DNA from: an uncultured Giesbergeria sp.
Lineage (GTDB): Bacteria; Pseudomonadota; Gammaproteobacteria; Burkholderiales; Burkholderiaceae_C
Assembly (NCBI GenBank): GCA_947624595.1
Contig: CANQLC010000015.1
Location: 4,005-68,004 of the forward strand
DNA: 64,000 nucleotides
Reading direction: 5' to 3'
Shown: piece by piece, positions 1 through 64,000 of the stretch
Layout of the letters: every line of letters starts with the position of its first letter
Position numbering within the stretch: the stretch's first letter is position 1
Program-made: the position numbers and the translations under genes
The notes under the pieces: generated by a model
The model's database searches: none
Told to the model about the DNA's origin: nothing
The model's input: only the letters and a program-made list of their open reading frames with translations

Positions 1-1698
1 CAGTAGCGGCACATGGCGCGCGCCTTGCACGCGCTCTACACCATCGAGTTGGGCGATTTGTTTCACCAGCGCTGCGCTGAAGACCGGCGTATCGCTGCTG
101 CGCGCGCCGGCGCTTTGCACGTACAACGGCGCGGGCAGCACGGCGTCCAACCAATCCATCACCGAGCCGCGAAAGCTGCTGACCATCACCGTCAGCGCCA
201 CGGCCAAACTCAGGCTGGCGACGACGCCGCCCACGGCAACCGCCGCTGTGCCGCGCGCCCGCCGAGCGCGCTCCAGCGCCAGCAGCGGCAACAAGCGCTG
301 TTGCACCAGCGGCTGCAGCCCGCGCAGCAGCAGTGCCACGCCCCACGGCAATATCGCAATGCCACCGACCAAGCCCAGCGCAATCGACACATAAGCAGCA
401 ATAGGGATGCCAAATATGGCTGGAAGCCATACCAGTCCTGCGCTAGTAGCTATCAAAATAATACCCCAGCGGCCGGACGGGGCGCGTGTATCGCTCAAGC
501 CCAGCCCTTTGAGCGTTTGCGCCGCCGGCAATGCCTGCGCCGCCCGCGCCGGCCACCAGCCGCCTAGCAGCGCCGCGCCCGTGCCCAGCGCGCCATAAAC
601 CAGTGCTGCCGCCGTGCTGAATTGCAGCACCGGCTGGGTACCAGAAAAATAACCGCCACCCAAATCACCGCCCAGCAACTGCAGTGCGCCCGCCGCCAGC
701 GCCGTGCCCAGCGCAATGCCGCAAGCACTGCCGAGCAGTCCCAGCGCCAGCGATTCAATCAGCACCAACAACAAACGCTGGCGCGGGGTCGCGCCCAGCA
801 CCGCCAGCAGCGCAAACTGCGGTGCGCGCTGCGCCACGCTGAGCGCCAGCACCGAGAACACTAAATACGCGCCGGTAAACAGCGCCACCAAGGCCAGCAC
901 TGTCAAATTCACCCGATAAGCACGTGAAAGTTGGCTGACGCTTTGCGCAGCGTCGCCCGGCTCGGCCCAAATCAGCCCCGTTGGCCAATTGGGCGCAGCT
1001 TGCAATTCTTGGCGAAAGCTGTTGGCCAGTGCGCCGGGGCGCAATTGCACGTCGATACGGCTGAGTTCGCCGATGCGCCCGAGCAGCTCTTGCGCCGCAC
1101 CAATGTCCATGACTGCCAGCGCTGCGCCGCCTGCGGTCACGGTGCCAGCGACGCGCACCGGCAGGCGCTGTAAGCCCACTTGCAGGGTAAGTTGCGGCGC
1201 GTTGGTCGGCGCTTCATCCACCCCCAGCGCCTGGCGTGCCGCGGCGTTGAGAAACACCGTGGCGGGGGCAAACAGCACAAATCGGTCAGGCACCAGACTG
1301 GCAAACGGACGCGGCATCAGATCGGGCGCCATGCGCGGCAGCAGCAGCGCGTCAGTGCCGATCAGGCGCAGCGGGGTTGGCGTGGTGCTGGCCGTCTTGG
1401 TAGGCAAAGCCAGCACCGACACCTCTAGCACCGGCTGAGCACGCGCCACTTGTGGATGGTTGGCGATGCGGGCAAACAGCGCTTCATCCAAACCGCCTTG
1501 CGCCGCGCGCAATTGCAAATCGGGCTGGCCGCTGACGCTGCGCAGTGCCTGCGCAAACTCCCCCAGCGCCGAGGCGTTGATGGTATGTACCGCAAACGCC
1601 AGCGCCACCCCCAGCACCACGGCGCACACGGCAGCCGCGCTGCGCCACGGGTGGTGGCGCAGTTCTTGTAGAGACCAAAGGCGAAGCAAAGCCAGCAT
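1..1698 (-). CDS. ABC transporter permease, FtsX/MacB-like (truncated by window edge)
   Basis: ATG at 1698, reads [37 protein letters not shown]..., hydrophobic TM segments, open frame to position 1; absent from ORF track because no stop in window. Confidence 0.8.
412..464 (+). repeat. REP-like element copy inside permease CDS
   Basis: aaatatggctggaagcca...gcgctagtagctatcaaaataatacc; translated on - strand as [14 protein letters not shown]. Confidence 0.7.
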
Positions 1699-1844
1699 GG
1701 CGGGTATTGTGGCGCGTCGTGCCAGCGCCGCCCTCACTTCTGGAACGCAAGAATTACACCAAGCTACACTCGCGCAGCGCTTTACACCGTGCCCAGCACT
1801 GGCGACACCGCGCTTTTTTTGAATATACAAAAAGGAATTCGACC

Positions 1845-4800
1845 ATGAAAAATTCATGGAAATTTTTGAGCGGCTTGCGACGCACACTTTGGGTGTCCGT
1901 CGCTGGCTTAGCTCTGTCGGCTACCAGTGCTTCGGCCACTGACCGAGTGCTGCTGGGTGAGCCAGCCGGTGTAGGCAAAGCCGCACTAGCGTCGCCGGCG
2001 CTGAGCGCGGCGCTGCAAGAACTGGCCAGTACGGCGCAGAAAAGCGGCTCAGTGCGCGTGATTGTCGGCGTTCGCTCAGCGTTTGCCCCAGAGGCCAAGC
2101 TGCCTGTGGCCGCAGCAGCCCAGCAGCGTAATGAAATTGCCAGCGCGCAATCTGCCGTGCTGTCGCGCCTGCCGCAATTGGCGCAGAAAAACAATGCCGT
2201 GCGGCGTTTTGCCAGCATTCCGTACTTGGCCATGTCAGTGACGGCGCAGGATCTGAAAGCGCTGGAGCAAATGCCCGAAGTCACTTCCATCCAAAGGGAC
2301 AGGGCAGTGCCTGCGACGCTGGTTAACAGCGTGCCTTTCATTGGTGCCACCCCGGCTTTGAACGGCGGCTACAGCGGCGCTGGGCAAGCGGTGGCTGTGC
2401 TGGACACGGGCGTAGAAAAAAACCATCCACTCTTGGCAGGCAAAGTGGTGGCAGAAGCTTGCTACTCCACTACAGACGCTAGCGAAGGCGCTAGTTCTGT
2501 TTGTCCTAGCGGAGTGGCTGAATCCATCGCTGCTGGCTCTGGCGCTCCTTGTGTTGGTGCGGATAGTTGTTCACATGGCACCCATGTGGCCGGCACTGTG
2601 GCGGGTAACGGTGGACCTAGCAACGCTCCTGCTGGTGTTGCCAAAGACGCCAGCATTATTGCGATGCAGGTGTTCTCCAAGTTCAGCACCGAAGATGCTT
2701 GTGGCGTTGGTGAGGCACCTTGTGCGCTGACGTTCAACTCTGACCAAATCATGGCGCTGGAGCAGGTCTATGCGTGGCGCAACACCCACTCTATAGCGGC
2801 GGTCAACATGAGCTTGGGCGGTGGGCGCTACGGCAGCCAGTCCACTTGCGATGCGGACAATGGAGCGGTTAAAGCGGCGATTGATAACCTGCGCGCTGTC
2901 AATATTGCCACCATCATTGCTTCAGGCAACGAAGGTTACGTTGACTCGATGGGAGCGCCGGGTTGTATTTCTAGCGCTATCAGCGTTGGCTCTACGTGGG
3001 CCAAAGCAGGCACTGATAGGTGTGATGCGGTTTCTCCGCCAACGAGCTTTTTAGCAGACGACGTTTCGTGCTTCTCTAACTCCACGAAATTTCTGAGCCT
3101 GCTGGCACCGGGTTCTCAAATCAACTCATCGGTTGTCGGTAGTTTGTATGAAAACTATGCGCAATGGTCCGGCACCTCTATGGCCACGCCCCATGTGGCG
3201 GGTGCATGGGCTGTTTTGAAACAGAAAAAACCTACTGCCTCGGTCGAAGAAGTCTTCAATGCTTTCGTGACTACGGGGAAATGGGTCACTGACCGGCGCA
3301 ATGGCATTGCCAAGCCGCGCATCCAAGTAGCGCAGGCTTTGGCTGCAATCAGTGGCAACGTTAGTTATGCTTTAACCGTGACCAAGTCGGGTGGCGGTGT
3401 GGTGACGAGCCAGCCCGCTGGCATTGATTGCGGCACAACTTGCTCCAGCACCTTTGGCGCCAATAGCAGCGTGACATTGACCGCCGCTGCTTCTGGCAGC
3501 GGCGCTTTTACCGGTTGGGGCGGCGCTTGTGCCGGCAGCACCAACACTTGCACCGTGAGCATGGACGTTGCGCGCAATGTGAGCGCTAGTTTTGCGGCAA
3601 CGCCCAACACGCGGCTGGTGGCTTTGGGCAAATCAGGCCAAGGGACGGTGACCAGCTCGCCTAGCGGCATCCAATGCGACTCTTCTTGCGGTGGCGTCTC
3701 GGCGAGTTTTCCTGCTACCAGCGCCATTGTTTTGAGCGCTAGCCCGGCTGCCGGCAATACCTTTGCCGGCTGGAGCGGCGCTTGCAGTGGCGTGGGCCAG
3801 TGCAACATCGCTGCGGGCACCAGCATCGCTAACGTTACCGCTATTTTCAATGCCAGCGGTGGCGGCAATAACAGCGAGCCGGTAACGCTGCTGAATGAAA
3901 TGGGCCTTTCGGGCGCTGCTGGCGCTTCTTCGCGCTTCACCGTGTCTGTGCCTGCGAGCGCGACCAATTTGGTGGTTACCGCCTCAGGCGGTACAGGCGA
4001 CATCGATTTGTATGTCAAATTTGGTGCTGCGCCGACCTTGACGTCTTACGACTGCAAATCTGATCAGCAAGGCAATGCAGAAAGCTGCGGCATGGCAACA
4101 CCCCGTTCGGGCAATTACCACATCTTGCTCAACAGCTTTGCAAGCTACAAAAACGTCACGTTGCGCGCCACCTACCGCCTGCCCAACACCAAAGCCAGCT
4201 TGAGCGTGACCAAGACGGGCGCTGGTCAAGGCGTGGTGCAGTCGGTATCGAGCTTTGCCGCGCAAACGTTTTCAGTGGACGGCTTGTCTCGTCCCAGCAT
4301 CGTGGGCGGAGCGCCTGCCCAACAAGGCGCTTGGCCTTGGCAAGTGCGTTTGAGCATCACTACCCACGAAGGCACCTTCTTGTGCGGCGGCTCGCTGCTG
4401 TCTGACCAATGGGTGCTTACGGCGGCGCATTGCATTGAGGACGCTGGTGCCACTGTCAGCCCAGCCAACATTACGGTGCGCGCTGGTTCGCTGCAGCAAG
4501 ACAGTGGCGGCGTAGTAATGGGCGTGGGCCGCGTTATCAAACACCATGCCTATGAGCCAGTGACGACCGACAACGATATTGCTTTGCTGCGCTTGTCCAG
4601 TCCTCTGCCGTTGTCAAAAACCATTAGCCCGATAGCGCCCCTGTCTGCCTCGCAAGAGCAGCAACTGGCTGCTGCCAATACCTTGGCAACCGTCACCGGC
4701 TGGGGAACTACCAGCCCCGGCGGCACTGCTTCAGCGACTTTGATGCAGGCGCAGGTACCGCTGATAAGCATGAGCGACTGCGCTAACCAATCGGCTTACG

Positions 4801-5900
4801 GCAGCGGCCAGTTGTCGGACAACATGATCTGCGCTGGCTACAAGCAAGGCGGCAAAGACGCCTGCCAAGGTGACAGCGGCGGCCCTTTGGTGGTGCCTAA
4901 TGGCCAAGGCGGTCATGTGCTGGCAGGCATTGTGAGCTGGGGAGAGAGCTGCGCGGCACCCGACTACCCCGGTATCTATACCCGGGTTGCCAATTACCAG
5001 CCTTGGCTGCAAACACACACCCAACTGGCCTTGGGCGCGCCTTTGCTTGACTGTGGCAGCGTTTGCGTGGCCAGCGTGGAGACCAACACCACCATCACCT
5101 TGCGCGCCCAAGCCAGCAACGGCAGCAATTTTGCCGGCTGGAGCGGTGCTTGCAGTGGCACAGCCGATACGTGTACGGTGACGTTGAACAGCGCTCGCAG
5201 CGTGACGGCCAACTTCAGTAGCAACGGCTTTGATCCACTGCACGAGCACGCTGATTTCGTCACACAACAGTACCAAGACTTGTTAGGCCGCAAGCCCGAT
5301 AGCGCCACGTTGGATGCCTGGGTGGGTTTTCTGCAGGCGGGTGCAGTGACACGCGCACAGTTCATTGAGTCACTGATGAATTCCAACGAATTCAAGGGCC
5401 GCCTTGACCCGATCGTGCGCCTGTATACCGCCTACTTCAAACGCCTGCCGGACTACAGCGGCCTGATGTATTGGCTGAACCGCATGTACCCCGATAGCGG
5501 CGCTGGTTTGGATTTGTGGAAGGTATCTGACTCTTTTGCCCAGTCAGAAGAATTTATCAATACCTATGGCCCGCTCAACAACACCGCTTTTATTACCCGT
5601 GTCTACCAAAACGTGCTGGGCCGTGATCCGGAGGCTGAAGGGTATGCGTATTGGATGGGTCGCTTAAACAGTGGTATGCCGCGCGGCGAGGTGATGTTGG
5701 GCTTCTCAGAATCGGCTGAGAACCAACAGGCCAATGCCTCTTCGCAGCTTGTTACGGCGGTCTATGTCGGTCTGTTGCGACGCACCCCTAATGGTGCAGA
5801 ACATGCCCGGGCGCTGAGTGATATCCAGTCGGGCCGCGCCAGCGTGCTCAACCTGATCGATAGTCTGCTGAGGTCGTCCGAGTACGCTGCACGCTTTTAA
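1845..5900 (+). CDS. Secreted multidomain protease: signal peptide, I9-like prodomain, S8 subtilisin, InlB-like B-repeats, PPC domain, S1 trypsin domain, DUF4214 repeats
   Basis: AAGGA before ATG 1845; S8 motifs [24 protein letters not shown]; S1 motifs [28 protein letters not shown]; repeats xTVTKxGxGxVTS...FxGWxGAC; C-terminal QxY...LGRxPD / F..SxEF repeats. Confidence 0.88.
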
Positions 5901-5927
5901 ACAGCGTAGCTTTTAGCACCTTACGGC

Positions 5928-5982
5928 GCTATAAATTTAATAGCCCTTAGCGCTTGTACTGCAAGCTCTAGGGGCTTTTTTA
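5928..5982 (-). repeat. REP-like element copy, followed by T-run (may double as terminator of protease gene)
   Basis: gctat-aaattta-atagc ccttagcgcttgtactgcaagctctaggggctttttt. Confidence 0.65.
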
Positions 5983-6015
5983 TACACCTGCTCACAAGCC
6001 TTAGTAGCCCTGCGT

Positions 6016-6041
6016 CTTGAAGATCCCGGCATTTGCCCTAT
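6016..6041 (+). promoter_or_regulatory. sigma32 (RpoH) promoter of hsp20
   Basis: CTTGAA-N14-CCCTAT, close to the RpoH consensus CTTGAA-N13-14-CCCCAT, upstream of a small heat-shock gene. Confidence 0.75.
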
Positions 6042-6068
6042 GTGCAGATGAGACTGGCTCAGTCCAGT

Positions 6069-6096
6069 CTTTTTTTGTCAACCCTGTCAAAAGGAG
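6069..6096 (+). promoter_or_regulatory. Putative fourU-type RNA thermometer occluding hsp20 RBS
   Basis: CTTTTTTTG (6069-6077) pairs with CAAAAGGAG (6088-6096), UUUU opposite AGGA. Confidence 0.5.
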
Positions 6097-6103
6097 ATTT
6101 GTC

Positions 6104-6532
6104 ATGAATGCATTGGTCGGTCGTGGTGGTTTGTTGGATGATTTCTTCAAAGACATTAACCCCGGTTTTTATATTCGCCCGCTGCATGGTGACCCGCTGC
6201 CTACGCCGAGCCAGATTAAGGTCGATGTGGCGGAGACGGATACCGGCTATGTCATCAGCGCTGAAGTCCCTGGCGTGGCTAAAGAGGACATCCACGTTTC
6301 GCTCGATGGCAACGTGGTCAGCCTGCGCGCTGAAATCTGCCAGCAAGACAAGCAGTCCAAGGATGAAAAAGTGCTGCGCTCAGAGCGCTACTTTGGCTCG
6401 GTAGCGCGCAGCTTTCAGTTGCCCACCGATATTGATGCCGGGCAGGCCAAGGCCAAGTACGAGCACGGCGTGTTGACGCTGACGTTGCCGAAAAAGCTCG
6501 GCGGCACGGCGCAGCGCTTGGCGATTGAATAA
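6104..6532 (+). CDS. Hsp20/alpha-crystallin small heat-shock protein
   Basis: RBS AAGGAG; alpha-crystallin motifs AEVPGVAKEDI, ERYFGSVARSFQLP, AKYEHGVLTLTLPK. Confidence 0.93.
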   Translation: MNALVGRGGLLDDFFKDINPGFYIRPLHGDPLPTPSQIKVDVAETDTGYVISAEVPGVAKEDIHVSLDGNVVSLRAEICQQDKQSKDEKVLRSERYFGSVARSFQLPTDIDAGQAKAKYEHGVLTLTLPKKLGGTAQRLAIE

Positions 6533-6544
6533 CGCTCAGGCGCT

Positions 6545-7198
6545 TTAAGCTGGCGCGATGCCGTTAGCGCTCAAGCGCAGCACCCGGTCGGCGCGGGCAG
6601 CTGCGCTGTCTGAGTGCGTCACCAGCACCAGCGCAGCGCCTTGTTGACGGGTTTGCGCCAGCAGCAAGTCCATTGTGCGTGCCGCTGTGCTGGGGTCGAG
6701 GTTGCCCGTTGGCTCGTCGGCCAGCAACAGCGCGGGGCGATGCACCAGCGCCCGCGCCAAGGCCACGCGCTGCAGCTGGCCGCCGCTTAACTGCTGGGGC
6801 AGGCGTGCGCCCAAGTCATCCAAGCCGACCGCGTCCAGCATTTGCTGCACCCGCGCCGTATCCGGGCGGCCCAGCAGCAGCAGCGGCAGAGCGACGTTTT
6901 GCGCAACATCAAGGTGCGGCAACACGTGAAACGCTTGGAACACAAATCCCACCTGTGCGCGCCGCCACAGCGCGCGCTGGGTTTCGTCCAGCGTGCCTAA
7001 GTCGGTATCGCCGTGGGTAATGCGGCCACTGTCCCAGTCGTCCAGCCCCGCCAAGCAGTTGAGCAGCGTCGATTTACCCACTCCCGAGTCGCCGACGATG
7101 GCGATGAACTCCCCCGGCGGCACGCTGAAGCTGACGTTGCTGAACACCGCGCTGCTGCCGTAGCGCTTGCCCAAGTTGGTGACTTGCAGGGTGCTCAT
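6545..7198 (-). CDS. ABC transporter ATP-binding protein (LolD/MacB-like)
   Basis: Walker A GDSGVGKS, signature LSGGQLQR, Walker [13 protein letters not shown]; ATG overlaps miaA stop. Confidence 0.92.
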
Positions 7199-8187
7199 TC
7201 TTTGGAGTCCAGCCGTTGCAGCACCGCTTGCACCAGTTGGGCGGTGGCGTTGGAGTGGTCGCAGGCAATTACTTGGCGCTCGGTCATGCTGCGCAGCCAC
7301 GTCACTTGGCGTTTGGCGAGCTGGCGCGTGGCGATGATGCCGCGTTCGCGCAGCTCGGTGGTGTCCAGCGGCGTGCCATGCGCGGCGGCGGCTTGCGCGT
7401 CCAGCGCCTGCCACGCTTGGCGGTAGCCGACGCAGCGCATCGAGGGCAAATCCGGGTGCAGGTCGCCGCGTGCGCGCAGTTGGCGTACTTCGTCGATAAA
7501 GTCTTGTTGCAACATGCTGTCAAAGCGCAGGGCGATGCGCTCGTGCAGCCAAGCCCGGTCTTGTGGTTCTAAGGAAAAAAGGTCTCTAGCCCTTATGGGA
7601 CTTGCGCTAGCAGCTATGGTTTTTGATGTGTGAAAGCTCGATAACGGTCGCCCTGATATTTGCCACACCTCCAGCGCGCGCTGAATGCGTTGGCTGTCGG
7701 CAGGTGCTAAGCGCGCGGCGGTGATCGGATCGATCTGCGCCAGATTGGCGTGCAGCGCTGGCCAGCCGCGCTCTAGCGCCTGGGCCTCAATCTGTGCGCG
7801 CACAGCGGGGTCGGCGGCGGGCATGTCGTCAATGCCGTCAATCAGCGCTTTGAAATACAACATGGTGCCACCCACCAGCAGCGGCAGTGCGCCGCGGGCG
7901 CGGATCTTGGCAATCAGTTGTGTGGCATCGCGCACAAATTCGGCGGCGCTGTAGGCGTGCAGCGGGTCGCGGATGTCGATCAGGTGGTGCGCCACGGCGG
8001 CGCGCTCGTGCGCCGTTGGTTTGGCGCTGCCAATGTCCATGCCCCGGTACACCAAGGCCGAATCGACGCTGATGATTTCGACCGGTAAGTGCCGTGCCAG
8101 CACGGCGGCCACAGCCAGCGCACCGGCGGTTTTGCCCGAGGCGGTGGGGCCTGTAATTGCCAAGCAAGGTAGGTTGGGTTTATTCAC
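7195..8187 (-). CDS. miaA: tRNA dimethylallyltransferase
   Basis: [48 protein letters not shown]; GTG start chosen at 8187. Confidence 0.95.
7575..7629 (+). repeat. REP-like element copy inside miaA
   Basis: aaaaaaggtctctagcccttatgggacttgcgctagcagctatggtttttgat; encodes [17 protein letters not shown]. Confidence 0.85.
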
Positions 8188-9421
8188 GGGGTTCTCCAAA
8201 GCGCGGCACCAAAATCCAAGCGACAGCGCCGAGCACCAGCGACCAAAACCACACGCCATAGACCAGCGGCCAGACCGTGCCGTCCAAGTGCCGACCGACC
8301 CAGCCGCCCATCGCAAAGGCGGCCAACATCATCATGAAACCGTTCAGCGCCGAGGCCATGCCGGCGGCTTGTGGAAAGGGACCGACCGCGCCGGATTGTC
8401 CGCACGGCTGGTGGATGCCGTGGCCGAGCATGAACAGATAAAACGGCAGCAGCAGCGCCCACGGCTGGTGCCAGCCCAAAGCCGCGACCCCCACCAGCAG
8501 CGTGCCGCCGCTGACGCTCAAACCCGCCGCTAACACCACGGTGCGCTTGAGGCCGTGGCGCGCCAGCAGATAGCGGCAAAAAAAGGTGCCGACAAAGTAG
8601 GCCAGTGCGCTCGACAGCAGCACCCAGCTGTATTGGGTGCGGGTGAGCCCGAGCACTTCAATAAAGACAAACGACGAAGCCGCTAAAAACGTAAACAGCC
8701 CACCGTAACTGGCGGTGGTCAGCAGCGAAAACGCCCAGAACGTGGGGTGGCGCAGCACTGTCAACCAAGTGCGCAGCAGCGTGGCCGGTTGCAGGGCGCG
8801 TGGGTTTTTGTTTTGCAGCGTTTCGGGCAGGCGCAGCGCAACCAGCGCCAGCGTGACCAGCGCATAGGCGGTGAGCGCCAACAGCGCCGCGCGCCAGCCC
8901 AGCCACTCGGTCAGCCATCCGCCGATGGGGGCGCACACACAGGCGATGATGCCCAGCCCGGTCAGCGCTTTGGACATGGCGCGTGCGCCGGTCAGCGGGT
9001 TATAGAGGTCGCGCACGATGGCGCGGGCGCACATCACCACCGCGCCCATCGCCGCGCCTTGGGCAATGCGCCAGCCAATTAACAGCTCCATCGACGCCGC
9101 CCAAGCGCTGCCTACCGAAGCTAGTGTGTACAAAATTAAGCCCGTCAATAACACTGGACGGCGGCCAAAGCGGTCAGATAGTGGCCCCCAAATTAATTGC
9201 GAGCTACCAAACGCCAGCAGCAGCGCGCTCAGCGTGAGCTGCCCGGCCGCAACGGGTGCGCCCAAGCTGCGTGTGAGCGCCGGCAAGGCGGGCAAATACA
9301 GATCGGTGGTGACGGGTTGGATGCTCAGCAGCAGCGTGAGCACCATGATGGCCATGCCGGGCGCGATGCTGGCAGGCACAGCAGAGTCAGTGCGCGCAGG
9401 AGAAATAGCAGGGGTAGACAT
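8180..9421 (-). CDS. Bcr/CflA-family MFS drug efflux transporter
   Basis: [28 protein letters not shown] motifs; about 12 TM segments. Confidence 0.88.
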
Positions 9422-9484
9422 CGGATTGAGCGTACCAGAGCCTTTAGCCCCGGCGCGCCCAATCTAGCTATAGACGCAAAGAGC

Positions 9485-11302
9485 TTAGAAGCTTTCCCAG
9501 TCGTCCATGCTGTTATCGGCTTTGGCGACAGTTGCGCTGGCGCTGCCGGAGGGCAGTGCTGTGTGGGAGTGTGAAGTTTTAGGGGCTTTGGGCACCTTGA
9601 GTGCGGACGATGTGTTGTGGGTGCCAGAGCGGGTGGGCGCTGCCAAGCCGACAGTTGCACTGTGCTGTACTGGAGCAGCTTTGGCGTTGGGTGAGTGGGT
9701 TGGCGCGTGGGTTGTGCTGCGTTGCATACGGGGGGTGGCGCTGTAGTTTTTCCCTAGTTTGAACATGGCCACGGTTTGCACCAAGTCTTGTGCTTGGGTG
9801 CTGAGGCTGGCGGCAGCGGCAGCCATTTCTTCGACCAGGGCGGCGTTTTGCTGTGTAGTTTGGTCCATTTGTGTCACTGCTTCGCCCACTTGGGAGACTC
9901 CCGCGCTTTGCTCAGAGCTGGCCGCACTGATCTCGCCCATGATGTCGGTGACGCGGCGGATACTGTTGACCACCTCGCTCATTGTCACGCCGGCTTGGCC
10001 GACCAAGCTGGTGCCTTGCTCGACGCGGGTCACGCTGTCGGTGATCAACTCTTTGATCTCTTTGGCTGCATTGGCCGAGCGGCCAGCCAAGCTGCGCACT
10101 TCAGACGCTACCACTGCAAAGCCACGGCCTTGCTCGCCAGCGCGGGCGGCTTCGACGGCGGCGTTGAGTGCCAAGATGTTAGTTTGGAAGGCAATCGAGT
10201 CGATCACGCCAATGATGTCGGCAATTTTTTTGCTCGAATCGTTGATGCCCTTCATGGTGTCCACCACTTGAGCCACGACGTTGCCGCCCTGAATCGCCAC
10301 AGTGCTGGCGCTTTGGGCCAGTTGGTTGGCTTGGCGGGCATTGTCGGCGTTTTGCTTGACGGTGGAACTCAGTTGCTCCATCGACGCTGCAGTTTGCTGC
10401 AGCGCGCTGGCTTGCTCTTCGGTGCGACCCGACAGGTCTTGGTTGCCTTCTGAAATTTGCGTACTGGCCGAGGCCACGGCTTCTGAGCCTTCGCGCACAT
10501 GGGCGACTACTTTGGCCAAACCGTCGCGCATGGTTTTGATTTCGGCCAGCAAGCTGGTGCTGTCGCCGGGCTGGGTTTGGACTTCAACCGCCAAATTGCC
10601 GCTGGCAATTTCGTGTACCACGCTGGCGGTGTAGTCAGGCTCGCCGCCGAGTTGGCGGGTGATCGAGCGCGTCAGCACCCAAGCGATGAGTGCGCCCATC
10701 AACGCAGCCACGCCGGCAATGATTAAAAGCAGTTGGCCCGTGAACGCCGTGGTGTTTTGCACAGTTTGCGCCGACTGGTTCATCACTTTTTCTTGGTGCG
10801 CAATGAGGTTGTCCAAAGCTTGTAAATAGCCCTGCAGAAAAGGGCGGCTTTTGCGTAGCAACTCTGGACTGACCGGCTCGCCATTAACAGCCATAGCTGC
10901 AGCCATGATCTCGTCAATATTGGCGTTGTAGGGGCCGCGAACTTGGGTGAGTTTTTCCATTAGCGCACGGCCTTCAGCACTTTGAACGCTGGCGGTCAGT
11001 GCTTGCATCAGCGGACTGGTTTTTCTGCGAATTTCTTCAATACTTTGTTTCTCCGCCTGCATTTGCTGCGGATCGCTGGACGTAGCGATGTTGTTCACCG
11101 CGTTTGCCACCTCATTGAGGTTGTCTTTAATGCGGTTGAGTTGGCCCACTTTGACCACGCGGTCATTAACCAAAAGGCGCATTTCCTTCTCAATAGAGTT
11201 CAGCTCGATGCGGCCCAAAAGGGCTACCACCAATCCGGCCAATATCACCAGTGCAAAGCCCAGACCCAGGCGAACGCCCACTCGCATATTAGAAAATGAC
11301 AT
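9485..11302 (-). CDS. Methyl-accepting chemotaxis protein (4HB sensor, C-terminal pentapeptide DWESF)
   Basis: Two TM, signalling domain [34 protein letters not shown]. Confidence 0.95.
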
Positions 11303-11441
11303 ATATCTTTGGTTGTATCAGCGATGAATGAAAAAAGTGAACGCGTCCACGGGTGGGTGGACTGTGGCAAGCAAAAACTTTGGGTAAATTTTTGCAGTGC
11401 AGTTCAAATTGCCTCGGCTTTAACAACTGATTTTGTCAATA

Positions 11442-11465
11442 AAAAAAGGGCCAAAGCCCTTTTTT
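11442..11465 (-). terminator. Intrinsic terminator after gdhA (bidirectional form)
   Basis: AAAAAAGGGC-CAAA-GCCCTTTTTT. Confidence 0.75.
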
Positions 11466-11501
11466 GTGTGTGCTTTAGGCACGGGTTTATAGCACGTGTT
11501 G

Positions 11502-12845
11502 TTACACAACACCTTGCGCCAGCATGGCGTCAGCCACCTTCACAAAGCCTGCGACGTTTGCGCCGTTGATATAGCTGACGCTACCATCGGCGCGGCGGCC
11601 ATATTGCAAGCAAGCGGCGTGAATGCCTTGCATGATCATCAATAAGCGCGCATCCACTTCTTCTGCCGTCCACGACAGACGCATGGCGTTTTGGCTCATC
11701 TCCAGCCCCGAGGTTGCCACGCCACCAGCGTTGCTGGCCTTGCCCGGTGCGTACAACACACCAGCGGCTTCAAACAGTTTTGCCGCTTCGTTGGTGCAAG
11801 GCATGTTGGCACCTTCGGCTACGCAGATCACGCCGTTTTTGATCAGCACGGTCGCATCGTGCTCGTCCAGCTCGTTTTGCGTCGCGCAGGGCAGGGCGAC
11901 ATCGACCTTGATATGCCACGGACGCACACCGGCTTCAAAACGCGTGCCGGTGCGCTGGGCATAGTCGCTGACGCGGCCATATAAGTCATTTTTCACTTCC
12001 ATCAGGATGGCGAGTTTTTCTCGGGTGAAGCCGTCTTCGTCAATCACCGTGCCGCTCGAATCGGACACTGTCACCACTTTGGCACCCATTGCCATCGCTT
12101 TTTCAATGGCGTACTGCGCCACGTTGCCTGCGCCCGAGACTGAAACGCGCAGGCCGTCAAAGCTGCGACCCTGTTGCTTGAGCATTTCCTGCGCAAAGTA
12201 GACCGTGCCGTAGCCGGTGGCTTCAGGGCGAATCAGCGAGCCGCCATACGACAAGCCTTTGCCGGTAAAGACGCAGTCAGCGCGGTTGCTGAGTTTTTTG
12301 TACATACCAGCGATAAAGCCAATCTCGCGGCCGCCGACGCCGATGTCGCCGGCGGGAACGTCGGTGTCTGCACCGATATGGCGGAACAGTTCTGAGGTAA
12401 AGGCTTGGCAAAAACGCATCACTTCGCCTTGGCTCTTGCCTTTGGGGTCAAAGTCTGAGCCGCCTTTGCCGCCGCCCATCGGCAGCGTAGTCAGGGCGTT
12501 TTTGAAGGTTTGCTCAAACGCCAAGAATTTCAGTACCGACAGCGTGACCGACGGGTGAAAGCGCAGGCCGCCTTTGTACGGGCCAATGGCCATGCTGTGC
12601 TGAATGCGGTAGCCGCGGTTGACCTGCACCGTGCCGTGGTCATCAGTCCAGCAGACGCGGAACATGACGATGCGCTCGGGCTCGACCAAGCGGTCAAGCA
12701 GGCCGTGCTCGGCGTAGCGCGGGTTTTTTTCAATGAAGGGCCACAGGCTTTCCATAACCTCGGTCACGGCTTGCAGAAACTCGGGTTGACCGGGGTTGCG
12801 CTGGGCAACTTGTTCAAGGAATTGGTCTACGGACGCGTACTTCAT
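11502..12845 (-). CDS. gdhA: NADP-specific glutamate dehydrogenase
   Basis: GPYKGGLRFHP, GGGKGGSDFDP, DVPAGDIGVG, RPEATGYG, GAGNVA; 447 aa. Confidence 0.95.
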   Translation of the reverse strand: MKYASVDQFLEQVAQRNPGQPEFLQAVTEVMESLWPFIEKNPRYAEHGLLDRLVEPERIVMFRVCWTDDHGTVQVNRGYRIQHSMAIGPYKGGLRFHPSVTLSVLKFLAFEQTFKNALTTLPMGGGKGGSDFDPKGKSQGEVMRFCQAFTSELFRHIGADTDVPAGDIGVGGREIGFIAGMYKKLSNRADCVFTGKGLSYGGSLIRPEATGYGTVYFAQEMLKQQGRSFDGLRVSVSGAGNVAQYAIEKAMAMGAKVVTVSDSSGTVIDEDGFTREKLAILMEVKNDLYGRVSDYAQRTGTRFEAGVRPWHIKVDVALPCATQNELDEHDATVLIKNGVICVAEGANMPCTNEAAKLFEAAGVLYAPGKASNAGGVATSGLEMSQNAMRLSWTAEEVDARLLMIMQGIHAACLQYGRRADGSVSYINGANVAGFVKVADAMLAQGVV

Positions 12846-12950
12846 GGCTCAGGACTTTCTTGAAAAAAACAGGTTAATGCGGCACTGCACAACGTGATTA
12901 TGCCGAAAAAACATGCTTCCATGCATTTTTTGATGGAGTTAATGAAAAAT

Positions 12951-14819
12951 TTAACGTCCGCGCAAAAAAAGCGTGTCCAGCTCACGCAGCGCTAGCTGGC
13001 GCCACGTTGGGCGACCGTGGTTGCATTGGTCACAGCGCTCGGTGACTTCCATCTGGCGCAGCAGGGCGTTCATTTCAGGCAGCGTCAGGCTGCGGTTGGC
13101 GCGCACTGCGCCGTGGCAGGCCATGGTGGCGAGAATTTCGTTGCGCGCGCGTTGCACCACGGTGCTGGCGTCGTGCGCGCTCAGTTCCGCCAGCACACTG
13201 CGCGCCAGCTCGACCGCATTGCCCTGCGCCAGCGTGGTCGGCACGGCGCGCACCGCCAGCGTCTTGGGCGAGAACGGCACCACTTCCAGCCCCAGCTGCG
13301 CCAGTGTCTCGTGGCAGGCCTCGGCGCAGGCGACTTCCTCCAAGGTGGCGGCAAAGGTGGCGGGGATGAGCAGCGGCTGGCTGGCAATGCGCGCGGTGCT
13401 ATCGACTTGGGATTTAAGTCGCTCGTAAACGATGCGCTCATGCGCGGCGTGCATATCCACCAGGACTAAGCCTTGCGCGTTCTCGGCCAAGATGTAAACG
13501 CCGTGCAGCTGCGCCAGTGCCCGCCCTAGCGGCCAAGTCGGGGCGTCTGGTTCTGGCGGCGCGGCTGCTGGCGCTGTTGGCCGGCTGGACGCATCAACGC
13601 GCAACGGCACCGGTTGACCCCACAGCGCGCTTAAATCACTGACGCGGTGGCCAGTTCGCTCGTCAGGGTCTTTAAATTTATCAAAATTGATAGCTGCTTG
13701 CGCAGGTATTGATTGGGCTAGAGGCTGATTTGATGCATATTCTGTGGGCGGGGCTTCAGCAGTGGCCACCACTGCCAAGGCTGCAGCGCGTGGCGGCGCC
13801 AGTGCATCTTCCAGTGCATGGCGCACGGCTTGGTGTACTTCGCGGCTGTCGCGAAAGCGCACTTCGATTTTGGTCGGGTGTACGTTGACATCGACCCGCG
13901 CCGGGTCGATGGCGATGTGCAGCGCATACACCGGCTGGCGCTGACCGTGCAGCACGTCTTCATACGCACTGCGGGCGGCGTGGCTCAGCACCTTGTCGCG
14001 CACAAAGCGGCCGTTGACATAACTGTATTGCTGATCCGCCCGCGAGCGCGCCGCGTCAGGCAGACCAGCACGGCCAGTGACGGTGACGCGCCCGTTGCTG
14101 TACTGCACCGGCACGGACTGCGCGACAAAGCTCTCGCCCAGCACATCGGCCAAGCGCCGCGCTAGGGCGTCAGGCAAATCACCGCCATCAGCCAACGTAG
14201 CGCGCCACTGCTCGAGCAGCTTGCCGTCGTGCCAGATGGCAAAGCCGACGTCGGGGCGCGCTAAGGCGTGGCGGCGCACCGCTTCGATACAGTGCGCCAG
14301 CTCGGTGGCGTCGGTTTTTAAGAATTTGCGCCGCGCTGGGGTGGAGAAAAACAGCTCTTTCACTTCGACTGTGGTGCCGGTGCTGCGTGCGACCGGGCGC
14401 AGCTCGCCGCTGCGGGCATCGAGCAAAAAGGCGTTGGCTTGCTCGGCGGGGCGCGACAGCAGCGCCATCTCGGACACCGAAGCAATGGCGGCCAGCGCCT
14501 CGCCGCGAAAACCCATCGTGGCCACGGTTTCTAAGTCGTGCAGATTGGTGATTTTGCTGGTGGCGTGGCGGCGCAGGGCGATTGCCAGCTCGGCTTGGGC
14601 GATGCCGCTGCCGTCGTCTTCGACGGCAATCAAGCGCACACCGCCCGCCGACAGACGCACGGTGACTTGGCGCGCGCCGGCATCCAGCGCGTTATCGACC
14701 AGCTCGCGCACCACCGAGGCGGGGCGTTCGACCACTTCGCCAGCGGCAATTTGGCTGATCAGTTCGTCGGGCAGGTCACGGATGGGGCGGCGTGTGGGAG
14801 TTGAAATAGAGATATTCAC
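12951..14819 (-). CDS. mutL: DNA mismatch repair endonuclease MutL
   Basis: IAAGEVVERPASVVRELVDN, GFRGEAL, DMHAAHER, ACHGAV, CNHGRP; GTG start chosen at 14819. Confidence 0.96.
   Translation of the reverse strand: MNISISTPTRRPIRDLPDELISQIAAGEVVERPASVVRELVDNALDAGARQVTVRLSAGGVRLIAVEDDGSGIAQAELAIALRRHATSKITNLHDLETVATMGFRGEALAAIASVSEMALLSRPAEQANAFLLDARSGELRPVARSTGTTVEVKELFFSTPARRKFLKTDATELAHCIEAVRRHALARPDVGFAIWHDGKLLEQWRATLADGGDLPDALARRLADVLGESFVAQSVPVQYSNGRVTVTGRAGLPDAARSRADQQYSYVNGRFVRDKVLSHAARSAYEDVLHGQRQPVYALHIAIDPARVDVNVHPTKIEVRFRDSREVHQAVRHALEDALAPPRAAALAVVATAEAPPTEYASNQPLAQSIPAQAAINFDKFKDPDERTGHRVSDLSALWGQPVPLRVDASSRPTAPAAAPPEPDAPTWPLGRALAQLHGVYILAENAQGLVLVDMHAAHERIVYERLKSQVDSTARIASQPLLIPATFAATLEEVACAEACHETLAQLGLEVVPFSPKTLAVRAVPTTLAQGNAVELARSVLAELSAHDASTVVQRARNEILATMACHGAVRANRSLTLPEMNALLRQMEVTERCDQCNHGRPTWRQLALRELDTLFLRGR
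13678..13736 (-). repeat. REP-like element copy inside mutL linker
   Basis: tcaaaattgatagctgcttgcgcaggtattgattgggctagaggctgatttgatgc; encodes ASNQPLAQSIPAQAAINFD. Confidence 0.85.
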
Positions 14820-14892
14820 TGAGATGATTTTAGGTAAGGCATGAAAAAGGCTGCCCGCAGGCAGCCTTGGTATCTCAGCGCTATTGCCTACT

Positions 14893-15126
14893 TCAGCGGC
14901 GATTGTTTCGGTCGCTTTTTTTGCCGACCTCGTTGCCAATCAACGCGCCAGCGGCTGCGCCGCCGATGGTGCCCAGCGTTGAGCCAAACACCGCATCGCC
15001 GACTACGCCGCCGGCGACTGCGCCGACACCAGTACCAATTTGCGCGTTGCTGGGGTTGCTGGCGCAGCCGCCCAGCGCGAGGATGGCAGTCAGTACGCAG
15101 GTGGCGCTAAAAATAGAATGTTTCAT
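14893..15126 (-). CDS. Small glycine-zipper lipoprotein (OsmB-like)
   Basis: Lipobox LGGC; GxxxG zipper GTGVGAVAGGVVG...GAAAGALIG. Confidence 0.8.
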   Translation of the reverse strand: MKHSIFSATCVLTAILALGGCASNPSNAQIGTGVGAVAGGVVGDAVFGSTLGTIGGAAAGALIGNEVGKKSDRNNRR

Positions 15127-15283
15127 GGGGTTTCTCCTTGTGGCCGTGACCAGTAATTTGTCATGGTAAAGCCGTGGCCACGCTAGCGCTGTCGGACAAA
15201 GGCTTGTTTAGCGCATTACATTACCAGCCCCATACCACGCAGCAATGTATGCAGTGCGCGGGCGGCTTTAGAAGGACTGTGTC

Positions 15284-15943
15284 TTGGAAATCATCGAATT
15301 TTTGATCGACTTCATCTTGCATGTTGATAAGCACCTAGAAGCGTTCGTCATCGCCTACGGGCCGTGGGTGTATGCGCTGCTGTTTGCTATCGTGTTCATC
15401 GAAACCGGTTTGGTGGTGATGCCGTTTTTGCCGGGCGATTCGCTGTTGTTCATCGTCGGTGCGCTGTGCGGTGCTGGGCTGATGAATTTTCCGCTGGCTG
15501 TCGGCGTGCTGTTGGTGGCGGCCGTGCTGGGCGACCAGTGCAACTACACCATTGGCCGCTACTTTGGTCCCAAGGTGTTTCAGTGGGAAAACTCGCGCTG
15601 GTTTAACCGGCGCGCTTTTGACCAAGCCCACACGTTTTATGAGCGCTATGGTGGCATCACCATCGTCATTGCGCGCTTTATGCCGTTTATCCGCACTTTT
15701 GCGCCGTTTGTGGCGGGTGTGGCTGCTATGGGGCGCGGCAAGTTCACGGCGTTCAACATCGGTGGGGCTATTTTGTGGGTAGTGGGGATTTGCACCGCAG
15801 GCTACTTTTTTGGCAACTTGCCGTGGGTCAAGCAGCACTTGGACAAAATCATTTGGGCACTGATTTTGATTCCTGGCCTGATGGCTATTTTTGGCGCTTG
15901 GCGTGCTAGCAAGGCCGACAAAATCGTGCCCAGCGCCGTCTGA
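15284..15943 (+). CDS. dedA: DedA family membrane protein
   Basis: FIETGLVVMPFLPGDSLLF, ARFMPFIRTFAP; TTG start after AAGGA. Confidence 0.92.
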   Translation: MEIIEFLIDFILHVDKHLEAFVIAYGPWVYALLFAIVFIETGLVVMPFLPGDSLLFIVGALCGAGLMNFPLAVGVLLVAAVLGDQCNYTIGRYFGPKVFQWENSRWFNRRAFDQAHTFYERYGGITIVIARFMPFIRTFAPFVAGVAAMGRGKFTAFNIGGAILWVVGICTAGYFFGNLPWVKQHLDKIIWALILIPGLMAIFGAWRASKADKIVPSAV

Positions 15944-15967
15944 GCGCTCAAGCCCGAACAAGCCGAT

Positions 15968-17431
15968 TTACACCGAGCGGCTGCGCGCCAGCGGTGGGTT
16001 TTTGGCAAAGTAGCGCGTGATGCCGCGCATCAGCGCATCGGCCAGTTTTTCTTGGTAGGCGCTGCTGCGTAGCTTGGCTTCTTCATCGGGGTTGCTGATG
16101 AAAGCGGTTTCGACCAAGACGCTGGGAATATCGGGCGCTTTGAGTACGGCAAAACCGGCCTGCTCGACGCGCGGCTTGTGCAGTTTGGCCATGCTGCCAA
16201 TTTCGCCCAGCAGCACGCTGCCCAGCTTCAGACTGTCGTTGATTTGCGCGGTAGTGCTCATGTCCAGCAGGGCGCGTTGCACATGCTGGTCTTTAGCGCG
16301 CACGTTCAGGCCGCCGATCAAGTCGGCTTGGTTTTCTTTATTGGCCAGCCAGCGCGCCGCGCTGCTCGATGCCCCACCTTGGCTGAGCGCAAATACGCTG
16401 GCACCGTGGGCGGCGGGCGTGGTGAAGGCGTCGGCGTGGATGCTGACAAACAAGTCGGCTTGCACGCGCTGGGCTTTTTGTACCCGCGTACCCAGTGGCA
16501 CAAAGTAGTCGCCATCGCGCGTCAGGTAGGCACGCATCGGGTTGCCGCCGATGCTGGTGGCGTTGATGCGGGCGCGCAGCAGGTGGGCAATTTTCAGTAC
16601 CACGTCTTTCTCGCGCGTGCCGTTGGGGCCGATGGCGCCTGGGTCTTCGCCGCCGTGGCCGGGGTCCAGCGCAATGATGATCAGGCGGTCGGTGCGCCGC
16701 GCTGGGGCAGCCGGTGGCGGCGGTGGCGTCGGCGGTGCGGGCGCGGCAGCGACAACGGTGGGCGCTGGCACAGCCGGGGCGGGTGCTGCAGTTGCTGGGC
16801 TGGTGTGCTGGGCGATCAGCGCCTCCAGTGGGTCAGGCGCGTGGGCTACAGCGGGGGGAGGGGGCGCTGCTGGTGCGGATACCGCCGCTGCGGTGGGCGT
16901 GGCGTGAGTTGTTGGCTTGGCGGGCACAGTTTTGTCTTGCAGCCGTTCGGCGATCAGCACTTCCAGCGGGTCAATCGCTTGCGCCGGGTACAAATCCACC
17001 ACCAAGCGATGCTGATAGGCGGCAATTGGCGGCAAGGTAAATACCTGTGGCAGTGCGGGCTGCTTCAGGTCGATCACTAAGCGCACCACACCAGGCGCGT
17101 TTTGGCCAACACGGATGCCGGCGATGTTCGGATCGTCGTGGTGGACTTTGGCTAGCAGATCGCGCAGGGTGGGGTTGAGGTCTATGCCCTCAATGTCCAC
17201 CGCCAAGCGCGGCGGCGTTGATAAGAAAAATTGCCGCGCATTCAGCGCACCGTTGGATTCAATGGTGACGCGTGTGTATTCAGGCGCCGGCCAAATGCGC
17301 ACTGCCAAGATGGTCGCGCCGTGCGCAATGTGCTGGCGCCCCAGCAGCAACACCAAACTGCCCGCTTGCAGCAGGCTGCGGCGCGAGGTGAGGGGTGGAT
17401 GGTGCGGATGGCGGGGCGGGACAGGGTTCAT
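15968..17431 (-). CDS. amiC: N-acetylmuramoyl-L-alanine amidase (Tat signal, AMIN, Pro/Ala linker, amidase_3)
   Basis: SRRSLL Tat motif; IALDPGHGGEDPG, FVSIHADA, VLVETAFISN; ATG overlaps tsaE stop (ATGA). Confidence 0.92.
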   Translation of the reverse strand: MNPVPPRHPHHPPLTSRRSLLQAGSLVLLLGRQHIAHGATILAVRIWPAPEYTRVTIESNGALNARQFFLSTPPRLAVDIEGIDLNPTLRDLLAKVHHDDPNIAGIRVGQNAPGVVRLVIDLKQPALPQVFTLPPIAAYQHRLVVDLYPAQAIDPLEVLIAERLQDKTVPAKPTTHATPTAAAVSAPAAPPPPAVAHAPDPLEALIAQHTSPATAAPAPAVPAPTVVAAAPAPPTPPPPPAAPARRTDRLIIIALDPGHGGEDPGAIGPNGTREKDVVLKIAHLLRARINATSIGGNPMRAYLTRDGDYFVPLGTRVQKAQRVQADLFVSIHADAFTTPAAHGASVFALSQGGASSSAARWLANKENQADLIGGLNVRAKDQHVQRALLDMSTTAQINDSLKLGSVLLGEIGSMAKLHKPRVEQAGFAVLKAPDIPSVLVETAFISNPDEEAKLRSSAYQEKLADALMRGITRYFAKNPPLARSRSV

Positions 17432-17934
17432 GCTGGCAAATTTTCTAGCAAACGGTGGCCTTGGGCAGTGTGGGCTTGTAAGGTCACGCGGCGCACCGTC
17501 TCGTCCAGTGCTTCGATATCGATAGCGATATCTGCCGGAGGAAGCAGCGCTGCGGCTTTGTCTGGCCATTCTGCCAGCTTGAGTCCCGTACTGGCGAAGA
17601 TGTCCCGAAAGCCGGCATCCTCCCACTCGCGCGGATCGCTGAAGCGGTAAAAATCAAAATGCCAAATCGCCAAGCTTGGCGCTTGGTGCGGCTCGACCAC
17701 CGCGTAAGTCGGGCTTTTGATGCGCCCTTTGACGCCCAGCGCGCCCAGCAGGTGGCGCACCAGTGTGGTTTTGCCCGCACCCAGCTCGCCGTGCAGGGTG
17801 ATGAAGGCGTTGGCCAGCAGCGGCTGCGCGGCCAGTTGCGCCGCGAAGGCGGCAGTGTCGTCCTCACTGTGCCAAATGTATTGGTGCGCAGTTTCTACAA
17901 TCGGGCGATGGTCGTCAGCAGCAGTCACAGTCAA
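17428..17934 (-). CDS. tsaE: tRNA threonylcarbamoyladenosine biosynthesis ATPase
   Basis: LHGELGAGKTT, KSPTY, HFDFYRF, EWP; start uncertain (TTG 17934 or GTG 17928). Confidence 0.9.
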   Translation of the reverse strand: MTVTAADDHRPIVETAHQYIWHSEDDTAAFAAQLAAQPLLANAFITLHGELGAGKTTLVRHLLGALGVKGRIKSPTYAVVEPHQAPSLAIWHFDFYRFSDPREWEDAGFRDIFASTGLKLAEWPDKAAALLPPADIAIDIEALDETVRRVTLQAHTAQGHRLLENLPA

Positions 17935-19023
17935 TGGGTTCCTCAGATTCAGCAATGGGCACGGGATTTGGGATTTTCTCAAATCGGTATCGCCGGGGTC
18001 GATTTGTCCAGTGCCGAGCCCGGATTGATGCAGTGGCTGGCGCAAGGGTTCCACGGCGAGATGCATTACATGGCTGCGCATGGCCTCAAACGCGCCCGCC
18101 CGGCCGAGTTGGTGCCCGGTACCGTCAGTGTGATTACCGCCCGCATGAATTATTTACCGCGCAATACGCTGGATGTCTCAGGAGGCTGGCAGGCGCTGGA
18201 GTTTGCGCGCCTGGCCGATCCGGCGCAGGGCGTGGTCTCGGTCTATGCCCGAGGGCGCGATTATCACAAAGTACTGCGCGCGCGTCTGCAAAAGCTCAGT
18301 GACCGGATTGCGCAGGCGCTCGGGCCGCTAGGCCACCGGGTGTTTACTGACTCCGCCCCGGTGCTCGAAGCCGAGTTGGCCGCGCGCAGCGGCCAAGGCT
18401 GGCGCGGCAAACATACGTTGGTGCTCAGCCGCGACGCCGGCTCGATGTTCTTTTTGGGCGAGATTTATATCGACATCGCCCTGCCCCACAGCAAGCCGCT
18501 CAGCGCCCACTGCGGCCAGTGCCGCGCTTGCATCGATGTGTGCCCAACGCAAGCCATCCTTGCACCACACCGGCTGGATGCGCGCCGTTGCATCTCTTAT
18601 CTGACGATTGAGCACGCTGGGCCGATTCCGCTCGAATTGCGCCCGCTTTTGGGAAACCGCATCTATGGCTGTGACGATTGCCAGCTGATTTGCCCCTGGA
18701 ACAAATACGCACAAGTCAGCAGCTTGCCCGACTTTGATGCCCGCGCGGGTTTGAGCGCTCAGCAGTTGGTGCATTTGTTTGCGTGGGATGAGGCGACGTT
18801 TTTGCGCCAAACTGAAGGTGGCCCGATTCGCCGCATTGGCCACGAGCGCTGGCTGCGCAACATTGCCGTGGCGCTGGGCAATGGGCTGGCGCTGAGTGGT
18901 GATGCAGTGGTGCGTGCCGCTTTACGTGCCGCGCTACACACCCGCGCCGCGCACGACAGCGCACTGGTGCGCGAGCATGTGGCGTGGGCGTTAGCGCAAA
19001 ATAACAGTCAAATCGGCCTCTAG
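17908..19023 (+). CDS. queG: Epoxyqueuosine reductase
   Basis: YARGRDYH, DSAPVLE, CGQCRACIDVCPT, CISYLTIE, GCDDCQLICPWN, WLRNIAVALGN. Confidence 0.95.
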   Translation: MVVSSSHSQWVPQIQQWARDLGFSQIGIAGVDLSSAEPGLMQWLAQGFHGEMHYMAAHGLKRARPAELVPGTVSVITARMNYLPRNTLDVSGGWQALEFARLADPAQGVVSVYARGRDYHKVLRARLQKLSDRIAQALGPLGHRVFTDSAPVLEAELAARSGQGWRGKHTLVLSRDAGSMFFLGEIYIDIALPHSKPLSAHCGQCRACIDVCPTQAILAPHRLDARRCISYLTIEHAGPIPLELRPLLGNRIYGCDDCQLICPWNKYAQVSSLPDFDARAGLSAQQLVHLFAWDEATFLRQTEGGPIRRIGHERWLRNIAVALGNGLALSGDAVVRAALRAALHTRAAHDSALVREHVAWALAQNNSQIGL

Positions 19024-19062
19024 CCCTTTAAATATGTGCGCTAGTAGCTATCAATTTTAAAA
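19010..19062 (+). repeat. REP-like element copy supplying the queG stop codon
   Basis: aaatcggcctcTAGccctttaaatatgtgcgctagtagctatcaattttaaaa. Confidence 0.85.
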
Positions 19063-19072
19063 AGTAGATTGT

Positions 19073-20362
19073 TCAGGCTTGATCGAGGTGATCCGCCCAC
19101 GCCAACGCTTCCATGTGCGCCATGTTGACTTGGCGGCTGCTCAGGTTCAGGGCATCGACGTGGTGGGCAAACAGCGTGTCGTCGCCGCTCTCGCAGGCCT
19201 TGGTCAGCGCCAAGAAGGGGGCAAATACGCCTCGGTTGTGTAAGAGCGCGTCCAGCACCGGCTCGGGCAGGGCGAGCGAGTCCAGCGCCTCTTCCATCGG
19301 AATGCCCAGCATGGTGTCGAGCATGGAGAACACGCCGACGACAAAGGCGTTATCGCATTCCTCGGGCCGCAGCAGCTCGGCGGCCAGCAGCTCCATCAAG
19401 CGCCCGCGCACCACGGCCATGGTGCCAATGGCCGGCGCAGCGTTGTCCGCGCGTGAGGTGGTCAGCAGCAAAGCGGCCCAGCGAAACAGCTTTTTGAAAC
19501 CCAAAATCATCACCGCGTGGCGAAACGAGGTAATCTCGCACGACAGGCCAAAGCCCGAGGAGTTGATAAAGCGCAGCAGGTTGAACGACAGCGTTGGGTC
19601 TTTTTTCAGCAGCGCTTCGATTTCTGTGGTCTCGGCTTGGTTGCGCACCAAGTTGATGAGCTGAATGATGGTGGCGTGCGAGGGGCGCAGCGTTTGTGTC
19701 TTGACCAGCGCTGGCTGGGAGAACCAGTAGCCCTGAAACAGCTTGACCTCTAACTGAGCCATCAGCGCGTGTTGCTCGGGGGTTTCGACTTTTTCGGCAA
19801 CGATTTGGGCGCGGGTGTAAGTGCGGGCAAATTTGACCAAGTCTTTGGCCTGTTCGGGCGCAAAGGCCGTCATGTCCAGCTTGATAAACGCCGTCAGTGC
19901 TAGCCAAGGGGCATAAATGGGGCGCAGTGCCTCTTGGTTCAGTGCAATGCGAAAGCCGCGCTTGTTCAGTGCCAACAGCGGTTGTAAGTGGTATTCGATG
20001 TCGTCGGCGCTGGGATCGGGGTCGTCCAATGCGGGTACTTCCAGCACCACTTTGTCGGGGTGTACCAGCTCTAGGTGGCCGCCGCGCAAGCTGTCGCGGG
20101 TGCAGTTGATGAACACCAGCTTTTTGCTGCCTACTGCCTTAACGCCCGCCGATGACAGCGCATTGAACAGCAGCGCTGCATCGGTGGTGGCCGTGTGCTC
20201 TTTGGCGGTGGTGGAGCGGTCAAACAGCTCGTAACCAAATACCGCCCGGTTAGCATCGACGATGGCTTGGCGGGCAATCACGGCCACGTTGCTGGCTTTG
20301 AAGGCTTCGGCAGAAGCGGTGGTGGGGGCGTTGGGGGCGGGATGGGCAGTGGTGTGGGGCAT
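19073..20362 (-). CDS. EAL + HDOD domain protein (degenerate EAL)
   Basis: ARQAIV..GYELFDRS, FINC, AEKVET, FQGYWF; HDOD FNLLRFINS. Confidence 0.85.
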   Translation of the reverse strand: MPHTTAHPAPNAPTTASAEAFKASNVAVIARQAIVDANRAVFGYELFDRSTTAKEHTATTDAALLFNALSSAGVKAVGSKKLVFINCTRDSLRGGHLELVHPDKVVLEVPALDDPDPSADDIEYHLQPLLALNKRGFRIALNQEALRPIYAPWLALTAFIKLDMTAFAPEQAKDLVKFARTYTRAQIVAEKVETPEQHALMAQLEVKLFQGYWFSQPALVKTQTLRPSHATIIQLINLVRNQAETTEIEALLKKDPTLSFNLLRFINSSGFGLSCEITSFRHAVMILGFKKLFRWAALLLTTSRADNAAPAIGTMAVVRGRLMELLAAELLRPEECDNAFVVGVFSMLDTMLGIPMEEALDSLALPEPVLDALLHNRGVFAPFLALTKACESGDDTLFAHHVDALNLSSRQVNMAHMEALAWADHLDQA

Positions 20363-20409
20363 GAGAGGAAAATAAGGTGGATTTTAAATTTTAGAAGGTG
20401 TAGAGCAGT

Positions 20410-21678
20410 TCAATCTGCGATGTGATCGGCCCAGACCAGTGCCTGTAAATGGGCACCGTTGATTTGCGCGCTGCTCAGCTGCAAGACGTTGGCGGCGCGG
20501 TCAAAGGCGGCGTCGTCGCTGGATTCGCAGGCCTGCGCTAAGTTCAGTAAATTGCCCAGCTTGCCAGTGCCGTGCAGCAGCGCCTCTTCTACTTCTGCTG
20601 GGACGCGCAGCAAGTTCAGCGCCTCCTCCATTGGCATGCCCAGCATCACGTCGAGCAGCGAAAAAATGCCGGCGACAAACGCTTGGTCGGCCTCGTCTTG
20701 CGCCATGCCGCTCTCGGCGGCTAACAGCTCCATCAGTCGACCGCGCACCACGGCGGTTTGGCCGACCGATGAGGGCATGCCGCTGTGGCGTGAGGTAGTC
20801 AGCAGCAGGGCGGCCCAGCGGAACAGCTTTTTCAGTCCTAGCAGCATCACGGCTTGGCGAAACGAGGTGATCTCGCGCGCCATGCCAAAGCCCGACGAGT
20901 TGATCAACCTCATCAGGTTAAAGGCCAAGCCGGCGTCCTTTTTTAGCAGCGCTTCGATTTCGTCGGTGCTGGCCTGTGCGCGCACCAAGCTGATCAGACC
21001 CAAGATACTGGTTTGGGCTGGCGTGACCAGCTTGGTATGTACCAAGGCGGGTCGGGCAAACCAGTAGCCTTGAAACAGCTGCACGCCTTGGCTGGAGACC
21101 ATGTCGTATTGCTGCGCGGTTTCGACTTTCTCGGCAATCAAGTCGGCCTTGGAGTAGCGGTTGGCGTATTTGATTAATACCGCCAACTGGTCCGGTGCCA
21201 GCACCGACAAGTCCAGCTTGATGTAGTCGGCCAGCGCCAGCCACGGCGCGTAGGCTGACTGCAGCACCGTGTGGTTAAACGCCAAGTGAAAGCCGCGCTG
21301 GCGCAGGCTGGCCAAAATCGGCAGGCGGGTGGTGACTTCCTCGGTCGCGTTGTGCCCTAGTGGGGGAATCTCCAGCACCACTTTGTCTGGCTCGACCAAT
21401 TCAAGGTGGCCGCCGGCCAAGCTTTCATGCGTGCAGTTGACGAAGATGAGTTTTTTGCCGACTAGCTCGTCGCTGCCAGCGTGTGATAGGGCGGTGAACA
21501 CCAGCGCCACATCGGTTGCCGCCGTATGCGCGGGACCCGAGCGCGAGCGGTTAAATAGCTCGTAGCCAATCACCATGTGCTGGGCGTTGACGATGGCTTG
21601 GCGGGCAATCAAGGTGGCCGAAGAGGGCTGCGCCTGAGGTGGGACAGGAACTTGGGTGGGGGTGCTGGACATGTTCAA
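20410..21678 (-). CDS. EAL + HDOD domain protein, tandem paralog
   Basis: ARQAIV..GYELFNRS, AEKVET, FQGYWF, FNLMRLINS; colinear with 19073-20362. Confidence 0.85.
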   Translation of the reverse strand: MNMSSTPTQVPVPPQAQPSSATLIARQAIVNAQHMVIGYELFNRSRSGPAHTAATDVALVFTALSHAGSDELVGKKLIFVNCTHESLAGGHLELVEPDKVVLEIPPLGHNATEEVTTRLPILASLRQRGFHLAFNHTVLQSAYAPWLALADYIKLDLSVLAPDQLAVLIKYANRYSKADLIAEKVETAQQYDMVSSQGVQLFQGYWFARPALVHTKLVTPAQTSILGLISLVRAQASTDEIEALLKKDAGLAFNLMRLINSSGFGMAREITSFRQAVMLLGLKKLFRWAALLLTTSRHSGMPSSVGQTAVVRGRLMELLAAESGMAQDEADQAFVAGIFSLLDVMLGMPMEEALNLLRVPAEVEEALLHGTGKLGNLLNLAQACESSDDAAFDRAANVLQLSSAQINGAHLQALVWADHIAD

Positions 21679-21745
21679 GAGTGCAATCAGAAGACCCCTT
21701 TAACGGGTCATAAGTAGTTGTGTGGTGGGGTTGCGGTGTCGGGTC

Positions 21746-22549
21746 TCAGTGTTGTCGTAACCATTGCAACTCTGCCTCACTGAAGCCGGCTTGGCGCCTA
21801 GCGGCTTCGTTAAACGGCGGCCTCAGGCGCGGCGCTTGGTACTGTTGTACCAGACTTGGATAGTGCGCTTGGGGGTCGAGCTGGCTTTGGGCGCATAACC
21901 AGTAGTACCAATGGTTACCAATAGCAACATGGCCGATTTCGTCGCGCAGTATCACGTCCAAGATGTCGGCGCCGGCCAGCGCATCGGGCGCGCCCACTTG
22001 GCGCAGTTTGCGTTGAATCAGCGGTGTAGCGTCCAAGCCGCGCGCTTCCATAGTGCGCGGCACCAGCGCCATGCGTGCCAGCACATCGTGCTCGGTTTTT
22101 TCGCACATCGTCCACAGGCCTTGGTGGGCCGGGTAGTCGCCGTAGTCGTGGCCTATGGTGCGCAGGTGCGCGCGCAGCAGGTTGAAGTGCAGTGCTTCTT
22201 CCGCCGCAATGCGCAGCCAGTCCAAGTAGTACTGGCGCGGCATACCGTCAAAACGCCATATCGCGTCCAGCGCTAAGTTGATGGCGTTGAATTCAATATG
22301 CGCAATGGCGTGGATCAGCACGGCGCGCCCCTCCAGCGTGGCCGGCGAGCGCTGCGCCACCTCGCTGTGGCGCACCAGCAGCGGGCGCTCGGGGTGGCCG
22401 GGCAGGGGCGGTGCATCGGCGGCGCGCACGGGGGCTTTTTCTGCTATTGAATAAGTAGCTGCAACCGCTTGCATATAAAGGGTTTGAGCCGCTTTTTGCT
22501 CAAAATCAGTGAGGCTTAAGACCTGTAAGGCGTGGTGACGAAGTTCCAT
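21746..22549 (-). CDS. Ferritin-like DUF455 protein
   Basis: HAIAHIEFNAINLA, EEALHF, EARGLD, DEIGHV di-iron-type motifs. Confidence 0.85.
   Translation of the reverse strand: MELRHHALQVLSLTDFEQKAAQTLYMQAVAATYSIAEKAPVRAADAPPLPGHPERPLLVRHSEVAQRSPATLEGRAVLIHAIAHIEFNAINLALDAIWRFDGMPRQYYLDWLRIAAEEALHFNLLRAHLRTIGHDYGDYPAHQGLWTMCEKTEHDVLARMALVPRTMEARGLDATPLIQRKLRQVGAPDALAGADILDVILRDEIGHVAIGNHWYYWLCAQSQLDPQAHYPSLVQQYQAPRLRPPFNEAARRQAGFSEAELQWLRQH
22443..22500 (-). repeat. Degenerate REP-like copy inside DUF455 gene
   Basis: gctat-tgaataa-gtagctgcaaccgcttgcatataaagggtttgagcc; encodes AAQTLYMQAVAATYSIA. Confidence 0.7.
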
Positions 22550-22551
22550 CC

Positions 22552-22563
22552 CTACAATTGTAG
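22552..22563. promoter_or_regulatory. Palindromic back-to-back -10 elements
   Basis: CTACAATTGTAG gives TACAAT on both strands between divergent genes. Confidence 0.5.
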
Positions 22564-22609
22564 AAAGCCCAGCGCTAGGTGGCGTTGTGTATCAACAGGG
22601 AATAAAACG

Positions 22610-23137
22610 ATGGCAATTTATGAACTCGATGGCAGCGCGCCCAGCGTGGCCGATACGGCGTGGGTGGCTGACAGCGCGCAGGTGATTGGCGAGGTGGTAT
22701 TGGGCGCGCAGGCCAGCATCTGGTTTGGTAGCGTGCTGCGCGGCGACATGGCCTGCATCCAAATTGGCGCGGGCACCAATATCCAAGACAACAGCGTCTT
22801 GCACGCCGATACCGGCCAGCCGCTCACGATTGGCGAGCGTGTCACCGTCGGCCACCAAGCGGTGCTGCACGGCTGCACGGTGGGCGAGGAGTCGCTGATT
22901 GGCATTGGCGCCATCGTGCTCAACGGTGCCAAAATTGGCAAAAACTGTTTGGTGGGTGCGGGCTCTTTGGTCACCGAGGGCAAAGAGTTTCCCGATGGCT
23001 CGATGATCATGGGCGCGCCGGCCAAGCTGGTGCGCCAGCTCTCGCCCGAGCAAATCGAAGGCATACGCCAAAGCGCGCAGCATTACATCAATAATGCACA
23101 GCGTTTTCAGCGCGGTTTAAAGCCCATCGAGGACTGA
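22610..23137 (+). CDS. Gamma carbonic anhydrase family (hexapeptide repeat) protein
   Basis: GTNIQDNSVLH, VTVGHQAVLHGC, left-handed beta-helix repeats. Confidence 0.9.
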   Translation: MAIYELDGSAPSVADTAWVADSAQVIGEVVLGAQASIWFGSVLRGDMACIQIGAGTNIQDNSVLHADTGQPLTIGERVTVGHQAVLHGCTVGEESLIGIGAIVLNGAKIGKNCLVGAGSLVTEGKEFPDGSMIMGAPAKLVRQLSPEQIEGIRQSAQHYINNAQRFQRGLKPIED

Positions 23138-23148
23138 TATTTTTTTCC

Positions 23149-23181
23149 ATGCCCACCCGTAAAACCCAGTGGGCATTTTTT
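23149..23181 (+). terminator. Possible intrinsic terminator
   Basis: ATGCCCAC-N12-GTGGGCAT followed by T-run. Confidence 0.55.
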
Positions 23182-23200
23182 ATTTGCAGGAATTTCCGGC

Positions 23201-24202
23201 GTGTCTGAACTTCACCGATTTTTATTTGAGGGCCAACCGGTGCGCGGTGCCATCGTGCGCTTGACCGATGCTTGGACCGAAATGCTGCGCCGGCGCAGCG
23301 ACAACACCGCTTCGGGCGCGTACCCGCAGCCAGTCAGCGAGCTGCTGGGCGAAATGGCGGCGGCCGGCGTGCTGATGCAGTCGGGCATTAAATTTAATGG
23401 CGCCTTGGTGCTGCAAATTTTTGGCGACGGCCCGGTCAAGCTGGCGGTGGCGGAGGTGCAGTCTGACTTGGGTCTGCGCGCCACCGCCAGTTTGCAGGGC
23501 GACATGACCGAGATGGTGGAGGGCGCCGGCTTAGATGTACTGGTCAACCTGCACGGCGGCGGGCGCTGCGCTATCACGCTCGACCCCAAAGACAAATTTC
23601 CGGGCCAGCAGCCTTACCAAGGCGTGGTGCCGCTGGTGAATGCACAGGGCAAAAAGCTCGATCGCCTGAGCGATGTGCTGTCGCACTACATGCTGCAGTC
23701 CGAGCAGCTCGACGCCGTGCTGGTGCTGGCAGCGAACGACCAAGTCGCCGCTGGCCTACTGGTGCAGCGCATGCCGGTCAAGGGCGAGGGCAATATTGCC
23801 GCTGGTGCTGTGCAGCGCGACGAGGAAGACCAAATAGGCCGCAATGAAGACTACAACCGCATCGCCACCTTGGCCGCCAGCCTGACGCGCGACGAGCTGC
23901 TGACGCTGGATGTCGAAACCATTTTGCGCCGCCTGTTTTGGGAAGAGCCGCTGCTGCGCTTTGGGCCGCAGCAGGGCGACGGCGGCCCGCGTTTTCACTG
24001 CAGTTGCAGCCGCGAGCGCGTCGGTCGCATGTTGAACAGCTTGGGCGTAGCAGAGGTGGATAGCATCTTGGCCGAGCAGGGGCAGATCGAGGTTGGCTGC
24101 GAATTTTGCGGCCAGCAATACCGCTTTGACCCGGTGGATGCGGCGCAGATTTTTGCTTCTCCCGCCACTGGCGCGACACCGGCGCCGCCGGCTATCCACT
24201 AA
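23201..24202 (+). CDS. hslO: Hsp33 redox-regulated chaperone
   Basis: CSCS...CEFC zinc motif, YMLQSEQL, FLFEGQPVRGAIVRL. Confidence 0.93.
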   Translation: MSELHRFLFEGQPVRGAIVRLTDAWTEMLRRRSDNTASGAYPQPVSELLGEMAAAGVLMQSGIKFNGALVLQIFGDGPVKLAVAEVQSDLGLRATASLQGDMTEMVEGAGLDVLVNLHGGGRCAITLDPKDKFPGQQPYQGVVPLVNAQGKKLDRLSDVLSHYMLQSEQLDAVLVLAANDQVAAGLLVQRMPVKGEGNIAAGAVQRDEEDQIGRNEDYNRIATLAASLTRDELLTLDVETILRRLFWEEPLLRFGPQQGDGGPRFHCSCSRERVGRMLNSLGVAEVDSILAEQGQIEVGCEFCGQQYRFDPVDAAQIFASPATGATPAPPAIH

Positions 24203-24310
24203 CAGCCAATAGCGGGAAACTACCTATAGTAAAAAGCTATTTAACGATAGTTAACTGTTTAGTTGAAGATAAATATATAAGATTAGCTCCATAAAAATGA
24301 GAGGGGTTTT

Positions 24311-24793
24311 ATGGACTTTATTCGTCGTGTTTTAGGCTTAGGCGGCGAAAAGCCCAAGGCAACAGCGCCAGTTCTTTTTGATAACTCCATTCGTCAAGAC
24401 TCGCGGGCACCGCAAACGGTACTTGCCTCATTGGATATTGATGCGGCCATTAATGCCCATGAGCGCTGGAAAGCGCGCCTGATGGATTATTTGGAAGGCC
24501 GCTCCACCGAAAAAATGGATCCCGACGTCATCCGCCAAGACCACCGCAGTGCGCTGGGCAGTTGGTTGCACGGTGTTGGCGTTGCCACCTTGGGCCACCA
24601 ACCGGCGTTTCCGTTGTTGATGGCGCGCCATCAATACTTTCACGAGCAGGCCGCCAACATGATTGAACTGGCCCAGCAAGGCGAGTGGGATAAGGCGGTG
24701 CAGGTGCTCAATGGTGGCTACCGCTACCGCTACGGCTCCAGCCAGATTGTGTTGTTGCTCAAAGAACTCAAGCGTAGTCTGCCGCAAGATTAA
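24311..24793 (+). CDS. Stand-alone CZB (chemoreceptor zinc-binding) domain protein, Cys replaced by Ser
   Basis: AHERWK, xALGSW, HQYFH pattern; RBS GAGGGG. Confidence 0.75.
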   Translation: MDFIRRVLGLGGEKPKATAPVLFDNSIRQDSRAPQTVLASLDIDAAINAHERWKARLMDYLEGRSTEKMDPDVIRQDHRSALGSWLHGVGVATLGHQPAFPLLMARHQYFHEQAANMIELAQQGEWDKAVQVLNGGYRYRYGSSQIVLLLKELKRSLPQD

Positions 24794-24838
24794 GCGGCGG
24801 ACTAATTTATCAAGCGATCACTGCCATCACGCCCTGCG

Positions 24839-25114
24839 CTAAGGCGTGTATTGCACGTAAATTTCGTTGGGTTTGACCATGCCCAACTCACTGCGCGCTT
24901 TTTCTTCGACCATATCCAAACCAGCTTTGAGATCGCTGACCTCGGACGCTAGCCGGGCGATAGCTTGGCTGGCAACGGCGTTGGCGGCTTTTTGCGCCGC
25001 CAGCTGGCGCTGCATTTCTTGCACGCTGGGGATACTGCCCCGGCCAAACCACAGCTGAGCGTGTACCGCCGCCAGCAAAGCCAGCAGCACGATGGGAACA
25101 ATGCGAGAGCCCAT
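24839..25114 (-). CDS. ftsB: Cell division protein FtsB
   Basis: N-terminal TM, coiled coil, EEKARSELGMVKPNE; follows eno. Confidence 0.92.
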   Translation of the reverse strand: MGSRIVPIVLLALLAAVHAQLWFGRGSIPSVQEMQRQLAAQKAANAVASQAIARLASEVSDLKAGLDMVEEKARSELGMVKPNEIYVQYTP

Positions 25115-25169
25115 AAGTAATCAGCGTGTGGTTTTAGAAGGTCTAGTGGCCGGGGAGAAGCTGGGTGGC

Positions 25170-26590
<1,421 letters not shown>

Positions 26591-26629
26591 AATAACTACG
26601 TATTCAAGGCACGAGGCGTATCAACCGTC

Positions 26630-29229
<2,600 letters not shown>

Positions 29230-29243
29230 CTAAATTGCACGCC

Positions 29244-30473
29244 ATGAATGAACTTGCTGGTAAACACATTGTTTTGGGGCTCAGCGGCGGCGTGGCTTGC
29301 TACAAGTCGGCCGAGCTGTGCCGTCTGCTGACCAAAGAGGGCGCCACCGTGCAGGTGGTGATGACCGAAGCCGCCGAGCACTTTATGACGCCGGTCACCA
29401 TGCAGGCCCTCTCAGGGCGCGCGGTGTATGGCTCGCAGTGGGACGCGCGCGAGCCCAACAACATGCCGCACATCAACCTGAGCCGCGAAGCCGATGCCAT
29501 CGTGATTGCGCCGTGCAGTGCGGACTTTGTGGCGCGGCTGGCGCAGGGGCGAGCGGACGAATTGCTCAGCCTGCTGTGCCTTGCGCGCCCGCAAGACAGC
29601 GTGCCGCTGCTGCTAGCACCGGCCATGAACCGCGAGATGTGGGCGCACCCCGCCACCCAGCGCAATTTGGCGCAGGTGGCGCAAGACGGCGCGGTGGTGC
29701 TGGGCGTGGGCCACGGCGACCAAGCCTGCGGCGAAACCGGCGACGGGCGCATGTTGGAGGCGACGGAGCTGTTAGAAGAAATCGTCGCCTTTTTCACGCC
29801 CAAACGCTTGGCCGGCCAGCGCGTGCTGATTACCGCTGGCCCGACGTTTGAGTCGATTGACCCAGTGCGCGGCATCACCAACCACTCCAGCGGCAAGATG
29901 GGTTTTGCCATCGCCCGCGCCGCCCGCGAAGCCGGCGCTGAGGTCACGCTGATTGCCGGCTCCGTCCACCTGCCGACGCCGCGCGGCGTGCAGCGGATTA
30001 ACGTGCAATCTGCATCAAATATGCTTGAAAGCGTTGTGCAGCATGCGCAAGCAGCTACTATTTTTATAGCGACGGCGGCGGTGGCCGATTGGCGTCCCGC
30101 CGCGCAGTCCGAGCAAAAAATCAAAAAAGACGGCTCCGGCCAAATGCCGGTGCTGGAGTTTGTCGAAAACCCCGACATTTTGGCGACGGTGGCGCAGTCG
30201 CCGCACGCGCTGGTGGGCGATTTGTTTTGCGTCGGCTTTGCGGCCGAAAGCCACGATTTGCTGGCCCACGCCACGGCCAAACGGGCGCGCAAAGGCGTGC
30301 CGCTGCTGGTGGGCAACATCGGTCCTGCGACGTTTGGGCGTGACGACAACGCGCTGCTGCTGGTCGATGCCCACGGCCACCGCGAACTGCCGCCGGCCTC
30401 CAAACGGGTGCTGGGGCAGCAACTGGTGGCAGAAATTGCCAGCCGATTGCCCCCTTCTTTGAACTCTATTTGA
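29244..30473 (+). CDS. coaBC: Bifunctional PPC decarboxylase/PPC synthetase
   Basis: [46 protein letters not shown]. Confidence 0.96.
30013..30070 (+). repeat. Degenerate REP-like copy inside coaBC
   Basis: ...gcatgcgcaagcagctac-tattttt-atagc; encodes [19 protein letters not shown]. Confidence 0.6.
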
Positions 30474-30481
30474 AAAGCCTA

Positions 30482-30928
30482 ATGAAAATCGACGTCAAAA
30501 TTCTCGATCCCCGCATGGCAGAGCAACTGCCGGCCTATGCCACCCCGGGCAGCGCCGGCCTTGATTTGCGCGCTTGCTTGGATGCGCCGCTGGTGCTAGA
30601 GCCCAATGCGTGGCAATTGGTGCCGACTGGCATCGCCATTTATTTGCAAGACCCTGGCTACGCCGCGCTGATCTTGCCGCGCTCGGGGCTGGGGCATAAG
30701 CACGGCATTGTGCTGGGCAACTTGGTCGGCCTGATTGACAGCGACTACCAAGGCCAGTTGATGGTCAGCGCGTGGAACCGCAGCAGCACGGCGTTTACCT
30801 TGGAGCCGATGGAGCGGCTGGCGCAGTTGGTGATCGTGCCGGTGGTGCAAGCGCAGTTCAATGTGGTGAGCGAGTTTGCCGCCACCGAGCGCGGTGAACA
30901 AGGCTACGGCTCCACCGGCACGCGCTGA
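30482..30928 (+). CDS. dut: dUTPase
   Basis: [32 protein letters not shown]. Confidence 0.97.
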
Positions 30929-30970
30929 GGTTCACAATCAAGCACATCGCTTTTTAAAGGAGAAAGATTT

Positions 30971-31486
30971 ATGCAAACCCCATTTTTTCGCCGCGCAACC
31001 GGCGCTATCGCCCTTGTTGCCGTCTGCGGCTTGACCGCTTGCGTCACCCAGCCGCAGCAGCCATACCAGCAGCCGTACCCTGCACCCGGTTATCAAAATC
31101 AGGGTTACAACAACCAAGGCTACAACAACCAAAACAATGCGCCGTATGGCACGGAATATGGCCGCGTGGTCAACATTCAGGCGCTACAGGGTCAGAACAA
31201 CACCTCGGGCGCTGGTGCGGTGCTGGGTGCGGTGGTCGGCGGCGTGCTGGGCAACCAAGTCGGCAAAGGCAGTGGCCGCGTGGCAGCCACCGCTTTGGGT
31301 GCGGTCGGTGGTGCGGTGGTCGGCAATATGGTCGAGGGCAGCAACAGCTCGAGCCAAGCGCAGGGCTATCGCATTTCGATTCAGCTAGACCAAGGCGGCA
31401 GCCGCGCTTATGACGTGAGCACGCCTGGCGATATCCGCGTCGGCGACCGCGTGCGTTTGAATAACGGCCAGATTTCGCGCCAGTAA
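30971..31486 (+). CDS. Glycine-zipper 2TM outer-membrane lipoprotein (SlyB-like)
   Basis: Lipobox LTAC; GAVLGAVVGGVLGNQVGKGSG; IRVGDRV C-terminus. Confidence 0.85.
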   Translation: MQTPFFRRATGAIALVAVCGLTACVTQPQQPYQQPYPAPGYQNQGYNNQGYNNQNNAPYGTEYGRVVNIQALQGQNNTSGAGAVLGAVVGGVLGNQVGKGSGRVAATALGAVGGAVVGNMVEGSNSSSQAQGYRISIQLDQGGSRAYDVSTPGDIRVGDRVRLNNGQISRQ

Positions 31487-31508
31487 GCTTTGGCGCAGCG
31501 CAAATGAC

Positions 31509-31539
31509 AAAGAGGGCGGTTGATACCGCCCTCTTTTTA
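31509..31539. terminator. Bidirectional intrinsic terminator
   Basis: AAAGAGGGCGGT-TGAT-ACCGCCCTCTTT between convergent genes. Confidence 0.85.
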
Positions 31540-31550
31540 TTTCAGCGCTT

Positions 31551-32075
31551 TTAGTGCAACAAGTCGTTGCCGGGGGCGTTGGGCTGGATGCGAAAAAAGC
31601 CGGTACCCGCCGTGCCGCTGCCAATTTCTTCTTCTGTCGCTTCGCGCACGCCGCACACCTTCAGGTGCAGGCGAATGGCAATGCCGGCCAGCGGGTGGTT
31701 GCCGTCCAGCACCACGTGTTCGGGGTAAATTTCTGTGATGGTGTACAGCGCGTCAAGCGGCGCATCGGGGTTGCAGCCGGCTGGCAGCGCGCTGCCCTCT
31801 AGCACCATGCCTTCTTCGATATCCGCCGGGAACAGCGACAGCGGCTCTAAAAACAGCAGCTGATCGTTGTAGTCGCCAAAGGCTTCTTCTGGCTCGATGT
31901 GCAACGAGATCGACTCGCCGGCGCTGTGGCCTTGCAAGGCGCGCTCGATGCAGACGAATAAATCGCCGCCGCCGATGACGAATTCCACCGGCTCGTCTAG
32001 CACGTCCAGTTCTTCACCCAAGGTGTCTTTGAGGGTCCACGTAAGTGCGACCACGCATTGTTCTGTGATTTCCAT
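31551..32075 (-). CDS. SlyD-like FKBP peptidyl-prolyl isomerase (no His-rich tail)
   Basis: EPEEAFG, LDGNHPLAG motifs. Confidence 0.85.
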   Translation of the reverse strand: MEITEQCVVALTWTLKDTLGEELDVLDEPVEFVIGGGDLFVCIERALQGHSAGESISLHIEPEEAFGDYNDQLLFLEPLSLFPADIEEGMVLEGSALPAGCNPDAPLDALYTITEIYPEHVVLDGNHPLAGIAIRLHLKVCGVREATEEEIGSGTAGTGFFRIQPNAPGNDLLH

Positions 32076-32140
32076 AGGAGAATTGTCGCAGTTTGACGCG
32101 GTTTGATTAAAGCCCTTGGTTGGGCAGATGGGTTTTTCTG

Positions 32141-33271
32141 ATGGATACCAAACAATCTCTTGCCTTGCTCGGCGGTTTGAGCGCAGCGCAGTTCATGCGC
32201 AGCCATTGGCAAAAAAAGCCGCTGCTGGTGCGCCAAGCCATCCCCGGCTTTGTGCCGCCGGTGGCGCGTGCGGCGCTGTTTGACTTGGCCGCGCAAGACG
32301 GCGTCGAGTCGCGCTTGGTGCAAAACATCGATGGCGTGTGGAAGCTGCAATCTGGCCCGATGGGCCGCCGCTCGCTGCCGCCGCTCAAGCGCCCCCATTG
32401 GACGCTGCTGGTGCAAGGCGTCGATTTACACAGTGACCCGGTGCATGCGCTGATGCAGCAATTTCGCTTTGTGCCCGATGCGCGCTTGGACGACGTGATG
32501 ATTAGCTACGCCAGCGATGGCGGCGGCGTGGGGCCGCACTTTGACAGCTACGACGTATTTTTGCTGCAAGCCCACGGCAAGCGGCGCTGGCGCATTGGAC
32601 GCCAAAAGGATTTGACGCTGCGCGAGGGTCTGCCGCTAAAAATCCTCGCCCAATTTGAGCCGGAAGAAGAGCACGTCTTGGAGCCGGGCGACATGCTGTA
32701 CCTGCCGCCCGGCTGGGCGCACGACGGCATTGCCGAGGGCGAGTGCATGACTTACTCAGTCGGTTTCCGCGTCCCCGAGCGTGCTGATTTGGCGCAAGAG
32801 CTGCTGATACGTTTGGGTGACGAGGACGACGAGGGCTGCACCAAGCCCGTGTTGTACAGCGATGGCAAGCAGCCCGCCGTGGCGCAGCCCGCAGAAATCC
32901 CCGCCACGCTACACGCCTTCGCCCGCGAAGCGCTAGAGCGCGCCTTGGCCGAGCCGCATGCGCTGGAGCGCGCCTTGGGTGAGTACTTGACCGAGCCAAA
33001 AGCCAACGTCTGGTTTGAGCCGGGCAACGCGCGCGCCATGATGGAGCAGGTGGTGCTCGATCGGCGCACCCGCATGATGTATGACGCTGAGCACATCTTC
33101 ATCAACGGCGAAAGCTACCGCGCTGCTGGTGCCGACGCCAAGCTGATGCGCCAATTGGCCGATTTGCGCGTCTTGAGCCCGCAAGCACTGGCGCGCGCCA
33201 GTGATGGGGCGCTGGAGCTGTTGTCGGTTTGGTGCGCTGACGGTTGGGCGCATGCGCAACCGGCGTTTTAA
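32141..33271 (+). CDS. JmjC/cupin 2OG-Fe(II) oxygenase, RoxA/YcfD-like
   Basis: RLDDVMISYASDGGGVGPHFDSYDVFLLQ, LEPGDMLYLPPGWAHDG. Confidence 0.88.
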   Translation: MDTKQSLALLGGLSAAQFMRSHWQKKPLLVRQAIPGFVPPVARAALFDLAAQDGVESRLVQNIDGVWKLQSGPMGRRSLPPLKRPHWTLLVQGVDLHSDPVHALMQQFRFVPDARLDDVMISYASDGGGVGPHFDSYDVFLLQAHGKRRWRIGRQKDLTLREGLPLKILAQFEPEEEHVLEPGDMLYLPPGWAHDGIAEGECMTYSVGFRVPERADLAQELLIRLGDEDDEGCTKPVLYSDGKQPAVAQPAEIPATLHAFAREALERALAEPHALERALGEYLTEPKANVWFEPGNARAMMEQVVLDRRTRMMYDAEHIFINGESYRAAGADAKLMRQLADLRVLSPQALARASDGALELLSVWCADGWAHAQPAF

Positions 33272-33545
33272 CGCTGCTATGGCCCACAAAGCGGGGCGAT
33301 ACAAAAATATTTGTACTTTTCGGTCTCTATTTTTCACGTTGCTGTCAACGTAACGCGTGCTTGGGCGTTGTTGCTTGTAAGCGTCAGTGTTATTAAGGAT
33401 TGACGAATCCCCAATATAATTGTCAATTCAGTTTCACGTCAGCGTTTGCACATTTCCTCGTTACAACGGGGTCAAGCTGTGAGGGCGGGGGCGCTGTAGC
33501 AGTTATTTTTGCTTATCTACTGGTTACTTACTAAGGAATTTTCAA

Positions 33546-33914
33546 ATGAACAAGTCTCTCCTCTTGGCTTCCCTGTTGGCTGTTACTTTGGCTGCTTGCG
33601 GCAACAAAGAAGAGCCAGCACCGGCTCCTGCTCCGGCACCTGTAGAGGCTCCTGCTGCTGAGACGCCTCCTGCTGCTGCACCTGCTGCCCCTGAAGCTGC
33701 TCCTGCTGCAGCTGCTCCTGCTGAAGGCGCTTCTGCCGAAGCTGGCGCTGCTGCTGACCAAGCCGCCACCGCTGCTGGCGATGCTGCCAAAGCTGCTGGT
33801 GAGGCCGTTGCTGGCGCTGCAGCTAGCGCCGCTGCTGACGTGGGCGACGCTGCTAAAGCCGCAGCTGACGCAGCTGCAGCAGCGGCTGCCGCCGCTGTGA
33901 CACCAGCCAAGTAA
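33546..33914 (+). CDS. Ala/Pro-rich low-complexity lipoprotein
   Basis: RBS AAGGA, lipobox LAAC, GCT-biased codons, strong downstream terminator. Confidence 0.85.
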   Translation: MNKSLLLASLLAVTLAACGNKEEPAPAPAPAPVEAPAAETPPAAAPAAPEAAPAAAAPAEGASAEAGAAADQAATAAGDAAKAAGEAVAGAAASAAADVGDAAKAAADAAAAAAAAAVTPAK

Positions 33915-33928
33915 TTCGTTTCATAAAG

Positions 33929-33963
33929 AAAAGCCCCGTACCTTTGAGGTCGGGGCTTTTTTT
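33929..33963. terminator. Bidirectional intrinsic terminator
   Basis: AAAAGCCCCG..ACCT-TTG-AGGT-CGGGGCTTTTTTT. Confidence 0.85.
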
Positions 33964-33989
33964 ATGGGTGCGTTACAGCTTTATTGGTT

Positions 33990-35111
33990 TTATTGCAAAT
34001 CGTCTGCCAGCACGCGCAAGATGCTTTGTGCATTGGTCGATGCTTCGGGCGTACCCGTTGCACTCAGTACCGACACGGTGCTGGCCTCAGCGGCGCTGCG
34101 CACCATGATGCGGTATTTCAGCGGCGGCGTAGCGTCTTTGCTGCTAAACAGCTTACTGAAGAAGCCGTCCTTGTCTTTGTTGGCGTCCGGGGAGACGTAG
34201 CGGACAAAGTACACGCCCTGACTGCGGTCGCGGTCTTCTACGGTGAAGCCGGTGCGGTCCAGTGCCAAGCCAATGCGACGCCAAGCGCGGTCAAAGCCTT
34301 CTTGCATTTGCAGCACGGGCACGCCATTGGCGTTAGACAGTTGCGCGCTCGGCGGTGTTTGCACTGGGGCGGCGGCGATGGCTTTGGATTGCTGCTCGCT
34401 CACGCCCAGCTTGACCATCAGGCGGCGCAAAAACTCGGTCTCCAGCTCGGGGTCGGCGGCGCGGGGCTGCCAAATGGTGCTGTCTTTGCTGCTGTTGGAG
34501 TACACCTCGACCATGCCGCGGTGGCTGACGTAGATTTCGGTATCGCCATTGGCAGCGCGCTCCAAGCGGGTGCGAAACTTATCGCGCTCGCCGGTGGAGT
34601 ACAGCGCATCAAACACCTTGCCAATCGTCGCGCGGATGGGGTCTTGCGGCAACTTGGCGCGGTTTTCGGCCCAGTCAGTCTCCATGATGCCGACGTCAGA
34701 TTTCTCGTACGCCATGTTGAAGCCGTTTTCGCCCCAAAAGTCGCGCACCGGCTCCCACAGTTTGTCTGCCGGGCGCTTGACCACCAGCCAGCGCTGGTTG
34801 CCATCGCGCTCAATGCGCACATCGCCCATGCTGGCTGCAGCGGCGGTGCTGTTGGCCGATGGCTGGGTGGCCTGATTGGCTTGCAGCGCATTGGCCGACA
34901 CCACGCCACCGACACCGCCCGGCAGGCTGTAGCGGCTGTCGCGCGAGAGCTGTTGTAAGTCAGGCGGCACTTCGAGCGTCGCGCCTTTGGTGGCGCTTTT
35001 GTAGTCGATCTTGTCGCCGTCAAGTACGGTGCAGGCAGAGAGCGCAAGAGTCATCCCCATCAGGCCAACAAGGCTCAGTCGGGAGGCCGTAGCAGTAGGT
35101 TTCAGGTTCAC
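33990..35111 (-). CDS. bamC: Outer membrane protein assembly lipoprotein BamC
   Basis: Lipobox LSAC, LEVPPDL, GIMETDWAENRA, WRRIGLALDR; follows dapA; GTG start uncertain. Confidence 0.88.
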   Translation of the reverse strand: MNLKPTATASRLSLVGLMGMTLALSACTVLDGDKIDYKSATKGATLEVPPDLQQLSRDSRYSLPGGVGGVVSANALQANQATQPSANSTAAAASMGDVRIERDGNQRWLVVKRPADKLWEPVRDFWGENGFNMAYEKSDVGIMETDWAENRAKLPQDPIRATIGKVFDALYSTGERDKFRTRLERAANGDTEIYVSHRGMVEVYSNSSKDSTIWQPRAADPELETEFLRRLMVKLGVSEQQSKAIAAAPVQTPPSAQLSNANGVPVLQMQEGFDRAWRRIGLALDRTGFTVEDRDRSQGVYFVRYVSPDANKDKDGFFSKLFSSKDATPPLKYRIMVRSAAEASTVSVLSATGTPEASTNAQSILRVLADDLQ

Positions 35112-35142
35112 GCAGCAGTCCTTGGAAATTCGTAAAAGACGT

Positions 35143-36042
35143 TCAGGCCAGCAGGCCGCCGGCGCGCAGTGCGGCTTCGAGCGCTGCTTCGTTCGACGCA
35201 CTCAGCGGCGTCATCGGCAGACGCAGCGTGCCGCCGCACAGACCCATGCGGGCCGCAGCCCACTTGACCGGAATCGGATTGGCTTCGATGAACAGGTTTT
35301 TGTGTACTGGCATCAGTTGGAACTGGATTTCCATCGCGCGGCGGATGTTGCCGGCCAGCGCGGCAGCGCACAGCTCGCTCATCAGGCGCGGCGCGACGTT
35401 GGCGGTGACGCTGATATTGCCGTGGCCACCGCACAGCATCAGCGCGACGGCGGTCGGGTCGTCACCGGAGTAAATGCCAAAGCTCTTTGGCAGATCGCGG
35501 ATCAGCCATTGGGCGCGTTCGAGGTTGCCGGTGGCTTCTTTGATGCCGATGATGCCGGGCACCTGTGCCAAGCGCAGCACGGTGTCGTGCTGCATATCGG
35601 CGACCGAGCGGCCGGGCACGTTGTACAGCACGATGGGCAGATCGCCGGTGGCTTCGGCAATCGCTTTGAAGTGCTGGTACTGGCCTTCTTGCGTCGGCTT
35701 GTTGTAGTAGGGCACCACTTGCAGTTGGCTGCTGGCGCCGACGCCACGGGCAAATTTGGCCAGCTCGATGGCTTCGGCGGTCGAGTTGGCGCCGCACCCG
35801 GCCATCACCGGCACGCGCCCAGCGGATTGCTCGACGGCGACGCGGATGATTTCGCAGTGTTCTTCGACGTTGACCGTCGGTGACTCGCCGGTGGTGCCGA
35901 CGACGCCGATGCAGTCGGTGCCTTCGGCAATGTGCCAGTCGATCAGTTTGCGCAGCGCGGGGTAGTCCACGCTGGCGTCCTCGTGAAAGGGGGTGATGAG
36001 GGCGACGATGCTGCCGGTGAGGGGGGCGCTAGATTGGGTCAT
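35143..36042 (-). CDS. dapA: 4-hydroxy-tetrahydrodipicolinate synthase
   Basis: [32 protein letters not shown]. Confidence 0.97.
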
Positions 36043-36090
36043 GTCCGCAGTGCAAAACGGTAAAAGGGCATTCTAACTAGAGGTGACCAG

Positions 36091-36657
36091 TCAATCAGCG
36101 CAAGGCGGGCGAAGAAGGTGTCGCGCCGGCGCATCGCTTGGCGCGCCACCTTCTGTGCGTACGGCGGCAATGCGCTGCACAAAGCGCTCGGGCGCGTCGA
36201 GGTAGCCGTCCTCATACGCCACCACGCGCAAATCAGTGCAGGCGCGCAGCAATTCGCCCGGTTGCAGCAAAAAATCGGGGCGCGACGGTTTGCCAACGCT
36301 TTGGTTGCCGTCGGCAAAGGTTTCGTACAGCAGCACGCCGCCCGGCGCGACGCTGGCGACGATGGTCGCCAGCAGCGCCCGCCACAGGTAGTTGGTCACC
36401 ACCACCGCGCCAAACTCGCGGCCCGCCAGCGGCCACGGCGCGTTTTCGATATCGGCGCAGAGCGCCTCGCCCCACGCCGCCGCTGCTTGCGCTGCTTGTG
36501 GGGCGCGGTCTACGCCGGTGACGGGGTGGCCGCGCTGTGCAAACCAGCGCACATGCCGTCCCATGCCGCAAGCCACGTCCAGCACTGGTGCGCCGGCGGG
36601 CACAAGGTGCGACCAGCGCTCAATCCATTCAGAAGCGGTGTCGGTGTGGTGCATCAC
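36091..36657 (-). CDS. Class I SAM-dependent methyltransferase
   Basis: VLDVACGMGRH motif I; VTNYLWR, GGVLLYETF. Confidence 0.85.
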   Translation of the reverse strand: MMHHTDTASEWIERWSHLVPAGAPVLDVACGMGRHVRWFAQRGHPVTGVDRAPQAAQAAAAWGEALCADIENAPWPLAGREFGAVVVTNYLWRALLATIVASVAPGGVLLYETFADGNQSVGKPSRPDFLLQPGELLRACTDLRVVAYEDGYLDAPERFVQRIAAVRTEGGAPSDAPARHLLRPPCAD

Positions 36658-36678
36658 GGCCTTTTTGATCTTTAATTT

Positions 36679-36737
36679 ACTATTTATTTGATAGCTGATA
36701 GCGCACGTATTTAAAGGGCTAAAGGCTGTTTTGATGC
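36679..36737 (-). repeat. REP-like element copy, intergenic
   Basis: actat-ttatttg-atagctgatagcgcacgtatttaaagggctaaaggctgttttgatgc. Confidence 0.8.
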
Positions 36738-36910
36738 TAAAAACACGCCCACATCTGATTGGCCAGCATCACCATGAAGTCGGGGTTGCCATACAGCGCA
36801 AACACCAGCAGCAGCACGACCAGTGCCAGTGCCGTCGCCGCCCAGCGCCACCAAGCGGGTGGGCGCTGGGGTGGAGAAGTCGCAGTGGAGTTATCAGGTC
36901 TATCGGTCAT
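36737..36910 (-). CDS. 57-aa single-TM hypothetical protein
   Basis: MTDRPD...WWRWAATALALVVLLLVFALYGNPDFMVMLANQMWACF; ATG 2 nt after MFS stop. Confidence 0.65.
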   Translation of the reverse strand: MTDRPDNSTATSPPQRPPAWWRWAATALALVVLLLVFALYGNPDFMVMLANQMWACF

Positions 36911-36911
36911 A

Positions 36912-38129
36912 TCAAGCCGTTTGCAGTGCGGGGCGCTGAATGGTGTGCTCTTTGATCGGCAGATTGAGCAGGCCAGCCAGCACGCCCAGACCAATCGCCA
37001 AATACCAAACGATGTCGTAGCTGCCGGTGCGGTCGTACAAATAGCCACCCAGCCACACGCCCATAAAACTGCCCATTTGGTGGCTGAAAAACACAAAGCC
37101 GCCCAGCATTGACAAATGCTGCACGCCAAAAATTTGTGCCACCAGCGCATTGGTTGGCGGCACCGTGGACAACCACAGCGTGCCCATCACGGCGGAGAAA
37201 ATATAGACGCTGGTCGGCGACAGTGGCACCAGCAAAAAGATGCTGATGACCACGGCGCGGGTGAAATAAATGAACGCCAGAATATGCCGCTTGGCCATGC
37301 GCTGGCCGAGCACGCCAGCCGCATAGGTGCCAAACACGTTGAACAGTCCAATCAGCGCCAGTGCGTAGCTGGCCACTTGGGTCGAGAGACCGTGGTCTTT
37401 CAAGTAGCTGGGCATGTGTACGCCGATAAACACCACCTGAAAGCCGCAAACAAAGTAGCCCGCCATCAGCAGCAAAAAGCTTTTGTAGGTGAAGGCTTCG
37501 CGCAGCGCCTCGGCCACGCTTTGGCTGCGTTGCAACGGGGCTGAGCCGCTAAAACCCGGCTCGCGCAGGCCAAACGCCAGCGGCACAATCAGCAGCACCA
37601 TCAGCGACAGCGCCAACAGCGCGGTTTGCCAGCCCAGTGTGGTGATGAGAAAACCTTCCAGCGGCACCATCAAAAACTGCCCAAACGAGCCGGCTGCCGC
37701 CGCCACGCCCATCGCCCACGAGCGCCGGTCGGCGGCAATTTGCCGCCCCAGCACGCCGTAAATGACGGCGTAGGTGGTACCGGCCTGCGCCGCGCCAATC
37801 AGTACGCCGGTGGTCAGGGCAAAAATGGTTTCCGTCGGTGCCAGCGCCATGCCGACCAGCCCGAGGCCGTACAACACCGCGCCCGCAATCAGCACCCGAA
37901 ACGCGCCAAACCGGTCGGCGGCCATGCCGGCAAAAACGCCGACCACGCCCCACGACAGGTTTTGAATCGCCATCGCCAGCGCAAACGATTGGCGTGTCCA
38001 GCCCATCTCTTGCGTGATGGGCTGTAGCCACAGGCCAAAGCCGTGGCGAATGCCCATCGACAGGGTGACGATGGCCGCGCCACAGGCGAGGACTTGGAAG
38101 GTAGAGAGTTTGCGGGCTGGAGATTGCAT
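36912..38129 (-). CDS. MFS transporter
   Basis: SMGIRHGFGL, GMAADRFG, about 12 TM; ATG at 38129. Confidence 0.9.
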   Translation of the reverse strand: MQSPARKLSTFQVLACGAAIVTLSMGIRHGFGLWLQPITQEMGWTRQSFALAMAIQNLSWGVVGVFAGMAADRFGAFRVLIAGAVLYGLGLVGMALAPTETIFALTTGVLIGAAQAGTTYAVIYGVLGRQIAADRRSWAMGVAAAAGSFGQFLMVPLEGFLITTLGWQTALLALSLMVLLIVPLAFGLREPGFSGSAPLQRSQSVAEALREAFTYKSFLLLMAGYFVCGFQVVFIGVHMPSYLKDHGLSTQVASYALALIGLFNVFGTYAAGVLGQRMAKRHILAFIYFTRAVVISIFLLVPLSPTSVYIFSAVMGTLWLSTVPPTNALVAQIFGVQHLSMLGGFVFFSHQMGSFMGVWLGGYLYDRTGSYDIVWYLAIGLGVLAGLLNLPIKEHTIQRPALQTA

Positions 38130-38224
38130 CGCAGCGAATGTAACGATTGCGGCGGTTTTCTGCTTGACAGTTACCTTAACGTCACATACAGCCAGTAGAA
38201 ACCCTATCACTACAATCGCGCACC

Positions 38225-40246
38225 ATGGCTGTAAAACCCACCTCTGTGACCCCTTCTCCCTCCGCTTCCTCCACTGCAACCCTGCCCGAATATTCCGAAA
38301 GCTCCATCCGCGTGCTCAAGGGCTTGGAGCCGGTCAAGCAGCGCCCGGGGATGTACACCCGCACCGACAACCCGCTGCACATCATCCAAGAAGTGCTGGA
38401 CAACGCCGCCGACGAAGCCCTCGCTGGCCACGGCAAAAAAATCAAAGTCACGCTGCACCAAGATGGCTCGGTCAGCATTGACGACGATGGCCGGGGCATT
38501 CCGTTTGGCCTGCACCCGGAGGAAAACGCCCCGGTGATTGAGCTGGTATTCACCCAGCTGCACGCTGGCGGCAAGTTTGACAAAGGCAAGGGCGGCGCTT
38601 ACAGCTTCTCTGGCGGTCTGCACGGCGTGGGCGTCTCCGTCACCAACGCGCTGTCGCAGCGCATGGAAGTGGCCAGCCACCGCGAAGGCCAAGTGGCAAC
38701 GCTGGTGTTCTCCGGCGGCGACGTCATCGAGCCGCTGGCTTTGCGCCCGCAAGCCACGGGCGAGCGCCGCCAAGGCACCAGCGTGCGTGCGTGGCCCGAT
38801 GCCAAATATTTTGAATCCAGCCAACTGCCGATGCCGGCGCTGATTCACCTGCTGCGCAGCAAAGCGGTGCTGATGCCCGGCGTCTCGGTGACGCTGGTCA
38901 ACGAGCAAAACGGTGACAAGCGCGACACGCAAACGTGGCAATACAAAGGCGGCCTGCGCGACTATTTGCAGCAAACGCTGTCGGCCGACCCGGTGATTCC
39001 GCTGTTTGAAGGCAGCGGCTTTGCCAGCGCTGCCGACGAAAACTTTGCCGAAGGCGAGGGCGCCGCGTGGTGCGTCGCCTTCACCGAAGACGGTGGCGTG
39101 GTGCGCGAGAGTTACGTCAACCTGATTCCGACCAGCGCCGGCGGCACTCATGAGAGCGGCCTGCGCGATGGCCTGTTCCAAGCCGTCAAAGGCTTTATTG
39201 AGCTGCACAGCCTGCTGCCCAAAGGCGTGAAGCTGATGCCGGAAGACGTGTTCGCCCGCGCCAGCTACGTGCTCTCGACCAAAGTGCTGGATCCGCAATT
39301 CCAAGGCCAAATCAAAGAGCGGCTGAACTCGCGCGATGCAGTGCGGCTGGTCAGTAGCTTTGTGCGCCCGGCGCTGGAACTGTGGCTGAACCAGCACGTT
39401 GAATACGGCAAAAAGCTGGCCGAGCTGGCGATCAAAGCCGCGCAGACGCGCCAAAAAGCCAGCCAAAAAGTCGAAAAGCGCAAAGGCTCGGGCGTGGCCG
39501 TGCTGCCCGGCAAGCTGACCGATTGCGAAAGCCGCGACACGGCCTACAACGAAGTGTTTCTGGTCGAGGGCGATAGCGCCGGTGGCAGCGCCAAAATGGG
39601 CCGCGACAAAGAAACCCAAGCCGTGCTGCCGCTGCGTGGCAAGGTGCTGAACACGTGGGAAGTCGAGCGCGACCGGCTGTTTGCCAACAACGAAATCCAC
39701 GACATTTCTGTCGCCATCGGTGTCGATCCGCACGGCCCGAACGACACGCCGGATTTGTCCGGCCTGCGCTACGGCAAGATTTGTATCCTGAGCGACGCGG
39801 ACGTCGATGGCTCGCACATCCAAGTGCTGCTGCTGACCTTGTTCTTCCGCCACTTTCCCAAGCTGATTGACGCCGGCCACATCTACGTTGCGCGCCCGCC
39901 GCTGTTTCGCGTCGATGTGCCAGCGCGCGGCAAAAAACCGGCCGCCAAGGTGTATGCGCTGGACGAGGGCGAGCTGACCGCCATCCTCGACAAAGCCGAA
40001 AAAGACGGCGTGGCGCGCGACAAATGCAGCATCAGCCGCTTCAAAGGCTTGGGCGAGATGAACGCCGAGCAGCTGTGGGAAACCACCCTCAACCCCGACA
40101 CGCGCCGCCTGCTGCCGGTGCAACTGGGCGGCATGGACTTTGGCGCGACCGAAGCTTTGATCACCAAGCTGATGGGCAAAGGCGAAGCCGCCGCCCGCCG
40201 CGAGCTGATGGAGCTGCACGGCAACAGCGTAGAGCTGGATATTTGA
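38225..40246 (+). CDS. parE: DNA topoisomerase IV subunit B
   Basis: QEVLDNAADE, DDGRGIP, GGLHGVGVSVTNALS, VEGDSAGG, RFKGLGEM. Confidence 0.96.
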   Translation: MAVKPTSVTPSPSASSTATLPEYSESSIRVLKGLEPVKQRPGMYTRTDNPLHIIQEVLDNAADEALAGHGKKIKVTLHQDGSVSIDDDGRGIPFGLHPEENAPVIELVFTQLHAGGKFDKGKGGAYSFSGGLHGVGVSVTNALSQRMEVASHREGQVATLVFSGGDVIEPLALRPQATGERRQGTSVRAWPDAKYFESSQLPMPALIHLLRSKAVLMPGVSVTLVNEQNGDKRDTQTWQYKGGLRDYLQQTLSADPVIPLFEGSGFASAADENFAEGEGAAWCVAFTEDGGVVRESYVNLIPTSAGGTHESGLRDGLFQAVKGFIELHSLLPKGVKLMPEDVFARASYVLSTKVLDPQFQGQIKERLNSRDAVRLVSSFVRPALELWLNQHVEYGKKLAELAIKAAQTRQKASQKVEKRKGSGVAVLPGKLTDCESRDTAYNEVFLVEGDSAGGSAKMGRDKETQAVLPLRGKVLNTWEVERDRLFANNEIHDISVAIGVDPHGPNDTPDLSGLRYGKICILSDADVDGSHIQVLLLTLFFRHFPKLIDAGHIYVARPPLFRVDVPARGKKPAAKVYALDEGELTAILDKAEKDGVARDKCSISRFKGLGEMNAEQLWETTLNPDTRRLLPVQLGGMDFGATEALITKLMGKGEAAARRELMELHGNSVELDI

Positions 40247-40256
40247 GTTAAATATC

Positions 40257-40315
40257 AGTGTTTTAGGCCTCTAGCCCAATAGATACGTGCGCTAGCAGCT
40301 CTCATTTTTGAATAA
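40257..40315 (+). repeat. REP-like copy, left flank of TA module
   Basis: ttttaggcctctagcccaatagatacgtgcgctagcAGCTCTCATTTTTGAAT. Confidence 0.85.
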
Positions 40316-40339
40316 ACACTTGCCGCCAGCCAATAAAAA

Positions 40340-40356
40340 ATCCCCTTTAAGGGGAT
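40340..40356. promoter_or_regulatory. Palindromic operator overlapping mqsR -10 box
   Basis: ATCCCCTT-T-AAGGGGAT perfect 8-bp arms; GATAAT at 40354-40359, 7 nt before ATG. Confidence 0.65.
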
Positions 40357-40366
40357 AATTGACCTT

Positions 40367-40666
40367 ATGGAAAAGCATTCGCCCCACTATACGCTGGCCG
40401 AAATTCAGGCCCAGATGACATCGGTGCTGGACATGAATCTGACCTTTTCCGCCCGAAGTGGCATTCGGCTGGTGGGCATGGCGCAAGCCGATGCTTTGGC
40501 TGTGGTGCAGTGTCTGGGTCGCAAGGACTTTTACAAAAGCATGACCACCCACGGCGATCACCGGGTCTGGCAAGACGTCTATCACGGGCAGTGGGGCGAT
40601 ATTGCGCTCTACATCAAGTTCCAGCAGGCGGGTGAGTATTTTGTGGTCTCGTTTAAGGAGTTGTGA
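40367..40666 (+). CDS. mqsR: MqsR-family mRNA interferase toxin
   Basis: MEKxxPH start, DFYKSMTT, WQDVY, LYIK, VSFKE as in E. coli MqsR. Confidence 0.9.
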   Translation: MEKHSPHYTLAEIQAQMTSVLDMNLTFSARSGIRLVGMAQADALAVVQCLGRKDFYKSMTTHGDHRVWQDVYHGQWGDIALYIKFQQAGEYFVVSFKEL

Positions 40667-40667
40667 G

Positions 40668-41072
40668 ATGGCAAGCAAATGGCATGGAAACGCCTGCCCC
40701 CTGTGCGGGGCCGGGGTGTTGCACGACGGCGTCAAAACCGTGACTCAGCCGTACAAAGGGCACGTGTATAGCACTGAAACCCACGGGGCGTTTTGCGACC
40801 ACTGCGCCGATGGCATTGCCCAGTTTGACGCAACCGAAGAAGCGGCTTGGCTGGCTTTTCGTGACCGTATGGATGCGCTGGAGGCCGCCGAATTGGCGCG
40901 GATTCGCAAAAAATTAAAGCTCACCCAATTGGAGGCAGCGCAACTGACGGGAGGCGGAAAAAACGCTTTTTCACGCTACGAACGTGGTCAAGCCAAGCCG
41001 TTGGCGGCGGTGGTGAATTTGTTTCGTTTGCTAGACCAGTACCCCGAATTGTTGGGTGAGTTGAGAACCTAA
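40668..41072 (+). CDS. mqsA: MqsA-family antitoxin (Zn finger + Xre HTH)
   Basis: CPLC...CDHC; RKKLKLTQLEAAQLTGGGKNAFSRYERG. Confidence 0.9.
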   Translation: MASKWHGNACPLCGAGVLHDGVKTVTQPYKGHVYSTETHGAFCDHCADGIAQFDATEEAAWLAFRDRMDALEAAELARIRKKLKLTQLEAAQLTGGGKNAFSRYERGQAKPLAAVVNLFRLLDQYPELLGELRT

Positions 41073-41080
41073 ATAATAGA

Positions 41081-41137
41081 TAAAAACAGCCTCCAGCCCT
41101 TATATAGCAAGCGCTGTTAGCTCTCATTTTTGAATTA
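41081..41137 (+). repeat. REP-like copy, right flank of TA module
   Basis: aaaaacagcctccagcccttatatagcaagcgctgttAGCTCTCATTTTTGAAT. Confidence 0.8.
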
Positions 41138-41151
41138 AATTTATTGTCCAG

Positions 41152-43545
41152 ATGACCGACGACCTTTTGACTTCTTTGGCCGACGCGCCTGCGCCCGATG
41201 AGGGCACCCACAACGCTGCCGACGCTGCCGCCGCCCCCGACAACGACTGCCTTGGCGGTTACGCCCAGCGCGCTTACCTTGAATACGCGCTGAGCGTCGT
41301 CAAAGGCCGCGCGTTGCCCGATGTCTGCGACGGCATGAAGCCGGTGCAGCGGCGCATTTTGTACGCGATGGAGCGCATGGGCTTGGGCTACTCCGGCCCG
41401 AACGGCAACACCGCGCCGCGTCCGGTCAAAAGCGCCCGCGTGGTCGGCGATGTGCTGGGACGCTTTCACCCGCACGGCGACCAGTCGGCCTACGACGCGC
41501 TGGTGAGGATGGCGCAGGACTTTTCGCAGCGCTACCCGTTGATCGACGGCCAAGGCAATTTTGGTTCGCGCGATGGCGACGGCGCGGCGGCGATGCGCTA
41601 CACCGAGGCGCGTTTGGCCAAAATCACCCGGCTGCTGGTGGAGGAAATTGACGAGGGCACGGTCGATTTCATCCCCAACTACGACGGCTCGACTGTGGAG
41701 CCGCGCCAGTTGCCGGCGCGCTTGCCGTTTGCGCTGCTCAACGGTGCCAGCGGCATTGCCGTCGGCTTGGCGACCGAAATCCCCAGCCACAACCTGCGCG
41801 AAGTGGCCGACGCTTGCGTCGCGCTCATCAAAAACCCGCAACTGCCCGAGGCCGATTTGCTGGCGCTGCTGCCCGGCCCGGACTACCCCGGCGGCGGCCA
41901 AATCATCAGCGCCGCCAGCGACATTGCCGATGCCTACCGCAGCGGGCGCGGCAGCCTGAAGGTGCGCGCGCGCTGGAAAATTGAAGAGCTGGCGCGCGGC
42001 CAGTGGCAGTTGGTCGTCACCGAGTTGCCGCCCGGCGTCAGCACGCAAAAGGTGCTAGAAGAAATCGAAGAGCTGACCAACCCGAAAATTAAAACTGGCA
42101 AAAAAGCGCTGAGCCAAGACCAAGTGCAGCTCAAAGCCAGCGTGCTGGCGGTGCTGGACGGTGTGCGCGATGAATCCAGCAAAGACGCCGCCGTGCGCTT
42201 GGTGTGCGAACCCAAAACCGGCAAAACGCCCCAGCAAGAGCTGATTACGGCGCTGTTGGCGCACACCAGTTTGGAGACGTCGTCCTCCATCAACCTGACG
42301 ATGATTGGCATTGACGGCAAGCCGGTGCAAAAGTCGCTGCGCCAGATGCTGGTGGAGTGGCTGGCGTTTAGGCACATCACCATCACGCGCCGCTCTGAGC
42401 ACCGCTTGCACAAGGTGAGCGAGCGCATCCACATTTTGGAAGGGCGGCAAATGGTGCTGCTCAACATCGACGAGGTGATTGCCATCATCCGCAATGCCGA
42501 GGAGCCCAAAGCCGATCTGATAGAGCGCTTTGCCCTGAGCGAGCGCCAAGCCGACGATATTTTAGAAATTCGCCTGCGCCAGTTGGCGCGCTTAGAGGCC
42601 ATCAAGATTGAGCAAGAGTTGCAAACGCTGCGCGACAGCCAAGGCAAGCTGCAAGATATTTTGGCCAACCCAGCGGTGCTGCGCCGCTTGATGGTCAAAG
42701 AGATTGAGCAAGACGCCAAGCAGTTTGCCGACGCCCGGCGCACGCTGATTCAGGCCGAGAAAAAAGCCGTGGTCGAGGTCAAAGTGGTCGATGAGCCGGT
42801 GACGGTGGTGGTGTCGGACAAAGGCTGGGTGCGCGCGCGCAGCGGCCACGGGCACGAGGCGGGCAGCTTTGCCTTTAAAGCCGGCGACGCGCTGTACGGC
42901 ACCTTTGAGTGCCGCACGGTCGATACCTTTGTGGTGTTTGGCAGCAATGGCCGGGTGTATTCGGTGCCGGTGGCGCAGTTGCCCAACGCCCGCGGCGACG
43001 GCCAGCCAGTGACGACGCTGATTGAGCTGGAAGCCGGTACGCACATCGCCCACTACTTTGCCGGCCCGGCGGCGGCCATGCTGCTGCTGGCCAGCAGCGG
43101 CGGTTATGGCTTTTTGGCCAGCGTTGAGGGCATGGTCTCGCGCAACAAAAGCGGCAAAGCCTTCATCAGCTTGGCCGAGGGCGAGGCGGTGTGCGTGCCC
43201 TCGCACGCCGCCCACAGCAGTGGCAGTGCGGCGTTGTTGGACGCCACACACGTGGCGTGCGTGTCAGTCGGCGGGCGCATTTTGACGTTTGCCATCAGCG
43301 ATTTGAAGCGCATGGACAAGGGCGGGCGCGGGCTGATGCTGATTGATTTGGAAGACAACGACCAGCTGGCCGGTGCGGCGGCGTACACGCGCAGCATCCG
43401 CATCGACGGTATCGGGCGCGGTGGCAAGGCGCGCCAAGAGACGCTGGATATTCGCTCGCTCAATAACGCCGCCGCACCGCGCGGGCGCAAAGGCAAGGCA
43501 GTGAATGTGACCTTTAAACCAGCGCTGGTGACGCGCGTGGAGTGA
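41152..43545 (+). CDS. parC: DNA topoisomerase IV subunit A
   Basis: [34 protein letters not shown]; beta-pinwheel C-terminus. Confidence 0.96.
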
Positions 43546-43673
43546 TGGGCCGATAGCCTGAGCGCAGGCGGTGCGCTCTTGCACATTGGCCTTGCGCATC
43601 TTTGTTCTCTATGGCTTTGGGCAGTACATTGCTGCTTTCCATGCTATTTACCAGAGAAGAAGGAGGGGCTTGT

Positions 43674-45209
43674 ATGCAGCAGCTTCGCATTGCGCACAAA
43701 TTGTGGTTGTCTGTGCTCGCCATCGTGGCGTTGTTGGTGGCGGCGATTGGTTTTGCCGGTTATCGCACTGCCAAGCTCGAGAGCGAGAGCGATGCGGCCA
43801 GTGTTGCCTTGGCCACCCGCGTGGCCTTGGCGCTGCGCTGGACGGGTTTGACCGAGACCAACGCCGCCCGCACCCAAGCCGTCATTGTCAGCAGCGACCC
43901 CGAGGTCGAGCGGGTGTTCAAGGATGCGATGGCCGCCACCACCGCCAGCATTGGCGAGGTGCAAAAGCGCATCGAAGCGATGGATTTGCCCCAGACCGAC
44001 CGGGCGCAAATGGCCCAAATTGCCGAGGCGCGCAAAACAATGGCAGCGGCCCGCGCCAAGGCGCGCCAGCTCAAGGCTGCTGGGCAGTTGGACGAAGCGG
44101 TGGCGTTTATCAACGGCACTTACAACCCGGCCTCGGACGCCTATCTACAAACCCTGCGCGACTTTGTACAAATGCAGCAGCAGGCCGCGAGCCAACAAGA
44201 AACCATCACCGCCAACGCGCGCATGGCGACGGTGCAAATGGTGGCTGCAGCACTGGGTGCAGTGTTGCTGGCGCTGGTGGTCGGCGCTGCGGCCTTGATC
44301 CGCAGCATCCAGCAGCCGCTGGCGCAGGCCAACGCACTGGCGGCGCAGATTGCTTCGGGCGATTTGAGTGCCCACGCGCAAGTCTCGCGCGGCGATGAGT
44401 TTGGCGAGCTGCTGCGCGCGCTCTACGCCATGAGCGCCTCGCTGGGGCGCATGGTGCAGCAGGTGCGCCAAAGCACCGACAGCATTGCCACCGCCAGCAG
44501 CCAAATCGCCAGTGGCAACCACGACCTGTCGGCGCGCACCGAGCAAACCGCCAGCAACCTGCAACAAACTGCGGCGGCGATGGAAGAGTTCAGCAGCACC
44601 ATCAGCCAAAGTGCCCACAGCGCGCAGCAGGCCAGCACGCTGGCCGCCGGTGCTTCAGGCGTGGCGCGGCGCGGCGGCGAGGTGGTCGGTCAAGTGGTCA
44701 GCACGATGGAGGAGATCAACCACAGCAGCCAAAAAATTGCCGACATCATTGGCGTGATCGACTCGATTGCTTTCCAAACCAACATCTTGGCGCTCAACGC
44801 GGCGGTGGAAGCGGCGCGCGCTGGTGAGCAAGGCCGTGGCTTTGCTGTGGTGGCCAGTGAGGTGCGCAGCTTGGCTGGCCGCAGTGCGCAGGCAGCCAAA
44901 GAGATCAAAGATTTGATTACCGCCTCGGTCGAACGGGTAGGCGCTGGCCAGCGGTTGGTGCAAGACGCCGGCACCACCATGCACGACATCGTGCAATCGG
45001 TGCAGCGCGTGACCGACATGATTGGCGAAATCACCTCGGCCTCGACCGAGCAAAGCACGGGAATTGCGCAGGTCGCTCAGGCCGTGGGCAACCTCGACCA
45101 GATGACGCAGCAAAACGCCGCGCTGGTCGAAGAAAGCGCCGCCGCCGCGCAAAGCCTGCACGAGCAAGCTGACCAACTGGCGCAAGTGGTGGCGGCGTTT
45201 AAGGTTTAA
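43674..45209 (+). CDS. Methyl-accepting chemotaxis protein (4HB, HAMP, no pentapeptide)
   Basis: RBS AAGGAGG; RGDEFG HAMP; [18 protein letters not shown]. Confidence 0.95.
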
Positions 45210-45664
45210 GCCAACTCAGCGACCATCTCAATTTCCACGCAGGCGCCCATCGGAATTTGCGCCACACCAAAGGCGCTGCGGGCGTGGGTGCCGCGCTCGC
45301 CAAAGACCTCGGCCAGCAGCTCGCTGGCGCCGTTGGTGACCAAGTGGTGCTCGGTGAAATCGGCGGTCGAATTGACCAAGCTGACCAGCTTGACGATGCG
45401 CACCACGCGGTTCAAATCGCCACCAGCGGCCGCTTGTAGCGTGCCCATCAGGTCGATAGCAATGGCGCGCGCCGCCAGTTTGCCGCCTTCAGTACCCATC
45501 GTCTTGCCCAATTGACCCACCCACGGCTTGCCGTCTTGGCGGGCGATGTGGCCGCTTAAAAATACCAAATTGCCGGTTTGCACATAGGGCAAGTAGGCGG
45601 CAGCCGGCACCGATACCGGCGGCAAGGTGATGTTCAGGGCGGTGAGTTTGTCGTAAACGCTCAT
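45206..45664 (-). CDS. RidA/YjgF family protein
   Basis: [31 protein letters not shown]. Confidence 0.9.
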
Positions 45665-45727
45665 GGTGTTTCCTTGGATAAAAACGGGTGAAAAAAGCAC
45701 TGAGAGGGTAAGACAGAAAAACACTGT

Positions 45728-48223
45728 TTGGTGTTTATGGCCTTTAGCATCGCGCTTATGTCCGCCGCTGTCTTTGCCGAGCCTGTTCGCTCTTTACCCG
45801 CGCTGGTGCCGCTGTTGCTGGGCGCGCTGCTGGGCTCAGCGCTGCAGGTACGCCAGCCGCAGCTGTGGTCGGTGCTGGTGTATGCGGCGCTGGGTTTAAG
45901 CAGTGCGGCGGCGCTAGGCGCGCTGTGGCGGTGGGGGCGGCAGCGCCGAGGGTTTAGCTTTGCCGTGGTGCTGGCTACTGCCGGCGTGCTGTTTGCCGTC
46001 TGCGGACTGCGCGCCAGCGACTTTGCTGCGCAGGCACTGAATCCGGCGCTGGAGGGGCGCGACATCCGCATCACGGGCGTGATTGCCGCCATGCCGCAGC
46101 CGATTGACGGCGGCGTGCGCTTGCGCTTGGCGGTGGAAGCGGCGCAACTGGACGGCTCAGCCGTGCAACTGCCGGCGCTGATTGACTTGGGCTGGTACGC
46201 CGGCGGCTGGCGCGAGAGCAGCGGCGCTGGCGCGGGTGCCAAACAACCGGGCAGCGTGCCGGCTCTGCGCGCTGGCGAGCGCTGGCAACTCACTGCCCGC
46301 CTGAAGGCGCCGCACGGCGAGCGCAATCCGCACGGTTTTGACTACGAGCTGTGGCTGTGGACGCAAGGCGTGCAAGCTGTGGGCTACGTGCGCGCCGGTG
46401 CCAAAGACCTGCCACCACAGCGCTTGGCCGCTACGTGGCGCTACCCCATAGAGCAAGCGCGCCAATCGGTGCGCGATGCGATTTTTGCCCGCTTGGCCAG
46501 CGACCCGACCGACGCCGCCGCCGTGCGCACCGCCGGTGTCGTGGCAGCGTTGGTGACCGGAGACCAGCGCGCCATTGACCGCGCCGATTGGGAAGTGTTC
46601 CGCGCCACCGGCGTAGCGCATTTGATGAGCATTTCTGGCCTGCACATCACGCTGTTTGCGTGGGTGGCGGCACTGCTGGTGCGCTGGCTGTGGCGGCGTT
46701 CGGCGCGTTTGTGCTTGCGCTGGCCGGCACCGTCGGCGGCGCTGGTGGGCGGGGTGTTGTTGGCGCTGGCGTATGCGCTGTTTAGCGGCTGGGGCGTGCC
46801 GGCGCAGCGCACCATTGCCATGCTCAGCACGGTAGCGCTGCTGCGCCTGAGTGGGCGGCGCTGGCCGTGGCCGCACGCGTGGCTGCTGACCTGCGCGGTG
46901 GTGGTGCTGCCCGACCCGTGGGCGCTGTGGCAGGCCGGCTTTTGGCTGAGTTTTGTTGCCGTCGCCGTGCTTTTTGCTACTGATAAAGGAGCTGCTAGCG
47001 AAGGTAGGACGGGCGTTAGAGGCCAATTTGTCTCACTATTGCGCGAGCAAGGCGTGGTGACGCTGGCGCTGACGCCGCTGACGCTGCTGCTGTTTGGGCA
47101 GGTGTCGCTCGTCGGGCTGGTGGCCAATTTGCTGGCGATTCCGTGGGTGACGCTGGTGGTCACGCCGCTGGCTTTTGCTGGCGTGCTGTGGCCGCCGCTG
47201 TGGCAGTTGGCTGGCTGGGCGGTGTGGGGTTTGAGCGCGCTGCTGCAATGGCTGGCCGCGCTGCCGTTGGCCAGCGTCTGGGTGGCGGTGGCGCCGTTGT
47301 GGGCGGGCGCGGCGGGTGTGGCCGGTGGTGTTTTATTAGCGATGCGTTTTCCGTGGCAAGTGCGTTTGCTGGGTTTGCCGCTGCTGCTGCCGGTGCTGCT
47401 GTGGCAAGCGCCGCGCCCCGCGCCGGGGCAGTTTGAGCTGCTCGCTGCCGACGTCGGCCAAGGCAATGCCGTGCTGGTACGCACCGCTAAGCACACGCTG
47501 CTGTACGACACCGGGCCGCGCTACAGCGCCCACAGCGACGCCGGTGGCCGGGTGCTGGTGCCGCTGCTGCGGGCTTTGGATGAGCATGTTGATGTGCTGC
47601 TGCTGAGCCACCGCGACAGCGACCACACCGGCGGCGCGGCAGCCGTGCTGGCGCAGCAACCGCAGGCGCAACTCATCGGCTCGATTGAAGACGAACACCA
47701 TTTGCAAACCCTGCGCCCGGTGCAGCCGTGCGTCGCCGGCCAGCAGTGGCAGTGGGACGGCGTTGATTTTGCCGTGCTGCACCCGCTGGCCACTGACGTA
47801 GCCAGCGGCCAGCGCTCGCGCAACCCCAATACGCACAGCTGCGTGCTGCGCATCAGCACGCCGCAGGGCGCAGTGGCGCTGCTTGCGGGAGATATTGAAA
47901 AACCCCAAGAGCGCGCGCTGCTTGAGCGCCAAGCGCCCCTCGCCGCTGATGTGCTGCTGGTGCCGCACCACGGCAGCAAAACCTCGTCGAGCGGTGATTT
48001 TTTGGACGCGGTGCAGCCGCGCGTGGCGCTGGTGCAGGCGGCCTACCGCAGCCGCTTTGGCCATCCGGCGGCACCCGTCATGCAGCGTTATCACGAGCGC
48101 GGCATTGCGGTGTGGGAGTCGGCGCATTGCGGCGCGGCGACGTGGCAGTCCACCGATCCAGCGCAGGTGCTGTGCGAACGTGAGCAGCAGCGTCGCTATT
48201 GGCAGCACCAGATTGCGCCGTGA
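45728..48223 (+). CDS. comEC: DNA internalization competence protein ComEC/Rec2
   Basis: NPHGFDYE, HLMSISGLH, DVGQG, SHRDSDHTGG, PHHGSKTSS; start uncertain. Confidence 0.92.
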   Translation: MVFMAFSIALMSAAVFAEPVRSLPALVPLLLGALLGSALQVRQPQLWSVLVYAALGLSSAAALGALWRWGRQRRGFSFAVVLATAGVLFAVCGLRASDFAAQALNPALEGRDIRITGVIAAMPQPIDGGVRLRLAVEAAQLDGSAVQLPALIDLGWYAGGWRESSGAGAGAKQPGSVPALRAGERWQLTARLKAPHGERNPHGFDYELWLWTQGVQAVGYVRAGAKDLPPQRLAATWRYPIEQARQSVRDAIFARLASDPTDAAAVRTAGVVAALVTGDQRAIDRADWEVFRATGVAHLMSISGLHITLFAWVAALLVRWLWRRSARLCLRWPAPSAALVGGVLLALAYALFSGWGVPAQRTIAMLSTVALLRLSGRRWPWPHAWLLTCAVVVLPDPWALWQAGFWLSFVAVAVLFATDKGAASEGRTGVRGQFVSLLREQGVVTLALTPLTLLLFGQVSLVGLVANLLAIPWVTLVVTPLAFAGVLWPPLWQLAGWAVWGLSALLQWLAALPLASVWVAVAPLWAGAAGVAGGVLLAMRFPWQVRLLGLPLLLPVLLWQAPRPAPGQFELLAADVGQGNAVLVRTAKHTLLYDTGPRYSAHSDAGGRVLVPLLRALDEHVDVLLLSHRDSDHTGGAAAVLAQQPQAQLIGSIEDEHHLQTLRPVQPCVAGQQWQWDGVDFAVLHPLATDVASGQRSRNPNTHSCVLRISTPQGAVALLAGDIEKPQERALLERQAPLAADVLLVPHHGSKTSSSGDFLDAVQPRVALVQAAYRSRFGHPAAPVMQRYHERGIAVWESAHCGAATWQSTDPAQVLCEREQQRRYWQHQIAP
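46976..47034 (-). repeat. REP-like copy inside comEC
   Basis: gctac-tgataaa-ggagctgctagcgaaggtaggacgggcgttagaggccaatttg; encodes ATDKGAASEGRTGVRGQF. Confidence 0.75.
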
Positions 48224-48224
48224 T

Positions 48225-48545
48225 TCAGTCTTTGTCTTTGGTATACGCCGGCAAATGCGCCGACGACTGGGTGGCAGAGGCATAGCGGCGCTGCTCGCGC
48301 AGCATGAACAGGTACAGACCCTCGACCTTCTCGCGCGCCCACGGGGTTTTGCGCAAAAATTTCAGGCTCGATGCCACGCTGGGGTCGCTTTGAAAGCAGC
48401 GCACCGGAATGCGTGCGCCCAGTTCTTCCCAGCCAAAGTAATCGGCCAGCGCGGTGACGATGGCTTCGAGCGTCAGGCCGTGCAGTGGGTTGCGCGGCTG
48501 GGCGGGGACTGGCGCGGTGGGGGAGGAATCAACAGATTCGGTCAT
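48225..48545 (-). CDS. VF530/DUF2132 family protein
   Basis: [35 protein letters not shown]. Confidence 0.85.
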
Positions 48546-48557
48546 ATCAAGGTGCTG

Positions 48558-48617
48558 ATAAGTAAAAATGATAGCTGCTAGCGCACGTGTTTATTGGGCT
48601 AGAGGCCATTTTGATGC
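48558..48617 (-). repeat. REP-like copy, intergenic
   Basis: aaatgatagctgctagcgcacgtgtttattgggctagaggcc. Confidence 0.88.
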
Positions 48618-48673
48618 GCAAAAAACGGGCCGAAGCCCGTTGTGCCGAGTGCGCTGTCAGCCCGCTTGAGGGG

Positions 48674-49150
48674 TTAGCCCAGCTCGCCCATTTGCGACTG
48701 CAGGTAGTTTTGCAGGCCGACTTTGTCGATCAGCTCCAGCTGCTGCTCCAAGAAGTCGATGTGTTCCTCGGTATCGTCCAAGATTTTTTGCAGCAAATCG
48801 CGTGAGACATAGTCGCGCACCGCCTCGCAGTGGGCCATGCCGTCTTTGATGGTCGCTTGTGCGCTGGTTTCAGCGCGCAGATCGCAAGCCAGCGCCTCGG
48901 GCACATCCTCGCCAATTTGCAGCTTGCCCAAGTCTTGCAAGTTGGGCAGGCCGTCCAGCATGAAAATGCGGTCCATCAGCAGGTCAGCGTGCTTCATTTC
49001 GCCGATGGATTCTTCGTATTCCTTCTTGGCCAGCTTGTCAAAACCCCAGTGTTTGAACATGCGGTAGTGCAAAAAATACTGGTTGATAGCGGTCAGCTCG
49101 TTCTTGAGCTGCGCTTGCAGATGGCCAATGACTTGTGCGTCGCCCTTCAT
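48674..49150 (-). CDS. bfr: Bacterioferritin
   Basis: NELTAINQYFLH, EMKHAD (haem Met), DTEEH. Confidence 0.96.
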   Translation of the reverse strand: MKGDAQVIGHLQAQLKNELTAINQYFLHYRMFKHWGFDKLAKKEYEESIGEMKHADLLMDRIFMLDGLPNLQDLGKLQIGEDVPEALACDLRAETSAQATIKDGMAHCEAVRDYVSRDLLQKILDDTEEHIDFLEQQLELIDKVGLQNYLQSQMGELG

Positions 49151-49245
49151 GGTGTGGACTCCTTTAGTTGTGTTGCGGTGAAAAGCGCTATTGTGCGTCT
49201 CACCCCGCGCGCGAGCTACCAGCGGGGCTATAAGTCGGCTTGAGC

Positions 49246-49282
49246 ATAGCCAATAGCTATTGATTCAATTTAATCAATTCAT
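49246..49282. promoter_or_regulatory. OxyR-type binding site upstream of ahpC
   Basis: ATAG-N7-CTAT-N7-ATTT-N7-TCAT versus consensus ATAG-N7-CTAT-N7-ATAG-N7-CTAT. Confidence 0.7.
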
Positions 49283-49361
49283 TAGATTAATCACAGGCTT
49301 TGTCCTAAACTGCAGTCTCAGTTCAGCCAGTTATCTGTTTTTTTAACCAAAGGAAAACGCC

Positions 49362-49937
49362 ATGTCCCTGATCAACACGCAAGTTCAGCCCTTCAAAACC
49401 GAAGCCTTCGTTAACCGCAACGGCAAGGGCGAGTTCATCACCGTGACCGAAGAGAGCCTCAAGGGCAAATGGTCGGTGCTGATTTTTATGCCTGCCGCTT
49501 TCACCTTCAACTGCCCGACCGAAGTCGAAGACGCCGCTGACAGCTACGCTGAATTCCAAAAAGCCAACACCGAGGTTTACATCGTCACCACCGACACGCA
49601 TTTCTCGCACAAGGTGTGGCACGAGACGTCCGATGCCGTCGGCAAAGCCAAGTTCCCGCTGGTGGGCGACCCGACACACAAGCTGACGCGCGCTTTTGGC
49701 GTACATATCGAAGAAGAAGGCTTGGCACTGCGCGGCACTTTCGTCATCAACCCTGATGGTGTCATCAAAACCGCCGAAGTGCATTCCAACGAAATCGCCC
49801 GCGACGTGCAAGAGACGCTGCGCAAGCTCAAGGCCGCCCAGTACACCGCCGCTAACCCCGGCCAAGTCTGCCCCGCCAAGTGGAAAGAGGGCGAAAAGAC
49901 CATTGCTCCTTCGCTGGACTTGGTCGGCAAAATCTAA
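49362..49937 (+). CDS. ahpC: Alkyl hydroperoxide reductase C (peroxiredoxin)
   Basis: FTFNCPTE, ALRGTF, VCPAKW. Confidence 0.96.
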   Translation: MSLINTQVQPFKTEAFVNRNGKGEFITVTEESLKGKWSVLIFMPAAFTFNCPTEVEDAADSYAEFQKANTEVYIVTTDTHFSHKVWHETSDAVGKAKFPLVGDPTHKLTRAFGVHIEEEGLALRGTFVINPDGVIKTAEVHSNEIARDVQETLRKLKAAQYTAANPGQVCPAKWKEGEKTIAPSLDLVGKI

Positions 49938-49978
49938 TTTGCCCCTCGTTAGCTGTCAGCTAAGTTGCTGACCAAACG

Positions 49979-50006
49979 CCCGGGTGCCTGGCGCCCGGGT
50001 TTTTTT
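49979..50006 (+). terminator. Hairpin + T-run between ahpC and ahpF
   Basis: CCCGGGTGC-CTG-GCGCCCGGG-TTTTTTT. Confidence 0.7.
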
Positions 50007-50038
50007 ACGCCAAAAATCACCATTTCAGGAGTTTTCCC

Positions 50039-51610
50039 ATGCTCGACGATACCCTCAAGACCCAATTGAAAGCCTATTTGGAGCGCCTGCAGCGCCCGGT
50101 CGAACTGGTGGCCACGCTGGACGACAGCGCTACGTCGAACGAGCTGCGCGAACTCTTGCAAGATATTCGCGCCCAGTCCGACAAAATCACTGTGGTCGAG
50201 AACAACGAACTTGACGTGCGCAAGCCGTCGTTCCTCATCACCAACCCCGGCCAAGATAGCGGCGTGCGCTTTGCCGGCGTGCCGCTCGGTCACGAATTCA
50301 CTTCGCTGGTGCTGGCGCTGCTGCAAGTGGGCGGCCACCCGTCCAAAGAAGCCGCTGACCTGCTGGAGCAAATCAAAGGCTTGGAAGGCAGCTTTCACTT
50401 TGAAACCTACTACTCGCTCAGCTGCCACAACTGCCCCGACGTGGTGCAGGCGCTGAACCTGATGAGCGTGCTCAACCCCGGCATCACCCACACGGCAATT
50501 GACGGCGGCGTGTTCCAAAAAGAAATTGAAGACCGCGACATCATGGGCGTGCCCACGGTGTTTTTGAACGGCGAGCGCTTTGGCCAAGGCCGCATGGAGC
50601 TGGCCGAAGTCGTCGCCAAAATCGATACCAGCAGCAGCGCCCGCGACGCCCAAAAAATGGACGACAAAGCGCCGTTTGAGGTGCTGATCGTCGGCGGTGG
50701 CCCCGCTGGCGCGGCGGCGGCGGTCTATGCCGCGCGCAAAGGCATCCGCACCGGCGTAGCGGCAGAGCGCTTTGGCGGCCAAGTGCTGGACACGGTGGAC
50801 ATTGAGAACTTCATCTCCATCCAAAAAACCGAAGGCCCGCAATTTGCCGCCGCGCTAGAGCGCCATGTGCGCGACTACGAGGTCGACATCATGAATCTGC
50901 AAACCGCCAAAGCGCTGGTGCCCGCCACCACCGAGGGCGGCTTGATTGAAGTGCAGTTTGAAAACGGCGCCACGCTCAAAAGCCGCAGCGTCATCCTCTC
51001 CACCGGCGCACGCTGGCGCAACATGAACGTGCCCGGCGAAAACGAGTACCGCACCAAGGGCGTGACCTACTGCCCGCACTGCGACGGCCCGCTGTTCAAG
51101 GGCAAGCACGTGGCGGTGATTGGCGGCGGCAACTCGGGCGTTGAAGCGGCGATTGACTTGGCCGGCGTGGTCTCGCGCGTCACGGTGCTGGAATTTGCCC
51201 CCGAACTGAAAGCCGACGCCGTGCTGCAGCGCAAACTGCACAGCCTGCCCAACGTCACCGTCATCACCAACGCGCAAACCACCGAAGTGATTGGCGACGG
51301 CAGCAAAGTCACCGGCCTGCACTACACAGACCGCGCCACGGGCGAGGCGCAGCAAGTGGCGCTGGAAGGCATCTTTGTGCAAATTGGCCTGCTGCCCAAC
51401 ACCGATTGGCTCAAGGGCGTAGTCACCCTGACGCGCTTTGGCGAGGTGGAAGTGGACAGCCACGGCCGCACCAACGTGCCCGGCGTGTTTGCCGCCGGCG
51501 ACTGCACCACGGTGCCGTACAAACAAATCGTCATTGCCGCCGGCGACGGCGCCAAAGCCGCGCTGAGCGCCTTTGACCATTTGATCCGCACCAGTGCGCC
51601 AGCGGCGTAA
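50039..51610 (+). CDS. ahpF: Alkyl hydroperoxide reductase F
   Basis: CHNC, GGGPAG, CPHCDG, GGGNSG. Confidence 0.97.
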
Positions 51611-51618
51611 ATTTTGGG

Positions 51619-51674
51619 TCAAATAGGCCGCTAGCGCTTATGGGGTAAGCGCTAGCAGCTATTAAATTAATAAC
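51619..51674 (+). repeat. REP-like copy with perfect central palindrome
   Basis: GCTAGCGCTTA-TGGGG-TAAGCGCTAGC (51630-51656), then agctattaaattaat. Confidence 0.88.
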
Positions 51675-52488
51675 TCAGCCGCTCTGGCCGCACTTCCTGC
51701 AGGATGGTGGTGGCGATTTCTTCAATCGATTTGGTGGTCGACGACAGCCAGCGGATATTGGCGCGGCGCATCATGGCTTCGGCTTCGCCCACTTCCATGC
51801 GGCAGTTTTGCAAGCTGGCGTAGCGCGAATCGGGGCGGCGCTCGGTGCGAATTTCAGACAAGCGCTCGGGGCTAATGGTCAGGCCGAAAATCTTTTTCTT
51901 GAACGGCACCAGCGCCGGCGGCAGTTGGCGCCGGTCAAAGTCTTCGGGAATCAACGGGTAGTTGGCAGCTTTGAGACCGTGCTGCATCGCCAAATACAAG
52001 CTGGTTGGCGTTTTGCCGCTGCGGCTGACCCCCACCAAAATCACGTCGGCGGCTTCCAGGTTCTTGTGGCTCTGGCCATCGTCGTGCGCCAAGCTGTAGT
52101 TGATGGCCTCGATGCGGTCTTGGTACTCTTGGTTTTTACTGATGTCCGAGAAGCGCCCCACGCGGTGGTGCGACTTGATGCCCAGCTCGGTCTCCAGCGG
52201 GTGCACGAAGGTGCCAAACATGTCCAGCAGCATGCCTTTGCAGCCTTCGCGGATGACTTTGAGCACTTCCATGTTCACCAAGGTGGTGAAAACCACGCAC
52301 TTGGTGCCCTCCAATTCCGAGGTGTGGTTGATTTGGCGCACCACTTGGTGGGCCTTGTCCACGGTGTCGGTAAACGGCAGGCGCACGCGCCGCGGCGTCA
52401 TGTCAAATTGCGCCAAGATGGCGTTACCAAAGGTTTCGGCAGTGATGCCGGTGCCGTCGGAAACAAAAAATACGGTACGTGTTTGCAT
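51667..52488 (-). CDS. ppsR: PEP synthase regulatory kinase/pyrophosphorylase
   Basis: VSDGTGITAE, DDGQ, GVSRSGKTP, SIEEIA; divergent from ppsA. Confidence 0.93.
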   Translation of the reverse strand: MQTRTVFFVSDGTGITAETFGNAILAQFDMTPRRVRLPFTDTVDKAHQVVRQINHTSELEGTKCVVFTTLVNMEVLKVIREGCKGMLLDMFGTFVHPLETELGIKSHHRVGRFSDISKNQEYQDRIEAINYSLAHDDGQSHKNLEAADVILVGVSRSGKTPTSLYLAMQHGLKAANYPLIPEDFDRRQLPPALVPFKKKIFGLTISPERLSEIRTERRPDSRYASLQNCRMEVGEAEAMMRRANIRWLSSTTKSIEEIATTILQEVRPERLSY

Positions 52489-52631
52489 GGGTGGGAGCCG
52501 ATTGGGGGGAAGCCTACAATGGCGCCGATTATCCGAATTTCAGACCTTGCCGCCGGCCAGCGTAGAAAAACAACAACTCAGCTGTCTCTTGGTTGCAAGG
52601 TCTTGCCGCTTTCAACTTCTGGAGCTTTCCC

Positions 52632-55022
52632 ATGTCTACACTTTTCAGCCCAACCGATTTGGTTGTCCCGTTTGAAAACCTGAGAATGACCGACGTCGAG
52701 TCGGTCGGCGGTAAAAACGCCTCGCTCGGCGAGATGATTTCGCAACTGCCCGAGGGCGTGCGCGTGCCCACCGGCTTTGCCACCACCGCCCACGCTTTCC
52801 GCCAGTTTTTGGCTTTTGAGGGCTTGGCCGACAAAATCAGCGCCAAGCTGGCCGCGCTCGATACCGAAGACGTGCGCGCGCTGGCCGTGGTCGGCGCTGA
52901 AATCCGCGCGATGGTTGAGGCGCAGCCCTTTCCAGCCGATCTGCAACAAGCCATTGGCGAAGCCTTTGCCACCTTGTCCGCTGGCAACCCTGAAGCCAGC
53001 TTTGCCGTGCGTTCATCCGCCACCGCCGAAGATTTGCCCGATGCCTCGTTTGCTGGGCAGCAAGAAACCTTTCTGAACGTCGTCGGCATCGAAGACGTGC
53101 TGCACAAGATGAAAGAGGTGTTTGCCAGCCTCTACAACGACCGCGCCATCAGCTACCGCGTTCACAAAGGCTTTGCCCACGACGTGGTGGCCTTGTCGGC
53201 AGGCGTGCAGCGCATGGTGCGCTCTGACCTTGGCGCAGCGGGCGTGATGTTCACCATCGACACCGAATCGGGCTTTGAAGATGTGGTGTTTATCACCAGC
53301 AGCTACGGCCTCGGCGAAACCGTGGTGCAGGGCGCTGTCAACCCAGACGAGTTCTACGTCCACAAGCCGATGCTCAAGGCCGGTAACCAAGCGGTAATTC
53401 GCCGCAATTTGGGCAGCAAACTGATTCAGATGGTGTTTGCCACCCCCGAAGAAAAAGCTGCCAGCGGCAAGCTCATTAAGACTGTGGACGTGCCGACTGA
53501 GCAGCGCAACCGCTACTCGCTCACCGATGCGGATGTTGAGCAACTGGCGCACTACGCGCTGGTGATTGAGCAGCACTATGGTCGCCCCATGGACATCGAG
53601 TGGGGCAAAGACGGCCAAGACGGCCTGCTGTACATCCTGCAGGCGCGTCCTGAAACCGTCAAAAGCCAGTCCAACGGACAAGCCGAGCTGCGCTACAAAT
53701 TGAAGGGTACCGGCCCGGTGCTGGCCGAGGGTCGCGCTATTGGACAAAAAATCGGCACCGGTCCGGTGCGTCTGGTTCACAACATTGCCGAGATGGACAA
53801 AGTCCAGCCCGGCGATGTGCTGGTGACCGACATGACCGACCCCAATTGGGAGCCGGTGATGAAGCGCGCCAGCGCCATCGTCACCAACCGGGGTGGGCGC
53901 ACTTGCCACGCCGCCATCATTGCGCGCGAGCTGGGCATTCCGGCAGTGGTCGGCTGCGGCGACGCCACCGAGCTGCTGAAAGACGGCACGCTGGTGACCG
54001 TGAGCTGCGCCGAGGGCGACACCGGCCGCATTTACGATGGCCTGCTAGAGACCGAAGTGACCGAAGTGCAGCGCGGCGAAATGCCGGTCTCGCCGGTCAA
54101 AATCATGATGAACGTTGGCAATCCGCAGTTGGCGTTTGACTTTTGCCAGTTGCCCAACGAAGGCGTTGGCTTGGCGCGGCTTGAATTCATCATCAACAAC
54201 AACATCGGCGTACACCCCAAGGCCATCTTGGACTACCCCAACATCGACAACGACCTGAAAAAGGCCGTGGAGTCGGTGGCGCGCGGCCATGCCAGCCCCC
54301 GGGCGTTTTACGTGGACAAAGTCGCTGAAGGCGTGGCGACGATTGCGGCGGCGTTTTGGCCTAAGCCCGTCATCGTGCGTTTGTCGGACTTCAAGAGCAA
54401 CGAGTACCGCAAGCTGATTGGCGGCAGCCGCTACGAGCCGGAAGAAGAAAACCCGATGCTGGGCTTTCGCGGTGCGGCGCGCTACGTCAGCCAAGAGTTT
54501 GGCGAAGCGTTTGCGATGGAGTGCGAAGCCTTGAAACGCGTGCGCAACGACATGGGCCTGACCAACGTGCAAATCATGGTGCCGTTTGTGCGCACGCTGG
54601 GCCAAGCCGAGCGCGTGACGCAACTGCTGGCGCAGCAAGGTTTGCCGCGCGGTGACAACGGTCTGAAGCTGATCATGATGTGCGAGATTCCGAGCAACGC
54701 CATCTTGGCCGAGCGCTTTTTGGAGTTCTTCGACGGCTTCTCGATTGGCTCAAACGACCTGACGCAGCTGACACTGGGTCTGGACCGCGATTCGGGCTTG
54801 GAGATTTTGGCGGTGGACTTTGACGAGCGTGACCCCGCCGTGCAAGCGTTGATTCATATGGCTATCCAAGCCTGCCGCGCGCAGGGCAAATACATCGGCA
54901 TCTGCGGCCAAGGCCCCTCCGACCACCCGGACTTTGCGCAGTGGTTGGCTGACGAAGGCATCTCGTCGATCTCGCTCAACCCCGACAGCGTGATTGCCAC
55001 TTGGCAGCAGTTGGCTGGCTAA
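52632..55022 (+). CDS. ppsA: Phosphoenolpyruvate synthase
   Basis: [39 protein letters not shown]. Confidence 0.97.
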
Positions 55023-55051
55023 CTGGCTTTATTGGCTATTAACCAGCCGTT

Positions 55052-55378
55052 GTGGTGATGCGCGCTGCCCTTCCTGAAGCCGATGACGAGTGGCAGGAAG
55101 AGCGGCCTTTTCCGCCCGATTTGCACGACGCCCGCCACCTCAAGCTCAAAGCGGGGCTTTTGGTGGTTTGGGCGTCGGTGTCGTTTGGCGCCTGCTTTTT
55201 TGCCCGCGAGCTGACTTTGGCACTGAGCCATTGGCAGATTGGCTATTGGGTGGCAGCCCAAGGCACGGTGCTGGTGTTTATCGCCATCGTCGTGGCCTAC
55301 GCAGCCCTTATGAGCCGCTTTGAGCGCCAAGATGGCGCAGCGGCCGCTCTTGCCGCGCAGCATGGTGATGCGCAGTGA
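55052..55378 (+). CDS. DUF4212 small membrane partner of sodium:solute symporter
   Basis: Two TM, GYWVAAQG motif, overlaps symporter start. Confidence 0.8.
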   Translation: MVMRAALPEADDEWQEERPFPPDLHDARHLKLKAGLLVVWASVSFGACFFARELTLALSHWQIGYWVAAQGTVLVFIAIVVAYAALMSRFERQDGAAAALAAQHGDAQ

Positions 55379-57471
55379 TGCCTAGCTCGACCGAATCTGC
55401 CCAATCTGCCAGCTATGCCCGCCGCCTGCACCGCATGTTGGGGCTGTATGTGCTGGGGGTGCTGGGGTTTTTGGCGCTGATGGCATGGGCGGAGCAGCGC
55501 GGCCTGTCGCGCCACTGGATTGGCCCGATTTTTCTGTTTTTCACCGTCATGGTCTACGCCGCGATTGGCGTCTATGGCCGCACCTCTGATCCTCAGGAGT
55601 ATTACGTCGCCGGGCGGCGCATTCCGCCGATGTACAACGGCATGGCCGCTGCCGCCGATTGGATGAGCGCGGCATCGTTCATCAGCCTCTCGGGCGCGCT
55701 GTATTTGCAAGGCTTCTCGGGCACGCCCGGCCACGCAGGCGGGTTGGCGTATGTGCTGGGCTGGACGGGCGGCTTTTGCTTGGTGGCGATTTTGGTCGCG
55801 CCGCATTTGCGGGCGATGGGCTTGTACACCGTGCCCGACTTCTTTCAGGTGCGCTTTGGTGGCCGCTGGCCGCGCGTGATTGCTGCGCTGGCGGTGGTGG
55901 TGTGCTCGTTTACCTACGTCGTAGCGCAGATTTATGGCGTTGGCTTGATTGCCTCGCGCCTGACCGGGGTGCAGTTTGAGATTGGCATCATGCTCGGCCT
56001 GGGCGGTGTGCTGCTGTGCTCGTTTTTGGGTGGGATGCGCGCCATCACGTGGACACAGGTGGCGCAGTACGTGGTGGTGCTGCTGGCGTTTTTGATTCCG
56101 GTGTCGTGGCTGGCTTACAAGCAGTTGGGCAACCCGATGGCACCGCTGGTCTATGGCGTGCAGATTGGCAAGATTGCCGATTTGGAAACCCAGCTGCTCG
56201 ACTCCCCCGCTGAGCACGCCGTGATTGCCGCGTACCTGAAGCGCGCCCAAAATTTTGAAGCCCGACTGCAAGATGTGGATGCAGCGCTAGAGCACGAGCG
56301 CGAAATCGGCCAAGCCCAGATCCACCGCTTGCGCGCCCAAAACGCTGATGTCGGTTTGATCGTCGCCGCCAGCCGCGAATTGGCGGCCTTGCCGCGCGAC
56401 GCCGCTGCCGCGCGCGAGCTGTGGACGCTGAAAATGCGCGAAAACTACGAGCGCGCCCGTCCGCTGGGTGGCCTGCCGCGCCACAGCCAGCCCTACGCGG
56501 GCGACCCGGGCGGCACGCCGCAAGAGCAGGCCGACTACCAAGACACGCGGCGCAACTTTTTGGCGCTGATGTTCTGCCTGATGGTCGGCACCGCCGGCCT
56601 GCCGCACCTACTGACGCGCTTTTACACCGTGCCCACCGTAGCCGGCGCACGCCGCTCCGTCGGCTGGGCGCTGTTTTTTATCGCGCTGATTTACATGAGC
56701 GCGCCGGCGCTGGCGGTGCTGGTGAAGTTTGAGGTGATGAACAACCTCGTCGGCAGCAGCTTTGACGCGCTGCCCAACTGGATGGCGCAGTGGGCGCGGG
56801 TCGATGCCTCGCTGCTGTCGGTGGAAGACATCAATGGCGACGGCGTGGTGCAGTTTGGCGAGATTCGCTTCGGCGCCGACCTCATCATGCTGGCCACGCC
56901 CGAGCTGGGCGGCATGCCGTATGTCGTTTCGGGTCTGGTGGCGGCGGGCGGCTTGGCCGCAGCGCTGTCCACGGCGGATGGTTTGTTGCTGACCATTAGC
57001 AACGCCTTGGTGCGTGACCTGTATTTCCAGTCGCGCCCGCGCAGCGCCTCGCCCGAGCAGCGCGTCATCTTGACCAAATTCACCCTGCTGGCGGTGGCGC
57101 TGGTGGCGGCATTTGTGGCGTCCCTCAAGCCGTCGGACATCTTGCCGCTGGTTTCGGCCTCGTTCTCGCTGGCGGCGTCGGCGTTTGTGCCGGTGATGGT
57201 GCTGGGCATCTTTTGGCGCGGCACCACGCGCAAGGGTGCCGTGGCTGGGATGTTGTGCGGGCTGGGCGTGGCGGTGTATTACATGGCCTCGCACTCACCG
57301 CTGGTGCAAGACTGGCTGCCACGCTGGCTGCTGGCCGATGGGCTGTGGTTTGGCATCCAGCCGATGTCTGCCGGGGTGTTTGGTGTCAGCGCGGGTTTAG
57401 CGTCGGCCGCGCTGGTCAGTTGGATCACCCGGCCAGTGCCCGAGCAGCCGCTGGTGCGCTTTGAGATGTGA
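55378..57471 (+). CDS. Sodium:solute symporter (ActP/VC_2705-like)
   Basis: YYVAGR, AADWMSAASF, GTAGLPH, AAALSTADGLLL. Confidence 0.9.
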   Translation: MPSSTESAQSASYARRLHRMLGLYVLGVLGFLALMAWAEQRGLSRHWIGPIFLFFTVMVYAAIGVYGRTSDPQEYYVAGRRIPPMYNGMAAAADWMSAASFISLSGALYLQGFSGTPGHAGGLAYVLGWTGGFCLVAILVAPHLRAMGLYTVPDFFQVRFGGRWPRVIAALAVVVCSFTYVVAQIYGVGLIASRLTGVQFEIGIMLGLGGVLLCSFLGGMRAITWTQVAQYVVVLLAFLIPVSWLAYKQLGNPMAPLVYGVQIGKIADLETQLLDSPAEHAVIAAYLKRAQNFEARLQDVDAALEHEREIGQAQIHRLRAQNADVGLIVAASRELAALPRDAAAARELWTLKMRENYERARPLGGLPRHSQPYAGDPGGTPQEQADYQDTRRNFLALMFCLMVGTAGLPHLLTRFYTVPTVAGARRSVGWALFFIALIYMSAPALAVLVKFEVMNNLVGSSFDALPNWMAQWARVDASLLSVEDINGDGVVQFGEIRFGADLIMLATPELGGMPYVVSGLVAAGGLAAALSTADGLLLTISNALVRDLYFQSRPRSASPEQRVILTKFTLLAVALVAAFVASLKPSDILPLVSASFSLAASAFVPVMVLGIFWRGTTRKGAVAGMLCGLGVAVYYMASHSPLVQDWLPRWLLADGLWFGIQPMSAGVFGVSAGLASAALVSWITRPVPEQPLVRFEM

Positions 57472-57498
57472 GCCTGATTGATAGGGTTTGCGGGCACA

Positions 57499-57525
57499 AA
57501 AAAAGCGGCTGTGAAACCGCTTTTT
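57499..57525. terminator. Bidirectional intrinsic terminator
   Basis: AAAAAGCGG-N8-CCGCTTTTT between convergent genes. Confidence 0.75.
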
Positions 57526-57555
57526 CGCTTTTTGATGGGGACAGTGCCCGCTGGA

Positions 57556-57915
57556 TTAGCGACCGACGCCGACCAGCTCCACGTCAAACTTCAGCGTAGC
57601 GTTGGGTGGAATCACGCCGCCGGCGCCGCGTGCGCCGTAACCCAAGCCTGCCGGAATAATCAGCGTGCGCTGGCCGCCGATTTTCATGCCCTGCACGCCT
57701 TCGTCCCAGCCCTTGATGACCTGACCGGCGCCCAGCCCGAAAGCAAACACGTCGTTGCGGTCGCGGCTGGAGTCGAATTTGGCACCTTGCTCGCCGTTGT
57801 TGTAAAGCCAGCCGGTGTAGTGCACGCTGACCTGTTGGCCTTTAACGGCCTCGGCGCCTTCGCCGACAACGGTGTCTTCGTATTGCAGGCCAGAAGCGGT
57901 GGTGGTGAATGCCAT
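57556..57915 (-). CDS. FKBP-type peptidyl-prolyl isomerase
   Basis: VHYTGWL, FDSS, VIKGWDEG, YGARG, IPPNATLKFDVEL. Confidence 0.95.
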   Translation of the reverse strand: MAFTTTASGLQYEDTVVGEGAEAVKGQQVSVHYTGWLYNNGEQGAKFDSSRDRNDVFAFGLGAGQVIKGWDEGVQGMKIGGQRTLIIPAGLGYGARGAGGVIPPNATLKFDVELVGVGR

Positions 57916-57951
57916 AAACAATCCTTTTATTGTGTCAGTTTGGGTAAATTT

Positions 57952-58008
57952 ACTCTATAAATGATAGCTGCTAGCGCACGTGTTTATTGGGCTAGAGGCC
58001 GATTTCAC
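57952..58008 (-). repeat. REP-like copy, 42 nt identical to copy at 48566-48607
   Basis: aaatgatagctgctagcgcacgtgtttattgggctagaggcc at 57959-58000. Confidence 0.88.
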
Positions 58009-58025
58009 CTATATTTATTGTGTTT

Positions 58026-58331
58026 TTACTTCTTGGCGCGGCCTGCGACCCAGCGGGTGGCAAAGGCTTGCACGTCGTTCAGGCGCTTGAGCAAGTCGGC
58101 ACCCGAGGCGGTGACGATATAGCCCTCGGTGCCGTGGTCGAGCAAGCCGGCCTCGCGCAGCTCTTTGATGCGGGTGTTGAGCGTGTTGGGCGTAATGCCG
58201 CCGACGCTGTCTTGCAGCAGGCGAAAGGTTTGCGGATGGCCATCGCGCAAGGCCCACAGGACGCGCAAGGCATAACGGCGTTCGAGCCGCTCAAACAACT
58301 GGTTGATAGCGGTATTTTCTTTGGAGCTCAT
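58026..58331 (-). CDS. HxlR-family winged-helix regulator
   Basis: LRVLWAL, F..LQ...GITPNTLNTRIKELREAGL; RBS AAGGAG. Confidence 0.85.
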   Translation of the reverse strand: MSSKENTAINQLFERLERRYALRVLWALRDGHPQTFRLLQDSVGGITPNTLNTRIKELREAGLLDHGTEGYIVTASGADLLKRLNDVQAFATRWVAGRAKK

Positions 58332-58429
58332 GTGGCTTCTCCTTACGCAGTAGGGAATCAGGGGGGAATTTCAACGCCCGTCGCAAAGCGCTTTGGGGTG
58401 CGGTGCGGACTATAGCGCTGAATCTATTT

Positions 58430-58490
58430 TGCTACAAGTTTAATAGCTCATAACGCACACCCGGTATGCGCCAGACCTCCAAAACGCTTG
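58430..58490 (-). repeat. Degenerate REP-like copy
   Basis: gctac-aagttta-atagctcataacgcacacccggtatgcgccagacc. Confidence 0.55.
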
Positions 58491-58551
58491 AGGCTCCCGA
58501 AAGTGTGGTGGCCTTACAACTGCGAATCACGGCACCCCCAGCGAACGGCAC

Positions 58552-58601
58552 AAAAAAGCGCCTGCTGCTCCGTCGTCGCACAACGGGGAGCAGCAGGCGC
58601 T
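58552..58601 (-). terminator. rpoD terminator
   Basis: 15-bp perfect stem AGCGCCTGCTGCTCC/GGAGCAGCAGGCGCT, U-run on - strand. Confidence 0.85.
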
Positions 58602-58633
58602 CTTGCGCCAGCTAGGCCAATGGCCGCTGTGGG

Positions 58634-60919
58634 TTACAGCGAATCGATAAAGCTGCGCAGTTTGTCGCTGCGGCTGGGGTGCTTTAACTTGCGCAGCGCC
58701 TTGGCTTCAATTTGGCGAATGCGCTCGCGCGTCACGTCAAATTGCTTGCCGACTTCTTCCAGCGTGTGGTCGGTGGACATTTCGATGCCAAAGCGCATGC
58801 GCAGCACTTTGGCTTCGCGCGGCGTCAGGCCATCCAGAATGTCTTTGACCACATCGCGCAGACCGGCTTGCATGGCAGCGTCAATCGGCGCGGTGTTGGC
58901 ACCGTCTTCGATGAAGTCGCCCAAGTGGCTGTCGTCGTCGTCACCAATCGGCGTTTCCATCGAGATCGGCTCTTTGGCAATCTTCATGATCTTGCGGATT
59001 TTGTCCTCCGGAATTTCCATCCGCTCGGCCAGCACCGATGCATCCGGCTCAAAACCAAACTCCTGCAGGTGTTGGCGGCTGATGCGGTTCATCTTGTTGA
59101 TGGTCTCGATCATGTGCACCGGAATGCGGATGGTGCGCGCTTGGTCGGCAATCGAGCGCGTAATCGCTTGGCGAATCCACCACGTGGCGTAGGTCGAGAA
59201 TTTGTAGCCACGGCGGTATTCAAACTTGTCCACCGCCTTCATCAGGCCAATGTTGCCCTCTTGAATCAGGTCGAGAAACTGCAGGCCGCGGTTGGTGTAT
59301 TTTTTGGCAATCGAAATCACGAGGCGCAAGTTGGCCTCGATCATCTCTTTCTTGGCACCGCGCGAGGTCGATTCGCCCGCGTTCATGCGCTTGTTGATGA
59401 GTTTGAGCTCGGTCAACGGCACCACGGCGTTGTTTTGCAACTCGGTCAGTTTTTGCTGCAGGTCTTGGATGGGCGGGATGTTGCGCGCCATCACCGTGCT
59501 CCACGGCTTGCCGGCGGTGGCTTGCTTTTCGACCCATTGCTGGTTGAGCAAGTTGGCCGGAAAGTCTTTGATGAACTGCTCTTGCGGCATGCCGCATTTG
59601 TCCACAATGATGCGGCGCATTTCGCGCTCTTTTTTGCGCACATCGTCCACCAGAGCGCGCACCATGTCGCACAGCTTTTCAATCGTCTTGGCGGTAAAGC
59701 GGATGGTCATCAGCTGCTCGCTCAGAGCGTGCTGCACCTTCATGTAGGCCGGCGTGCCGTAGCCGTCTTTTTCGTAGATTTTGTGGATCTTCTCGAACAT
59801 CTCGCGCATCAGGTCAAAGCGGCGCAGGGCTTCGTTCTTCAGCTCTTCCAAGCGGCGGGTCATGGCTTTGGAGCCGCCCTTGCCGTCGTCATCGTCGTCC
59901 TCGTCAAACTCGTCAAAGTCTTCCTCGGCCACGTAGTCGTCGGCTTCGTTGGGGTTGGAGAAGCCATCGACGATGGTGGTGATGACCACTTTGCCGCTGC
60001 GAATTTCTTCGCCCATTGCCAGCACCTCGGCAATCGTGGCCGGGCAGGCGCTGATGGCTTCCATCATCGCCATCAGGCCGCCTTCGATGCGTTTGGCGAT
60101 TTCGATTTCACCTTCGCGCGTCAGCAGCTCGACCGTGCCCATTTCGCGCATGTACATGCGCACCGGATCGGTGGTGCGGCCAAACTCGCTGTCCACGGTG
60201 GACAGCGCCGCTTCGGCCGCTTCTTCGGCCTCTTCTTCGGTCGAGGCGGTTTGCGCGGTGTTGGTGACCAGCAACTGCTCGGCATCGGGCGTTTGCTCGT
60301 ACACCGCCACGCCCAAGTCGTTGAGCATGGAAATCACCACTTCCAGCGTCTCTTGGTCAACCAGCTTGTCGGGCAAGTGGTCAGAAATTTCGCCGTGGGT
60401 CAGGTAGCCGCGCGTTTTGCCCAGCTTGATCAGCGTTTTCAGGCGCGAGCGGCGCTTGGCCATGTCTTCTTCGGACAGGACGGTTTCGTCCAAGCCAAAC
60501 TCTTTCATCAAGGCGCGCTCTTTGGCCTTGCTGATTTTCATGCGCAGCGGCTTGACTTTTTCTACCGGCGCGGCGGTCGGGTCGGTCGCGACTTCGGCTT
60601 CGGCTTCTGGCTCGCCTTCCAAGTCGGCTTCGATGTCGGACAAATCGGTATCGTCGTCATCGCTGTCTTTGGGCTTGCGGCCGGGGGCTTTTTTGGCGGC
60701 GGCTTTGGCGGGTGCTTTGACAGCGGTTTTTGCCGGGGTTTTCGTGGCAGCGGTTTTGGTGGCGGCGCGTTTCTTTGGCGCTTCGGCGGCACCCTCTTCA
60801 GCGGCGGCATCCACAGTTTTGGCGACTTTGACTACTTTGGCACGGGCTGGTTTTTTCTTGAGCAATTCATCAGCGGCTTTGAGCAGCTCGGCGGCAGAAC
60901 TTTTGGAGGTCACGGTCAT
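58634..60919 (-). CDS. rpoD: RNA polymerase sigma70 with Lys/Ala-rich N-terminal extension
   Basis: [42 protein letters not shown]. Confidence 0.98.
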
Positions 60920-61260
60920 AGGTTTGACTTTCTCTGGTACACCGCCAGTGCGCGCGTGGACGCCGCAGTAGCGGTGGTGGCTATGGCGTAGGGCGCCGAA
61001 TTTTCTGGGGCTAAATCAATCACTTCTGTCTGGGCAGCGCAGGCTGCGCGCAGAGCACGTCTACGGCTTATGCCAAGTGCGTGCGAGGCTTAAAAAAACC
61101 TCGGCGGCAAGATGTTGGGGCGAACATTTGGTGTGCAGTCCTTGCGGTATCTGGGGGCGGTTGTGCGTGTGTGTCACGGTGGCCCGGTTCGGAGGTGCTG
61201 CTGTCGCTCTTGCCGACGTTAGCCCAACATTGTAGCGGTTACTCTTTATTTCAAGACCCG

Positions 61261-63273
61261 TCAAGCGGCCAAAGTCGATAATTTTTCTAATGCCACCCGG
61301 CGCAATTGCAGCGCGCGGTAGCGCTCTAGCGCGCTGGGGTCGTGGGCGGCTTGGGCAATGGCAGTGTCTTGCTGCTGCTTGAGGTGCTCAATCACCATGC
61401 GGTTGAGCAGGCCGCGCAATTCGGCGCGCAGCTCGCTGGTTTCGCCCTCGGTTTGGGCGTGGGCGCCGGTCATGACGCGCTCGGCAAGCGCTTGGCAGTC
61501 TTGCGCGCTGGGGTCGCTGCGCAGGGCTTCGCGCAGCAGCGCCCACGAGCGCACGCCGTGCTCATGGAATTGCGTCTCCAGCCACGTAAACAGCCGACCG
61601 TGCGGGGCGGCCAGCGCGCACAAAATGGTTTGTTCTTCTTGCGTCAGCGCATCCAAAAACTCCATGTGCGACAGCAGCAGCCGCGCGGCATGGTCGGCGC
61701 GGTTGGCCAGCACGGTGCTCGGGCCGCGCACGCCAGCGGTTGATGCGGTGGCTTTCGCGCCTTTGGGTGTCCAGCGCGGCTTGGCAGGGCGCTGCGTGTA
61801 CACCGGATAAAGCGCTAAAGAGGGAGTGCCGCCGTGCTGGCCGCTGGGTGGAAAGTCTGACAGGTAGGGCGGCGGCTCGCCGTGGCTCCAGTCGTTGTAG
61901 GCGTCTGGAGGCGGCGGTGCATGGCCGATAGCGTGGCCACCCTGTGAGCGTGCCGCCTCTCGCGCCCGGGCTTGGCTCCACACTTCCGACAAATCGCGCA
62001 CCTCTAGCTGCGACTGCGCTGCCAGTTCGCCCAGCAGTTGGCGTTTCAAGACGCCGTCGGGCAGCAGCTCCCACAGCGGGCGCGCATTGCTGGCCATATG
62101 GGCGCGGCCTTCGGGGGTGCCCAAGTCGCACTGGTCAGCCGCCGCTTCCAGCAAAAACCGGCTCAGCGGCATTGCAGCGCTGATGTGGCGCGCAAACGCA
62201 TCGCTGCCGTATTCGCGTACAAAGCTGTCGGGGTCGTGCTCGGTGGGTAAGAACAAAAATTTGATGCTGCGCGTGTCACTGGCATACGGCAGCGCCGCTT
62301 CCAGCGCCTTGCGCGCTGCACGCCGGCCAGCGCTGTCGCCGTCAAAGCTAAACACCACTGCGTCGGTAAAGCGAAACAGCTTGGCCAGATGCTCGGGCGT
62401 ACACGCCGTGCCCAGCGTCGCCACCGCGTTGGGAAAGCCCCATTGCGCCAGCGCCACCACGTCCATATAGCCTTCCGTCACCAGCGCCAAGCCATGCTCG
62501 CGGATGGCGGTGCGCGCCTCAAACAGGCCGTACAGCTCGCGCCCTTTGTGGAACACCGGCGTTTCGGGCGAATTGAGGTATTTGGGTTTTTCATCGCCAA
62601 ACACGCGCCCGCCAAAGCCAATGCACTCGCCTTTGACGTTGCGGATCGGAAACATCAGCCGGTCGCGAAAGCGGTCGTAGCGGCGCACATCGCCGGGGTT
62701 TTCGTCGTTGACGATGACCAAGCCGGACTCGGCCAGCAGCGGGTCGTCGTACTGCGCAAACACGCTGGCCAGCCCATGCCAGCCCTCGGGCGCGTAGCCC
62801 AAGCCATAGCGGTTGGCGACGGCGCTGGACACGCCCCGGCGCTGCAAATAGGCAATCGCGTGCTGCGCGCTGCTCAGGTGCTGGCAGTAGGCGGCGCTGG
62901 CTTTTTCCAGTACATCGGTCAGCGTGGCCTGCTGCTGCTTGCGGGCGGCGGCGCGTTCGCGCTCTTGCGGCGAAAGGTCGTCTTCGGGCACCGGCAGGCC
63001 GGTTTGCTGCGCTAGGTCATGCACCGCCTCGACAAAGCCCATGCCGGCGTGCTCCATCAAAAAAGTGATGGCGTTGCCGCTTTTGCTGCAACCAAAGCAG
63101 TGAAAAAATTGCTTGGATGGGCTGACGCTGAACGAGGGCGACTTCTCGCCATGGAACGGGCACAGCCCCATAAAGTTGGCGCCGCCTTTTTTCAGCTGCA
63201 CATAGCGGCCGACCACTTCGACGATGTCGGTGCGGTCAAGCAGCTCTTGGATAAAGGATTGGGGAATGCTCAC
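61261..63273 (-). CDS. dnaG: DNA primase
   Basis: CPFHGEK..CFGC zinc finger, KYLNSPE, EGYMDV, FDGDSAG; GTG start chosen. Confidence 0.97.
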   Translation of the reverse strand: MSIPQSFIQELLDRTDIVEVVGRYVQLKKGGANFMGLCPFHGEKSPSFSVSPSKQFFHCFGCSKSGNAITFLMEHAGMGFVEAVHDLAQQTGLPVPEDDLSPQERERAAARKQQQATLTDVLEKASAAYCQHLSSAQHAIAYLQRRGVSSAVANRYGLGYAPEGWHGLASVFAQYDDPLLAESGLVIVNDENPGDVRRYDRFRDRLMFPIRNVKGECIGFGGRVFGDEKPKYLNSPETPVFHKGRELYGLFEARTAIREHGLALVTEGYMDVVALAQWGFPNAVATLGTACTPEHLAKLFRFTDAVVFSFDGDSAGRRAARKALEAALPYASDTRSIKFLFLPTEHDPDSFVREYGSDAFARHISAAMPLSRFLLEAAADQCDLGTPEGRAHMASNARPLWELLPDGVLKRQLLGELAAQSQLEVRDLSEVWSQARAREAARSQGGHAIGHAPPPPDAYNDWSHGEPPPYLSDFPPSGQHGGTPSLALYPVYTQRPAKPRWTPKGAKATASTAGVRGPSTVLANRADHAARLLLSHMEFLDALTQEEQTILCALAAPHGRLFTWLETQFHEHGVRSWALLREALRSDPSAQDCQALAERVMTGAHAQTEGETSELRAELRGLLNRMVIEHLKQQQDTAIAQAAHDPSALERYRALQLRRVALEKLSTLAA

Positions 63274-63394
63274 GGCGGCATTTTCGCCCATCGTGCGGTT
63301 ATGCCTTGCGCTGGCCGCTTTGCCATCCGCTGCTGGTGGGCGGCGTCTGGTTTAATTGGGGTTAATACCTACGCGTTTTTTCAAGGAGAGCTTT

Positions 63395-64000
63395 ATGGGC
63401 AGTATTTACGACCAAGACATGCCGCGCACCGCCGCCAACCATGCAGCGCTGTCGCCACTGGACTTTATTGAGCGCGCTGCGCAGGTGTATCCCGAGCGGC
63501 TGGCCATCGTGCACGGTGCGCTGCGCCAAACGTGGGCGCAAACCTATGACCGCTGCCGCCAACTGGCCAGCGCGTTGCAAAAGCACGGCATCGGCAAAAA
63601 CGACACCGTCGCCGTCATCCTGCCCAACACGCCGCCGATGGTCGAAGCCCACTTTGGCGTGCCGATGGCCGGTGCAGTGCTCAACACGCTGAACACCCGC
63701 CTTGACCCCGAGGCGATTGCCTTCATGCTCGACCACGGCGAAGCCAAGGCGCTGATCGTGGACCCCGAGTTCTCCGCACTGATTGCCAAAGCGCTGCCAC
63801 TGCGCACTACCACCACGCCGCTGCTCCTCATCGAAGTGCAAGACGCTTTGTATGACCAACCCGCCCAAGCGCTGGGCGGCACCACGTACGAAGAGTTTGT
63901 TGCCCAAGGCGACGCGCAATTTGCGTGGCAAATGCCCGGCGACGAATGGGATGCGATTGCGCTGAACTACACCAGCGGCACCACCGGCAACCCCAAAGGC
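63395..64000 (+). CDS. Acyl-CoA synthetase (truncated by window edge)
   Basis: RBS AAGGAG, MGSIYDQDMPRTAANHAALSPLDFIERAA..., AMP-binding motif YTSGTTGNPKG at window end. Confidence 0.9.
   Translation, partial: MGSIYDQDMPRTAANHAALSPLDFIERAAQVYPERLAIVHGALRQTWAQTYDRCRQLASALQKHGIGKNDTVAVILPNTPPMVEAHFGVPMAGAVLNTLNTRLDPEAIAFMLDHGEAKALIVDPEFSALIAKALPLRTTTTPLLLIEVQDALYDQPAQALGGTTYEEFVAQGDAQFAWQMPGDEWDAIALNYTSGTTGNPKG

Follow-up and report, generated by a model that had tools for sequence, protein, structure and literature searches.

Two unrelated serine proteases and a DUF4214 tail in one predicted exported precursor of an uncultured Giesbergeria

The chains of two-chain animal serine proteases such as hepsin, factor XIa, plasma kallikrein and matriptase are held together by a disulphide of the Cys1/Cys122 type. 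The animal polyserases (TMPRSS9/polyserase-1, polyserase-2 and polyserase-3) carry several catalytic serine-protease domains per chain, each with its own activation site, and polyserase-1 is processed into independent units (PMC1435904). Subtilases with a C-terminal PPC (pre-peptidase C-terminal) domain, such as deseasin MCP-01 (PDB 3vv3), are built in the order signal peptide, propeptide, S8 domain, beta-rich domains and PPC. The RTX-DUF4214 protein Psh of Pseudomonas putida KT2440 binds LPS O-antigen according to a recent preprint, in which the O-antigen-binding role of DUF4214 is a suggestion of the authors and peptidases are listed as one kind of cargo domain in DUF4214 proteins (bioRxiv 10.64898/2026.09.02.748959).

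Here we describe a gene in a 64,000-nucleotide stretch of DNA (the window) from an uncultured Giesbergeria sp. Positions 1707-5900 of the forward strand form an open frame, the likely start of which is the ATG at 1845, giving a product of 1351 aa with its stop at the end of 1845-5900 (Table 1). Along the chain, a Sec signal and a tentatively I9-like propeptide are followed by an S8 subtilase domain, two InlB-B (Flg_new_2) repeats and a PPC domain, and then by an S1A trypsin-like protease, a third InlB-B repeat and a DUF4214 tail. Synteny with other genomes was compared through ORF lists; congeners without the protease gene have the ABC permease and ATPase genes side by side, and no ORF comparable to that at the Hsp20 position is listed for the orthologous loci of genomes G231 and G205. 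The host is a freshwater-type betaproteobacterium.

Table 1. Features of the protease gene and its flanks (positions are those of the window)
Feature	Position	Strand	Basis or remark
MacB_PCD + FtsX ABC permease	1..1698	-	flank; cut by window edge
Shine-Dalgarno-like AAAAGGAA	1830..1837	+	7 nt upstream of ATG 1845; read from sequence
Whole gene, putative hetero-polyprotease precursor	1845..5900	+	1351 codons + stop
Sec-type signal peptide, residues 1-31	1845..1937	+	read from sequence
Propeptide, I9-like (tentative), residues 32-160	1938..2324	+	weak Pfam match; conserved in orthologues
S8 subtilase catalytic domain, residues 161-500	2325..3344	+	Pfam and PDB subtilase matches
S8 codons D187, H244, N362, S445	2403-2405, 2574-2576, 2928-2930, 3177-3179	+	
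3-codon insertion A439-Q440-W441	3159..3167	+	allele-specific; starts two residues before GTSMA (S442 between)
InlB-B (Flg_new_2) repeat 1, intact	3360..3605	+	Pfam profile 1-72 of 73; 7 predicted strands, 4 Cys
InlB-B (Flg_new_2) repeat 2, intact	3606..3860	+	Pfam, AF2
PPC domain, internal here	3876..4184	+	Pfam
Beta-hairpin, residues 783-804	4191..4256	+	taken as first two strands of InlB-B repeat 3
Flexible linker ending ...LSRPS/IVGG	4257..4298	+	presumed cut (slash) after S818; low pLDDT, least conserved
S1A trypsin-like protease, residues 819-1058	4299..5018	+	Pfam, PDB matches, Foldseek
S1A codons H862, D911, D1005, S1011	4428-4430, 4575-4577, 4857-4859, 4875-4877	+	
Five remaining strands of InlB-B repeat 3, residues 1066-1127 (PLLDCGSVC...ANFS)	5040..5225	+	Pfam profile 18-72 only; AF2 5 strands
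DUF4214 tail, residues 1135-1351	5247..5897	+	all-helical (AF2); about four YxxxLGRxPDxxG-type units; conserved EYAARF end
Two terminator-like hairpins with T-runs	5963-5977 and 6050-6071 (span 5963..6071)	+	3' of stop codon; consensus matches only
Hsp20 small heat-shock protein	6104..6532	+	flank
ABC ATPase, permease's partner	6545..7195	-	flank

The gene is real and conserved in the genus. At least four further genomes of the genus contain contiguous orthologues (G231, 90%; G205, 74%; G204, 72%; G218, 60%), more than 20 metagenome clusters also carry homologues, and full-length homologues of the precursor span 95-40% identity. The S1 domain is the best conserved part and the S8 domain the second, and the linker before IVGG is conserved least. 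In all 24 covering S8+S1 homologues (to 40% identity) the residues D187/H244/S445, H862/D911/S1011, D1005, N362 and D1010 are kept. Judged by this pattern, each of the two proteases is complete and constrained.

The signal peptide has a basic n-region (K2/R12/R13), a hydrophobic core and a cleavage motif ending /TD, and it is followed by a region in which Inhibitor_I9 matches residues 90-155 below its cut-off (E 0.057, 14.5 bits vs 21.2; Pfam). The Peptidase_S8 profile matches residues 178-478 (E 4e-33, 115.4 bits vs cut-off 21.8; Pfam), and subtilases of the PDB match the domain at E 1e-15 to 1e-19. The triad has the family order Asp-His-Ser and is accompanied by the oxyanion Asn (N362). The first-pass annotation had described the motifs of both proteases as intact, and for the S8 domain VLDTG (D187), HGTHVAG (H244) and GTSMATP (S445) are all present.

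The same is true of the trypsin motifs TAAHC (H862), DIALL (D911) and GDSGGP (S1011), which supply the His57-Asp102-Ser195 triad. The Trypsin profile matches residues 819-1055 over all 220/220 positions (E 1e-67; Pfam), and hepsin, factor XIa, kallikrein and trypsin of the PDB match at E about 1e-50, with alignments that start exactly at IVGG. A double beta-barrel fold is indicated by Foldseek, with a TM of about 0.9 against factor XIa, kallikrein and matriptase; Foldseek of the whole model against the PDB gave trypsin-domain matches only, and none on the multi-domain arrangement. The Asp of DACQG had also been placed at the S1-pocket position, and D1005 does align with the Asp of hepsin that we take, by standard chymotrypsin numbering, to be the S1-pocket Asp189 of trypsin. 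Together with the Gly216 and Gly226 equivalents (G1033 and G1043) it is kept in nearly all homologues, one of which has Ser at the 216 position, and this pocket points to Arg/Lys specificity. The zymogen apparatus is present as well, as IVGG (819-822), which aligns with the first residue of mature chains in the PDB, and as D1010, the Asp194 equivalent.

The presumed activation site lies at the end of a linker with pLDDT of 34-42 in one AF2 model and below 50 in the other. In the window the P1 residue before IVGG is Ser (S818); among 22 further S8+S1 homologues it is Ser in 9, Thr in 5, Gln in 4, Lys in 2, Arg in 1 and Met in 1. Within the window's clade P1 is Ser, Thr or Gln, so that a trypsin specific for Arg/Lys would be unable to activate itself. 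Gln is likewise the P1 residue of a stand-alone trypsin paralogue that lacks the S8 domain (...PQ/IVGG). The six cysteines of the trypsin domain form three canonical pairs, and since none is spare, no disulphide can join the two halves of a chain cut at this site.

The spacers between the proteases, InlB-B and PPC, are rich in cysteines. PPC (PF04151) matches residues 697-763 (55.1 bits vs cut-off 25.9), and Flg_new_2 (PF18998) matches three stretches (52.9 bits vs cut-off 23.6); repeats of this family are about 73 aa long and contain two pairs of cysteines. Of the three InlB-like repeats reported in the first-pass annotation two are intact, and the third is interrupted by the trypsin domain. 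AF2 predicts seven strands in the intact repeats (residues 348-426 of the model for repeat 1), against two before and five after the trypsin domain. The two upstream strands form the hairpin 783-804, with pLDDT of 74-84, similar to the rest of repeat 3 (construct pTM 0.70). Spliced together, the hairpin and the post-trypsin segment are colinear with the intact repeats apart from a 1-residue gap where the two pieces meet; scored by itself against these repeats, the hairpin reaches only z = 0.8-4.4. A Pfam scan of the spliced sequence gives a match that stops short of the hairpin; the match of repeat 2, which is intact, is likewise limited to profile positions 22-71. The cassette of hairpin, trypsin domain and five strands occurs twice in one relative (P0021). 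The trypsin domain thus appears, from sequence and models, to be nested inside the third InlB-B repeat.

DUF4214 (PF13946) matches the tail in two stretches (143.2 bits vs cut-off 23.2; Pfam). A PDB search with the single tail sequence gave no meaningful match, and a profile of seven tails shows distant similarity to the phycobilisome-linker domains in ApcE (E 4e-6). The genome encodes about 11 further DUF4214 proteins, all of them large; Flg_new_2 combined with a DUF4214 tail is also found on a reprolysin-like metalloprotease, the tail of which is 54% identical to that of the window protein, and on two other large proteins. DUF4214 may therefore be the common mark of a set of tethered exoproteins in this genome. 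No LPS genes lie near the window's protease gene; two relatives (P0028 and P0029) sit inside O-antigen gene clusters. By analogy with Psh, and considering the tails on the other proteins, the tail is likely to be cell-surface-binding and may tether the protein there.

The reading that we favour, with a probability of roughly 0.55, is that of an exported modular hetero-polyprotease zymogen for extracellular protein breakdown, in which a cut in the linker activates the trypsin domain and the DUF4214 tail retains the product at the surface. The precursor would be exported by Sec and would then cross the outer membrane, probably through one of two type II secretion systems of the genome, in which two full GspD genes score above cut-off. 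Export by a T1SS with RTX repeats, as in Psh, was rejected: a Sec signal is present, Pfam gives no RTX or HemolysinCabind match, and no T1SS genes adjoin the gene. The I9-like propeptide would fold the S8 domain and be removed autocatalytically as in other subtilases. The disordered linker would then be cut just before I819 (...SRPS/IVGG), and the new Ile N-terminus would pair with D1010, switching the trypsin domain on. Because the trypsin domain cannot cut after Ser, Thr or Gln, the simplest candidate for this cut is the broad-specificity S8 domain, acting on its own chain or on that of a neighbour, and a cascade within one molecule would fit both the non-basic P1 and the disordered linker. 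Subtilisins usually favour a large hydrophobic residue at P1, not Ser or Thr. The Gln at P1 of the trypsin paralogue without an S8 domain makes an outside activator equally possible, and such an activator may serve all of these proteins.

The mature product is probably no longer a single bifunctional polypeptide, since canonical S1A activation would cleave the chain. The first-pass annotation had proposed a single secreted polypeptide with two proteases, which agrees with the precursor (a single ORF with a Sec signal and disulphide-rich domains) and probably does not describe the mature form. Since the trypsin domain looks nested in repeat 3, the halves, with no cysteine to bridge them, may nevertheless hold together through non-covalent contacts and form a two-chain enzyme, which the tail would retain at the surface of the cell, perhaps on LPS O-antigen. 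A fuller version of this scheme, in which the S8 domain is the built-in activator, the nested trypsin is held by beta-strand complementation, the product is displayed on LPS and DUF4214 serves as an exoprotein retention module throughout the lineage, is speculative, and we consider it doubtful.

A possible rival explanation, unlikely as we find it, is that the gene encodes a polyprotein that merely delivers two independent soluble proteases. Cut at the PPC or linker, it would yield an S8-Flg-Flg-PPC part that diffuses off as an ordinary subtilase and a trypsin-Flg-DUF4214 part that acts apart, with no coupling or lasting complex, and the fusion would provide co-expression and co-secretion only. 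Secreted proteases typically lose their PPC (PF04151) domains, which would suit such a course. Complete stand-alone genes of the S8-Flg-PPC type (P0038 and P0039, about 780 aa and 52-55% identical) and of the S8-Flg3-DUF4214 type (P0018) also exist, the impossibility of a disulphide between the halves counts in the same direction, and polyserase-1 is a precedent for one chain giving rise to independent protease units (PMC1435904). Against it, the hairpin of repeat 3 lies upstream of the activation site, is conserved together with the cassette and is predicted with a confidence like that of the rest of the repeat, which suggests that the halves stay docked.

It is less probable, and in our view improbable, that only one of the proteases degrades substrates, the other being a maturation or quality-control module or inactive in the window's allele. 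The insertion A439-Q440-W441 is unique to this allele (absent from 18/18 homologues in alignment A1) and falls in a loop of low AF2 confidence (pLDDT 55, model block 271-280); it could impair the S8 domain. That the family exchanges an S8 for a reprolysin-like head yet keeps the trypsin cassette hints that the trypsin is the "business end". However, every homologue with an S8 domain has the same triad and oxyanion Asn, the S8 domain ranks second in conservation within the protein, and the insertion, which lies next to the catalytic serine, preserves both the frame and GTSMA.

An intracellular immune effector of the CARD-NLR operon type is very improbable and was rejected on topology and gene context, given the Sec signal, the disulphide-rich InlB-B and PPC domains, the DUF4214 tail, the absence of CARD or NLR genes among the neighbours (MacB/FtsX permease, Hsp20 and ABC ATPase) and the fact that its nearest relatives are likewise modular exoproteases with a signal. 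The chance that two genes were joined by misassembly or sequencing error is close to nil: a chimera, which the first-pass annotation had named as a possible refutation, is excluded because the orthologues in the other genomes and metagenome clusters are contiguous, the same frame runs without interrupting stop codons in NCBI, ENA, JGI and Logan assemblies, and the domain order is unchanged down to 43% identity.

Among relatives the S8 head is replaced by a reprolysin-like metalloprotease, or a second trypsin is added, and P0021 has three proteases (a reprolysin-like and two S1 domains); alleles of the family show mosaic identity. By sequence, this is a modular family of polyproteases. Literature searches found no characterised bacterial S8 + S1 fusion, and the accessible part of a 2008 survey of prokaryotic serine-protease architectures contains no Tryp + Subt combination (PMC2605481). 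The earlier remark that the architecture was not recognised as characterised stands as far as described examples go, but the design is not unique to this protein.

If both halves are active and coupled, the gene would encode a compact two-step protease cascade, combining two convergent serine-protease folds with complementary specificities. Nesting, if true, would be a new way to keep a two-chain protease assembled, with an S1A domain inside a small beta-repeat, and a disulphide-free counterpart of the two-chain animal enzymes. DUF4214 is widespread and poorly understood, and an attached protease "reporter" would ease assays of surface or LPS retention. The family also illustrates exoenzyme domain shuffling in environmental Burkholderiales, with S8, reprolysin-like and S1 heads on Flg_new_2/PPC/DUF4214 scaffolds. 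If only the ordinary reading is true, the product would be a nutrient-scavenging exoprotease.

Of the known systems, the deseasin-type subtilases share the order of the N-terminal part, and MCP-01 is among the PDB sequence matches of the S8 domain; in the window protein, however, the PPC is internal and followed by a second, unrelated protease and the DUF4214 tail, with InlB-B repeats in place of the usual spacers. Polyserases are the best large-protein sequence matches of the trypsin cassette (40-47% identity) and likewise have several protease domains per product (two here), but they repeat the same S1 fold in eukaryotic membrane or secreted proteins, whereas the window protein is neither all-S1 nor of animal origin: it is bacterial, joins the convergent S8 and S1 folds and has a trypsin domain apparently nested in a repeat domain. 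Hepsin, factor XIa, plasma kallikrein and matriptase share IVGG, Asp194, Asp189/Gly216/Gly226 and three disulphides with the window trypsin (36-39% identity), and in both cases cleavage before Ile16 would leave behind a non-catalytic chain at the N-terminal side; the window trypsin differs in having Ser instead of Arg/Lys at P1 and no cysteine of the Cys1/Cys122 type, for which a split beta-domain is proposed instead. Psh, like the window protein, is exported with a C-terminal helical DUF4214 (bioRxiv 10.64898/2026.09.02.748959), but it has RTX repeats and leaves the cell by a T1SS, in contrast to the RTX-free precursor with a Sec signal described here, which is a new arrangement of familiar parts and not a new kind of system.

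The forward-strand frame is open from 1707 to 5900. The plausible start is the ATG at 1845, with AAAAGGAA read seven bases upstream, and translation from this codon gives a product of 1351 aa. The N-terminus of this precursor reads as a Sec-type signal, with cleavage at an AXA site before TD. The Pfam domains are tabulated below; an NCBIfam scan of the precursor added nothing specific. The first-pass annotation had noted two serine proteases in one polypeptide, and the single ORF, the Pfam domains and the orthologues confirm this; every S8 and trypsin motif that it quoted is present in the precursor. The G+C content is 0.56-0.60 across the gene vs. 0.64-0.67 in the flanks, and terminator-like hairpins lie 3' of the stop codon.

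Features of the double-protease locus and precursor, and further DUF4214 proteins of the same genome (C numbers are its contigs)
Feature	Position	Strand	Remark
MacB/FtsX permease	1-1698	-	flank
Double protease	1845-5900	+	
Hsp20 small heat-shock gene	6104-6532	+	between double protease and ABC ATPase
ABC ATPase	6545-7195	-	flank; partner of MacB/FtsX permease
Inhibitor_I9	residues 90-155		Pfam E 0.057, below cut-off, weak
Peptidase_S8	residues 178-478		Pfam E 4e-33
Flg_new_2 (InlB-B repeat)	three stretches		Pfam
PPC	residues 697-763		Pfam
Trypsin	residues 819-1055		Pfam E 1e-67, complete 220-position profile
DUF4214	two stretches		Pfam, 143 bits
Paralogue	C4:14272-16887		signal peptide, reprolysin-like HEIGHAFGSDH protease, two Flg_new_2, tail 54% identical to that of the double protease
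DUF4214 protein	C3:176-4471	-	
DUF4214 protein	C3:5837-8611	-	
DUF4214 protein	C8:2040-7421	-	
DUF4214 protein	C4:191701-194751	+	
DUF4214 protein	C3:159442-162909	-	
DUF4214 protein	C6:170369-173119	-	
DUF4214 protein	C6:178936-181821	-	
DUF4214 protein	C26:813-4724	-	

About 25 clusters sharing this set of domains, at identities between 95% and about 40%, came out of a search of 5.8 billion proteins, and among the names attached to them are 'Giesbergeria sp.', 'Burkholderiaceae bacterium', Limnohabitans and Halochromatium; publicly, these homologues are annotated as just 'trypsin-like serine protease'. In a survey of 41 genomes, one per species of the genus, full-length contiguous orthologues were found in G231 (90%), G205 (74%), G204 (72%) and G218 (60%), fragmentary ones in G215 and G234, and partial matches only in G219, G220 and G225, while 31 of the 41 gave no match; 200 other genera of this family yielded no protein with the full architecture. 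Judged from these clusters, the contiguous orthologues and the patchy occurrence in genus and family, the gene is real, patchily distributed and no chimera. A chimeric assembly, the concern raised at first reading, was looked for and is ruled out by the contiguous full-length orthologues in four genomes.

The S8 residues D187, H244, N362 and S445 and the S1 residues H862, D911, S1011, D1005 and D1010 (the last two equivalent to Asp189 and Asp194) are kept in every aligned homologue covering them, and the Gly216/Gly226 positions in all but one. Within the precursor, per-domain identities are highest for S1 and S8 and lowest for the 14 residues of the linker that precedes IVGG. Mature hepsin, factor XIa, kallikrein and trypsin align with the trypsin domain from the start of the latter (IVGG) onwards (E 1e-54 to 1e-49), and its AF2 model superposes on these chains with a TM of about 0.9. 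As a subtilase, the S8 domain is divergent: its best PDB match has E 1.6e-19, and subtilisin Carlsberg matches at 1e-15. An in-frame insertion of nine bases (nt 3159-3167; A439-Q440-W441), which starts two residues before the S8 GTSMA motif with S442 between, occurs in the window allele alone and is absent from all homologues aligned. The trypsin domain (window 4299-5018) also shows 40-47% identity to vertebrate and insect TMPRSS9/polyserase-type domains, unusually high for a comparison between a bacterium and animals, which suggests that the S1A domain was transferred horizontally long ago.

Three InlB-like repeats had been counted at first, and three Flg_new_2 stretches are indeed present, but the third appears to be interrupted by the trypsin domain. 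Residues 783-804, taken as a hairpin of this repeat, precede the trypsin domain and the repeat resumes at 1066 (PLLDCGSVC...ANFS). When spliced to the post-trypsin piece, residues 783-804 are colinear with the intact repeats apart from a gap of one residue where the pieces meet, and the alignment score is 12-28 above that of the post-trypsin piece alone; when the spliced sequence was scanned with Pfam, the repeat match did not reach into the hairpin. The AF2 model of residues 160-1351 (mean pLDDT 77) has seven strands per intact repeat and, for repeat 3, two strands before the trypsin domain plus five after it. In the model of residues 780-1130 (mean pLDDT 80.9, pTM 0.70) the hairpin reaches a pLDDT of 74-84 vs. 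79-86 for the five-strand part. The hairpin/trypsin/five-strand cassette is present twice in the relative P0021. We infer from alignment and models that the third repeat is split around the trypsin domain, its hairpin packing against the five-strand part.

Both AF2 models show the linker of residues 805-818 as disordered, with a pLDDT of 34-42 in one and below 50 in the other. Just before IVGG (P1) stands Ser in the window protein, and among 22 tabulated S8+S1 homologues the P1 residue is Ser in nine, Thr in five, Gln in four, Lys in two, Arg in one and Met in one, usually preceded by Pro at P2. Since a cut after Ser, Thr or Gln is not expected of an Asp189 trypsin, the trypsin domain is unlikely to activate itself in this clade. 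All of the domain's six Cys fall into the three canonical pairs, and neither hairpin nor linker contains any, so that the activating cut would sever the chain without a covalent bridge.

The following model can be proposed. The precursor would be exported by Sec and then by type II secretion, which is available, as two full-length GspD secretins are encoded in the genome. The propeptide would assist folding of S8, and the exposed linker would be cut before I819 by a non-trypsin activity, for which S8, in cis or in trans, is the simplest candidate. Two points count against S8 as activator: a stand-alone trypsin paralogue in G218 has a similar site (NQPQ-IVGG) without any S8 domain, and subtilisins usually prefer hydrophobic P1 residues. 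The new Ile N-terminus would then insert and switch on the Arg/Lys-specific S1 domain, the two chains would possibly remain docked via the split repeat, and DUF4214 would hold the product at the surface. The earlier interpretation as a surface-tethered proteolytic cascade is partly supported: the anatomy of the precursor and its conservation are borne out by the sequences, and every step of processing, activity and localisation we infer.

The gene lies antisense between the ABC ATPase and its permease, and the G231 and G205 orthologues occupy the same position. In G002 and G210, congeners lacking the protease, ATPase and permease genes adjoin on one strand, and in G204 and G218 the orthologue is located elsewhere. 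This comparison, together with the low G+C, marks the double protease as an accessory gene that was inserted at housekeeping loci and has moved from one to another. Where G231 and G205 carry their orthologues, no ORF comparable to Hsp20 was found, and Hsp20 therefore appears to have entered the same intergenic spot in a second, independent event. Within the gene, the homologue P0005 is 98-100% identical to the window protein over Flg1-Flg2-PPC (Flg, Flg_new_2) and 80-81% over the two protease domains, and P0003 matches it at 100% identity from Flg2 through repeat 3 and at 91-93% in propeptide and S8. This mosaic identity points to intragenic recombination between alleles.

Relatives combine the same parts differently: S8-Flg-PPC alone (about 780 aa), S8-Flg3-DUF4214 (P0018, 974 aa), reprolysin-like metalloprotease-Flg2-PPC-[trypsin cassette]-tail (P0028, P0029, P0031, P0035 and a G219 gene) and a three-protease chain (P0021, 1713 aa). 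The latter reads as one reprolysin-like domain and two nested trypsin cassettes, each with Arg before IVGG, and chains of this type are true bacterial 'polyproteases'; the domain lists of P0136 (2219 aa) and P0145 (1709 aa) suggest a similar or greater number of catalytic domains. The stand-alone S8-Flg-PPC proteins P0038, P0039, P0060, P0063 and P0044 have short hydrophobic C-terminal ends (…YLLLLSD, …NLLLLSQ, …LMLMLD, …NLLLLN), which may serve as an as yet unrecognised tag for sorting or retention in place of the trypsin-DUF4214 half.

For the DUF4214 tail, a PDB sequence search returned no solved structure; with a small DUF4214 profile, the phycobilisome-linker domains of ApcE were matched (E 4e-6), and AF2 models the tail as helical throughout. 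In a 2026 preprint, Psh of P. putida, which combines RTX and DUF4214 and leaves the cell by a T1SS, is reported to bind LPS O-antigen and to block phages, and peptidases are listed among the DUF4214 cargo domains (bioRxiv 10.64898/2026.09.02.748959); elsewhere in a thin literature, DUF4214 proteins figure only as extracellular or as adjoining S-layer genes. About 11 further DUF4214 proteins are encoded in the window's genome (2.9 Mb in 32 contigs). One of these is the reprolysin-like paralogue of the table, and in G204 and on the contig of the homologue P0016 that paralogue stands directly upstream of the double protease. In some of the genome's proteins DUF4214 is C-terminal, after repeat, FN3-like or poly-Pro regions. 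Five others of 900-1300 aa, four of them clear mutual paralogues, carry it at the extreme N-terminus without a signal peptide and may use a different export route. The metalloprotease-trypsin proteins P0028 and P0029 are encoded inside a Wzm/Wzt O-antigen cluster on metagenomic contigs (L037 1-14624 and L042 1-13058) with Wzm, glycosyltransferases and GDP-mannose/6-deoxy-sugar genes, and on L037 additionally Wzt with a Wzt_C domain and a methyltransferase. This placement lends support to a possible surface/LPS link for the tail. The P0028/P0029 tails end in ...YTCP where the double protease has ...EYAARF.

The architecture had not been recognised as a characterised one, and our literature searches agree, with no description found of an exported S8 + S1A + DUF4214 protein. 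Each part of the double protease is a member of a known family and the arrangement is that of a modular secreted protease; what it adds is the apparently nested trypsin domain and a handle on DUF4214. The closest concept is that of the animal polyserases, which are also the best long-protein matches of the trypsin cassette; a single polyserase chain contains several S1 domains, and one of these proteins is split by processing into separate units (PMC1435904).

Follow-up and report, generated by a model that had tools for sequence, protein, structure and literature searches.

A dispersed DNA repeat overprinted in frame on Simplicispira genes, usually without change of protein length

A dispersed DNA repeat of 55-63 bases, found by a family profile (nhmmer) at about 655 copies in a 2.91-Mb Simplicispira genome (G000), is read in frame inside six housekeeping genes of the 64,000-nucleotide stretch analysed here (the window), where it replaces existing codons one for one, with rare AT-ending codons. 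Because codons are replaced one for one and no peptide is added, the repeat is not an ordinary jumping element. The explanation that we favour, at somewhat better than even confidence, is a DNA motif, maintained either through conversion or through selection, that has been overprinted on genes. It would be an ancient dispersed Comamonadaceae motif at fixed chromosomal sites passed on vertically, with the DNA of the copies kept uniform inside a lineage, probably through ectopic gene conversion or templated replacement of short patches between them, and with selection for a DNA-level function possibly reinforcing their likeness. Inside genes the motif would usually overwrite coding sequence without changing protein length, and genic copies would persist only where the peptide is tolerated, in frames that yield benign residues; overwriting without length change, together with tolerance, would make the 16-18-aa peptides tolerated by-products of a DNA signal. 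That conversion homogenises the copies, and that the motif has a function at the DNA level, are both inferences. No converting enzyme or binding protein for the repeat was identified in this analysis.

The profile, iterated on its own hits, finds 15 copies in the window (Table 1) and about one per 4.5 kb across G000, 318 on the plus and 337 on the minus strand. In the logo, two GC boxes, each containing a CTAG, stand exactly 21 bp from one another, with AT-rich arms outside; in 334 copies taken with 40-nt flanks the ends are AT-rich, and inverted termini or a duplicated flank are not clear. RNAalifold on 100 copies gave no consensus structure or covariation, and by the consensus folding z-scores of -0.48 and -1.60 the repeat is neither palindromic nor hairpin-forming. 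An Rfam search with the repeat returned no match, and a search of G000 limited to the Y1/RAYT transposase class (Y1_Tnp, PF01797) returned none either; among congeners, the presence of PF01797 does not follow element abundance. Of 80 Comamonadaceae genera that were sampled, 20 contain the family. On an approximate gene map, 429 of the 655 copies are intergenic and 89-109 (14-17%) lie inside genes. The majority are directly downstream of genes, and a copy is held by 42% of convergent intergenic regions versus 17-18% of the other intergenic types.

Table 1 Copies of the repeat in the window, with gene spans and frames for the genic copies
Feature	Position	Strand	Details
Copy in FtsX/MacB-type permease gene (ORF 1-1887, minus)	409..456	+	Frame R2, 16-aa peptide; 27.1 bits, E 9.5e-6
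Weak intergenic copy	5934..5981	-	nhmmer 20.4 bits, E 1.2e-3
Copy in miaA (7195-8316, minus)	7575..7623	+	Frame R2, 17-aa peptide; 41.4 bits
Copy in mutL linker (12951-14939, minus)	13684..13736	-	Frame F2, peptide ASNQPLAQSIPAQAAINF; 49.5 bits
Intergenic copy supplying queG stop	19005..19057	+	60.2 bits
Copy near N-terminus of DUF455 gene (21746-22549, minus)	22451..22502	-	Frame F2, FEQKAAQTLYMQAVAATY; 34.4 bits
Intergenic copy	26532..26584	+	46.6 bits
Copy in coaBC (29157-30473, plus)	30013..30064	+	Frame F2, 18-aa peptide; 24.6 bits, E 5.8e-5
Intergenic copy	36687..36737	-	49.8 bits; orthologous copy in G010
Intergenic copy, left of small MqsRA-like cassette	40257..40308	+	50.6 bits
Intergenic copy, right of MqsRA-like cassette	41078..41130	+	35.3 bits; class-2 core retained
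Copy in comEC (45728-48223, plus)	46990..47034	-	Frame R2, GAASEGRTGVRGQFVS; 21.5 bits, E 5.4e-4
Intergenic copy	48565..48615	-	57.3 bits
Intergenic copy, class-2 core, GCTTAT(N)5AAGCG inside	51615..51668	+	44.5 bits
Intergenic copy	57959..58010	-	58.1 bits; orthologous in G010 at 55 bits

The six host genes and queG were all confirmed by Pfam domains (FtsX and MacB_PCD in the permease, IPPT in miaA, MutL domains on either side of the mutL copy). An earlier note on this DNA had described the repeat as translated in frame inside these six genes. The coding segments are real copies, all significant in the genome-wide profile search at 21-50 bits, and the peptides lie where they had been placed: LIATSA at 439-456, TIAASA at 7603-7620, AQAAINF at 13683-13703 and AVAATYS at 22448-22468 on the minus strand, AQAATIF at 30045-30065 and KGAASE at 46985-47002 on the plus strand. 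The range given for them, 7575-47034, does not take in the permease copy. With F denoting the strand that carries the family consensus, R its complement and frame numbers starting at profile column 1, mutL, coaBC and DUF455 are read in F2 and the permease, miaA and comEC in R2. The use of only two of six frames thus holds in the window (three copies each), but genome-wide all six occur, with a strong bias. Both frames had been said to avoid the TAG triplets of the element, and in F2 and R2 alike the two CTAG boxes are divided between codons. The stop of queG, a TAG at 19021-19023 that was also attributed to the repeat, is the first TAG of its copy, which has an orthologous copy in G010.

At least 89 of the approximately 655 copies are genic and in frame (F2 37, R2 28, R0 12, F1 7, F0 3, R1 2), F2 and R2 together accounting for 73%. 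Set against the frames open in 413 intergenic copies (F2 in 16% and R2 in 29% of copies), the genome-wide frame bias is pronounced (chi-square 73.7, p=1.7e-14) and the restriction exceeds the effect of stop codons. F2 is enriched 2.7-fold over this expectation, and F1, the commonest open frame in intergenic copies, is five-fold depleted, with 7 seen versus 36 expected. Under the same expectation, the chance of all six window genes using F2 or R2 is P ~0.006. The F2 peptides follow the pattern ..PLAxxxxALAAI.. (..PLAxxxxAxAAI.. for the three window genes) and the R2 peptides ..LIAASAxxxxAxGxF.. (..IAASA.. for the three window genes). Copies are also found in many essential proteins elsewhere in the genome, among them MutS, Dxr, LpxB, KdtA, PurL, RibD and NadE.

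The earlier note further held that peptides of ~18 aa are written into essential proteins. Stretches of 16-18 aa are encoded by genuine copies, but their insertion is not supported. The refuting condition named in the note, the same peptides at the same length in orthologs from lineages without the element, holds by half: at all six sites such orthologs have equal length but a different, GC-rich sequence. The copies thus replace codons and leave their number as it was. The CoaBC region is gap-free against the E. coli and M. smegmatis enzymes (PDB 6tgv, 1u7u) and against all congeners. The permease differs by +0 from G010 (element-rich) and from a weak G024 homolog, the only alignments that span the site. 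The miaA segment is equal in length in 12 of 14 aligned congeners, element-poor G002 and G012 among them, and in G014 (separate alignment), and is longer in element-poor G008 (2 aa) and G009 (1 aa); the MiaA loop has 22 aa here versus 14-29 aa in outgroups. In an AlphaFold model, no internal block of MiaA has lower confidence than the copy (pLDDT 58), which is predicted as a short helix, a loop and then the onset of a conserved strand. The stretch encoded in MutL is gap-free in 13 of 13 congeners, an extra DKFKDP in the query lying just downstream. DUF455 shows no length difference from G010, G014, G002 or the outgroup G027, and in gap-free alignment element-poor genomes hold a homologous but different peptide; ComEC is 2 aa longer than in G010, G014 and G002, and against outgroups the difference ranges from -11 to +3 aa. 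Elsewhere in the genome, the MutS copy (53.9 bits) leaves the same length as in 15 congeners, three other families and Neisseria MutS, and copy sites in M61 peptidase, asparaginase, ECH_2, EarP and RarA differ by ~0-5 aa; length differences were taken over ~180-aa spans, in which indels of other origin may be counted. Decayed "ghosts" of the repeat are probably present in element-poor congeners. A match in length inside the genus is therefore not enough to exclude an old insertion, and the argument against insertion rests on outgroups: CoaBC, MutS, DUF455, comEC and a few others. Codon usage sets the copies apart as well: across the 89 in-gene copies, GC3 is 0.40 versus 0.76 in their flanks and codon adaptation 0.34 versus 0.67 (p ~1e-16 for each).

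For the weaker coding copies (coaBC, permease, comEC), we weighed chance or convergence from Ala-rich peptides and the conserved xIFIA strand, which we consider very improbable. They score low (21-27 bits), with a profile that had been iterated on its own hits, and the coaBC copy lies over a helix-strand that is conserved in the CoaB domain, without length change; the caveat that this copy may be partly convergent was apt. However, the genome-wide E-values are 5e-4 to 1e-5, the G010 sites score equally or better (coaBC 28.3, comEC 22.4 bits, the latter orthologous), and element-free congeners give no hit under the same protein constraints. In coaBC, DNA resemblance to the repeat is confined to element-rich genomes, which alone have the consensus-matching AT-ending synonymous codons. 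GC3 in these copies is 0.28-0.38 (coaBC 0.28, permease 0.38) versus 0.76 for coding sequence of the genome, and rare codons such as ATA, CTT, GCA and GCT match the consensus.

Copies keep their places between species. In the window, 13 of 15 occupy orthologous sites in G010, whose DNA is ~80% identical, and the copies at 40257-40308 and 41078-41130 together match one single G010 copy. The copies are ancient. The one in miaA can still be recognised in Polaromonas and, weakly, in Hylemonella; at the miaA site of Acidovorax kalamii there is only a 9-bit match, plus a AGCTGGTAGCGC box one mismatch off the consensus. At five of seven orthologous intergenic sites, G000 has a class-1 core and G010 a class-2 core with the flanks retained, and in MutS sister species hold different canonical cores at the same site. 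Such core differences suggest gene conversion. Short-patch replacement by SPDIR, a known mechanism that relies on the annealing of ectopic single strands at microhomologies, is described as very rare and not repeat-specific; it could put the sequence of another copy in place of 35-50 bp, with little or no length change.

A selfish MITE-, REP- or RPE-like repeat that transposes into genes, survives in frame only and adds ~18 aa seems to us unlikely, although part of the evidence is of the kind it predicts. Net insertions of 10-29 aa are seen at copies in MoeA (~29 extra aa relative to E. coli MoeA), FemAB-like, ExbB, XseA, AroE, HemD and the UvrD C-terminus, and about half of 23 tested high-scoring in-gene copies are net insertions versus outgroups. 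Element-free congeners have short or empty intergenic spacers (at the 26532..26584 copy, 176 bp here versus 36-56 bp in G014 and G002), copy number is high with enrichment in convergent intergenic regions, and the MqsRA cassette sits between the two copies that equal one in G010. Against this stand the unchanged lengths in the six window genes, MutS, M61, asparaginase, ECH_2 and others, and the scarcity of F1, which random insertion would make the dominant frame. Terminal inverted repeats, target-site duplications and a hairpin are not evident from logo and folding, and the positions held in common with a ~80%-identical relative give no sign of recent movement. The label "selfish" is unproven: G000 has no transposase of the one class searched (Y1/RAYT) and copies lie at orthologous sites across species. 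The 10-29-aa insertions and the shorter element-free intergenic sites nevertheless mean that insertion, or later deletion of dead copies, also happens, and the original seeding could have been transposition. As regards the element-sized presence/absence indel expected of a MITE, the intergenic sites are shorter by 120-140 bp in element-free congeners, but most window copies recur in G010 and no indel is seen at the coding copies. REPs form hairpin palindromes, lie almost entirely outside genes and are associated with a RAYT (Y1) transposase. The repeat resembles REP/BIME and REPIN-RAYT systems as a high-copy short repeat mostly just 3' of genes with convergent enrichment, but differs in its genic share and in lacking hairpin and transposase. 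Rickettsia palindromic elements (RPEs) are ~100-150 bp, palindromic and add residues to the host protein (Ogata et al. 2000, summarised in PMC10969869). The likeness to them drawn in the earlier note extends to in-frame copies in many unrelated housekeeping genes at tolerated positions common to species; the element here, however, is shorter, has no fold and leaves length unchanged in the window genes and many others.

The motif might instead be a long analogue of the uptake sequences USS/DUS, with competence machinery that prefers DNA carrying it and with biased uptake and recombination accumulating point changes, genes included, which we regard as quite improbable. Both orientations are equally frequent, spread is genome-wide, sites are orthologous across species, comEC is present and the host proteins are enriched for genome maintenance (9 of ~55: MutS, MutL, XseA, UvrA-like, RarA, UvrD, ComEC and two R-M enzymes). 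That enrichment is modest and uncorrected for gene length, however, and an intact comEC is still found in element-free congeners. At 55-63 bp with two cores, the motif greatly exceeds every known uptake sequence in length; no uptake bias is known for it, and we are aware of no report of either natural transformation or biased uptake for these bacteria. The USS/DUS of Pasteurellaceae and Neisseriaceae have 9-12-bp cores, the USS extending over ~30 bp (Findlay & Redfield 2009, PMC2817400). Like them, the repeat is abundant across the genome in both orientations, has sites in common with relatives, and shows the indel-free, frame-biased coding copies at weakly conserved residues that are reported for them; the MiaA copy, for one, lies in the block of lowest pLDDT. 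It differs in length, in its two boxes and in having discrete variants of the core that seem to be copies of one another. That orthologous sites carry different canonical cores is easier to reconcile with copy-and-paste than with point mutation in steps.

Tong, Schliekelman & Mrazek 2017 (PMC5217627) reported two spaced motif pairs, GCTTAT(N)5AAGCG from Acidovorax ebreus and ATAGCT(N)22CAAAAG from Polaromonas naphthalenivorans, that are mostly intergenic and near gene ends, with function unknown, 18 of 125 Polaromonas copies lying in genes. That study gives statistically over-represented pentamer pairs only, and not the full element, its family-wide distribution, the in-frame overprinting or the frame bias. 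The first of these pairs, GCTTAT(N)5AAGCG, makes up the class-2 core of the repeat family, as in the copy at 51615-51668, whose sequence at 51626-51660, GGCCGCTAGCGCTTATGGGGTAAGCGCTAGCAGCT, contains the exact pair.

Repeat finding and alignment of 11 copies from the window gave an element consensus of approximately 55 nt, TTGAGTCAAATCGGCCTCTAGCCCTTTAAATACGTGCGCTAGCAGCTATCAATTT, and iterated nhmmer across all 32 contigs of the assembly (2.91 Mb) recovered approximately 655 copies (318 on the plus strand and 337 on the minus strand), 15 of them in the window (C15:4005–68004). In a logo of 334 ungapped copies the element is approximately 63 bp long, with AT-rich arms on both sides and two GC boxes, each holding CTAG, at a spacing of exactly 21 bp; a logo of copies with their flanks shows that a terminator-like hairpin often precedes them. 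Genome-wide, CTAG occurs 3,369 times where 10,385 are expected, a three-fold deficit, yet the repeat, on 1.2% of the genome, accounts for 21% of all CTAGs. In many variant copies CCAG or CTGG takes the place of the box CTAG. Copy-to-copy spacing is slightly more regular than random (CV 0.87), which gene structure can account for, and so says nothing about a role as a chromosome-architecture site. Approximately 5% of neighbouring copies are separated by only 45–50 bp, suggestive of tandem or overlapping element dimers.

The earlier note had reported the repeat translated in frame inside six genes of the window. All six quoted peptides are found in the window sequence where they were placed, the DNA under each is a significant match to the family profile, and the host genes are confirmed by Pfam. 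It was also right that the element supplies the queG stop, which is the first TAG of a copy. The coordinate range assigned to the set (7575–47034) does not hold, given that the permease copy falls outside it.

Positions of element copies and other features (window positions unless a contig is named). F, consensus strand coding; R, complement coding; frames are numbered from profile column 1.
Feature	Position	Strand	Score (bits)	Frame
Copy in permease gene	409-456			27.1	R2
Copy in mutL			49.5	F2
Copy in miaA			41.4	R2
Copy in DUF455 gene			34.4	F2
Copy in coaBC			24.6	F2
Copy in comEC			21.5	R2
Copy supplying queG stop	19005-19057			
Copies in genome-maintenance genes outside the window	C10:32324, C1:112272, C6:165817, C6:167440, C7:124918, C12:88613, C11:4053, C10:89901			
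MqsRA-like cassette with its two flanking copies	40257-41130			
Inverted repeat, first arm	10039-10300			
Inverted repeat, second arm	44661-44922			
Long ORF holding first arm	9485-11302	minus		
Long ORF holding second arm	43602-45209	plus		
Adjacent paralogous gene	19073-20362	minus		
Adjacent paralogous gene	20410-21678	minus		
Overlapping ORF	38210-40219	minus		
Overlapping ORF	38225-40246	plus		

The proposal that a selfish repeat had inserted peptides of approximately 18 aa into these proteins is not borne out by ortholog alignments, which show a net insertion at none of the six sites. The CoaBC copy, in a segment where the Rossmann-like fold of CoaB would have a helix and then a strand, aligns without gaps to M. 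smegmatis CoaBC, E. coli CoaB and every aligned congener. The MiaA segment is equal in length in 12 of 14 aligned congeners, including the element-poor G002 and G012, and, in a separate alignment, in the element-poor G014; it is longer in two other element-poor genomes, G008 (2 aa) and G009 (1 aa), and the loop spans 14–29 aa in other Burkholderiales and gammaproteobacteria versus 22 here. In an AlphaFold model of MiaA (30 sequences, mean pLDDT 86), the copy-encoded residues 193–209 (model numbering) fall within the internal block of lowest confidence (pLDDT 58) and are predicted to run from a short helix through a loop into the first part of a conserved strand. In MutL the copy-encoded stretch is gap-free in all 13 congeners, with the conserved ERxGHRV motif directly downstream; an extra DKFKDP in the query lies immediately downstream of the copy. 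DUF455 does not differ in length from its counterparts in G014, G002, the element-rich relative G010 and one outgroup, whereas ComEC is 2 aa longer than in these three relatives and outgroups range from -11 to +3 aa. The permease shows no length difference to G010 or to a weak homolog in G024; no alignment across the site was obtained for the element-poor G014 and G002.

A wider sample of in-gene copies, searched as a chimeric query joining many 180-aa segments, contained both same-length and longer proteins. The MutS copy (53.9 bits) has the same length as in congeners, three other families and Neisseria MutS, and the MutS of element-poor congeners carries a GC-rich version that is homologous residue by residue (ELLTLLPPEVDPYLAQI versus ELLAHVYKGLEPYLTQI). 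Changes of 0–7 aa are seen at copies in M61 peptidase, asparaginase, ECH_2, EarP, RarA and PurL. Net insertions occur at copies in MoeA (approximately 29 aa versus E. coli), a FemAB-like protein (approximately 22 aa), ExbB (approximately 12 aa) and XseA (approximately 18 aa), and also in AroE, HemD and the UvrD C-terminus. Hence, both outcomes exist in genes of this genome.

Classification with a codon-usage model trained on long ORFs placed at least 89 copies in frame within genes (F2 37, R2 28, R0 12, F1 7, F0 3 and R1 2). By a rough gene map, which takes in only 79% of the genome and therefore inflates the intergenic count, 109 copies are intragenic. Apart from one ORF without a Pfam match, all 49 Pfam-scanned host ORFs are real genes; hosts include SelO, MutS, PurL, MoeA, Dxr, LpxB, KdtA, RibD, NadE, aconitase, an Hsp70, UvrD and XseA. 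The coding copies differ strongly from their flanks in both GC3 (0.40 versus 0.76) and a CAI-like index (0.34 versus 0.67; both p ~1e-16, 89 copies), and codon usage together with lineage specificity rules out chance resemblance of the weak coding copies. The suggestion that the coaBC copy is partly convergent is fair in that the segment is conserved and unchanged in length. However, element-rich genomes spell it GCA GCT ACT ATT TTT ATA, whereas element-free congeners encode an almost identical peptide as GCG GCC AGC GTT TTT ATC, and protein constraint alone is therefore ruled out as the cause.

Among 413 intergenic copies, F1 is open in 42%, R2 in 29%, F2 in 16%, R0 in 7%, F0 in 6% and R1 in 5%. 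Under a null of random insertion filtered by stop codons alone, 36 coding copies are expected in F1, 25 in R2 and 13.5 in F2. The observed distribution departs from this null (chi-square 73.7, p=1.7e-14), with F1 five-fold depleted and F2 enriched 2.7-fold, so F2 and R2 are truly preferred beyond TAG avoidance. The claim that only two of six frames are used thus holds for the six genes of the window, but genome-wide it is a preference and not a rule, given that all six occur. Class-1 cores, one of the canonical core types, carry TAA in F2 and R2 alike and make up 53% of intergenic copies versus only 9% of coding copies.

Of 80 Comamonadaceae genera sampled, 20 carry the element; it was found in none of 12 other families of the order. 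It is abundant in most congeners and absent or nearly so in five (G002, G014, G008, G009 and G012); at one intergenic site the spacer is 36–56 bp in element-free congeners versus 176 bp here. In G010, with approximately 80% DNA identity, copies occupy the positions orthologous to 13 of the 15 found in the window, including five of the six coding ones. This is a Simplicispira genome (family Comamonadaceae), with its best MiaA matches in S. metamorpha and Acidovorax kalamii. The miaA copy is traceable in Polaromonas (16–20 bits) and, more faintly, in Hylemonella (13 bits), and the A. kalamii site has only a 9-bit match plus a AGCTGGTAGCGC box, one mismatch from consensus. Orthologous copies here and in G010 are only approximately 60% identical. 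At five of seven intergenic sites a class-1 core (WWTARAYAC) here corresponds to a class-2 core (TTAY...AAGCG) in G010 with the outer flanks kept, and the MutS copy has differing canonical cores in sister species. This is the pattern expected if copies had exchanged sequence by gene conversion or patch replacement. A 0.8-kb MqsRA-like toxin-antitoxin cassette has a copy on each side, and G010, which lacks the cassette, has one copy matching the pair; both copies here keep the rare right flank AGCTCTCATTTTTGAA, and only the left one has the class-1 core change.

On the most economical reading, the element is a DNA motif that would be held at fixed sites, homogenised within each lineage and usually overprinted on coding sequence wherever the peptide is tolerated, sometimes with loop expansion, so that the encoded peptides may be by-products. 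An RNA element is ruled out by an empty Rfam search, the lack of a consensus structure (RNAalifold on 100 copies) and a copy orientation unbiased relative to the upstream gene; the element itself does not fold (z-scores -0.5 and -1.6). No Y1/RAYT transposase was found in the genome, which rules out a REPIN/RAYT system and also speaks against transposition as the general origin of copies. Transposition has room at the net-insertion cases but is hard to square with the same-length copies, the F1 depletion and the positional stability.

A drive like that of uptake sequences (USS/DUS; PMC2817400) is an attractive analogue for what may lie behind the motif. Genome-maintenance hosts are in modest excess (9 of approximately 55 annotated, a raw count not corrected for gene length), namely MutS, MutL, XseA, UvrA-like (two copies), RarA/MgsA, UvrD, ComEC and two type IIL/IIG restriction-modification enzymes, and this excess favours the analogy. 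The length of the motif, well beyond that of every known uptake sequence, counts against it. A fuller version, which we advance tentatively and hold to be rather unlikely, sees in the element an extended signal recognised at the DNA level: a tag for uptake or for self-DNA, or else a binding site for some protein of repair or chromosome organisation. Dedicated conversion or drive would keep it at fixed Comamonadaceae sites and would impose rare-codon spelling even on genes that are essential and under structural constraint (MutS, CoaBC, Dxr, PurL). If so, it would be a previously undescribed 60-bp analogue of USS/DUS overprinting. In print we found the family only as over-represented pentamer pairs to which no function was assigned (PMC5217627): GCTTAT(N)5AAGCG in Acidovorax ebreus, and ATAGCT(N)22CAAAAG in Polaromonas, which is probably the same family.

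Should overprinting be correct, a long non-coding DNA signal would limit codon choice, and partly amino acids, in roughly 100 housekeeping proteins of each genome across a large bacterial family. DNA-level selection or drive could then override codon bias and be read through protein structure, and the copies would form a natural test set of tolerated 16–18-aa enzyme segments. It would also point to some protein or recombination process recognising two CTAG boxes 21 bp apart. Handling the segments as insertions like Rickettsia palindromic elements in annotation or phylogeny would be an error, because they are homologous, same-length and unusual in composition.

The window also holds a 262-nt inverted repeat (82% identity) within two opposite-strand long ORFs, probably paralogous genes, and two adjacent paralogous genes that share stretches of 72–79% identity offset by 1.33 kb. 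Two ORFs of approximately 670 aa overlap on opposite strands, the plus-strand one being preferred by the codon model; at this GC content long antisense ORFs occur frequently.

Follow-up and report, generated by a model that had tools for sequence, protein, structure and literature searches.

The presence of a toxin-antitoxin (TA) module between the two genes of topoisomerase IV raises the question of how DNA that carries no recombinase came to be lodged between core genes, and whether the repeat copies that bracket it had a part in its arrival. We searched the locus within a 64,000-nt stretch of DNA (the window) from an uncultured Comamonadaceae-type bacterium with a genome of 2.91 Mb in 32 contigs; its features are collected in Table 1. 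An initial annotation of this DNA had described an mqsRA cassette flanked by topoisomerase IV genes and holding only operator, toxin and antitoxin, and that description stands: ParE-like and ParC-like domain sets were found on the two sides, mqsR and mqsA are the sole credible open reading frames (ORFs) between parE and parC according to the ORF list and Pfam, the only other element is an operator-like palindrome, and the same check found no recombinase in or adjoining the parE-parC interval. Two same-orientation copies of a REP-like repeat family, L and R, lie to the left and right of the pair, and both end in the 17-mer AGCTCTCATTTTTGAAT. On balance, mqsRA would seem to be a horizontally acquired minimal TA islet that entered a hotspot in the parE-parC spacer by recombination in this shared tail and is now fixed in the species, a reading in which we have a little more trust than doubt.

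Table 1. Features of the parE-mqsRA-parC locus, in window coordinates.
Feature	Position	Strand	Evidence and remarks
parE-like gene (topoisomerase IV subunit B type)	38225..40246	+	Pfam HATPase_c, DNA_gyraseB, Toprim, DNA_gyraseB_C; left core flank
11-nt indel GTTAAATATCA	40247..40257	+	directly 3′ of the parE stop
Left repeat copy L	40258..40313	+	nhmmer E 3.8e-17; resident-type
17-mer AGCTCTCATTTTTGAAT, tail of L	40297..40313	+	exact match
Left linker, 23 nt, between the L tail and the conserved cassette	40314..40336	+	outside homology with mqsRA cassettes of other organisms
Palindrome 8+1+8, ATCCCCTT-T-AAGGGGAT	40340..40356	none	sequence, fold, stem scan; candidate MqsA operator
mqsR toxin gene, 99 aa	40367..40666	+	PF15723 E 9.5e-28
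mqsA antitoxin gene, 134 aa	40668..41072	+	PF15731 E 6.8e-32, plus HTH domain
Right repeat copy R	41080..41135	+	nhmmer E 2.6e-14; 5′ half of a different subfamily
17-mer AGCTCTCATTTTTGAAT, tail of R	41119..41135	+	exact match
parC leader TAAATTTATTGTCCAG	41136..41151	+	identical in G017 contig C91; homologous, with indels, at G032
parC-like gene (topoisomerase IV subunit A type)	41152..43545	+	Pfam DNA_topoisoIV E 2.1e-132, DNA_gyraseA_C; right core flank

The toxin-antitoxin pair and its expression

Judged by domains and gene order, mqsR and mqsA are an intact type II toxin-antitoxin pair of the MqsR/MqsA type. MqsR scores 96.9 bits against PF15723 (cut-off 26.2) and aligns over its full length to E. 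coli MqsR in 3HI2 (chain 3HI2_B, E 1.6e-12); MqsA scores 110.8 bits against PF15731, has in addition an HTH_31 domain, and aligns over its full length to E. coli MqsA in 3GN5 (E 1.6e-25), an alignment in which the zinc motif CxxC...CxxC is retained. The pair thus resembles E. coli MqsR/MqsA (YgiU/YgiT) in placing the toxin first (here with a gap of 1 nt), in the MqsR fold family, in the upstream palindrome, and in an antitoxin with an N-terminal zinc-binding CxxC...CxxC and a C-terminal HTH, although these E values indicate moderate similarity only. The perfect palindrome ends 10 nt 5′ of mqsR, and because homologous cassettes that are 79-80% identical (L075 and L076) have a related palindromic stretch at the same position, we regard it as a candidate MqsA operator. 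The E. coli mqsRA promoter has two ACCT-N-AGGT palindromes, whereas mqsRA here has a single one, CCCCT-TTA-AGGGG.

All four genes are co-oriented. The intergenic spacers have no terminator-like site on the + strand, and a search of 40150-41250 gave no sigma-70-like promoter; parC is therefore probably expressed by read-through from parE and/or an mqsRA promoter. By the same token, mqsRA is probably transcribed together with parE and parC.

The parE-parC interval in related genomes

The locus DNA was searched against 60 relatives, from which the parE-parC intervals were cut out, and six more genomes of the genus were added. In about 22 genomes the interval is short (98-188 nt, measured between the stop codon of parE and a conserved anchor in ParC) and usually holds one family copy directly 3′ of the parE stop; about 10 genomes have extra genes in the interval, and in 4 the two genes are non-adjacent. 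The closest relative, G032, shares 92% identity across 9 kb of background, and its ParE protein is 98.8% identical. Its spacer is 65 nt long and reads parE-TGA GTGTTTTAGGCCTCTAGCCCAATGAATACGGGCGCTAGC-AGCTCTCATTTTTGAAT-AAATTACCG-ATG(parC), with one repeat copy and no cargo; apart from indels, the leader of this spacer is homologous to the sequence that follows R in the window, TAAATTTATTGTCCAG-ATG. The outgroup G010 also has a single repeat copy at the site. The empty site with one repeat that the initial annotation had expected is therefore present in the sister species G032, in G010 and in others, and its expectation of other cargo is borne out as well: the interval encodes CcdA and CcdB in G033, BrnT and BrnA with an N6/N4 methylase and a ResIII enzyme (type III R-M) in G028, and a DUF1016/YhcG nuclease in G004. 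G007 and G029 have extra DNA without assigned genes.

In most of these other cargo alleles, the repeat copy stays beside parC and there is no second copy. Two alleles of the hotspot have cargo between same-orientation copies that share a perfect stretch of 17-18 nt, namely mqsRA and the type III R-M of G028, in which the shared identity is 18 nt. The 18-nt run of G028 falls within the conserved core of the repeat and is not significant alone.

An SLT transglycosylase gene also occupies the interval in G020, G034 and G021. We rejected it as cargo: because the order parE-slt-parC is widespread beyond the genus, in many Comamonadaceae and also in Cupriavidus, this gene is probably an ancestral resident of the interval that was lost in most of the genus. 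Setting it aside, the alleles mark the parE-parC spacer as a small gain-and-loss hotspot for TA and defense cargo between core genes, across a genus of the Comamonadaceae, in which a spacer of tens of nucleotides accommodates islets of 0.8-6 kb without an integrase.

The repeat family across the genome

The family to which L and R belong has a unit of ~56 nt with the consensus CAAATCGGCCTCTAGCCCTTTAAATACGTGCGCTAGCAGCTATCAATTTTA. An HMM built from the copies in the window and counted genome-wide detected 552 copies at E<1e-3 in the 2.9-Mb genome (678 at E<=1), in both orientations and at a density of ~1 copy per 5 kb. The unit is a short, high-copy, mostly intergenic imperfect palindrome (CTAGC...GCTAG) whose arms pair in 71-93% of copies. 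We rejected a structured RNA, given that the repeat folds no better than shuffled sequence and that variation across the 552 copies mostly breaks pairs without compensation; the family is conserved at the level of sequence, and on account of the pair-breaking variation no selected structure is claimed. For the same reasons, an apparent compensatory change between the R copy of our genome (G000) and G017 was left unused. When the entire window was scanned against Rfam with gathering thresholds, neither the repeat nor the locus matched a known RNA family. A Y1/RAYT transposase (PF01797) had no match in the genome, although control genomes did match, and we dropped mobilization of the REPtron or IS200/IS605-like kind. 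An integron-cassette reading was rejected since the repeat is present ~550 times in both orientations.

Bracketing by copies is ordinary in this genome. Neighboring copies lie <=3 kb apart in 190 of 521 pairs, 83 of these 190 being in the same orientation, and of the close pairs that we examined, the majority lie around genes of housekeeping type, which we take, naming them by eye, to include ung, thyA, sbcB and a nitronate monooxygenase gene; also enclosed are a nuclease-like accessory gene and an island of low GC. Neighboring same-orientation pairs share an in-register exact run of 12.5 nt on average versus 11.6 nt for random pairs, and a run of >=17 nt is reached by 18% of the former versus 14% of the latter. 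Neighboring copies are thus not more alike than random ones, so there is no signal of genome-wide cargo shuffling, at which the initial annotation had hinted. The annotation had also rested on a GCTCT variant of the repeat, and held that a variant common genome-wide, together with a lack of empty-site alleles, would speak against its reading. This variant is indeed missing from the other copies in the window, but it occurs in 70 of the 552 copies genome-wide (13%) and is arguably common; empty-site alleles do exist, in the sister species.

The two copies bracketing mqsRA

The pairing of AGCTCTCATTTTTGAAT at the ends of L and R, as first annotated, is exact. There is no third match in the window even with 2 mismatches, where shuffles predicted none, and no match elsewhere in the 2.91-Mb genome. 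Its length carries little weight, because the conserved core of the family lets 14% of random copy pairs reach an in-register run of 17 nt; an identical variable tail is found in only 0.6% of random pairs. For the L/R pair, only the position of the run in the variable tail is unusual, not the 17 nt.

Outside the tail, the two copies belong to different subfamilies, with 16 of 30 positions identical in the 5′ half against 17 of 17 in the tail. L is of an abundant subfamily, with exact matches of 34-38 nt to many copies, and it matches the sole copy of G032, agreeing in lead and tail and departing at a few positions in the loop. R differs from L in lead and loop. The identity of R to its nearest neighbor is 0.86, the 10th percentile of the family; with an isolation of only this degree, R is not demonstrated to be a foreign copy. 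The longest exact match of R elsewhere in the genome is the 17-nt tail of L, followed by several matches of 15 nt, and this margin fits homology-guided choice of the site, if by little. From left to right, the layout consists of a resident 5′ half, the tail, the cargo, a non-resident 5′ half, the tail again and the resident leader. Such a mosaic fits the attL/attR-like pattern that one crossover in the shared tail would leave behind.

Comparison across the genus indicates that AGCTCTCATTTTTGAAT is an orthologous feature of the parE-parC locus and was not created by the insertion. It occurs exactly once each in G032, G010 and G017, always just 5′ of parC; its two further matches in the genus, in G001 and G036, are both at unrelated loci. 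The single copy of G010 combines an L-like lead with an R-like loop. A metagenome scan with a 32-mer spanning the R junction gave 0 matches, and the bare 17-mer gave at least 120, all of which were fortuitous, came from unrelated organisms and included neither parE nor parC of the genus.

The occurrence in G017 is on contig C91, which has an R-type copy whose tail and parC leader are identical to those of R at 36 of 36 positions, whereas identity over the first 200 nt of parC is only 88%. The DNA to the left of this copy has its syntenic counterpart far away in our genome, and synteny is broken at the very edge of the repeat. Since the DNA to its left differs, such an R-type copy beside parC may predate mqsRA or be independent of it. 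C91 is ~91% identical to our genome versus 80-81% for the G017 background, and parE is absent from the G017 assembly. The contig may thus be recombinant or mis-binned, so it is given little weight, and we set G017 aside as a third allele.

Source of the cassette and its state within the species

The cassette has a GC content of 54%, compared with 62-63% for parE and parC. Among 41 genomes of the genus, we found no close DNA relative of the cassette and no potential donor, that is, no genome with mqsRA beside this repeat family; the genus genomes searched also lack mqsRA at a second repeat-bounded site. Outside the species, the most similar MqsA proteins have 81-83% identity. The best related cassettes, at 79-80% nucleotide identity, share only window positions 40337-41069, which cover the palindrome, mqsR and mqsA, so that the left linker and the ~10 nt of the right linker fall outside this homology.

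Contigs from the same species (~97% nucleotide identity) were collected in three ways, ten via MqsA, one more with the MqsA of the window itself, and nine via an identical ParE. Every conspecific MAG contig examined has the order parE-mqsR-mqsA-parC with the same junctions, and the R tail AGCTCTCATTTTTGAAT is invariant in 11 of 11. One conspecific MAG (L065) has an SNP inside the left 17-mer. The 11-nt indel GTTAAATATCA is shared by the window and L073 and is missing in 10 conspecific MAG contigs and in G032. The conspecific contigs examined include no empty-site allele, no excision product and no decayed mqsRA copy. The module is fixed in the species, and its current mobility is without support. 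The clean excision envisaged in the initial annotation accordingly finds nothing to confirm it, every conspecific contig examined being filled. Taken with the genome-wide comparison, neither a currently excisable cassette nor genome-wide cargo shuffling is supported; what the comparison of alleles does support well is that the TA islet was acquired, at a hotspot that is marked by the repeat and empty in other alleles.

Origin of the islet

We propose that the empty state was a spacer with one REP-like copy whose tail AGCTCTCATTTTTGAAT lay just 5′ of parC. Incoming DNA would have carried mqsRA plus its own family copy, and a crossover between the resident and incoming copies inside the shared tail would have added ~0.77-0.82 kb, comprising the palindromic candidate operator, mqsR and mqsA. 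The insertion would then lie directly 3′ of the resident tail and end in a second, diverged copy with the same tail. Short-homology recombination of this Campbell type is the most likely origin, at a level slightly better than even. Entry by recombination at the repeat, as first annotated, is consistent with the insertion relative to G032, with the junction at the tail and with the mosaic; we take it as the best, if tentative, mechanism. Identity of 17-20 nt is short for RecA-dependent recombination, which counts against it. Moreover, the 17-mer is kept at the locus in G032, G010 and C91, so that selection on the parC leader, in place of a crossover, could account for the identity of the tails. 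Whether this species gained the islet or G032 lost it would be decided by parsimony only.

The opposite polarity, in which the ancestor had the cargo between L and R and G032 lost it through its two 17-nt tails, seems unlikely to us. Such a history requires a gain and a loss where one gain would do, and is less parsimonious. It does predict the single copy of G032, which has the form of an exact deletion product (the 5′ half of L, the 17-mer and the R-type leader with indels), and it could draw on C91 of G017 for an R-type copy beside parC outside the mqsRA-bearing species. Most of the genus, the outgroup G010 included, nevertheless has a single copy, the deletion allele is absent among the conspecific contigs examined, and a cargo-free tandem pair of L and R occurs in none of the alleles compared.

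The bracket may also be coincidental. In that case illegitimate recombination, or an allelic exchange with parE and parC as homology arms, would have brought in mqsRA; the second copy would be independent of it, whether as a fresh insertion of the family or as an older neighbor, and the tails would match through conserved parC expression signals or local gene conversion. With 552 copies in the genome and 190 of 521 neighboring pairs within 3 kb, mostly around housekeeping genes where examined, chance brackets are to be reckoned with, and other cargo alleles mostly have the copy beside parC and no second one. The 17-mer is kept at the locus in four lineages with variable flanks, and R and C91 agree over 36 of 36 positions of tail and leader despite the 88% identity of early parC, as constraint on this segment would have it. 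We nonetheless consider coincidence improbable, given that an identical variable tail is found in only 0.6% of random pairs and that the 17-mer is otherwise absent from the genome. Nor does coincidence explain the mosaic, in which L and the flank of R are both resident, and identity in sliding windows along parE and parC has no discontinuity that would mark a replaced segment.

Site-specific integration by an integrase acting in trans, with the 17-mer as att core and the cassette as a non-autonomous integrative element, is formally suggested by the order arm-core-cargo-arm-core but is very improbable, as the interval and its neighborhood are without a recombinase, the genome encodes no Y1 or RAYT transposase, the other cargo alleles do not reuse the 17-mer core, and the "P arm" would be a chromosomal repeat of 550 copies, which points to homology instead.

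Returning to recombination in the shared tail, we speculate that REP-like copies might more generally be portable landing pads of short homology, at which DNA bearing a gene pair and one family copy would be captured, and later precisely deleted, by any resident copy with a matching tail. This extension is doubtful; if it held, the parE-parC spacer would be a cassette exchange site that operates without a recombinase.

Relation to known systems

The locus is a further example of a known pattern and not a new kind of mobile element or system. Chromosomal hotspots of horizontal transfer between core genes are a general concept, and the parE-parC spacer is like them in its conserved core flanks and in a variable content, rich in TA and defense genes, across relatives. 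It departs from the usual hotspots in its very small size, in its position within a probable operon and in having islets that lack an integrase. What is new here is that the site is parE-parC, that its cargo is so varied within the genus and that the copies on either side of mqsRA form an attL/attR-like mosaic. The filled and empty alleles together provide a natural example of a TA pair that lodged in a probable operon of essential genes without a recombinase.

The closest precedent for the mqsRA islet is ccdO157, which we compared as described by Mine et al. 2009 in the summary of Delihas 2011 (PMC3184786). According to that summary, ccdO157 sits in the E. coli folA-apaH spacer, which is hypervariable and in about half of isolates has a REP instead (PMC3184786). 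Both are lone two-gene type II TA modules between housekeeping genes without a recombinase, and in both cases the spacer is hypervariable among strains and species, with alternative alleles that often have REP sequence. The present module differs in belonging to the MqsRA family and lying at parE-parC, in being fixed in its species with no decayed copy among the conspecific contigs examined, and in having on either side a repeat copy that ends in the same tail. TA islets beside REPs, such as that at E. coli folA-apaH, have hitherto been noted as a correlation only, and recombination in REP-like tails, if true, would offer a simple mechanism for their scattered occurrence.

The repeat family resembles REP/BIME elements as a high-copy, short imperfect palindrome in intergenic spacers and differs from them in that it shows conservation of sequence, not compensatory changes in the stem. 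REP elements are targets of IS1397 and IS621, the latter of which inserts on the 3′ side, outside the palindrome (Tobes and Pareja 2006, as cited in PMC3184786). The insertion of mqsRA likewise lies at the 3′ side of the element and outside its palindrome; in contrast to REP-targeted IS elements, the DNA gained here is no IS and encodes no transposase, and the genome lacks RAYT. Elsewhere, in the unrelated organism of L076, a homologous mqsRA lies between 125-nt direct repeats of a different element.

Genes in the parE-parC Interval of Related Species

The interval between parE and parC carries other cargo in related species. In one of these genomes, G028 (L049), it spans 6 kb and contains BrnT/BrnA together with a methylase and a ResIII enzyme, the latter two resembling a type III restriction-modification (R-M) system. 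The R-M part is flanked by two copies of the repeat in the same orientation, with TAAGCGCTAATAGCTATT common to both, and a stray tail-like CTCTCATTTTTGAA lies directly upstream of the second copy. A CcdA/CcdB pair is placed between these topoisomerase IV genes in another related genome, G033 (L048); CcdB is a gyrase poison. Elsewhere the interval holds a lytic transglycosylase gene, slt, and this parE-slt-parC order, found at four of the compared loci (L214, L224, L266, and L278) and at about 20 further Burkholderiales loci, is a widespread arrangement that is probably ancestral. The genome of the window has no slt orthologue, only paralogues at ~35% identity.

Directly 3′ of the parE stop, the indel GTTAAATATCA is found in the genome of the window and in one ENA contig, and is missing from ten conspecific MAGs and from the closest sister species (G032).

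Repeats at Other Boundaries

On contig C91 of the related genome G017 (L003, L077), a repeat copy precedes parC, and synteny with the genome of the window (G000) breaks off precisely at the 5′ end of this copy. The DNA to the left of the breakpoint matches contig C5 of G000 at 167.6–171.5 kb. The breakpoint reflects either a rearrangement at the repeat or a chimera of assembly or binning. Copies of the same family also stand on both sides of a low-GC island on contig C2 of G000 (42% GC vs. 60.5% for the genome), where they are 96% identical and share an exact run of 26 nt. The island has a longer repeated segment at each end, with one internal occurrence, and three ORFs, none of which had an obvious assignment when inspected by eye.

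Relatives of MqsA at 81–83% are present at three loci on metagenome and Logan contigs (L075, L076, and L074), where direct repeats of 125 nt with 95% identity flank the homologous mqsRA cassette and include the hairpin CCCCCTTT-GTT-AAAGGGGG. In L075, tandem GTAATAGGGGAC repeats lie upstream as well, together with genes for a Y1 transposase and a PIN-domain protein. Taken together, the features of these three loci look like a cassette array.

Other Repeats within the Window

The direct repeats at 19275-21614 suggest that a gene was duplicated in tandem and that the duplicates have diverged. The right arm of the inverted repeat falls inside a chemoreceptor (MCP) gene downstream of parC, and the inverted repeat may therefore mark a second, paralogous MCP gene.

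Coordinates of the indel, the repeats within the window, and the low-GC island
Feature	Location	Size	Description
Direct repeats	window 19275-21614	70-210 nt	spacing ~1.33 kb, identity 72-79%
Inverted repeat	window 10039-10300 and 44661-44922	262 nt	82% complementarity
Indel	window 40247-40257	11 nt	
Low-GC island	G000 contig C2:254966-257749	2.8 kb	outside the window
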